Source: Deltaproteobacteria bacterium (GTDB taxonomy: Bacteria; Desulfobacterota; Desulfobacteria; Desulfobacterales; ETH-SRB1). Taken from it: DNA of 44,826 nt. The notes under the pieces are model-generated. The model made no database searches. It was not told where the DNA came from and was given only the letters and a program-made list of their open reading frames with translations. A program made the position numbers and the translations under genes. The first letter of the stretch is position 1. Each line of letters starts with the position of its first letter. The DNA lies in assembly GCA_030606805.1 (NCBI GenBank), contig JAUWFS010000003.1, positions 1 through 44,826 on the forward strand, read 5' to 3'. Positions 1 through 44,826 of this stretch are shown here, one piece after another.

Positions 1-155
1 GCATGTTCAAAGGACTTGGGGCCGGTTAGCAAAAATGTTGTATAAAGAATTTGTTGTGATTCTTTGCCGTATTTGTCTGCTTCCGTTTGTAATTCTTTGT
101 AAATTGGGTGGTCATCGGTTTTTGACGGTAATCCGACGATAAGGATGTCTTTCAT
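1..155 (-). CDS. Partial hypothetical protein running off the window edge (MKDILIVGLPSKTDDHPIYKELQ...)
   Basis: ATG at 155 preceded by AAGGA; frame stays open to position 1; not in the ORF track because it is truncated. Confidence 0.55.
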   Translation of the reverse strand, partial: MKDILIVGLPSKTDDHPIYKELQTEADKYGKESQQILYTTFLLTGPKSFEH

Positions 156-284
156 AGTGTTTTTTCCTTTATTTAGTGGGAATTTTAGAACATAACAATT
201 TAAATGTTAAGAAATAAATCAACGATATTAGCTATCCAAATATCATTTCTTGATTCCTATCGTATATGAATATGACCTTATTTT

Positions 285-393
285 GTGAGCGTTCACGTTG
301 AAATTAGAAATTGGAAATTTGGCCTTCATGCTTTTGTACTGTTCTTCCCAATTTCTAATTTCTAATTTCAAGTTTCAAGCCGTAAACGGCTAC
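285..393. mobile_element. Palindromic MITE-like element, family H (GTAGCCGTTYACG end plus heptamer repeats)
   Basis: Left GTGAGCGTTCACGTTGAAATTAGAAATTGG; right end reverse-complements to GTAGCCGTTTACGGCTTGAAACTTGAAATTAGAAATTAGAAATTGGG, matching 4840 and 15503. Confidence 0.7.
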
Positions 394-458
394 CTTGTTT
401 TTCATGAAAAAATAAGAAGTCCGTTAGGCCAGGCAAGCCATGTCATGAGAAATACGGA

Positions 459-1709
459 TTAATGCTTGAAGCTCCTCTGTCCTGTATAAACCATTGTAGC
501 ATCTGCCTCGTTGCAGGCTTCGATTGACTGATAATCATTGTTTGACCCGCCGGGCTGAATCACGGCGGAAACACCTTCACTTAGCCCCACATCAACACCA
601 TCCCTGAATGGAAAGAACGCATCACTGACCATTGCGGAACCGATCAGTCCGCCCTTTTCACTTGCAACTCTGCTGTCAATCTCTTGCTTTTTATCTTTAT
701 CTTTTAATTCATTATAAGGAATTTGATCCATCTCAAAGCAATAACGGTCAGCAAGCTTTCGATATGCTTTATCCCGTGCTATCTCGGCAACTCCTACCCT
801 GTCCTGTTCTCCTGTACCAATACCAACTGTAACCAGGTCTTTTACATAAATAACAGAATTTGATGTAACTCCTGACTCAACCAGCCATCCAAACAGCATA
901 TCATTATATTCTTTCTCAGTTGGCTCCCGGTTAATCCTGTAATTCTTCCCTTTGTATTCACACTCGGCTGTATTAAGATCATCTTTCGACCGGGCAGAGG
1001 GTACAAAAGACCACTGGGCGACAATACCTCCATCAATCAGGCTTTTGAATTCTACAAATCTCTGCCCGACAAAATCCGTCAATCTGTCTATATTGCCTAT
1101 CCTTATAACTCTGAGATTTTTCTTCTTTGCAAAAATATCCATAACCCCTTCTTCAAAATCAGGGGCAACTACAACTTCAGAATATTGTCTGTTAATTGTT
1201 TCAGCCGTCGCTCTGTCAATAGCTCTGTTTACAGTGATACAACCTCCAAATGCAGCGATTCTGTCTGCCATGTTTGCCTTGATATAAGCAAGCTCAAGTG
1301 TATCAGCCTGGGCTACTCCGCATGGATTGTTGTGCTTTACAATTACCACGGTAGGTTTGTCTTTAAAGTATCTCAGGATATTAAGGGAATTGTCGGCATC
1401 AGTTAAATTTGTCTTGCCCGGATGCTTGCCTGACTGCAAAAGCTCAATATCTGATGCCAGATACCGGCCTGGCTGTATGATTTCTGTTTCTCCAAGAATC
1501 AGGTTTCCATTAACAAGCTTGTAAAGAGCAGCCTCCTGTCCTGGATTTTCACCGTATCTTAAGCCTTTTTCAACATTATCTATAGTCCAGGTAACTTTTT
1601 CATAAAAAAGAGTCTGCCTTTTATCCTTGTCCGTAAAGCTGATTTCCATATTCGGCGTAAAATGGTCATCCATGATTGTCTTGTACATTTTTTTCAGATC
1701 TTCAGCCAT
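459..1709 (-). CDS. purH: AICAR transformylase (C-terminal half of split PurH)
   Basis: LRYGENPGQEA, VIVKHNNPCGVA, AFGGC, SDAFFPFRDG, IQPGGS and TGQRSFKH motifs. Confidence 0.92.
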   Translation of the reverse strand: MAEDLKKMYKTIMDDHFTPNMEISFTDKDKRQTLFYEKVTWTIDNVEKGLRYGENPGQEAALYKLVNGNLILGETEIIQPGRYLASDIELLQSGKHPGKTNLTDADNSLNILRYFKDKPTVVIVKHNNPCGVAQADTLELAYIKANMADRIAAFGGCITVNRAIDRATAETINRQYSEVVVAPDFEEGVMDIFAKKKNLRVIRIGNIDRLTDFVGQRFVEFKSLIDGGIVAQWSFVPSARSKDDLNTAECEYKGKNYRINREPTEKEYNDMLFGWLVESGVTSNSVIYVKDLVTVGIGTGEQDRVGVAEIARDKAYRKLADRYCFEMDQIPYNELKDKDKKQEIDSRVASEKGGLIGSAMVSDAFFPFRDGVDVGLSEGVSAVIQPGGSNNDYQSIEACNEADATMVYTGQRSFKH

Positions 1710-1738
1710 ATTTTATCTCCTTAATTTGTAATAGTTCG

Positions 1739-1766
1739 GCCACAAAGGCACTAAGACACTAAGATT
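1739..1766. repeat. Short 9-bp-period tandem repeat between the two purH halves
   Basis: GCCACAAAGG-CACTAAGA-CACTAAGATT. Confidence 0.5.
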
Positions 1767-1785
1767 ATAATTTTTTGAGTAACTC

Positions 1786-2457
1786 CTAATAACAGCTTGT
1801 TACATCGTTAGATGATTTAGAACCAAAAAAATCCGCAATAGTGCGGTCATAAACTGCCGTGTGTGCAAAAGCCTTTTGCGCCAGATTAAAACGAAGTTCA
1901 AGAGAGGTCTTGCCGTCATTTGCTTTCATTTCAGAAATGATTTTTTCATAATCCAATGGATCAACAACAGATGCGACCCGCAAAAAATTCTTTGCTGATG
2001 CCCTTATCATACAGGGACCGCCTATATCAATATTACCCCTGGCCTGCTCAACCGTTACTCCTTGTTTTGCAATAGTCTCTTTAAAAGGATACAGATTGCA
2101 AACAACCATATCAATGGGCACAGAACCGGTCCTGTTTAAGTCCTCTTTGTGGGCATCATTATAAGTCTCAGTAAGCAGTCCCAGATATATCTTGAAATCC
2201 AGTGTTTTAACAAGCCCTCCCTGGGTTTCCGGCTGGCCTGTATAATCAGAAACCTGGGTCAGGCATGATGAAGCTTTCTCCCTGAGTATCTCTTTTATCC
2301 TGCCGAATGTGCCGCCTGTGGAAAAAATTTTTGCATCGGGATTGATCTCAAGAAGTTGAGGTATCAACTTATCAAGCCCATGTTTGTCTGATACGCTTAC
2401 AAGCAAATGCTTTACCTTTACATACTCATCAATTTTTTCAACAACATTAATGCTCAT
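1786..2457 (-). CDS. purH: IMP cyclohydrolase, MGS-like domain (N-terminal half of split PurH)
   Basis: LVSVSDK, STGGT, GLVKTL, DMVVCNLYPF, NIDIGGP, SAKN, AFAHTAVYD motifs. Confidence 0.92.
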   Translation of the reverse strand: MSINVVEKIDEYVKVKHLLVSVSDKHGLDKLIPQLLEINPDAKIFSTGGTFGRIKEILREKASSCLTQVSDYTGQPETQGGLVKTLDFKIYLGLLTETYNDAHKEDLNRTGSVPIDMVVCNLYPFKETIAKQGVTVEQARGNIDIGGPCMIRASAKNFLRVASVVDPLDYEKIISEMKANDGKTSLELRFNLAQKAFAHTAVYDRTIADFFGSKSSNDVTSCY

Positions 2458-2462
2458 AATAA

Positions 2463-3182
2463 CTACCTTTCCCCTTCATATTCTTCTAAAAAACGTTTAA
2501 AAAAACGCTCCATGAAATCATGGCGCTCTTCTGCCATTTTTCGACCCTCTTTTGTCTGGATTCTGTCCTTAATTCTGGAAAGCTTTATCATAAATTCTCT
2601 GTAACCAGTATCATCCTTTGAGTAAGGTCTGGAGTCTTCTATGCTAACCTCAGGGCTGTGTAACCTTGCACCAATCTCACCTGCAAATAGAAATGCTCTT
2701 GCCACACCGACAGCGCCAATTGCATCAAGCTTGTCTGCATCAAATAAAACTTTTGCCTCCACTGTCTTTGGCGCATGATTTCCACGAAATCTATGGGATC
2801 TTATACAATGAATAACATTTTCTTTCCGGCTTTCTGAAAGGGGAAGATCCTTTATAATAGGCCATGCCATCTGCGCGCCTTTTTCAGCATGGCAAACTGC
2901 ACCGGCAGATTCATCCTGAAAACATCTTCCAATATCATGTAAATAGGTTGCAATAAGCAATACATCCATGTCAGATCCTTCTGCTGCTCCAATATGCTTG
3001 CTTAACATACATACCCGTTTGGTATGATCCCAATCGTGGCTGCCATTTGCGCCATCAAACATTTTTTTTGCAAGTAATTTTATATTCTCGACAAAAAAAC
3101 TTGAGGCAGCCTGACACCTATCATTAATTTCCGATTTAATCCTTCTCGCTGAATCAGGTTCCCTCATTCTATCTATCTCCAA
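2463..3182 (-). CDS. HD-superfamily metal-dependent phosphohydrolase; true start may be downstream of 3182
   Basis: SHDWDH, YLHDIG, HAEKG, SHRF and DADKLDAIGAVGVAR motifs. Confidence 0.88.
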   Translation of the reverse strand: MEIDRMREPDSARRIKSEINDRCQAASSFFVENIKLLAKKMFDGANGSHDWDHTKRVCMLSKHIGAAEGSDMDVLLIATYLHDIGRCFQDESAGAVCHAEKGAQMAWPIIKDLPLSESRKENVIHCIRSHRFRGNHAPKTVEAKVLFDADKLDAIGAVGVARAFLFAGEIGARLHSPEVSIEDSRPYSKDDTGYREFMIKLSRIKDRIQTKEGRKMAEERHDFMERFFKRFLEEYEGER

Positions 3183-3321
3183 GTACTAAATACCGCTTTA
3201 TTTTTAATATTGATTATGGTATCAATTTAATCAGAATTCTTCTAAACTTATATTTCAACACTATTTTGCATTTGAATAATTGTAACGCTTTATCTTTATG
3301 AAACAAACCGATTGCATATGA

Positions 3322-3520
3322 GCTTCAGGTATAATACATTCAAAACTCAGAAACTGTCTGAGCGTATTAGATATCGTTAAGAAAGAATCCTTTATAAAAT
3401 AACATTCTTTGTCTGGCTGTTTGCTCAATTACTAAAATTTCTTTATAGTTATGGCCGATTCTTTCTTTACGATATCTAATGCGTGAGTTTTTCATGGTTT
3501 GAATGTATTATACCTGAAGC
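3322..3520 (+). mobile_element. Nested-palindrome element with core B
   Basis: Perfect 23-bp outer IR (3322-3344/3498-3520); 27-bp inner IR with 2 mismatches (3363-3389/3457-3483); core ACTGTCTGAGCGTATTAG...CTAATGCGTGAGTTT. Confidence 0.75.
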
Positions 3521-3594
3521 GGATATATTTTCAAAAAGCTAAAGTCTTACTAATATTTTTACTGAAAATATTAAGCGAAAAGCAATATATATGC

Positions 3595-3640
3595 AACCTA
3601 AATTGAGCGATTTTTTACTCGACCTGCACCAATCTCTTGC
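3595..3640. repeat. Solo arm of the 36943-37111 element family
   Basis: AACCTAAATTGAGCGATTTTTTACTCGACCTGCACCAATCTCTTGC matches the reverse complement of about 37067-37111 with few mismatches. Confidence 0.7.
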
Positions 3641-3711
3641 TGAAACTCCAAAGCTGTTTTATTAAATTTTCACCTGAAATTACAAAAAAGTTTACTGATG
3701 AGGTAATCGCC

Positions 3712-3867
3712 ATGCCAAGCTGGAAATGCAGTAATTGCGGATATTCATTAGAAGCTGAAACTCCGCCCGAACAATGCCCTTCATGCAAAAAAAAATGCGA
3801 ATTTCTGGACACCACCTGTTATACGCCTGATTGCAAATCTGAAGGTGTTGACAAGAGAATCGGTTAA
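3712..3867 (+). CDS. Small rubredoxin-like metal-binding protein, 51 aa
   Basis: WKCSNCGY...PPEQCPSC plus extra Cys (KCEF, TCYTPDC); GAGG RBS before ATG 3712. Confidence 0.85.
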
Positions 3868-3872
3868 ACATC

Positions 3873-4865
3873 ATGCTGGCGATTGGATTACAGGGAAGCC
3901 CTCGAAAAAACGGCAATACAAGTTATCTGCTTTCAGCTTTCATGAATGAATTGAAAAAATCGGGGGCGCAGATAAAAGTCATTGAGGCGGATAAAAAAAA
4001 TATTATCCCTTGTAAAGAATATTCCGTCTGTGAAAAAAAAGGATTTTGTCCAATCAATGATGACATGAACCCTGAAATTTATCCTCTGCTACGCCAGGCC
4101 GATGTTATAGTTGTCGCCACCCCTATCTTTTTCTATAGCGCTCCTGCACAACTGAAAGCGCTCATAGACAGAAGCCAGGCGCTTTGGGCAAGAAAATACA
4201 GGTTAAAGTTGAATGACCCAAACAGGAAATGGCGGCGCGGATTTCTTCTTTCTCTTGGAGCTACAAAAGGGAAAAATCTCTTTGAAGGCCTTCATCTTAC
4301 AATTAAATATTTTTTTGATGCAATCGGTGCAAGCCTGGAAGGAAGCCTGACATACAGACAGATTGAAAATTCGGGAGATATGGAAAAACATCCTTCTGTC
4401 CTAACTGATGTAAAAGAAAAAGCAAGCCATCTTATAAAACCGTTTCTCGGAAGAAAAAAAATTCTATTTGCCTGCCGGGAAAACGCCTGCCGCAGTCAGA
4501 TAGCCAGTGCTTTTGCCCAGCACCTTGCCGGCGATAAATTTGAAGTTATAAGCGGAGGAAGCAGTCCTGCCGGTAAAATTAATCCATTAATGGTCGAAGC
4601 AATGAGTGAAAAGGGGCTGGATATGGCCTTCCGTAAACCAAAATCAATTGAAAAGGCAGTTGCTGAAGTAAAGCCGGATATTATTATTACTATAGGTTGC
4701 GGTGAGGAATGTGCTTTTATGCCCGGGGTTAAAATAGAGGACTGGGATCTGCCTGATCCAACAGGAAAACCAATTGATTTTATGCGTAATATCAGGGATA
4801 AAATCGAAAACAGAGTTGTTGGCCTGATAAAAGATTTTGGTAGCCGTTCACGGCTTGAAACTTGA
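3873..4865 (+). CDS. Flavodoxin / iron-sulfur-flavoprotein-like domain fused to an ArsC/LMW-PTP domain
   Basis: N-terminal GSPRKNGNT, ATPIFF, LKALIDR; C-terminal FACRENACRSQ (CX5R), GCGEEC, DWDLPDP. Confidence 0.85.
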   Translation: MLAIGLQGSPRKNGNTSYLLSAFMNELKKSGAQIKVIEADKKNIIPCKEYSVCEKKGFCPINDDMNPEIYPLLRQADVIVVATPIFFYSAPAQLKALIDRSQALWARKYRLKLNDPNRKWRRGFLLSLGATKGKNLFEGLHLTIKYFFDAIGASLEGSLTYRQIENSGDMEKHPSVLTDVKEKASHLIKPFLGRKKILFACRENACRSQIASAFAQHLAGDKFEVISGGSSPAGKINPLMVEAMSEKGLDMAFRKPKSIEKAVAEVKPDIIITIGCGEECAFMPGVKIEDWDLPDPTGKPIDFMRNIRDKIENRVVGLIKDFGSRSRLET

Positions 4866-4887
4866 AATTGGAAATTAGAAATTAGGG
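4840..4887 (+). repeat. Family H element end, overlapping the 3' end of the flavoprotein-ArsC gene
   Basis: GTAGCCGTTCACGGCTTGAAACTTGAAATTGGAAATTAGAAATTAGGG. Confidence 0.75.
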
Positions 4888-5215
4888 AGAAATTAAAATA
4901 GAATTTCCTTACCACTCAGATAAGCTGTGAAAGAAATGATCTGCCGGCAACTCTAACCGGATAAGATGTCAAGACCATTACACGATATCCTGCGTATTAA
5001 CATCCGATTGCTCTGTAAAAATCCGCGAGTAGTGAAGGTCAAGATTTCAAAATTCAAACGTAAACGCAAGAAAGACAAATCATAATACAAAAATTTCGTA
5101 TTTTCCCATATTCTTTTTCTTGATATTTTTAGATGGTTACTCTACGGTATTTTCGTGAGTTTGTGTTGAGCTTTTCTCTACGAAACACGCATTTGTCAAC
5201 ATACGAGAGGAAACA

Positions 5216-5467
5216 ATGCCAACAGTTAAAAATATTCCTGGCCATTATCGGCTCTTCTTTTACAGTTTTGATTGTGCTGAACCAGCGCATGTTCATGTGC
5301 AACGAGAACGCATGGTGTGTAAATTCTGGCTTGATCCGCTGGTGTTGAGCCAAAATCATGGGTATTCTCCTCACGAACTGCGCCAGATTCGTAAACTGAT
5401 TGGAGGAGCGTATCTCAATTACATTATGGAGGCATGGTATGAGCACTGTGGTAAAAATATCGCTTAA
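5216..5467 (+). CDS. DUF4160-family protein (putative toxin-antitoxin component)
   Basis: MPT...YRLFFYSFD..EPAHVHV...KFWLDP...EAWYEH pattern; GAGG RBS. Confidence 0.85.
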   Translation: MPTVKNIPGHYRLFFYSFDCAEPAHVHVQRERMVCKFWLDPLVLSQNHGYSPHELRQIRKLIGGAYLNYIMEAWYEHCGKNIA

Positions 5468-5741
5468 AATTAAAGAAGTGTCTGTCAATGATGAAAGCAT
5501 TACGGCCTATCTGATGGATGGCAGGGTGATTAGTGTTCCTTTGGAGTGGTCATGGCGGTTGGCTGAGGCGACACCTGAACAACGCACCCATTTTGAGATG
5601 ATTGGCGACGGGCACGGCGTCCATTGGCCGGATATTGATGAAGATATTAGCGCAGAAGGGATGTTGTATGGAGTTCCTGCATCTCGTCCCAAACATCACA
5701 CGCGACCATCTCATAATACAAAAGACAGGGTCTATGCTTAG
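5439..5741 (+). CDS. DUF2442-family protein, partner of DUF4160
   Basis: LMDGRVISVPLEW..RLAEATPEQR...GVHWPDIDEDIS; GGAGG RBS before ATG 5439; overlaps the upstream gene. Confidence 0.85.
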   Translation: MSTVVKISLKIKEVSVNDESITAYLMDGRVISVPLEWSWRLAEATPEQRTHFEMIGDGHGVHWPDIDEDISAEGMLYGVPASRPKHHTRPSHNTKDRVYA

Positions 5742-5759
5742 GAATGGAGCATAGATGCC

Positions 5760-5865
5760 TATAGACTTTCAGATAATTAATTTCACTGTGTTATCAGTCG
5801 TCGACGTATAACTAATACGCCTTCCTCCTTCTGGCCTTGTGAAATGAATTATCTGAAAGTCTATA
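5760..5865 (+). mobile_element. 106-bp MITE-like palindromic element, family T (core A), copy 1
   Basis: 27-bp terminal IR TATAGACTTTCAGATAATTAATTTCAC / GTGAAATGAATTATCTGAAAGTCTATA; near-identical copy at 11752. Confidence 0.85.
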
Positions 5866-5888
5866 AATACCCTTAAAAAATCAGAGAT

Positions 5889-7370
5889 ATGGGTTTTGCT
5901 TTTCTTGAAATGGGATCAAAAGCAAATAAAATTCAAATCGTCATTATCTTATCTTTCTTTCTTATAACCTGCGGTTGTTTTTCTCATGACAAATACACTT
6001 ACGAAAGCATCAGGCAGGAATATGCAAAAGTAATATGCGATGATGCGTTTTCAACAAAAGTTTCAAAAACCGAACAATATACCTGTGCTTTACAAGAACC
6101 TGTCTCTTTGAACGATGCAATTCAAATTGCTCTTGCAAATAATCCTGATAACAAGATTGCCGTTGCCCGCATAAAGCAGGCAAAAGCTATGATCGAAAAG
6201 GCAAATGCTAACTTTTTCCCCTTTCTTGGATTTTATACTCAATATTCTCAGGGGGATGCACCATCAGGATATCTTTTCAAGAAGATTGACCAGAGACTGC
6301 TGCCTGCAAATGTAGATTTTAACTCTCCAGGCTGGTATGAAAATTATGAGACCGGAATTAAAGCAGGAATAAATATATTCAATGGCGGACGAGACATTTT
6401 AAATAAAAAAATCGCTGAAACCGTTTTCTCTATTTCTCAGATAGATAGAAAAAGCGTAGAAAACTCCCTTGTTGCCTCAGTAATACATACATACTATAAC
6501 GCTCTTGCCGCAAAAGAATATATTAAAATTACCAGGGACTCCGTATCAACTGTTAAGTCGCAACTGCGTCTAATGAATGTGAGGTTCAGAGCCGGAGGAG
6601 TTCTAAAATCAGACATATTATCCCTGGAAGTCCGTCTTGCTCAAGCCAGGGAAGACGTAGTCCTGAGTGAAAACAGGCTAAAAACAGCTCTAACTGCTTT
6701 TGCCGGTATTCTCGGTGTAAGCCCCGAAACTGAAATCAGACTTAAAAAAATAGAAAGCCGCGAAATCCCCTTACCAAATGAATACATTGCCGGTGTTGCC
6801 TATGCCCTTGAAAACAGGTCTGAAGTTAATAAAATTAAGGAACGTATCAAACAGAGCAGAATGGCTCTTGATCTGTCTCGTGCAGAATATCTGCCCAGAG
6901 TTGATCTGCAAAGCAAATACTATGTTGATGATCCTGAAATGGCTTACAATGACTCAAGAGACAACTGGATTGCGGCAGTCATATTTAACTGGGACATATT
7001 TACAGGCTTTAGCACAAAAGCAGAAGAAGAAAAAGCAAAAGCCAGGCTTGAAGAAATGCTGGCAGCAGATCTCAAAACCAGACTATCTGTAAAGCTTGAT
7101 GTTAAAAATGCCTACCTGAAACTGGCGGAAGCAAAAGCCAGGCTCGAGGTAGCGGAAAAAAGCGTGGCCATGGCTGAAGAATCTTTTAAGCTTGTCAGAA
7201 AACAATATGAAGGCGGCGCTGCTACCATAACACGATACTTTGAAGCCGAGCTTGCGCTTAATCGAGCAAAGACTCGAACAACGGCAGCTTATTATGACAG
7301 GGAAAAGGCTCTCGCGGATATTGGCAGAGCGGTAGGTTACTGGGGGAAGGTGAATAAAATCACACCATGA
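5889..7370 (+). CDS. TolC-family outer membrane efflux protein, probable lipoprotein; start may be 5910
   Basis: Hydrophobic N-terminus with Cys, SLNDAIQIALANNP, two OEP-like repeats (VIHTYYNAL, DVKNAY); first gene of a tripartite operon. Confidence 0.9.
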   Translation: MGFAFLEMGSKANKIQIVIILSFFLITCGCFSHDKYTYESIRQEYAKVICDDAFSTKVSKTEQYTCALQEPVSLNDAIQIALANNPDNKIAVARIKQAKAMIEKANANFFPFLGFYTQYSQGDAPSGYLFKKIDQRLLPANVDFNSPGWYENYETGIKAGINIFNGGRDILNKKIAETVFSISQIDRKSVENSLVASVIHTYYNALAAKEYIKITRDSVSTVKSQLRLMNVRFRAGGVLKSDILSLEVRLAQAREDVVLSENRLKTALTAFAGILGVSPETEIRLKKIESREIPLPNEYIAGVAYALENRSEVNKIKERIKQSRMALDLSRAEYLPRVDLQSKYYVDDPEMAYNDSRDNWIAAVIFNWDIFTGFSTKAEEEKAKARLEEMLAADLKTRLSVKLDVKNAYLKLAEAKARLEVAEKSVAMAEESFKLVRKQYEGGAATITRYFEAELALNRAKTRTTAAYYDREKALADIGRAVGYWGKVNKITP

Positions 7371-8506
7371 AAAACAAAAAAATTGTAATAATATTGTTGT
7401 GTTCCGTTAGTTTAATTTTAGTTTTCTTTGCTGTTAAATTCATTTCAAGTACAAAAATTGCGCCGGGCAAGTTTCAGGCTGCATCAAAAAATGATGTGTC
7501 ACCGAAAAATATTGGACAAGCATCTGTCCGGACTATAACCGAATGCTATGAGGCTGTTGGAACAGTGCGCCCTGTTACAGAAGCGAGTATCGAATCCCAG
7601 GTAACTGCTCAGGTTCTTGATGTCAAGGTCAGACCCGGCGACAAGGTTTTTAAAAACCAGCTTTTAGTATCTTTAGATAACAGACAGTTGATGTCACGTC
7701 TTGATCAGGCAAAACAAACCTTAAAAACAGCCATATCAGGAAAAAAACAGGCAAAACAGACAATAATAGCCGCCAGCGCGGCATTTTCAGAAGCTGAATC
7801 TGATTATAAACGTATAGAAATTTATTTTGAATCCCAGGCAGCTACCCCTCAAGATATGGAAAAAGCCGAATCAGCATTCCTTCAGGCAAAGGCGACTTTA
7901 AATAGAGCTAAAGAAGCTTTGTCAGCTTCAAAATCCGGAATAAAACAGGCGGAAGAAATCGTAAAGGAGGCGGGAATAGCACTTGGATACACAGAGATAA
8001 GAGCACCTGAAAGCGGTAAGGTTTTAGAACGTCTTGTTGAACAAGGAGATTTAGCCCTGCCCGGAAAGCCTTTAATTATACTGCAAACTACCGGCTCGCT
8101 CAGGCTTGAAGCATATGTACGTGAAGGACTGATCAAAAAGATTCAGCCCGGAACATTTCTTAAAGTAACAATAAATACTTTGAATGAAACAGCGACGGCA
8201 ACGGTTGAGGAGATTGTCCCTTATGCTGATCCGCAAACACGAACTTTTCTTGTAAAGGCATTATTGCCGCATATATCCGGAATATATCCCGGCATGTTCG
8301 GAAAACTGCACATCCCTGTTAAAGACCTCCAGGTTGTTGTTATACCAAAAATTGCCGTTCGTAATATAGGACAGCTTGAACTAATTACAGTAAAGGAAAA
8401 TAATTTCTGGAAGACACGTTTTATTAAAACCGGCAAAACTTTTGAAGATAAGGTCGAAGTTCTCTCCGGACTATCCGGAGATGAGACAATAGGCTGGGAG
8501 GAATAA
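7367..8506 (+). CDS. RND periplasmic adaptor (membrane fusion protein)
   Basis: N-terminal TM, VRPGDKV, coiled coil, YTEIRAPESGKV, ADPQTRTF, VEVLSGL. Confidence 0.92.
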   Translation: MKNKKIVIILLCSVSLILVFFAVKFISSTKIAPGKFQAASKNDVSPKNIGQASVRTITECYEAVGTVRPVTEASIESQVTAQVLDVKVRPGDKVFKNQLLVSLDNRQLMSRLDQAKQTLKTAISGKKQAKQTIIAASAAFSEAESDYKRIEIYFESQAATPQDMEKAESAFLQAKATLNRAKEALSASKSGIKQAEEIVKEAGIALGYTEIRAPESGKVLERLVEQGDLALPGKPLIILQTTGSLRLEAYVREGLIKKIQPGTFLKVTINTLNETATATVEEIVPYADPQTRTFLVKALLPHISGIYPGMFGKLHIPVKDLQVVVIPKIAVRNIGQLELITVKENNFWKTRFIKTGKTFEDKVEVLSGLSGDETIGWEE

Positions 8507-8510
8507 CTTA

Positions 8511-11500
8511 ATGCCGGAAAACGAATCTGCTCCGAGCGGTTTTATCGCACGTATTGTCAGAAGATCTATTTCCTCACATCTCTCAATCATCCTGCTGATC
8601 TTATCCCTGTGCCTCGGAATTTCCGTTATTCTCGTCACACCGAGAGAAGAAGAACCTCAGATAGTAGTTCCCCTGGCGGATGTTTGTGTATATGCTCCCG
8701 GCTCAAATGCAACCGAAATAGAAAAACTTATTGCAACGCCTCTGGAACGTCTTTTATGGCAGATTGACGGCGTTGAATACGTATATTCTATGTCCTGTGA
8801 GGACATGGCAATCGTTACAGTCAGATTTTATGTAGGAGAAGACAGGGAAAATTCGCTGGTAAAACTCCACAATAAGATTACAATGAATATTGACGCCGCT
8901 CCCCCGATTGTTAAGGGATGGGTGATAAAACCAGTAGAAATAGACGACGTTCCCATTGTAAATATAAGTCTTTATTCAGATCGTTATGATGATTATGAAC
9001 TTCGCAGAATCGGTGAGGAATTATTATCAAGGCTTGCAAAGGTAAAGGACATTTCAAGGGCTGAAATCGTTGGTGGCCGCAAACGAGAGATACGCATCGA
9101 ACTCTTACCTGAACGTATGTCAGGTCTTGGAGTATCTTTACTTGAAGTGCAGAGAACTCTCCAGGGAGCGGATGCTTCTGTTACAGCAGGTAAATTTTCC
9201 CGCTTTAATAAAGAAGTTACAGTAACAAGCAAATCTTTCCTTTCATCTTCAAATGAAGTTTCATCACTTATGGTTGGAGTTCACAATGGACGTCCGGTAT
9301 ATTTGCGAGATATTGCAAATATATTTGATGGCCCGGAAGAATCAGAGTCTTACTCGAGAATCGGTTACTCAAATTTTTATCGTAAAACTCACAATAAAGA
9401 AAATACCCCCTTTTCATTCCCGGCCGTCACACTCGCCCTTGCCAAAAAAAAGGGGACCAATGCCGTTACAGTCTCCGAAAATATCCTGGTCAAGCTTGAT
9501 GAATTGAAAAAAAGCACTATTCCCGATGGCGTTAATGTTGAAGTAATTCGCAACTACGGTAAAACTGCCGGGCAAAAAGTAAATGGACTCTTAAGTTCGC
9601 TGGCTTTTGCAGTTATTTCCGTTATTATACTTCTCGCTGTTACTCTTGGATGGCGTGAAGCACTGGTGGTTGCGCTTGCCGTACCTGTCAGCTTTTCTCT
9701 TGCTCTTTTTGTCAATTATTTATTCGGATATACAATTAACAGGGTTACGCTTTTTGCTCTTATACTCTCCCTGGGGCTTGTGGTTGATGATCCTATTACA
9801 AATGTAGATAACATACAGCGCCATATTTTGATGGGCAAGCGTAAAGCATTTTCAGCAACGCTATTTGCCGTTAATGAAGTGCTTCCTCCGGTAATAATGT
9901 CCACACTCGCCATAATAATCTCATTTCTACCCCTGTTTTTCATTACAGGAATGATGGGGCCGTATATGGCTCCAATGGCAGCAAATGTTCCCCTTACAGT
10001 AACATTTTCAACGCTCTGTGCGCTTACCATTGTGCCGTGGTTAACGCACCTGCTGCTGAAAAACATGAATATCCGCAAGATGACCGACTCCCAAACAAAT
10101 CAGATAAAGCAGACAAATCATGATAAAGGTATAAATGTATGGATCGGGCAAATCTACCGCAAAATTGTATCTCCTTTTCTCAAATCAAAAAGCAAAAGAT
10201 ACATGCTTCTGGCTGCTATTATTTTTCTCCTTTTAGTATCTATAGGTCTTGCTGTTTTCCGACTCGTGCCCTTGAAAATACTTCCTTTTGATAACAAAAA
10301 TGAATTCCAGATAGTTATTGACATGCCGGAAGGAACTACACTTGAAACCACCAATACTGTTGTACAGTCCTTTGAAGACTTTCTCAGGGAAATCCCTGAA
10401 ATTACCAGCTTTGTGTCCTATGTAGGAAATTCGTCTCCCATGGATTTCAACGGCATGGTTCGTCACTATTATCTGAGGAAAGGAAGCCACCTTGCAGATA
10501 TACGTATAAATCTCGCTGAAAAAAATAAACGGAAGCAACAAAGCCATGCTATTGTTCTCCGGCTTAGAAAGGAACTCGAAGACATTGCAAAAGCAAACAA
10601 TGCAGTAATCAAAATTGTTGAAGTCCCTCCCGGTCCCCCTGTGCTTTCGACAATTGTGGCTGAAATCTATGGCTCCCCTGACCGTTCTTATGATCAAATC
10701 ATAAAAGGAGCAGAACATATAAAGAATTTAATGGCAGCAGAGCCTTTTGTAGTGGATATTGACGACACAGTTGAAACCGGGCGCAACAAAATAGATTTTA
10801 TTATTGACAAGGAAAAGGCTGCTCTTCACGGAGTCTCCACGAATGAAATTATTCAAACTTTGAAAATTGCGATAGGAGGTGCTGCGCCTGCCACAATACA
10901 TACTTCTGAAGAAAGGCAGCCTCTAAGTATAAAAATAATTTTACCAAGAAAAAACAGATCAGGAATTACTTCTTTATCACAAATACCGCTCAAAACAAAT
11001 ACCGGCAAGATGGTTCCTCTGGCGGAACTTGTAAAGATAGTTCACATCCCTGAAGACCAGCCTGTTTATCATAAAAACCTTGAACGCGTGGTATATGTGA
11101 CGGGAGAAATGGCAGGCAGAGCTCCCGGCGAAGCTGTTCTTGATATGCAGAAAAAACTTAAACAAACTCCGCCGCCGCCGGGAATCAGGGTAAAATGGGC
11201 AGGTGAAGGCGAATGGAAGATAACTATCAGGGTATTCAGAGATATGGGCATAGCATTTGCGGCAGCTCTAACAGGAATCTATATTCTTCTTATAATGGAA
11301 ACTAATTCATTTTCCATGCCAATATTGATTATGATGTCAATACCTCTCACGCTTCTGGGCATTATGCCGGGATTCTGGCTGCTGAATGTTTTCACGGGAG
11401 AACAGGTGGGCGGCTTCTTCAACCCTGTCTTTTTTACCGCAACAAGCATGATAGGCATGATAGCTCTTGGTGGAATTGTAATAAGGAACTCCCTTGTTCT

Positions 11501-11756
11501 GATTGATTTTATTAAAAACGCTCTTAATGAAGGCATTTCTTTTAAAGAAGCTATTCTCCGAAGTGGAGCGATCAGGATGCGTCCTATATTACTTACCGCT
11601 TGCACAACCGCGATCGGCGCCTGGCCCATTACACTGGATCCGGTTTTCTCAGGCCTTGCCTGGGCTCTGATTTTTGGACTTTGTGCATCCACAATTTTTA
11701 CGCTTATAATAGTCCCTGTTACATACTTCTCTCTTTATAGAAAAAAGTATGTATAG
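8511..11756 (+). CDS. RND efflux permease (AcrB/CusA superfamily)
   Basis: 1081 aa; PREEEPQI, GLVVDD, GIVIRNS, RMRPILLT motifs. Confidence 0.95.
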   Translation: MPENESAPSGFIARIVRRSISSHLSIILLILSLCLGISVILVTPREEEPQIVVPLADVCVYAPGSNATEIEKLIATPLERLLWQIDGVEYVYSMSCEDMAIVTVRFYVGEDRENSLVKLHNKITMNIDAAPPIVKGWVIKPVEIDDVPIVNISLYSDRYDDYELRRIGEELLSRLAKVKDISRAEIVGGRKREIRIELLPERMSGLGVSLLEVQRTLQGADASVTAGKFSRFNKEVTVTSKSFLSSSNEVSSLMVGVHNGRPVYLRDIANIFDGPEESESYSRIGYSNFYRKTHNKENTPFSFPAVTLALAKKKGTNAVTVSENILVKLDELKKSTIPDGVNVEVIRNYGKTAGQKVNGLLSSLAFAVISVIILLAVTLGWREALVVALAVPVSFSLALFVNYLFGYTINRVTLFALILSLGLVVDDPITNVDNIQRHILMGKRKAFSATLFAVNEVLPPVIMSTLAIIISFLPLFFITGMMGPYMAPMAANVPLTVTFSTLCALTIVPWLTHLLLKNMNIRKMTDSQTNQIKQTNHDKGINVWIGQIYRKIVSPFLKSKSKRYMLLAAIIFLLLVSIGLAVFRLVPLKILPFDNKNEFQIVIDMPEGTTLETTNTVVQSFEDFLREIPEITSFVSYVGNSSPMDFNGMVRHYYLRKGSHLADIRINLAEKNKRKQQSHAIVLRLRKELEDIAKANNAVIKIVEVPPGPPVLSTIVAEIYGSPDRSYDQIIKGAEHIKNLMAAEPFVVDIDDTVETGRNKIDFIIDKEKAALHGVSTNEIIQTLKIAIGGAAPATIHTSEERQPLSIKIILPRKNRSGITSLSQIPLKTNTGKMVPLAELVKIVHIPEDQPVYHKNLERVVYVTGEMAGRAPGEAVLDMQKKLKQTPPPPGIRVKWAGEGEWKITIRVFRDMGIAFAAALTGIYILLIMETNSFSMPILIMMSIPLTLLGIMPGFWLLNVFTGEQVGGFFNPVFFTATSMIGMIALGGIVIRNSLVLIDFIKNALNEGISFKEAILRSGAIRMRPILLTACTTAIGAWPITLDPVFSGLAWALIFGLCASTIFTLIIVPVTYFSLYRKKYV

Positions 11757-11857
11757 ACTTTCAGATAAATAATTTCACTGCGTTATCAGTCGTCGACGTA
11801 TAACTAATACGCCTTTCTCCTTCTAGCCTTGTGAAATTAATTATCTGAAAGTCTATA
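11752..11857 (+). mobile_element. Family T element, copy 2 (same orientation as copy 1)
   Basis: 5 differences in 106 bp from 5760-5865; contains the permease TAG stop. Confidence 0.85.
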
Positions 11858-11870
11858 GAAAGGAGGCGTC

Positions 11871-12596
11871 ATGAAAAGGGCTTTTAAAGATATTTCGGAA
11901 ATAATACATCAGACAGATCCAAAAGCAAGCTTTGCCATAAAATTCTGGGATGGTGATTCAATAACTATCGGGGATAAACCGAAGTTTATTTTAAAGCTTA
12001 AATCCTTGAGGGTCGCCAAAAGGATTCTCAGAGATGGTTATGTCGGCTTTGGAGAATCATATATGAAGGGAGATATAGAAATTGAAAACGATCTGCAGGA
12101 GCTTCTTCGTCTTGGCATTTCAATTGATTTTGATAGCGCGCGGCTACCTTCCTGGCAAAAAATACGTTTTTTTATCCTTGCACTTCTCAACAGCGATACA
12201 TTAAGAACTGCCCCAAAAAATATTTCTTACCATTATGATAAAGGCAATGAATTTTATGCGCTTTATCTTGATAAAACAATGAGTTACTCCTGTGCATACT
12301 ATAAAAGTAAAGATAATTCTCTGGAAGAAGCGCAATTGAGCAAATATGAGCATGTATGCAGGAAACTTTTATTGAGTCCTGGTGAATCACTGCTTGATAT
12401 AGGCTGTGGTTGGGGAGGAATGCTCATCTATGCCGCACAGAATTATGGAATAACAGGAGTTGGAAATACGCTTTCACAAAATCAATATGAATATGCCGGC
12501 AATAAAATAAAGGAGTTGGAGCTACAAGATAAGATTACTATCATACTCGGTTTTTCTTCTCTATCAACTCCTAATCAGAGTCTCGGTGAATTTTAG
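11871..12596 (+). pseudogene. cfa: C-terminally truncated paralog of the cyclopropane fatty acid synthase-family gene
   Basis: Highly similar to 13828-15021 until about 12548, then diverges; lacks FDKIVSIGMFEH and the C-terminal ~165 aa. Confidence 0.85.
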
Positions 12597-12597
12597 C

Positions 12598-13104
12598 TTA
12601 TGCATCTTCATTCCAAATAGGATTTTTACGGTCATCGGGATGAAGGCGTTCCTTCTCCTGCTGATGCAAATGCCAATAGGATTTATCAATCGCTCCCTCC
12701 GCATACTCACACTTCTGATCATGGTGGAACGGACACCACCAGTTCTCCACGATTTTTACCAGATAGGCAATATAACTAAATAAGGCAACACTCAGCGGAC
12801 AATATAGCTTGCAATTGAAAATCCAGTACCAACGGTAAGCGCATGGATAGTACCATTTTACACCCGTTGAATAGGTAATCTGATTACGATAACGGTATCG
12901 ATGGGAGACCCAGTGCGGCACAAAATCCCAATACGGACGAATATTCTTGGCACCCATCAACCTCAGGTGAGATTTCACCAAAAACACACAAACCACAACA
13001 AAGGGAATAGAAAATATTATCGGCAGATAAATCAATGGTACCCCAATAAACACCTTCCATAAGGTTTGATTCGTAAAGTTATCTCCGATCTTAACGCGTT
13101 CCAT
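12598..13104 (-). CDS. Hypothetical Cys/His/Trp-rich membrane protein; likely start ATG 13104 (ORF extends to 13191)
   Basis: Two hydrophobic segments; FNCKLYCP and ENWWCPFHH motifs. Confidence 0.7.
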   Translation of the reverse strand: MERVKIGDNFTNQTLWKVFIGVPLIYLPIIFSIPFVVVCVFLVKSHLRLMGAKNIRPYWDFVPHWVSHRYRYRNQITYSTGVKWYYPCAYRWYWIFNCKLYCPLSVALFSYIAYLVKIVENWWCPFHHDQKCEYAEGAIDKSYWHLHQQEKERLHPDDRKNPIWNEDA

Positions 13105-13253
13105 TCTGGTGCTCTCACTTAAATTATTGGGAAAAATTGCCCTCTGGCGCGGTTTTTTGGCTTTATTCATATGCTTACATCTAACCCCCAAGTCACCTGT
13201 TGATTTTAATCAAAAAAAACACCCCGGAAAACCGTCAAGGCAAATTTACCTTG

Positions 13254-13557
13254 TTAGGTGCCTTGTTTGAAAACCGAGTTTGGTTTTCCATAAGCAACCC
13301 CATCCCCTTCCACTGCCATTATGGCTAATACTGTATCTTTGTTAATAATTTCGCCTGGCGCTAAATTTCCTTGCTCCATTAATGCACCTCGAAATGTAGT
13401 AAATATTTTGCTCAGCTCGCCTTTTTTTCTTGTTAATGCGTAGGGGGATGTCGTTCGGCACAATATGCCCCCATTTACTGTCACTATTCCACCCCCCTCC
13501 TACCCATGCCACAAACTCAAGCTCTTTATGAGGACCCAATAATTTTTTAAATATCAT
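13254..13557 (-). pseudogene. Possible frameshifted ~100-aa gene
   Basis: ORFs 13342-13707 and 13254-13484 join if one base is removed; G6 (13492-13497) and A7 (13422-13428) tracts lie at or near the overlap. Confidence 0.3.
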
Positions 13558-13827
13558 CACATTTAAATGGCATTTGCAACAAGTCATTAAATAGTTTAAA
13601 AAGAATTTGAGTCCCCGCTTGACATGTAAATTTGATTTTAATATAATTTTATTAAGTTTTTGATTCATTAAAACTGCGATCACTGCATCTGCTTTTCCAC
13701 CAGTCATGATTTTCTTGGCCGGATTTCTTCAAAACATCGCCTGTTTATCCAAAAGCAGTGGGTGTATTAATTTCTTAACCAAAGTCTCATTTTGAGACCA
13801 CTGAGGTTTAAGTAGAAGGGAGGCGTC

Positions 13828-15021
13828 ATGAAAAAGGCTTTTAAAGATATTTCGGAAATAATACATCAGACAGATCCAAAAACAAGCTTTACCATAGAAT
13901 TCTGGGATGGTGATTCAATAACTATCGGGGATAAACCGAAGTTTATTTTAAAGCTTAAATCCTTGAGGGGCGCCAAAAGGATTTTCAGAGATGGTTATGT
14001 CGGCTTTGGAGAATCATATATGAAGGGAGATGTAAAAATTGAAAACGATCTGCAGGAGCTTCTTCGTCTTGCTTTTTTAATTAATTTTGATGATTCCCGG
14101 CTGAGTTCCTGGCAAAAAATACGTTTTTTTATCCTTGCGCTTCTCAACAGAGATACATTAAGAACAGCTCCCAAAAATATTTCTTACCATTATGATAAAG
14201 GCAATGAATTTTATTCGCTTTATCTTGATAAGACAATGACTTACTCCTGTGCATACTATAAAAGTAAAGATGATTCTCTGGAAGAAGCACAATTGAGCAA
14301 ATATGAGCATATATGCCGGAAACTTTTATTGAGTCCTGGTGAATCACTGCTTGATATAGGCTGTGGTTGGGGAGGGATGCTCATCTATGCCGCACAAAAA
14401 TATGGAATAACAGGGGTTGGAAATACGCTTTCACAAAATCAATATGAATATGCCGGCAATAAAATAAAGGAATTAGGGCTGGAGGATAAGATTAAGATCT
14501 TATATATGGATTATCGTGAGTTAAGCGGAAAATTTGACAAAATTGTTTCCATTGGAATGTTTGAACATGTAGGGAAAAAATTCATTCCGGTATTCATTAA
14601 AAACGTATCGAGTTTACTGAAAAAAGGAGGTTTGGGCCTGCTACACACTATTGGAAAAGATACGCCATCTCCCATTGAAACATGGACATCCAATTATATA
14701 TTTCCCGGCATATATGTCCCTAGTCTCGATGAGATCCTGCGTGAAATGGGGAAAAACGGTTTTTCAATATTGGACGTAGAAAACCTCCGGCTCCACTATG
14801 CAAAAACCCTAGACCAATGGGCAGAAAATTATGAAAAAAATATTGAAAAGGTGAAAAAAATGTTTGATGATATATTTGCAAGGCAATGGCGTCTTTTTTT
14901 ATATGGTAACTCAGCAGGATTTAAATATGGCATGTCTCGCCTGTATCAAGTTCTTTTCACAAAAGGATTAAACAATACATTGCCTACAACCAGATCACAT
15001 GTGTATAACATTCAACCGTGA
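13828..15021 (+). CDS. cfa: Cyclopropane-fatty-acyl-phospholipid synthase family SAM methyltransferase
   Basis: NISYHYDKGNEFY, MTYSCAYY, LLDIGCGWGG, FDKIVSIGMFEHVG, YIFPG, HYAKTL. Confidence 0.93.
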   Translation: MKKAFKDISEIIHQTDPKTSFTIEFWDGDSITIGDKPKFILKLKSLRGAKRIFRDGYVGFGESYMKGDVKIENDLQELLRLAFLINFDDSRLSSWQKIRFFILALLNRDTLRTAPKNISYHYDKGNEFYSLYLDKTMTYSCAYYKSKDDSLEEAQLSKYEHICRKLLLSPGESLLDIGCGWGGMLIYAAQKYGITGVGNTLSQNQYEYAGNKIKELGLEDKIKILYMDYRELSGKFDKIVSIGMFEHVGKKFIPVFIKNVSSLLKKGGLGLLHTIGKDTPSPIETWTSNYIFPGIYVPSLDEILREMGKNGFSILDVENLRLHYAKTLDQWAENYEKNIEKVKKMFDDIFARQWRLFLYGNSAGFKYGMSRLYQVLFTKGLNNTLPTTRSHVYNIQP

Positions 15022-15042
15022 CGGCTTCGTAAAAAGCCATCA
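15019..15042. repeat. Short hairpin overlapping the cfa stop codon
   Basis: TGACGGCTT-CGTAAA-AAGCCATCA. Confidence 0.45.
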
Positions 15043-15059
15043 ACCTTCAGGAGGTCACC

Positions 15060-15506
15060 ATGAATATAAAAAAAATAGCCTGTTGTATAGATTTTTCAGA
15101 AAATGCCGAAGATGCATTTATAACGGCCCTCGATCTGGCTGAAAAAAATAAAGCCAAACTTTTTGTAATTCATGTATCGCCGCCTGTCATAAGTTATCAA
15201 GCAACAGATACGGAATGGATGATGCCTTACGAACCGGAAGGACCTTTGATTTTAGAATTAGAAAAACGAATGGATAAAGAGTATGGAGCCAGAATAGGTG
15301 AACATACTGATTATAAGCTTGTTGTACTTAGCGGACATATTTCAACAGAAATATTAACATACTTGAAAGAAGAAAATATCGATCTTGTTGTGATGGGCTC
15401 TTATGGACTATCGGGAATGGGGCTCGTATTCTTCGGTAGTGTGGCCAAGAGAGTGGCACATAAGTCCCCGTGCTCTGTACTGATAGTACGTAAACAAAAA
15501 AAGTAG
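15060..15506 (+). CDS. Universal stress protein (UspA family)
   Basis: KKIACCIDFSENA, DLVVMGSYG, FFGSVAKRV...PCSVLIV. Confidence 0.92.
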   Translation: MNIKKIACCIDFSENAEDAFITALDLAEKNKAKLFVIHVSPPVISYQATDTEWMMPYEPEGPLILELEKRMDKEYGARIGEHTDYKLVVLSGHISTEILTYLKEENIDLVVMGSYGLSGMGLVFFGSVAKRVAHKSPCSVLIVRKQKK

Positions 15507-15550
15507 CCGTTCACGGCTTGAAACTTGAAATTGGAAAGTGGAAATTTGGG
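15503..15550 (+). repeat. Family H element end filling the Usp / next-gene junction
   Basis: GTAGCCGTTCACGGCTTGAAACTTGAAATTGGAAAGTGGAAATTTGGG. Confidence 0.75.
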
Positions 15551-16754
15551 AAAGATTAAAAAAATTCTATCTACTGCTGTGCTCTTAACTGTGTTTCTTT
15601 TTTCTTCAACCTATTTGGCAGCCGGCTCTGATCTAAAGGAAGCAAAAATTCCTGATTCCCTGCATTCCGGGCTGGAATATCTTTTATCCTTAACTTCCAG
15701 GGATAAAAACGAACCTGTTGATCTTAAACTTATTCAAAAGGTACTGGATTTTGTCGTTTCTCCCAAAAACAGCTCCTCCCTTTATTATACAGACAAATTG
15801 TTCGGCTCGCCTTCCGCTTATTATGAATTTGATATTAATAGAGATCTGAAACACATTCTCCAGTATGCATACAATCCTGATATTCCTTCATTTGCTTTTA
15901 TGCCTTCTTCTGTCCGGCTTTCCTACTGGGCTGAGGTAAACGGGCAAAATCAAGACCTGCCTAAATTGTGGACATATCTCTCAAATTCTGATTGTCCAAT
16001 AGTGGTTAAAGGGGTTGAACATATAGAAATAACTCCGGATCAATTTACAGGTGCTTACTATCGTTATGATATAGATAAGGCTTTGATTCTTTGCAAGTAT
16101 CACGGCCGAAATCTATTAATCTCGATTTCCAAACAAAAAGACAAGTCCGATGTGGGCAGAAAAGGTATTGTACTGGGCTCAGATGACAACTGGGACTATC
16201 TTTATTCGGGCCGGAAAGGTCTTTCAATGCGGGGTCTTGGTTGGGTCAGCTCCTATATGTACAACTCCATCGGCATAAGCTTCCTGTACGAGGTTGACTC
16301 AAAAAAACCCGTTGTAAGATACGCTGCCTTTAAATGGCTCAGGGCTGGATGGGCTGATGTGAATGTAGTGAAAAACAAGCACATCCATAAAGGTCTGGTT
16401 CGCTATGCAAAGGATTTAAAGATGATTTTGGAGCACCCTTTGCTGCCTGAAGCTTCAAAACTTGCAAAATTATTTTCTGATTTTGAAAATTATCCCCCCG
16501 AAGATATGAGAGAGAAGGTTAAAAGTCATTTAACTGCTCTGAAAGACAGATATAATGGAAACAAATTATCATCCGGTAAAAACTTCCCTAAAAATTTAAA
16601 TATCAGTGAATATTTAAATCAAATGACAAATAAGGAGATATATGCGCTTCTTGTTGTGGAATACATGAAATCCATACTTGGGGAAAACCAGTATTTAGGT
16701 AATACATTACTTTTCAGCAAAAGGCAGCTTGATAACAGCTATATAGTGCCGTAG
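15525..16754 (+). CDS. Hypothetical exported protein, 409 aa; start uncertain
   Basis: Long ORF with signal-peptide-like KIKKILSTAVLLTVFLFSSTYLAA; TTG start lies within a repeat. Confidence 0.75.
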   Translation: MKLESGNLGKIKKILSTAVLLTVFLFSSTYLAAGSDLKEAKIPDSLHSGLEYLLSLTSRDKNEPVDLKLIQKVLDFVVSPKNSSSLYYTDKLFGSPSAYYEFDINRDLKHILQYAYNPDIPSFAFMPSSVRLSYWAEVNGQNQDLPKLWTYLSNSDCPIVVKGVEHIEITPDQFTGAYYRYDIDKALILCKYHGRNLLISISKQKDKSDVGRKGIVLGSDDNWDYLYSGRKGLSMRGLGWVSSYMYNSIGISFLYEVDSKKPVVRYAAFKWLRAGWADVNVVKNKHIHKGLVRYAKDLKMILEHPLLPEASKLAKLFSDFENYPPEDMREKVKSHLTALKDRYNGNKLSSGKNFPKNLNISEYLNQMTNKEIYALLVVEYMKSILGENQYLGNTLLFSKRQLDNSYIVP

Positions 16755-16786
16755 CTTTCAGCATCAACGTCCTACCGGACGAGTTC

Positions 16787-18001
16787 TTAGTATAAAAAGC
16801 CAAACAACCACATGGGGATGACATTACCAAAACCCATGTCGATATCGTCTTTTACAATGTAAGCATTTTCTTTTCCCGCTATCTGTTTTTTCCCCTTACA
16901 ACTGCCGCCTACTTCAAGTAGATACTTACCCTCTACCAAAAAATCGCCTCGACTTGGAATACGCACTTGCAGGCCGGCACTTATCAACTGATGCTGAATA
17001 AATGTTTCGCGCACCGTTCCGACAGGGTCTTCTCTGCTCAATTCCCCTGCGATTGCTCTGAGCAAGTTTGTATTTTCAATATAAATTTTAACGGGTTTAC
17101 GCACGAGCTTGAAGCCGGATCCTTCCGGCATAACACCTGATAAGAGACCTGCCCGCTCCAGATAGTCAAGGTACCCATAAAGAGTTGGCTTTGAAAGTCC
17201 CAGATTGTTGGAAATACGCACAAGATTTGGCTCAAATGGTTGAGAGGTGGCAATTAACCAGAGAATCCGTTTTAGCATCGGAACATTAGAAGATTTAATG
17301 CTGGATGTAGAGACAATGTCTTCGTAAAGTGTTTTTTCAATAATGTTTCTGAGTTTTGCAAGATATTCTTCTATTCCTTCCACAAAAAAAGGATAAATGC
17401 CATGTTCAAGGTAATCTCGAAAAAGTCCCAACACAGGTCCCTCAACCAAAACTTCTGACGTCAATCGTGCATGTTCCTTTAATAGACCGGCGAGTGTGAT
17501 GGCGGGGAGTTTAACCTTTCTGGCTAATAGCAGGTATTCTCGAAAAGAAAGACCCGGCAAAGTATAGAAAACAGCACGCCGCGACAGGTCGGCCTTTCCA
17601 AGTTGCAGTCCGAGGGTAGAACTGCCTGAAAAAAGGATTTTTGCTGATGGAAATGAATCATAAAGATTTTTTATTTCCTGCGGCCATCTGGCGTATTTGT
17701 GGATTTCATCAATGATAATGACCTCGCCGCCCATGCGAAAAAATTGTGATGCGATCTCATAAATGCCGATGGCCTCAACCCGAATGTTGTCTGCTGAAAT
17801 ATAAAGATATTTTGATGAATATGAACTTTTTCCGGCTAAATACTGAAGCAACAGCGTAGTCTTCCCTGTCCCGCGACCGCCAATGATTCCAATCAGACGA
17901 TTTTTCCAGTTGATCCGTTCGTAAAGAGAGCGATAATTTTCTCTCGGAACCTGTTTAAGGAGAGCTTCCTGAATACTTATAAATGGACTTAAATCAATCA
18001 T
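16787..18001 (-). CDS. AAA_14-type ATPase with DUF4143-like / PD-(D/E)XK-like C-terminus
   Basis: Walker A GGRGTGKTT, Walker B IIIDEIHK, SGSS, LSRR, KIYIENTNL, RETF, GDFLVEGKYLLEVGG. Confidence 0.88.
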   Translation of the reverse strand: MIDLSPFISIQEALLKQVPRENYRSLYERINWKNRLIGIIGGRGTGKTTLLLQYLAGKSSYSSKYLYISADNIRVEAIGIYEIASQFFRMGGEVIIIDEIHKYARWPQEIKNLYDSFPSAKILFSGSSTLGLQLGKADLSRRAVFYTLPGLSFREYLLLARKVKLPAITLAGLLKEHARLTSEVLVEGPVLGLFRDYLEHGIYPFFVEGIEEYLAKLRNIIEKTLYEDIVSTSSIKSSNVPMLKRILWLIATSQPFEPNLVRISNNLGLSKPTLYGYLDYLERAGLLSGVMPEGSGFKLVRKPVKIYIENTNLLRAIAGELSREDPVGTVRETFIQHQLISAGLQVRIPSRGDFLVEGKYLLEVGGSCKGKKQIAGKENAYIVKDDIDMGFGNVIPMWLFGFLY

Positions 18002-18147
18002 GAAATATAGTCGTGAAAACCATAGTTGTTATTTTTAAACAATTCCATAAAGTCAATTTTACTAATAATAAAAATATCGTAAAATACATTTAACGCATTC
18101 CATGCTATCCTGTCAATGATTTTATTCTGCATACATCTGGTATTGTT

Positions 18148-18300
18148 TTTTTCGCTCATTCCCAGGACTATCACATGGTGCAATACTCCAAAGGCCTGTC
18201 CGCCATCGGCTTTGCCTTCAGTGGAGTTCACAACCCAAACCGTAAAACCAACAGCGTACTGAACAATTCTTCTTGTAACGCTTCCGATAAAGAATTCCTT
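18148..18300 (-). pseudogene. Chimeric remnant: Usp C-terminus followed in frame by a RAYT-like N-terminal motif
   Basis: One frame reads KEFFIGSVTRRIVQYAVGFTVWVV-NSTEGKADGGQAF-GVLHHVIVLGMSEK. Confidence 0.5.
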
Positions 18301-18335
18301 TCAAACAGACTCTAAGGGCTCGTAAAGCTATAAGG

Positions 18336-18507
18336 TGTCCAAAACAATGGACAGTGCCCATGCAAAGACTTCACCTCTACTATTCAACATGGCTGTTAAT
18401 ATCACAGGTTATCGTTTGATGTGTACCTGAGAGCTGCAAAGGATTTTCGGCTGATGAGGGGGCCGCACAAAGTGTCCAAAATAATGGACGGTGTCCAAAG
18501 TTGGTCA
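18336..18507. promoter_or_regulatory. Three palindromic putative enhancer-binding-protein sites
   Basis: TGTCCA-N6-TGGACA (18336-18353), TGTCCA-N6-TGGACG (18473-18490), TGTCCA-N4-TGGTCA (18492-18507). Confidence 0.6.
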
Positions 18508-18724
18508 ATGTGTAAATCCCGAAAGATAATAACGTTTGATAGTTACAGCAATAACAATGGGTTGGGAAATACGATCGACCATGGTTTCCATGGTTTTTTG
18601 GTGTTCCGTCGCCTTCAATGACTAAGGAAAAAGATGGCGTTACTACCGGAGCAGGAAGGCTCACAATCTTTAATTAACTGGCAATACAAGAGGTTATCGC
18701 TTCAGGCCCGATTTGGCTTTTTCC

Positions 18725-18740
18725 TGGCATACTTTCTGCA
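18725..18740 (+). promoter_or_regulatory. Putative sigma-54 -24/-12 promoter
   Basis: TGGCAT-ACTTT-CTGCA fits TGGCAC-N5-TTGCW with correct GG/GC spacing. Confidence 0.6.
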
Positions 18741-18778
18741 ATTCAAACATTCTAATCTATCTGTATTGATCATTGAGT

Positions 18779-19068
18779 TATCAGAAATTTGAAAATTCAA
18801 ATACGAGATTAACCAGAGGCAGCGGGCATTTAAATTTAAGAACGTCTGAAACTCGCGCATAAGTGAGCCTAAATAAAAAAGAGTATTAATATCAGTTAGA
18901 AAAATTAAACGTTATGGCTTGAGTTTATCCTTTTAACAAAAATATACAAAAGTGCCTCTTTTTTCTTTAGACTCACTAATACGCTCAAACAGTCAGCCGT
19001 TTTAAATTTAAATGCCCGCCACCTCTAATTGTTAACAAGTTACTTTTGAGTTTTTAAATTTCTGGTTA
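18779..19068 (-). mobile_element. ~290-bp nested-palindrome element with core B
   Basis: IR pairs CAGAAATTTGAAAA/TTTTTAAATTTCTG and GCGGGCATTTAAATTTAA/TTAAATTTAAATGCCCGC; minus-strand core ACTGTTTGAGCGTATTAG...CTTATGCGCGAGTTT. Confidence 0.75.
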
Positions 19069-19187
19069 TAGATTTTCAGATAATTAATTTCACAAGATCG
19101 GAAGAAGAAATCCGAGCAATGCGTACTTATTTGTACTTGGTTGAGGGTTTCGACTGATAACGCCGTGAACTTATTTGTGAAGATTTA
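19067..19187 (-). mobile_element. Family T element, divergent inverted copy 3 with a different centre
   Basis: TATAGATTTTCAGATAATTAATTTCACAAG...CGACTGATAACGCCGTGAA matches the reverse complement of copies 1 and 2. Confidence 0.7.
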
Positions 19188-19214
19188 CACCATATATTGA
19201 ACAGGGAAAAACCT

Positions 19215-19601
19215 ATGGCGCACAAGCTACTGGTCGTTGATGATGAGGAGAATATGTGTGTGCTTTTGAAACGTGTACTCGGCAAAGCGGGTTACGAAGT
19301 TGAATGCGCGGTGTCAGGGGAGAAGGCTCTGCAACTCGCAGGGGAAACCTCCTTTGAGCTTGCCGTGGTCGATGTTTGCATGCCGGAGATGGACGGAATA
19401 GAGGTACTTGCAAGGCTCAAGACCATTGATAAAAAATTGCCGGTAATAATGACATCGGCCTTTCCGTCATCGGAAAAGATAGAAAGGGCCAAGAGCTTTG
19501 GATGTTTAGACTATCTGTCGAAACCGGTCGACATGAAACACTTAAAAGAGCTTATCAGAAAAAGACTTCAGGAATCGTCGAATTGTAGAGTGGGGAAATA
19601 A
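19215..19601 (+). CDS. Single-domain response regulator
   Basis: LLVVDDEE, DVCMPEMDG, IMTSA, YLSKP. Confidence 0.9.
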   Translation: MAHKLLVVDDEENMCVLLKRVLGKAGYEVECAVSGEKALQLAGETSFELAVVDVCMPEMDGIEVLARLKTIDKKLPVIMTSAFPSSEKIERAKSFGCLDYLSKPVDMKHLKELIRKRLQESSNCRVGK

Positions 19602-19995
19602 TTGCATGACGATTCATCATATTAGAAGTTGACCACTTGACGAGGTCTGAACTTTGTAAAATTAATGATTAATAGATCAACCAACAACGGAAACGGAAAA
19701 CGTGGGGGAAGGGGGTGATGATGGGGTACTGACTTGGTCTATCATCTTCTGTCCATCAAAGACGGATATCAACTTTAGTTCGTATTGCATCATCCGGAAT
19801 GCTGCACCGACGAGCTTTACAATTGCCCATTCTCGCGCATAATGATTTTCTGCTCCAGCATTACTGAAATCGAATTTTGGTGGTCAAAAAATGTTTTAAT
19901 AGGGGGAGGCAAACGATTTTTAGGTATCTTACTGATTTTATTATTAATTTTCTAAAGAATTTTTGACAATACTGCATCAAGGGTAAGGAGGAAAA

Positions 19996-21579
19996 ATGTT
20001 TCTCAAGAACAAAGGAGTCCAGCTTGTTTTTGCAATATGCCTTGGTATTATCGTCATGTTGTTACCAAGACCTGAGGGAACAAAATTTACAATAACCGGC
20101 GCTGAGCGTGACACAGCGTTTCAATCCATTAGTCAACACTTTACAGACATCTCTACGGAACGGGATATTGCCAAGGGAATTATCAAAGTAGAGGCAAAAG
20201 TTCCTGGAGGCCCGGAGTGTTCAGCCGATTTCATACAGAACAAGGTTGCAGAACTGAACCTCGCAGAAATTGAGGTCAATTATGAGGATGGTCTTTCTCC
20301 AAGGGCACACAGGTTTCTCGCAGTCCTTGTATTACTGATCTTTCTCTTTGTGGCGGAACCGATCCCGCTTGAGATCACGGCCATCTGCATTGCGGTTTTT
20401 CTTGTAATCATGCAGGTTGCGACTGTCAAGGAGGCATGGGCGCCCTATATGCATCCTGTGGTCGTCTTTATTATGTGCTGCCTTATCTTCGCCATCTCCT
20501 TAGACAAGGCGGGGATCACAGTGCGGCTTGGAAAATTCATTGTCAAGAAGGCGGGGACGAGCGTTACCAAGTTTACGTTTATCATCGCCATGGGCCTTGG
20601 CATTTCATCCGCGTTTATGCATGACGCCGCAGCTTGCGCTATTGGAATTGTAACAATGCTTCCCCTGATGAGGGCGGCAGGCATTGAACCTCACACCAAG
20701 ACTGCAAAATTCATGATGCTCTCACTCCCCTTTGCCTGCTCCTGCGGGGGCATGGGATCATTGGTGGGTGGCGGTCGCTGCATGGTTGCCGCAGCTTTCC
20801 TTAAGGAATTCACGGGACTGGAGATCACTTTCTTTGACTGGATCATGTATTGCTTTCCAGCGGCCCTGATTTGCGTCCCTGTAGTAGTCTTGATTGTCTA
20901 TTTTGTGTACCGACCCAATCCGAAGTACAAGCTGCCCCAGTTCGATGAAGATAGCGGCCCCTTGACCACGCTGGAAAAAAAGACCCTTATTATCATCGGC
21001 ATATCATTCGCCTTATGGCTGACAAAGGGGTTTCACGGCATACACTACTCGGTGACCGGAATGTTGGGTGTTGCCGCTCTCATCCTCACTGGTGTCCTGA
21101 AATGGGAAGATATTCACAAGGATCTCGAGTGGGGAACCGCGCTCTTTATTTTTGGCGGAGGCATCTCACTCGGTCTGGCCATGGGTTATTCAGGGGCTGC
21201 CACCTATTTTGCCAGCCTTTTCTTTCCATATATTCAAGGGGGTGGCTGGCTGCTCCTTTTTGCCGGCGTAGGGATATTTGGCGCGCTTGTGACAAATGCC
21301 ATGGCCAATGTTGCTGCCGCGGCTCTTATTTTGCCCATAGTTATTCCGATGGCGGAATTGGAGGGGGTAGATCCTACGGTACTCGCTCTCTGTCTCGGAA
21401 CAGCGACATCCTTTGCCATGCTTCTCGTTATCGGCTGCCCGCCTAATGCCATTGCTTACAGCTATCGGCAATTCAAGGCGGTTGACCTCACAAGGGTCGG
21501 CCTTGTTGCTACTCCTATTCTGCTCTCCATTCTGATAGCTGTGGCGGCAGTCTGGTGGAAAATTCTGGGGCTGGTATAG
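19996..21579 (+). CDS. DASS/SLC13 family anion transporter
   Basis: EPIPLEIT, many TM helices, TNAMANVAAAA, IGCPPNAIAY; AAGGAGG RBS. Confidence 0.9.
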   Translation: MFLKNKGVQLVFAICLGIIVMLLPRPEGTKFTITGAERDTAFQSISQHFTDISTERDIAKGIIKVEAKVPGGPECSADFIQNKVAELNLAEIEVNYEDGLSPRAHRFLAVLVLLIFLFVAEPIPLEITAICIAVFLVIMQVATVKEAWAPYMHPVVVFIMCCLIFAISLDKAGITVRLGKFIVKKAGTSVTKFTFIIAMGLGISSAFMHDAAACAIGIVTMLPLMRAAGIEPHTKTAKFMMLSLPFACSCGGMGSLVGGGRCMVAAAFLKEFTGLEITFFDWIMYCFPAALICVPVVVLIVYFVYRPNPKYKLPQFDEDSGPLTTLEKKTLIIIGISFALWLTKGFHGIHYSVTGMLGVAALILTGVLKWEDIHKDLEWGTALFIFGGGISLGLAMGYSGAATYFASLFFPYIQGGGWLLLFAGVGIFGALVTNAMANVAAAALILPIVIPMAELEGVDPTVLALCLGTATSFAMLLVIGCPPNAIAYSYRQFKAVDLTRVGLVATPILLSILIAVAAVWWKILGLV

Positions 21580-21686
21580 AAATTGATTCTATCGGTTCCG
21601 TTGATATTGAATATATTAGTTATTTATGGTATGAAACGTGAAATAAAAGAAGTGAAGTGGAATTATTGCTGACAGGTGGCTCCTTT

Positions 21687-21734
21687 GGCCTCCATCCCCT
21701 TGCGGACCGTTTGGTCCTCAGGGTGGTGGGGGGC
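21687..21734 (+). other. GC-rich stem-loop downstream of the DASS gene
   Basis: GCCTCCATCCCCTTGCGGACC-GTTT-GGTCCTCAGGGTGGTGGGGGGC; no U-tract. Confidence 0.4.
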
Positions 21735-21843
21735 AGAAAATTGAAAAAGAGTTGAGCGAAAATTATTGCCTCGACCTGTCAAAATAGATAGTATAATTTA
21801 TTAATGGTTAACCCTTTTGCAAAGACAAAGGAGAGAGAGTACC

Positions 21844-22284
21844 ATGATTAAAATACCAACTAAGGTTCTGGTAGTCGATGATGAGAAAGATTTCGTGGAA
21901 ATGCTTTCCCTGAGATTAAAAGAGATGGGAGAGCAAGTTGAAGCTGTTTACAACGGCCAGGATTGTCTCAACAACTTGGAAGGAAATGACATTGATGTGG
22001 TCATTTTGGACATTAAGATGCCGGGTATGGACGGTATAGAGACATTAAAGGAGATCAAGAAAAGGTTCCCTATGGTCGAAGTCATAATGCTTACAGGACA
22101 TGGCAGTGCGGAAAGCGCTGTGGAGGGGATGAAACTCGGCGCCTTTGACTATCTCTTGAAGCCTGCGGATATAGATAGCCTGACGGAGAAAGTCAATGGA
22201 GCGAGAAAGAGAAAAGAGGAGCATGAAGAGCGGATCAGACAGGCAGAAGTCCGGTTGCTTCTGAGAAAAGTCGGAGAAGTATAA
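21844..22284 (+). CDS. Response regulator receiver protein with short C-terminal helix
   Basis: VLVVDDEKDF, LDIKMPGMDG, MLTGHG, GAFDYLLKP. Confidence 0.92.
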   Translation: MIKIPTKVLVVDDEKDFVEMLSLRLKEMGEQVEAVYNGQDCLNNLEGNDIDVVILDIKMPGMDGIETLKEIKKRFPMVEVIMLTGHGSAESAVEGMKLGAFDYLLKPADIDSLTEKVNGARKRKEEHEERIRQAEVRLLLRKVGEV

Positions 22285-22484
22285 AGATACTCTCCTTTTC
22301 CTTGATCTCCTTACCGGAATCATTATATATCTTCTTACCCCTGACAGGGGGCAGTGGACGAGGGTCTCTTGTATAACAAAATAGAAGAGCCCGATATAGC
22401 AAAAGCGTAAAAGCGGGGAAGTATTCAAAAACCTTCATTTTGCTCATAGCTTATCAGACACTGAGCAGACAGGATGCTCCAAAT

Positions 22485-23657
22485 ATGACGACCACAAGCA
22501 ACATAAACCTTGTTCTTGTTGACGATGAGGCCGATTTTCGGCAGACCCTTGCCAAACGCCTGGCAAGGAGGGACATAGTCCCAAGAGAGGCGGGAACCGG
22601 CGAGGAGTGTTTATCGATCCTTGCAAAGGAACCTGCGGACGTAGTGATTCTGGATGTCAATATGCCCGGCATGAACGGGATAGAAGTTCTTGATCATATC
22701 AAAAAAGAATATCCCAAGACAGAGGTTATACTCCTGACCGGGCATGCAAGCACCCAGGACGGCGTTGAAGGGATGAAGTGTGGGGCCTTTGATTATCTGA
22801 ATAAGCCTGTAGAGCTCGAACATCTCCTTGGGAAGATAAAACAGGCCCACGAAAAGATCAGGCAAGACGAAAAGATCAGAGTGAGTGAAAAAAAACTCAG
22901 AGAGGCAAAATTCAGGGTCCAGATGGGGCAGCAGATGATAGCCGCTGAAAGGCTCGCTTCTTTGGGAACATTGGCGGCAGGAGTCGCGCATGAAATCAAT
23001 AACCCCCTGGCGATCATGACGGAAGCTGCCGGCTGGATGAAGCTAATTCTAAAAAAAGAAAAACCGGCTCAGATGCCTCGAAAGCAGGATTTTGAGCTGG
23101 CCTTGCAGAAAATACAAACCAGCATTGAAAGAGCGAGAAGAATCACGCATCAGCTTCTTGGGGCTGCAAGAAAAGATGATTCGGTACTGGCAGATGTGGA
23201 TCTCAAGAGACTGGTTGACGAAGCTATTGAACTGGTAAGCAGGGAAGCAAAAAACAAAGATGTTGAAATTGTGCAGGAAATAGATCCTTCCGCAGGCATT
23301 ATCTCCAGCTATCTTTACCAGTTGAGACAGGTTATGATTAATTTTTTGACCAATGCTATTCATGCTACCGGGTCTGGTGGCAAGATTACCATAATCATCG
23401 AGGGTATGGATGATAGCATAAAGCTGACAGTGCGGGACACTGGCAAAGGCATCCCCAAAGAGCATATAGAAACGATATTTGAGCCATTTTTTACTACCAA
23501 ATCTCCGGGCGAAGGTACTGGTCTTGGCCTCTTTGTGACTCGCGGCATTATTGAAAAACTCGGAGGAACCGTAGAAGCCGAAAGCCGGCTCGGCGAGGGG
23601 GCAAGCTTTTATGTTGTTTTGCCCAGACAGCATAAATTGCACCTCCATCACAAATAA
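22485..23657 (+). CDS. Hybrid receiver-histidine kinase without sensor domain
   Basis: Receiver (LVDDEADF, LDVNMPG); H-box AHEINNPL; NFLTNA, DTGKGI, FEPFFTTK, GTGLGL. Confidence 0.92.
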   Translation: MTTTSNINLVLVDDEADFRQTLAKRLARRDIVPREAGTGEECLSILAKEPADVVILDVNMPGMNGIEVLDHIKKEYPKTEVILLTGHASTQDGVEGMKCGAFDYLNKPVELEHLLGKIKQAHEKIRQDEKIRVSEKKLREAKFRVQMGQQMIAAERLASLGTLAAGVAHEINNPLAIMTEAAGWMKLILKKEKPAQMPRKQDFELALQKIQTSIERARRITHQLLGAARKDDSVLADVDLKRLVDEAIELVSREAKNKDVEIVQEIDPSAGIISSYLYQLRQVMINFLTNAIHATGSGGKITIIIEGMDDSIKLTVRDTGKGIPKEHIETIFEPFFTTKSPGEGTGLGLFVTRGIIEKLGGTVEAESRLGEGASFYVVLPRQHKLHLHHK

Positions 23658-23670
23658 AGGGGAAAGAGTA

Positions 23671-24660
23671 TTGGCGAAAATTTTGATGGTAGATGATGAG
23701 AAGCACATGCTCAAGCTCTTCATGCTGTTCTGCAAGCGGATACTGAAATATCTGCTTATATCCGTCATCGCACTCTCTTTGCTGATTCTTGAGACCACTG
23801 CCCTTGAGGGAGCCATGCAGGGCGTCTATATGGATAATGACGCCCACTTTGCTATTGTGATTCCCACGGACTTTGAAAAAATGCCGGAAAATCGTCTTCC
23901 CGCTGGTTTACCTGATCATCCGGGATATGGGAAGTGGTACGAAGACGCCATAAAACAGTATGATACGACCTTTGTCTGTCGTGATCGTGAGAATGAAACA
24001 GGCAGAGGAAATAATAGACTTGCCTTCATAGGTATCAAGACTTACAAGCATGAGAAAAAGCGCCTCAAGGTCTTCACGGATTATCTTACGATAGATGAAT
24101 TCTTTAGTCTGAAACAGATCAAGCAATTCAGCAATCTTATAAAAAAAAGACTTATCGAAAAAGGGGCAAAGAATGTCATCGTAGAACCCTCGATCTTGTA
24201 TAAAGACCAGAACAGCTTCGGTTTTGCTTGCAGCTACAGGCTCCCGGAAGGAGTCGAGGCAAAAGAATTCCACAGGGTCTTTTTGGGACGAACCTGCCTG
24301 GTCTATCTTGACCTTTATCTGTTTGCCGCGGGTGATTCCGCCCCATACATAAAGACGTTTCGAAATGTGGCTGATTCACTGGAGTTTGAACCGGGCTTTG
24401 AGGCAAAAGACTCATACGTTGACGCCAGTGTGAAGAAAGTCGGGTCGTATGAGATCTTCGGTATCGGGCTCTACAAGATCGGAGAGTCCCTGATACACAT
24501 TATATTGATAATATTCCTTTTCAACCTGGCGCTTGACTATTTTATTAATCCGAGAAAGATACGTTACAAAGTAGAATTCATTCTAAAAAACAAGAAAAAA
24601 GTGAGGCTTGCAACAGTCCCGGCAGGGATATTGCTGTATCTGTTTTGCAGTTATTTCTGA
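23671..24660 (+). CDS. Hypothetical membrane-anchored protein; starts at TTG 23671 (receiver-like stub) or ATG 23722
   Basis: Signal-like segment, soluble domain, two C-terminal hydrophobic segments; AAGGGG before 23671. Confidence 0.7.
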   Translation: MAKILMVDDEKHMLKLFMLFCKRILKYLLISVIALSLLILETTALEGAMQGVYMDNDAHFAIVIPTDFEKMPENRLPAGLPDHPGYGKWYEDAIKQYDTTFVCRDRENETGRGNNRLAFIGIKTYKHEKKRLKVFTDYLTIDEFFSLKQIKQFSNLIKKRLIEKGAKNVIVEPSILYKDQNSFGFACSYRLPEGVEAKEFHRVFLGRTCLVYLDLYLFAAGDSAPYIKTFRNVADSLEFEPGFEAKDSYVDASVKKVGSYEIFGIGLYKIGESLIHIILIIFLFNLALDYFINPRKIRYKVEFILKNKKKVRLATVPAGILLYLFCSYF

Positions 24661-24677
24661 AACCAATAACTGCATGG

Positions 24678-25082
24678 TCATCTCCCCTTTGCATAAATTA
24701 TTCTATACTGCCAGGGAATCGTTCCGAATGGTTGTCTTGCGCTTGAAAGGTCAATGTACTCGACTATATCCCTTGCCTGTCCAGGAGGAACATCAAGCCA
24801 GATGACCTTGTCCCGTTGCTCAATGATATTGCCGTCTGCATAGTCAAGGAGGGTTATCTCCAACGCCATTTCCGTGAGAACAAGCTCAGTTGATCTGTTT
24901 ATGACTCTTCCCGCTATTCTATGAGAGAACGCACATGGGGGCAAAAGTCTGAAGCCAACCAACTCGATTTCAGTGATCGATATTCTATGCTCTCCGCCAA
25001 AAGGCAAAAGGGAACTCGCTCCCCTGAAGAATATTGCCAGTACAATCAGAAAGATGATAAGTATGATCCATCCTAAGCTCAT
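24678..25082 (-). CDS. Hypothetical protein with N-terminal TM helix
   Basis: 134 aa, hydrophobic N-terminus, beta-rich remainder (VPPGQAR); GAGG RBS. Confidence 0.7.
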   Translation of the reverse strand: MSLGWIILIIFLIVLAIFFRGASSLLPFGGEHRISITEIELVGFRLLPPCAFSHRIAGRVINRSTELVLTEMALEITLLDYADGNIIEQRDKVIWLDVPPGQARDIVEYIDLSSARQPFGTIPWQYRIIYAKGR

Positions 25083-25107
25083 CTTACTATGTCCTCGCCC
25101 GCTGCCG

Positions 25108-27669
25108 CTATTCGTTCAGAACTTTTTTTGGTCTTTCCTGACAAAACGGCAAAACCCTAAGAAATCTTCCATCTGTTGATATTGTGACAGCTCCGTGGCT
25201 GTCGGTGCGTAGTATACGGCACCCCCGATCTTTATATTTTTTTAAAACCGATGGATGCGGGAATTTATATCTGTTTCTCCAGCCTGACGAAAAAATTACA
25301 GTTTCCGGCTTAACGCTATCAACAAAGGATTTACTGCTCGATGTTTTGCTGCCGTGATGAGGAGCTATAAGGACATTGCTTTTTAAATCATCTCCTGAAA
25401 TTGCAACAAGCTCTTTTTCTGCTTTGGTCATAATATCGCCCGGAAAAAGAAAAGATTTTGATCCAAATTCAACTTTTATCACCAAAGAGTTGTTATTTAA
25501 ATTCGACCACGTTCTCTTATTATTATCCATATAATCACCAGCCGGATAAAGAAGCTTTAACTGAGCACTATTGATAGTGTGTGTTCTTGATATCTCTTTG
25601 AATTCAGGCAGATGAATTGCCTTTTTTTTAATAATTTCCATGAATTTTCGATATCCAATAGTATCTGCTGTATCACAGTTAGCCCACACACTTTTCACAT
25701 TGAAATTTTCAGCAATATACAAAAGTCCGTTCAAGTGATCGCTGTTTGGATGGGAAAGAATAAGAGTGTCAATTGTTTTAATTTTTTTACGCCATAATAA
25801 CGGGGCAATTACACTTTCGCCAACATCAAAGACCGAGTTGTCAGAAAATCCACCGCCATCTATAAGCAAATTAAAACCTTCCGGCATTTCCACAAGAGCT
25901 GAACTGCCCTGCCCCACATCAATGATTGTAATCCTCAGATCATCATGCCAGAACCTGTTATAAAACCAGTAACAAGTATCGGCGGCACAGGCAATAATTA
26001 CTACTACTATTACAACAGCTAATACTTTTTTCGTTCTGGAATTATTTAATTTTCCTTTCAGCTTTACTTTATTATCTATCTGATGTGTTCCTCCAGGAAG
26101 TTTATCTTTTTCACCGGCATTTTCATGGTGAATACCAAACAAGTTCAATACTGCCCAGCCCAGCACATAATAGCAACAAATCTCAAAATAAGTCGGGGTT
26201 ACAGTCTTTATTGAGGCAAAAGGTAAATTAGAAAACCATACCACAATATCAAGAGCTTTAGCCAGCAATTCAGAATTTGCATTTATGCACCATGCAGCCC
26301 CGTAAACGCTTACCGGATATAGCAGTACCGAAAACAATCCCAAGGGAACTACAATAAAACCTATAATAGGCACAACAAACAAGTTTGCCAGGAGACCAAC
26401 AAAAGAAACCTGGTTGAAGTAAAACATTAAAAGCGGAAGTGTTCCCAGGATTGCGAAAAGCGAAGTCAATAAAAAGAGATACACTTTTTTCCGGAGTTGA
26501 AAGAGTACTTGTTTTCTATTCTTGCTTTTTATGCGTATTCTGGAAAGGCCATATATTATTGCAAGAACAGCCATAAATGAAAGCTGAAAAGAAATCGAAA
26601 AAAGAGAGGGAGGATGAACAACAAGAATTATCATTGCAGCTATTGCCAGTGTATTTATTGGGTCATGTTCTCTTTCAAAAAGAAATGTCAGCAAAAAAAT
26701 AGTAACCATAATTACTGCTCTTTGTGTAGAAGGAGACAACCCTGAAAGTAAGCCATAGATAAATACAGGAAAAAGAGATAAAATAGCTGCAACCTTTATG
26801 GTTAATCCATTCCAGAGAAAATATTTAAAATATGAAAGTATCCATTTGAAAAAGAAAAATGCGACTGTTGCTACAATTCCTATATGAAGTCCTGAAATTG
26901 CAAGGATATGACCTGCACCGGCCCGGTTGAATGCCTCCCTTAAGTTTTTTGAAATACTATTTCTATCTCCAATTATAAGGGCTTTTAATACACCCCTTTT
27001 ATCGCCCTCCCCTGTATTGTCGATAAGATCGGAGATCCTGCTGCGGGCATCTGCTATTGTCTTTTTTATACCTTTTCCTGAATTTCTTTTTATAACAATC
27101 AGATCTTTTCCACTCACATAAGAGGTTCCCCAAATCTCCTTGAATGCCATGTATTTTTTATAGTCAAACCCTCCAGGATTTTTGAAATTTCTGATAGATC
27201 TGAGCTTGCCTGTAAAGGAAACTTTGTCGCCAATTGAAAGATTTGGGGAATTTCCTCTAACTGTTACACGGATTTTCCCTGTAACTGGAAAATTATTATC
27301 CTTATCTTCTCCAAGAGTTCTGGTCTGTAAAATTAATTTCAGTCTATCTTTGTATATTATAGGACTTTCGTCGATTAAACCGACAATTATCCATTTTCGT
27401 AAATCTAAAAAATTAGTGATATGATTTGAGGGGAATTTAGGAGCCACCCACGGCTGCAAGGAAAGATACCCAAAAGCAAAAAATAAAATAACAGGTAAAA
27501 TTAATGCGGTTTTTCTCTGAAGAATGAAATATAGTATTAAGCCTGTACATACAAAAATGACAAAATACGCATAAACTTTATGACCTGGCAGCCATGAACC
27601 ACAGGCTATGCCCAGCATCAAAGATACCAGGATTGGGATAACAGGGCGAGAATAAATCTTGCCAGTCAT
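25108..27669 (-). CDS. comEC: DNA uptake competence protein ComEC/Rec2
   Basis: NPGGFDY, HILAISGLHIG, SFQLSF, DVGQG, SHPNSDHLNG, APHHGS. Confidence 0.95.
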   Translation of the reverse strand: MTGKIYSRPVIPILVSLMLGIACGSWLPGHKVYAYFVIFVCTGLILYFILQRKTALILPVILFFAFGYLSLQPWVAPKFPSNHITNFLDLRKWIIVGLIDESPIIYKDRLKLILQTRTLGEDKDNNFPVTGKIRVTVRGNSPNLSIGDKVSFTGKLRSIRNFKNPGGFDYKKYMAFKEIWGTSYVSGKDLIVIKRNSGKGIKKTIADARSRISDLIDNTGEGDKRGVLKALIIGDRNSISKNLREAFNRAGAGHILAISGLHIGIVATVAFFFFKWILSYFKYFLWNGLTIKVAAILSLFPVFIYGLLSGLSPSTQRAVIMVTIFLLTFLFEREHDPINTLAIAAMIILVVHPPSLFSISFQLSFMAVLAIIYGLSRIRIKSKNRKQVLFQLRKKVYLFLLTSLFAILGTLPLLMFYFNQVSFVGLLANLFVVPIIGFIVVPLGLFSVLLYPVSVYGAAWCINANSELLAKALDIVVWFSNLPFASIKTVTPTYFEICCYYVLGWAVLNLFGIHHENAGEKDKLPGGTHQIDNKVKLKGKLNNSRTKKVLAVVIVVVIIACAADTCYWFYNRFWHDDLRITIIDVGQGSSALVEMPEGFNLLIDGGGFSDNSVFDVGESVIAPLLWRKKIKTIDTLILSHPNSDHLNGLLYIAENFNVKSVWANCDTADTIGYRKFMEIIKKKAIHLPEFKEISRTHTINSAQLKLLYPAGDYMDNNKRTWSNLNNNSLVIKVEFGSKSFLFPGDIMTKAEKELVAISGDDLKSNVLIAPHHGSKTSSSKSFVDSVKPETVIFSSGWRNRYKFPHPSVLKKYKDRGCRILRTDSHGAVTISTDGRFLRVLPFCQERPKKVLNE

Positions 27670-27674
27670 TTTTA

Positions 27675-28928
27675 TTATTCTTTTACACGCTTTATGGCTG
27701 CTCCCAGACCGGCAAACTTTTCCTCAAGCGCTTCATACCCGCGATCCAGGTGATAGACACGATTTACCTCGGTTTTGCCCCGGGCAGCAAGACCGGCCAG
27801 TATCAGCGAAGCACTTGCTCTAAGGTCACTTGCCATAACCGGCGCACCTGAAAGCATTTTTACCCCTTTTACCATTGCAGCATTGCCGGCTATAGTAATA
27901 TCAGCACCCATTCTTTTTAACTCACTTACATGGATAAAACGGTTTTCAAATACTGTTTCAAATATCAGGCTCAGACCTTTCGCAACAGACATTAGAACCA
28001 TGAACTGTGCCTGCATATCACTAGGAAAACCTGGATATGGGAGTGTTTTTACATCAACACTTGCTATATTATCTATTCCCTTAACACTCATGTTTTTCCC
28101 ATCAATTTTTATCCTTGCCCCCGTTAAACTCAATTTGTGAATAACGGCTTCAAGATGATCCGGCTCGGTGCCTAAAAGCTTTACATCACCTCCGGTCAAA
28201 GCTGCTGCAACCATGAATGTTCCGGTTTCTATACGGTCAGGAATTATTGAAACCGATACAGGACTTAAAGAAGAAACTCCAGTTATAGTAATTTCGGAGG
28301 TACCGGCCCCACTTATATCAGCCCCCATCTTGTTTAAAACATCAGCAAGAGCTATTATTTCGGGTTCACGAGCTGCATTATGAATAACTGTGCTTCCTTT
28401 TGCTAAAACAGCAGCCATCATAATATTTTCAGTACCTGTTACGGTAGCTATATCCAAATAAATTTCGCTCCCTTTAAGTTTTTTGGCATAAGCTTCAACA
28501 TAACCGTGCTTTAATTCAATGGATGCGCCAAGACTTGCCAGCCCTTTAAGGTGCAGATTGATTGGCCGCGCGCCTATAGCACACCCTCCTGGCAATGATA
28601 CCCGAGCCTTTTTGAGACGGACAACAAGAGGACCGAGAACCAATATAGAAGCGCGCATTTTCCTAACCAGATCATACGGAGCTTCATGATTTAAAACATT
28701 GCTTGCATCTATCTTAACAACATCTTCATCTGTCTCGATTTTTGCGCCAAGATGTGAAAGAAGTTGTTTTATACTTTCAATGTCCTTTAGATTTGGGACA
28801 TTTGAAAAAGTACATAATCCATCAGTAAGCAGAGATGAAACCAGGATCGGAAGCGCAGCGTTCTTAGCTCCGCTGATATTAACCTCGCCTGTAAGAGGTC
28901 GTCCCCCTTCAACTATAATTTTATCCAT
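27675..28928 (-). CDS. murA: UDP-N-acetylglucosamine 1-carboxyvinyltransferase
   Basis: [46 protein letters not shown]. Confidence 0.98.
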
Positions 28929-28965
28929 CTTATAACCTTCGTACGTAATCTTTTAGCCTTATGAA

Positions 28966-29004
28966 CAGAAATTTGAAAACTCAAAAGTAACTTGTTAACA
29001 ATTA
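28966..29004. repeat. Solo arm of the 18779-19068 element upstream of murA
   Basis: CAGAAATTTGAAAACTCAAAAGTAACTTGTTAACAATTA has one mismatch to the reverse complement of about 19026-19064. Confidence 0.75.
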
Positions 29005-29020
29005 ATAGAAACCTTCAAAC

Positions 29021-29067
29021 AAAAAAGCGCTTTACCACATTTTAACAATGAGATAAGCGCTTTTTTT
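29021..29067 (-). terminator. Possible terminator between qrcD and murA
   Basis: AAAAAAGCGCTT...AAGCGCTTTTTT with an unusually long loop. Confidence 0.35.
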
Positions 29068-29264
29068 ATATTATTTTGTGGATATTGCCTGATTTTAGTG
29101 GTGATGCCCGCCTTTACCCTGCATTGTATCAATAATAGACTTTAAAATACAGTAAGTCATTGTAATGCCTATAATTGTTAACGCATACCACAAACCACCC
29201 ATGAATACCATATGACCAACATCCCAAATCCATTCAAATGAAAACGGAAACATATTTTAACCTC

Positions 29265-30497
29265 CTAAGGATTCAATTCCCGTTCCTGGGGGAATATAGG
29301 TAAATAACGGAATGATATCATAACCAGAATAATACCGTACGCTACAGGAAGAATAGTTGTTGCAACTTCCTGCCAGCTAGGAATATACATAACCCAAGTT
29401 TCAAAAGTCATAACAGGAATCGCCATTACCTGCAACACCATTACCCAGCGATTAAGTAAAACACCGATACAGGCCAGCAATACTGCTGTAAACAGCAACG
29501 TAGAATTATTTCGCCCCTTAGGTGTAAGAAGTATCAAAGCCGGCACAATTCCACAGACTACTATCTCAACTATAAGAATCCAGATTCCATAAAAAGGATT
29601 ATTGGAATAAAAATCAATTAGATTAAAACCTCTGGCAGGAGCTGTAACCGTAGCCCAGTACCAGGTATCAATAATTTTTGCAATAACGTATGTCCCCATA
29701 GTCCAGCCGGATATCTTGGCCAGCAGATCTATAACATTTTGCTTGACCAGCTTCTTTTTTGTAATTTTTTCAATCAGCCTTGTCACAAATAGTGTAAAGC
29801 ACGGTCCATAGGCTGCTGCCGACCAGGTAAAGAGAAAGAATGTCCACGGCCAGATAAACACCCCTTCTCTAAAAGAAAATGGACGCCCATAAAGAACTGC
29901 CGGGGTTCCGCCAAGTGATCCCTGATGGAAAAAGGAAAGGAAGGCACCGGTTGCTGCAAATATTACCATTACCTCGTGCATATTGTGTGCAAGATTATGA
30001 AGGAATGGAACTTTATTAATCTGACGGTTTTCAAGAATAAGCGGTATATATTCGATAATAAGAACTGCAAAATAACATGAAAGACAAAATGCCACTTCCG
30101 TCAACATTGAGTGGACGTTAGCATGCCAGAATATAAACCAGCTCCTCAAGGGCTGTCCAACATCTATTGCAAGAATTAAAAGTGCGGAGCTGTAACATAT
30201 AAACCCGATAAGAACGGCGCAGTTAATAATATTCTTCAGCTCATCCTTTCCAATAACATATCTTAAAAATCCCGTAAAAAAAGCTCCGCCGCCAAGGGCA
30301 ATAACCCCAAGGTCAGCCCAGATCCATATTGCAAATCCATAGAAATCATTCATATTTGTCTGATTAAGTCCCTTTAACCAGATAAGCAGCATAGCGTAAA
30401 CGCCCCACAACAGTACGCCACCGACTAAAATGATTCCTATAGCAAATTTCCCAAATGAACAGCGTTTAACTCCCTCGGGTATTAATGCTGAATCCAT
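29265..30497 (-). CDS. qrcD: Quinone reductase complex membrane subunit (NrfD/PsrC family)
   Basis: MDSALIPEG start, IALGGGAFFTG, DVGQPLR, HQGSLGG, LNRW; operon context. Confidence 0.93.
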   Translation of the reverse strand: MDSALIPEGVKRCSFGKFAIGIILVGGVLLWGVYAMLLIWLKGLNQTNMNDFYGFAIWIWADLGVIALGGGAFFTGFLRYVIGKDELKNIINCAVLIGFICYSSALLILAIDVGQPLRSWFIFWHANVHSMLTEVAFCLSCYFAVLIIEYIPLILENRQINKVPFLHNLAHNMHEVMVIFAATGAFLSFFHQGSLGGTPAVLYGRPFSFREGVFIWPWTFFLFTWSAAAYGPCFTLFVTRLIEKITKKKLVKQNVIDLLAKISGWTMGTYVIAKIIDTWYWATVTAPARGFNLIDFYSNNPFYGIWILIVEIVVCGIVPALILLTPKGRNNSTLLFTAVLLACIGVLLNRWVMVLQVMAIPVMTFETWVMYIPSWQEVATTILPVAYGIILVMISFRYLPIFPQERELNP

Positions 30498-30566
30498 AAG
30501 TTATGTACTCCTCAAAATTCGCAGTTAGTAATTCTTTAACAAATTTTTTATCTATTGTTTCTGATT

Positions 30567-31391
30567 TTAGTGGCGATAATTTTTTGCAAGATCTTCATTA
30601 TTAATATAATTATCACCTGCTTGCCTTACCCATTCACGGCTTGACATATAATAAACTTTGGGATTTGTGCCAAGTCTTTCAAGAAGCCGAAAAACATTGG
30701 GATTCCCTGGTCGTCCACCATGCTTATTATCAGGCTTGGCCAGTTGATGCACCTTATGCTCCGGATTGTTCAGATCACCAAATGTAATGGCGCCGGCAGG
30801 ACACGCCTGAGCACAAGAGGTCTGATATTCATCCTCTTCAAGTACTGTCCGTCCTTCGAGATATGCTTTGTCCATTGCTAATTGATATCTGTGGAAACAA
30901 AAACTGCATTTTTCTACAACACCTCTCATTCGAGGTGAAACATTAGGACTAAGATATTTAGTCGATTCCTCCGGCCACACCGGATCCCACCAGTTAAAAT
31001 AACGTGCATGATACGGGCATGCAACCATACAATATCTGCACCCAAAGCAACGGGTATAAATCTGGCTTACAATCCCGGTCTCATGGTTATAGTCTGTTGC
31101 GGTTGCCGGACAAACAGACACACATGGTGCATGTCCATGTTCTCCCTCACAATGCATACATGGTCTAGGAAGATAACAAATTTCAGCTTCAGGATAGGGT
31201 TTTCCATTTGTCAGTTTATAGACTCGCATCCATGCAATGCTGTCCAGTTTGTTAGATTCATCCTCCTTGAACGGCACATTATTCTCAGCCATACAAGCAA
31301 CCATGCAGGCTCCGCAACCAGTGCACTCGTCCAGGTTTATGACCATTCCATACTTTTTGGCTTTTTTGTGTTTGCCTTCTTCTTTCATCAA
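30567..31391 (-). CDS. qrcC: Quinone reductase complex Fe-S subunit
   Basis: CTGCGACMVAC, CMHC..CVSVCP, CFGCRYCMVACP, KCSFC..CAQACP. Confidence 0.93.
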   Translation of the reverse strand: MMKEEGKHKKAKKYGMVINLDECTGCGACMVACMAENNVPFKEDESNKLDSIAWMRVYKLTNGKPYPEAEICYLPRPCMHCEGEHGHAPCVSVCPATATDYNHETGIVSQIYTRCFGCRYCMVACPYHARYFNWWDPVWPEESTKYLSPNVSPRMRGVVEKCSFCFHRYQLAMDKAYLEGRTVLEEDEYQTSCAQACPAGAITFGDLNNPEHKVHQLAKPDNKHGGRPGNPNVFRLLERLGTNPKVYYMSSREWVRQAGDNYINNEDLAKNYRH

Positions 31392-31406
31392 AACCTCATA
31401 TTCAAG

Positions 31407-33593
31407 TTATACTTTGGTCAGCCTAGCCCTTATTCCCCAAGCTTCATCAAGACCGGATACCGGATCTTCTGTCGAACCGATGAGTTCGTTAAAATTACAT
31501 CCCTTGCCAGCGAGGTACTTATCATAGGCAGTATGCCCCAGTCCTCTTGGCAAAGAAACTATACCGGGCATAATTCCTTCATAAAGATGCACCCTAACCT
31601 TTGCTTTACCCCTTGGAGTAAGTAAAGATGCATATCTGCCTTCAGTCAGGCCAAGCTCTTTACCTGTCTTTGGATTTATCTCAACACATGAATTTTTACC
31701 TTTAAGGACTGTGTCCTCAACTGCCTTTATTGCAAAGGGTGGATCGCCAATATATCCATTTGCAAGCCTGATGGTATCATATGGAATGAGTATAAGAGGA
31801 TACGAAATTGCACTGCCTTCAATGCTTACCGGACTAAAGTCGGAAAGTGATTTCATGGCGTCAGGATAAAAATTGAAATCGCCTTCCAATACACATTTGT
31901 CACCATTGAATTCGAATCCCTTTTCCACCAAAATATCCCATTTAACGCCTAATGTTTCTTTAAGGCAGGCCTCATAGCTCTCCCATGGAAAAGCATCGGC
32001 TATTCCACCTCCCAGTGCTTTTGCTATAAGCATTACAACATCGCCAACATGCTTTGTGTTAAACTGGGGTTTTACCACAGGCCTTGTAAGACCGACAATG
32101 GGCTTAGACAACCCGGCCGGCGTGGGTACATCCTCATAGCGTTCCAGGTAAACATGATTAGGCAAAATTAAATCGGCATTACTGGCGGTTTCATCCATGT
32201 ATGATGAAAAACTTATAATAAACGGTATGTTATCAAATGCATTCTTAATTGCTTTACTGTCAGGCATTGAATACAGAGGATTTGCACCTGAGACAAAAAG
32301 TGCCTCAAGAGATCCATCCCCGGAATTAATAACCTCGGCCAAACGATTTAACAGAGATTTTGTATGCGGATATTCACTGCCTGCTCCATCTATACGCTCT
32401 TTTTGCATACCGTTTTCTGCAATGCTGTCCATTTCAGGCTTAGGCCAATTAATATATTCGGTATCGGTTACAGCCCATACACCACCTTCTTCATTTATAT
32501 TTCCTACAAGAGCATTTAAAGCATGCACTGCCATAAATTCATTAAGGCTGCCGGGTATGCTTCCCTGCCCTTTGCCGCAAATTGCCAAAGGTTTTGAAGC
32601 TCGGGCAAAATTCATAGCCAATGATACTATGGTGGCGCTGTTTATCCCTGTTATTTTTGATACTTTATCGGTGCCGTACTCGTTTTGGACCAGCTTCTTG
32701 AATGAGTCAAAACCGGTTGACTGACTAATTTTTTTGGAATCTAACGAGTTGCTTATAATAATATTCGCAAGACCTAATGCCAAAACTGCTTCCGTACCGG
32801 GATTTATTGGAATCCATTTATCGGATTTTGCCGCTGTATTTGACAGACGAGGTTCAATCTGTACCACTTTTTTACCATTGGCTTTCCAGGCGCTGTTGGC
32901 CTTAAACATACGCACAGGCGAGCCCCATCCATCAATTATCCCGCTACCGAAGCTTAATACAAAGTCGGCATTTTCTGCATCAAATCCAACTTGAGCACTT
33001 ACACCCTGCATAACTTGCAAAGTCATCGCGTATGAGTCTTGAATGGAGGGCATAGTCATAAAATTAGGAGAGCCATATGTTGTCAGAAATCTTTTAAAAA
33101 GATTAGGGACTGTCCCGTTTTCTGAGTCCACAATAGAGCCAACAGTATGAGATCCGCCGTTTGATCTAATATCAGCAAGTTTTTTTGCAACCTCTGAGAT
33201 AGCTTTATCCCAGGATATTTTTTCCCACTTTCCTTCGCCTCTTTTCCCCACTCTTTTTAATGGAGTTTTTACTCGCGTGGGACCATAAAGCAACTGAAGG
33301 CCCGATAAACCCATAAGGCATAAACCGCCATCGTTTACCGGATGTCCTTTCATGCCTTCTATCTTAACAACCCGGTCATCAACTTTGCGCACAGTAATAC
33401 CGCAGCCACCGGGGCAGAGTGTGCAAACTGAATTACTTTGACTGTATTCACCATCCGGCGGAACAGGAGTCCACGGCCAATTTTGCGACCATATAGATGA
33501 ATCATCCATCAGCTTCCATGGTAATGGTGTAATAGCTGTACCAGCCGCACCACCAATTACAAATGATAAGAAACTTCTTCTGCCTATTTTCAT
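31407..33593 (-). CDS. qrcB: Quinone reductase complex molybdopterin-oxidoreductase-like subunit
   Basis: Tat motif GRRSFL, WSQNWPW, CTLCPGGC; operon context. Confidence 0.93.
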   Translation of the reverse strand: MKIGRRSFLSFVIGGAAGTAITPLPWKLMDDSSIWSQNWPWTPVPPDGEYSQSNSVCTLCPGGCGITVRKVDDRVVKIEGMKGHPVNDGGLCLMGLSGLQLLYGPTRVKTPLKRVGKRGEGKWEKISWDKAISEVAKKLADIRSNGGSHTVGSIVDSENGTVPNLFKRFLTTYGSPNFMTMPSIQDSYAMTLQVMQGVSAQVGFDAENADFVLSFGSGIIDGWGSPVRMFKANSAWKANGKKVVQIEPRLSNTAAKSDKWIPINPGTEAVLALGLANIIISNSLDSKKISQSTGFDSFKKLVQNEYGTDKVSKITGINSATIVSLAMNFARASKPLAICGKGQGSIPGSLNEFMAVHALNALVGNINEEGGVWAVTDTEYINWPKPEMDSIAENGMQKERIDGAGSEYPHTKSLLNRLAEVINSGDGSLEALFVSGANPLYSMPDSKAIKNAFDNIPFIISFSSYMDETASNADLILPNHVYLERYEDVPTPAGLSKPIVGLTRPVVKPQFNTKHVGDVVMLIAKALGGGIADAFPWESYEACLKETLGVKWDILVEKGFEFNGDKCVLEGDFNFYPDAMKSLSDFSPVSIEGSAISYPLILIPYDTIRLANGYIGDPPFAIKAVEDTVLKGKNSCVEINPKTGKELGLTEGRYASLLTPRGKAKVRVHLYEGIMPGIVSLPRGLGHTAYDKYLAGKGCNFNELIGSTEDPVSGLDEAWGIRARLTKV

Positions 33594-33648
33594 AGATTCT
33601 ACCCCTTAAAAATGTATGGCTCTTAAGCTAATCGGCTTTAAAGTTTAT

Positions 33649-34371
33649 TTACTTATGGCATACAAAACATGCCTCTTTTACTGTCTTAACTCTTGCTTGA
33701 TTGCCGGTCTGTTTTTCATAAGGTCGCGGGAGCCAGTTTATCGGCCATGGAAGTGTCTCGACATCTGTTTTGATCTCTTTTGTAGTATGGCATTCAGCGC
33801 AATCATCCATCTTCATGCGCTCCCATGTATGTTTCTTTAAACCTGATATATTTTTCCCCCATATGTCCCGGCTGTAACCTGTAATTCTGTTTTCTTCATA
33901 AACTCTTGAATGTTCGGATTCGCCAATGTGCCCGTGGCAGGTACCGCAATCCATCTCCCCCTTTTTGACATGCGCTGCATGTGAAAAGAATACGCAGTCC
34001 GGCTGTCTTGCATATACCAGCCATGGAACCTCTCTTCCATTTGCCACATATTCCTCAACAAACTTTATTTCATTAGGATCCTCTCCCTGGGCTTCCTCAT
34101 GGCAATCGACGCACTGCTCAAGTTTTGGAATCCCGGAGAAACTTCCATCCTCACGAAAGAAATGGCAGCTTTCACATCCCTCTTCAACAGCTTCAACATG
34201 AAGTACATGGTTAAAATCTATCGGCTGTTTTTTCTGGGAATAGAGAAGCTTCGGGAATATTATCCATCCGAATACAAGACTTGCAGCAAGTCCTAAAATG
34301 AAAAAAAGAATAATTGGTCCAGCAGCCCCATCAGCGGAAACTTCTTTAGCTTTATCATCTTGTGTACTCAT
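33649..34371 (-). CDS. qrcA: Quinone reductase complex multiheme cytochrome c
   Basis: N-terminal TM; five CxxCH; QPDCVFFSHAAH; MKMDDCAECH. Confidence 0.93.
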   Translation of the reverse strand: MSTQDDKAKEVSADGAAGPIILFFILGLAASLVFGWIIFPKLLYSQKKQPIDFNHVLHVEAVEEGCESCHFFREDGSFSGIPKLEQCVDCHEEAQGEDPNEIKFVEEYVANGREVPWLVYARQPDCVFFSHAAHVKKGEMDCGTCHGHIGESEHSRVYEENRITGYSRDIWGKNISGLKKHTWERMKMDDCAECHTTKEIKTDVETLPWPINWLPRPYEKQTGNQARVKTVKEACFVCHK

Positions 34372-34421
34372 GAAAACTCCGTCAAGCTTGGTTGATGTTT
34401 GAATGCACTGGTTAAGATGTT

Positions 34422-34472
34422 AATAGAACAAATAATTCTATTTTCTTTACCTTTAGATTTCATTTTTGTCAA
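34422..34472 (-). promoter_or_regulatory. Putative sigma-70 promoter of qrcABCD with adjacent palindrome
   Basis: TTGACA (34472-34467)-N17-TAAAGA; AATAGAA-N7-TTCTATT at 34422-34442. Confidence 0.45.
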
Positions 34473-34506
34473 GTAAAATTGATGGTGTTCGATAAAGTTT
34501 TTTCCA

Positions 34507-35343
34507 TCACTGGGCATAACTGTGCAGGCCAGGCAGAAGATTCACACCAAAATAAGTGAAAAGAACGGCCATGAAACCTATAATTGAAACATATGCGATT
34601 CTTTTACCTTGCCAACCCCGCATCAATCTGGCATGCAATAATGTTGCATAAATAAACCAGGTTATTAAAGACCATGTTTCTTTAGGATCCCACGACCAGT
34701 AGCTCCCCCAGGCGGAGTTGGCCCAAACGGCTCCTGTTATTATTCCAATAGACAGAAATAAAAAACCGAATGTTACCATTTGATGTGTCAAATTGTCCAG
34801 AAACGCCGGCTTGGGGAAATGTGAAAGCAAATAGCCTTTCCCCTTTTTATCTCCACACGCCAGAAGATACATCAAGCTTATGCCGAAAGCTATCGCAAAA
34901 GCAGCATAACCAAAAAAACATGTCATGACATGAGCAATAAGCCAATTGCTTTTCAACGCAGGAATTAAAGGTTGTATTCGATCATTTACATTGGGAGAAA
35001 GGGAAGCATAAGCTATAGAAAGAAACACTAGGGGCATTGCAAATACCCCTAGTATTCGATTTTTGTAAGTTCGTTCAATTACAAGATAAATGACCGCTAT
35101 AGTACAGGAAAAAAAAACCAGGGATTCATACATATTAGACAAGGGCGCATGCCCTATCCCAAGCTTATAAGACTCAACCCATCGCATAATAATGCCGGCA
35201 GCATTACCCATAGCCCCTAATAAAGCTGTCCACGTTGCCAGCAAGCCAGGAAGCTTTTTTTTGAAGATCCATGCAGCGATATATAATATTGCTGCAAACC
35301 CGTAAACAAATGTTACAATCGATAACAAATTTGAACTATCCAT
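34507..35343 (-). CDS. ccsA: System II cytochrome c synthase, WWD-domain subunit (CcsA/ResC)
   Basis: HAPLSNMYES, PALKSNWL..H, GAVWANSAWGSYWSWDPKETW, GLHSYA. Confidence 0.95.
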   Translation of the reverse strand: MDSSNLLSIVTFVYGFAAILYIAAWIFKKKLPGLLATWTALLGAMGNAAGIIMRWVESYKLGIGHAPLSNMYESLVFFSCTIAVIYLVIERTYKNRILGVFAMPLVFLSIAYASLSPNVNDRIQPLIPALKSNWLIAHVMTCFFGYAAFAIAFGISLMYLLACGDKKGKGYLLSHFPKPAFLDNLTHQMVTFGFLFLSIGIITGAVWANSAWGSYWSWDPKETWSLITWFIYATLLHARLMRGWQGKRIAYVSIIGFMAVLFTYFGVNLLPGLHSYAQ

Positions 35344-35365
35344 AATTTATGTCCTTACATTTGGT

Positions 35366-35529
35366 GTAGCAGTTTACAGTTCACGGTTGTCGGTTCACAG
35401 TTCACAGTTTTTTCAATGAACTATGCAACGATTGAAGCATTCTGGATATTGATTTCAACTTGTGCAATATTTATAAACCTTCTGTTTTTTTCAACCGTGA
35501 ACCGATAACTGTAAACCGTGAACGGTTAC
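35366..35529. mobile_element. Family H-related palindromic element with a different heptamer
   Basis: Ends GTAGCAGTTTACAG / CCGTGAACGGTTAC; internal GTTCAC(A/G) heptamers mirrored on the other arm. Confidence 0.7.
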
Positions 35530-35561
35530 CAATTCTTGAATCAGTTTTTTAATTTTTTACG

Positions 35562-44826: not shown

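Follow-up and report, generated by a model that had tools for sequence, protein, structure and literature searches.

A hairpin module with a nearly invariant internal loop as the cargo of miniature transposons in Desulfobacterales

Correia elements of Neisseria have 26 bp inverted ends, a TA duplication and an IHF site, and are processed by RNase III. REP sequences and REPINs are hairpin-forming intergenic repeats of 20–40 nt that flank a RAYT gene and that a dedicated enzyme probably reads in single-stranded form. The bcr1 repeat of the Bacillus cereus group is described, in the passages on it in Delihas (2011; PMC3184786, drawing on Okstad 2004 and Klevan 2007), as being about 155 bp long, as folding into two separate stem-loops and as being transcribed. 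For chromosomal integrons, the bottom strands of attC sites lie mostly on the leading-strand template according to the sections of PMC8946536 used here.

The repeat that we analyse below is a hairpin module that occurs twice in the window, i.e. in the whole 44,826 nt stretch of DNA under study. Literature searches returned no description of this module. At the gathering threshold, the matches to Rfam 15 in the window are two tRNAs and none falls on the module, such that the junctions correspond to no family described there; with E-values of up to 10 or 1, weak chance matches of the microRNA/snoRNA type appear that remain far below the thresholds.

The module in the window and across the order

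A preliminary description of this DNA had proposed that two otherwise different nested hairpins share a short motif (core B) at the junction between their outer and inner stems. The pattern ACTGTYTGAGCG..GCGYGAGTTT indeed has two exact occurrences in the window, at 3353–3490 on the plus strand and at 18849–18993 on the minus strand, compared with none in 100 dinucleotide shuffles of the window. Each region folds as a single long hairpin (−80.2 kcal/mol with z = −9.97 for copy 1 and −103.2 kcal/mol with z = −10.63 for copy 2), and in both folds the two halves of the motif lie on opposite sides of an asymmetric internal loop, in agreement with the earlier proposal. Core B represents the internal loop, 5' ACUGUYUGAG / 3' YGAGUUU, of a hairpin module of about 200 nt, and this loop is nearly invariant.

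In copy 1 the module, consisting of the arms, the internal loop, the inner stem and a variable apex, spans 3322–3520 on the plus strand as judged from the fold, with an nhmmer match at 3322–3519. The 5' side of its loop, ACTGTCTGAG, occupies 3353–3362, columns that are (nearly) invariant in the order-wide alignment, and the 3' side, TGAGTTT, is placed at 3484–3490 by the pattern search and the same alignment. The module of copy 2 spans 18820–19021 on the minus strand (fold; nhmmer match 19021–18820), where the pattern search and the order-wide alignment locate the 5' side of the loop, ACTGTTTGAG, at 18984–18993 and the 3' side, CGAGTTT, at 18849–18855, both read on the minus strand. Examined by hand for a kink-turn, the loop has GA on both strands, and no register puts a 3 nt bulge beside a regular helix. 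The minus strand of copy 1 also contains a promoter-like site, TTGAAA-16-TATAAT (score 11/12), which reads the complement of the loop-bearing strand and which, by eye, is not conserved in the other subfamilies.

The outer arms and inner hairpins of the two copies had been taken to be unrelated, which is incorrect. As diverged homologues, the arms align through intermediate subfamilies, and homology between the copies covers the first ∼25 bp of the inner stem, with YATTAG, 6–7 covarying base pairs and TTAAGAAA on one side and TTTCTTTA, 6–7 bp and CTTATG opposite. Only the apex of ∼70 nt cannot be aligned.

Both alignments bear out the view that turnover of the stems is compensatory. In the family-level alignment (A1, 62 sequences) 95.4% of the cells are paired, compared with 81.0% in shuffles, and double changes are seen in 24 of 31 pairs. 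The order-wide alignment (A2, 44 sequences) has 90.8% of its cells paired, compared with 63.2% in shuffles, double changes in 38 of 44 pairs, 554 double-change cells versus 181.5 in shuffles and a covariation score of 0.719 versus 0.218, with slid controls reaching at most 0.175. Both alignments exceed all 500 shuffles and every slid control. The stems thus change freely yet in matched pairs, which argues that selection acts on the shape of the fold.

Conservation is far stronger at the junction than in the stems. Fixed across the order are only ACTGTYTGAG and (Y)GAGTTT, GCG/CGC beside the loop being a local version, and since the loop pattern served as the seed for A1 and A2 the invariance of the loop within them is partly built in. 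Less seed-biased are the nhmmer matches in the source genome and a set of elements chosen by their ends alone and without the exact core, of which ten out of 11 keep the loop unchanged or with a single change.

A search of the source genome for further copies found many, with about 55 copies of the module in total: the exact pattern is found 20 times (reversed-pattern control, 0) and nhmmer gives 65 matches, 33 of them full length. Many of these copies are located at contig ends. The copies are scattered singly and form no cassette arrays. Of 127 module copies surveyed, none lies inside a long ORF, a count from which two GC-rich matches (L120 and L136) had been left out by eye. A pattern restricted to the two sides of the loop has multiple copies in 87 of the 301 Desulfobacterales genomes sampled; these belong to 53 of 155 genera and contain as many as 89 copies each, versus 0–1 for the reversed control. 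Outside the order, in a sample of 401 genomes from the phylum, it is multi-copy in a single family. Five matches from the genome collection that fall outside Desulfobacterales (L065, L071, L087, L101 and L103) were rejected as chance matches in coding DNA. Clusters of subfamilies serve as illustration only; the filter behind them left out 32 of 134 instances, mostly genuine ones and including copy 1 of the window.

Transposon carriers

Miniature non-autonomous DNA transposons (MITEs) carry the module as their cargo in Desulfobacterales. For both window elements the boundaries given in the preliminary description had to be redrawn, the unit of copy 1 being larger than stated there. Copy 1 is a non-autonomous transposon of 269 bp at 3282–3550 on the plus strand, with GTAAC... 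and ...GTCTTAC ends. Copy 2, also non-autonomous, is 283 bp long (18782–19064, minus strand), has CAGAAATTT... terminal inverted repeats and is bracketed by the target duplication GTTAT, which reads on the plus strand at 18777–18781 and 19065–19069. The 8 bp duplication around copy 1 has decayed (3274–3281 versus 3551–3558, five of eight positions alike); in other genomes the same GTAAC end type has clean 8 bp duplications. Empty sites are seen for both copies: one contig from a public run omits 3275–3551, 277 bp or the 269 bp element plus 8 bp, and one contig omits 18777–19064, 288 bp or the 283 bp element plus 5 bp. The earlier suggestion of a class of mobile elements is borne out by these terminal inverted repeats, target duplications and empty sites. 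As expected for MITEs, the carriers are short, non-coding and multi-copy, have terminal inverted repeats and duplications of fixed length, and are polymorphic for presence and absence; inverted ends and duplications also set them apart from palindrome elements derived from IS200/IS605.

The module is found inside non-autonomous transposons of at least four different end types. Elements of the CAGAAATTT type, represented by copy 2 of the window and C105, generate 5 bp target duplications, those of the GTAWYAWTTTAG type 8 bp duplications, and the ends of the GGCTCCTCGCTGTT type are inverted and likewise accompanied by 8 bp duplications. The CAGAAATTTNNAAACNCA ends give 77 matches, with pairs about 265 bp apart, and the GTAWYAWTTTAGYY ends 73 and 180 matches in two genomes, with pairs about 260–275 bp apart. 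One closed genome contains the module without either of the first two end types.

The module can also be missing on its own. One contig omits 3321–3517 of copy 1 (197 bp) at a 3 bp AGC repeat, and module-less junctions carry repeats of 3, 6 and 10 bp at differing depths in the arms. Such short forms may have arisen by deletion of the hairpin between short direct repeats. That the module alone is lost, in contigs and short forms, fits deletion, although the module may also move by itself.

In the search for an autonomous partner, three long end-pairs turned out to contain ordinary genes; the assemblies are fragmented and the absence of a partner is thus not established. PF03050 has no match in two copy-rich genomes, the assemblies of which are again fragmented. 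This domain family was considered together with an IS66 lead suggested by the GTAA-type ends and the 8 bp duplication; an IS66-type transposase gene of the source genome was rejected as a partner as it lacks these ends. An ORF between two close copies was likewise discarded as a transposase, its product being an acidic protein. Y1_Tnp genes give 7, 11, 10, 5 and 2 matches in five genomes, none of which adjoins a copy, and the reverse transcriptases present in these genomes neither adjoin the elements nor bear their ends. A scripted search of the source genome and the collected loci for a form of the module whose apex contains a gene gave nothing convincing, with three mismatched pairs judged to be chance. 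Resemblances to dif/Xer-like sites and to Tn3 ends are not claimed here.

The folded strand and its possible reader

The loop-bearing strand is predicted to fold more stably than its complement in 92 of 94 representatives, namely in 60 of 62 from the family set (mean −82.2 versus −69.8 kcal/mol) and in all 32 of the order-wide set. About 9% of the pairs are G–U, and these outnumber 1×1 A–C mismatches 435 to 32 in the family set and A–C mismatches 211 to 10 in the order-wide set. A strand-specific fold favours reading as a single strand, either RNA or ssDNA. The RNA evidence consists of contigs from four public runs, one of them probably DNA, that carry no strand, level or transcript ends, and RNA and ssDNA are therefore not separable; stretches that these contigs leave uncovered are uninformative.

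In the reading that we prefer, and in which our confidence is evenly balanced, the loop of this order-wide hairpin module, carried as MITE cargo, acts as a folded single strand that is read by a candidate protein. The module would work as RNA or as ssDNA exposed at replication or transposition, and the loop together with the conserved T–T mismatches would form the docking site of a putative protein that aids the spread or persistence of the element. Nesting and capture may have handed the module from one transposon end type to another.

The orientation of the copies can be considered within the same reading. Read on the loop-bearing strand, the flanks have a negative GC skew at 75 of 100 loci from other genomes, at 15 of 20 loci in genome G239, where copies form long same-strand runs, and at 36 of 53 loci in the source genome. 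The loop-bearing strand thus lies mostly on the C-rich strand, which we read as the leading-strand template, local GC skew being confounded with gene direction. Copies with the stronger hairpin strand on the lagging-strand template may be deleted more often. A bias relative to gene orientation is strong in the family of the window (47 versus 13 at co-directional gene pairs) and absent in G239 (7 versus 6).

A more far-reaching version, doubtful but worth stating, would make the module the recognition site of a putative structure-specific enzyme system that reads folded ssDNA or RNA. By analogy with attC and its integrase, the loop would be fixed and the stems free, and the module would have survived for the age of the order by hopping between unrelated carriers. 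If this were true, it would represent a mobile or hitch-hiking element of a new, structure-defined class, going beyond an ordinary MITE.

We regard it as unlikely that the module is mainly an RNA element, transcribed with or against its neighbouring genes and merely spread by the transposon ends. Such an RNA could act in cis as a processing site, stabilizer, terminator or insulator, or else as a small RNA, with the loop as an RNA–protein or tertiary motif. The share of G–U pairs and the strongly one-stranded fold are as in structured RNAs, and the strong stem covariation in A1 and A2 and the avoidance of long ORFs agree with this. The gene-orientation bias in the family of the window also agrees, but at 47 of the 60 co-directional loci it is the better-folding strand that is antisense to the genes, so that a read-through mRNA would carry the worse fold, and G239 has no such bias. 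Contigs that match the repeats occur in RNA libraries, where contamination by DNA is possible. The passages on bcr1 in PMC3184786 provide a precedent for a mobile, transcribed repeat with a compensatory RNA fold; in the present family no promoter is conserved across subfamilies, copy 1 alone having a strong promoter-like site that reads the complement, the two copy regions contain no terminator-like sites and Rfam offers no match.

We think it quite improbable that the module serves as a recombination site made of a folded single strand, like an integron attC site or the attachment hairpin of phage CTX, and that it moves on its own into the apices of other palindromic repeats by means of a site-specific recombinase or HUH enzyme. 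The imperfect palindrome with its conserved unpaired spacer, conserved mismatches and variable apex would suit such a site, as would the presence of the module within at least four unrelated end types. Its absence alone from some contigs and short forms points the same way, but the junction repeats vary in length and in arm depth, which argues for hairpin deletion and not for a target duplication of fixed size. The orientation of the module relative to its carrier is constant in 14 of the 15 copies of one subfamily, indicating descent as a whole element, and no recombinase is found nearby. The attC R-box consensus is not matched in the module sequences inspected. The location of the folding strand mostly on the leading-strand template does correspond to what is described for attC bottom strands in the part of PMC8946536 drawn on here.

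Least probable, and in our view very unlikely, is a purely double-stranded palindrome without a relevant single-stranded form, the arms of which are homogenized by DNA-level exchange and the loop of which is conserved by shared descent alone or as a double-strand binding site: the module of L060, inverted relative to its carrier, indicates that arm-to-arm recombination happens, and C29 is a chimera between subfamilies, but inversion is rare (one in 15 in one subfamily), arm exchange predicts equal numbers of G–T and A–C mismatches in place of the 435 versus 32 and 211 versus 10 observed, it would erase the asymmetric loop, one strand is the more stable in 92 of 94 representatives, and the loop is kept across the order despite changes in 38 of 44 stem pairs.

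Significance and comparison with known systems

Several percent of these genomes consist of palindromic repeats, which also break the assemblies; this 45 kb window contains at least 11 multi-copy intergenic repeats. The present family joins the marks of a transposon with those of a functional folded nucleic acid across a whole bacterial order. It offers a test case for structure rather than sequence as the selected unit in selfish DNA, and a natural experiment on hairpin stability versus replication direction. The loop could serve as bait for finding its reader protein in the sulfate-reducing partners of methane-oxidizing consortia and their relatives.

Like Correia elements and NEMIS, the carriers are intergenic palindromic MITEs with long hairpins, length variants formed by internal deletion and no known transposase. 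Covariation around a fixed loop across a whole order is not known in Correia elements. The likeness to REP sequences and REPINs lies in the nature of a hairpin-forming intergenic repeat and in the Y1-type transposase genes that are present in all five genomes checked; unlike these repeats, the module is about 200 nt long, is not adjoined by any Y1 gene and resides inside elements that have inverted ends as well as target duplications.

With bcr1, as far as the passages on it in PMC3184786 describe the repeat, the family shares the nature of a small non-coding mobile repeat in which compensatory changes keep the fold, together with short direct repeats at the ends (5 bp) and uneven placement between related strains. 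In contrast to bcr1, a repeat of Firmicutes with two stem-loops in that account, the module is a single hairpin of about 200 nt with an invariant asymmetric loop, has several end types and is order-wide. Compared with attC sites as characterized in the relevant sections of PMC8946536, it has the same low sequence conservation, imperfect palindrome, unpaired central spacer, mismatches and variable apex, with one active strand; it differs from them in its other conserved boxes and in occurring not in cassette arrays but as single copies between housekeeping genes, inside transposon carriers.

Fold and anatomy of the two window copies

The pattern ACTGTYTGAGCG..GCGYGAGTTT has exactly two matches in the window, at 3353–3490 on the plus strand and 18849–18993 on the minus strand, and none in 100 dinucleotide-preserving shuffles. 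Each lies in a module of about 200 nt (copy 1, 3322–3520, plus; copy 2, 18820–19021, minus) that is predicted to fold into a single long hairpin, with the motif halves opposed across an asymmetric internal loop (5′ ACTGTYTGAG / 3′ YGAGTTT). The predicted energies are −80.2 kcal/mol (z = −9.97) for the copy 1 region and −103.2 kcal/mol (z = −10.63) for the copy 2 region. The shared junction reported for both sites in the preliminary description is therefore real.

Both modules sit inside larger elements. The copy 2 element (18782–19064, 283 bp) has terminal inverted repeats of 18–20 bp starting with CAGAAATTT and the target duplication GTTAT on either flank. The ends of the copy 1 element (3282–3550, 269 bp) start with GTAAC, and its 8 bp target duplication has decayed (5/8 identical). 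RNA-library contigs covering parts of the window show presence as well as empty sites: one public-run contig omits 18777–19064, which is exactly the copy 2 element plus one duplication, and another omits 3275–3551, the 269 bp of copy 1 plus 8. Divergent genes flank both copies. A near-consensus sigma-70-like sequence (TTGAAA-16-TATAAT, 11/12; 3507–3534, minus) is supplied by copy 1, through its outer layer and right arm, and reads the complement strand from 3534 to 3507, toward the ORF at 2463–3182. By eye, it is not conserved in the other subfamilies at loci of other genomes; sister copies mostly have GTGTGAT in the left arm, which does not match TATAAT, leaving a −10-like box on the complement strand only.

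Nine more intergenic stretches of the window are multi-copy in the genome, with 6 to 71 matches each (151–400, 1701–1800, 4801–4950, 5751–5900, 11701–11900, 15451–15600, 35351–35550, 36901–37150 and 40701–40900). A palindrome of ∼106 bp at 5760–5865 and 11752–11857 has 68–71 genomic copies, and one of ∼175 bp starting with CCTAAGTTGAGCG (∼36940–37115) has 47; a relative of the latter begins at ∼3597, directly after copy 1. Tandem heptamer arrays, GAAATTN-like at ∼300–375, 4860–4890 and 15520–15550 and GTTCACN-like at 35380–35530, adjoin small GC hairpins (GCCGTTCACGGC).

Carriers, copy number and short forms

The genome (3.1 Mb, 255 contigs, 40% G+C), of which the window forms one contig with only two copies, contains 20 exact copies of the pattern and none of its reversed control. 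Exact halves number 34 left and 39 right, many of them less than 200 bases from contig ends. A profile built from 62 representatives gives 65 matches, 33 of which are full length at more than 60 bits. The GTAAC-type end GTAWYAWTTTAGYY has 73 and 180 matches in two other genomes, where it bounds elements of ∼270 bp with clean 8 bp duplications (for example CCGATTTT, GAATTGTG, AATTTCTT and GAAAGGAA). A further family has the same hairpin between GGCTCCTCGCTGTT ends, again with 8 bp duplications, and one closed genome has it with neither CAGAAATTT nor GTAAC-type ends. A single hairpin module therefore travels in at least four kinds of non-autonomous transposon. Inverted repeats, target duplications, copy number and empty sites all identify a MITE family, so that the proposed mobile element class holds.

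An autonomous partner and a factor that reads the module were looked for, and neither was found. The IS66-type transposase of the genome was rejected as it has no ends matching the elements. Y1 transposase genes occur in all five genomes checked, none beside copies, and no reverse transcriptase gene adjoins a copy, the genome having one such gene versus ∼55 module copies. A gene-bearing version of the apex was found neither in this genome nor among the collected loci. In a genome of a distant family (G239), 24 reverse-transcriptase family matches, mostly open frames of 446–496 amino acids and several with identical scores, suggest that group II introns have expanded there.

In the window's genome, a GTAAC-type element on contig C105 has a CAGAAATTT-type copy inserted in its outer part, and GTAAC-type elements are often enclosed in turn by CAGAAATTTAC ends. 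In a chimera of this genome at C29:4578–4781, the left arm comes from one subfamily and the core and right arm from another, and at one locus of another genome (L060; 1 of 15 in that subfamily) the module is inverted within its carrier; recombination between copies or arms thus does occur. A solo left end of ∼45 bases at 28966–29010, which lacks its partner end and adjoins a terminator-like hairpin, is a truncated CAGAAATTT-type copy. Elsewhere in the genome (C252:9974–10359 and from C188:6364) the CAGAAATTT-type apex also hosts a different insert of ∼275 bp with repeated GTGCCTAAAG words, which makes the apex a recurrent landing or rearrangement site. Small perfect GC palindromes (∼16–19 bases, CCCGC..GCGGG type) inside the inner stem or closing helix at loci L052 and L116 of other genomes are a third nesting layer, contributed by a REP-like repeat.

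Forms without the module have junctions at short direct repeats that differ in length and in their depth in the arms: a self-complementary 10-mer in 111 bp forms of the CAGAAATTT type, TAA in ∼59 bp forms of the GTAAC type, ATTAAA in an arms-only form and AGC in a public-run contig lacking only 3321–3517. Such variation agrees better with hairpin-stimulated deletion than with a module that has a fixed target duplication of its own, and leaves some room for movement of the module independently of its carrier.

Conservation of the fold and strand asymmetry

In an alignment of 62 non-redundant family representatives, the loop leads into YATTAG, 6–7 variable paired positions and TTAAGAAAGAAC, with two conserved T–T mismatches on the matching right side. 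The two window subfamilies have outer arms that are connected through intermediates, and only the ∼70 nt apex is unalignable. On this alignment the arms and inner stems of the two copies are diverged homologues. The preliminary description had called them unrelated; apart from this its pattern was right.

Its proposal that stems turn over by compensatory change is borne out in the family alignment (31 predicted pairs) and in an order-wide alignment of 12 family and 32 order-wide sequences (44 pairs). Observed versus shuffled values, family alignment first, are 95.4% versus 81.0% and 90.8% versus 63.2% for cells paired, 24 versus a mean of 16.1 and 38 versus 34.0 for pairs changed on both sides, 233 versus 56.1 and 554 versus 181.5 for cells changed on both sides, and 0.428 versus 0.171 and 0.719 versus 0.218 for the covariation score. 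None of 500 shuffles reached the observed value on any measure in either alignment. Slid controls gave at most 11 pairs changed on both sides in the family alignment and a covariation score of at most 0.175 in the order-wide one. The conserved entity is the structure.

The loop pattern served as the seed of both alignments, so that some of the loop invariance within them follows from their design. Loop conservation is also seen in two checks with less bias. Of elements picked by their ends alone, without an exact core, 10/11 keep the loop intact or with a single change, and changes in the GCG/CGC beside it are mostly compensatory. Across the 33 full-length profile matches, loop columns are ∼90–100% conserved and arm columns ∼50%.

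The strand reading ACTGTYTGAG...YGAGTTT, the loop-bearing strand, is predicted to be more stable than its complement in 60/62 family representatives (mean −82.2 versus −69.8 kcal/mol) and in 32/32 order-wide members. G–U pairs outnumber single A–C mismatches by 435 to 32 and 211 to 10, respectively, and several positions alternate between C and U opposite a fixed G. For this family, a double-stranded palindrome with DNA-level exchange between its arms is argued against, since such exchange would not yield these asymmetries and would erase the asymmetric loop. We infer that selection acts on the fold and loop of this transposon-borne hairpin module in single-stranded form, either RNA or ssDNA.

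Distribution, strand placement and related systems

The exact pattern is present in 16/41 relatives (11/12 genomes of the genus, 15/24 of the family) and was not found in 17 other families, each represented by one genome. With one genome per species it occurs in at least 108 stretches, the listed titles being nearly all uncultured Desulfobacterales or Thermodesulfobacteriota MAGs; among the matches listed, five fall in coding DNA and were rejected as due to chance, and another is on a short contig from a Spirochaetota bin. A loops-only pattern omitting GCG/CGC (ACTGTYTGAG, 100–150 bases, YGAGTTT) is found in 87/301 genomes and 53/155 genera of the order, with up to 89 copies per genome and more than 700 in total (reversed control, 0–1 per genome). 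Across 401 genomes sampled from the whole phylum, matches outside the order are multi-copy in one family only, and the others are singletons at control level. The loop-adjacent stem is wholly different from lineage to lineage; the loop, a TTAG/CTT element and a GTT/TTAC element are fixed.

No long ORF contains any of 127 copies. In the window's family, flanking genes are mostly on the strand opposite the loop-bearing strand: with orthologous loci merged, co-directional gene pairs are 47 antisense versus 13 sense (binomial p = 1.2 × 10−5), and further loci are 17 divergent and 7 convergent. The distant G239 (four large contigs; dnaA at C1:1029491) has no such bias (7 versus 6), and 22/30 of its copies are on one strand in long same-strand runs. 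Flank GC skew on the loop-bearing strand, locally confounded with gene direction, is negative at 15/20 loci in G239, 75/100 loci of other genomes (p = 6 × 10−7) and 36/53 loci of the window's genome (p = 0.013). As the leading strand is usually G-rich, the better-folding strand would mostly be the leading-strand template, to the extent that local skew is separable from gene direction. This placement fits what Trinh and Sinden reportedly found in 1991, namely that the lagging-strand template is the preferred place for hairpins to form and to be deleted. For attC sites of large chromosomal integrons, PMC8946536 reports that the strand that folds is likewise mostly the leading-strand template, which limits folding.

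At curated thresholds Rfam gives two tRNAs elsewhere in the window and no known family for either copy, the result that the preliminary description had left to be checked; permissive thresholds add only weak chance matches to microRNA and snoRNA models. At 37827–38018, two long-arm tRNA genes lie side by side (59.1 and 57.4 bits). No description of the module was found in the literature, supplementary files apart, on nested covarying MITEs or on palindromic repeats and MITEs of Desulfobacter-type organisms; its kind, the MITE, is already known. In shape the elements are similar to Correia-type palindromic MITEs. The closest resemblance is to bcr1 of the Bacillus cereus group, the fold of which is likewise kept by compensatory change (PMC3184786). 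A 2026 preprint describes a different system, in which hairpins beside UG27 reverse transcriptases in phages have a conserved asymmetric internal loop. The logic of attC sites is alike: structure and unpaired spacer are conserved, and stems and apex are free, as in the module.
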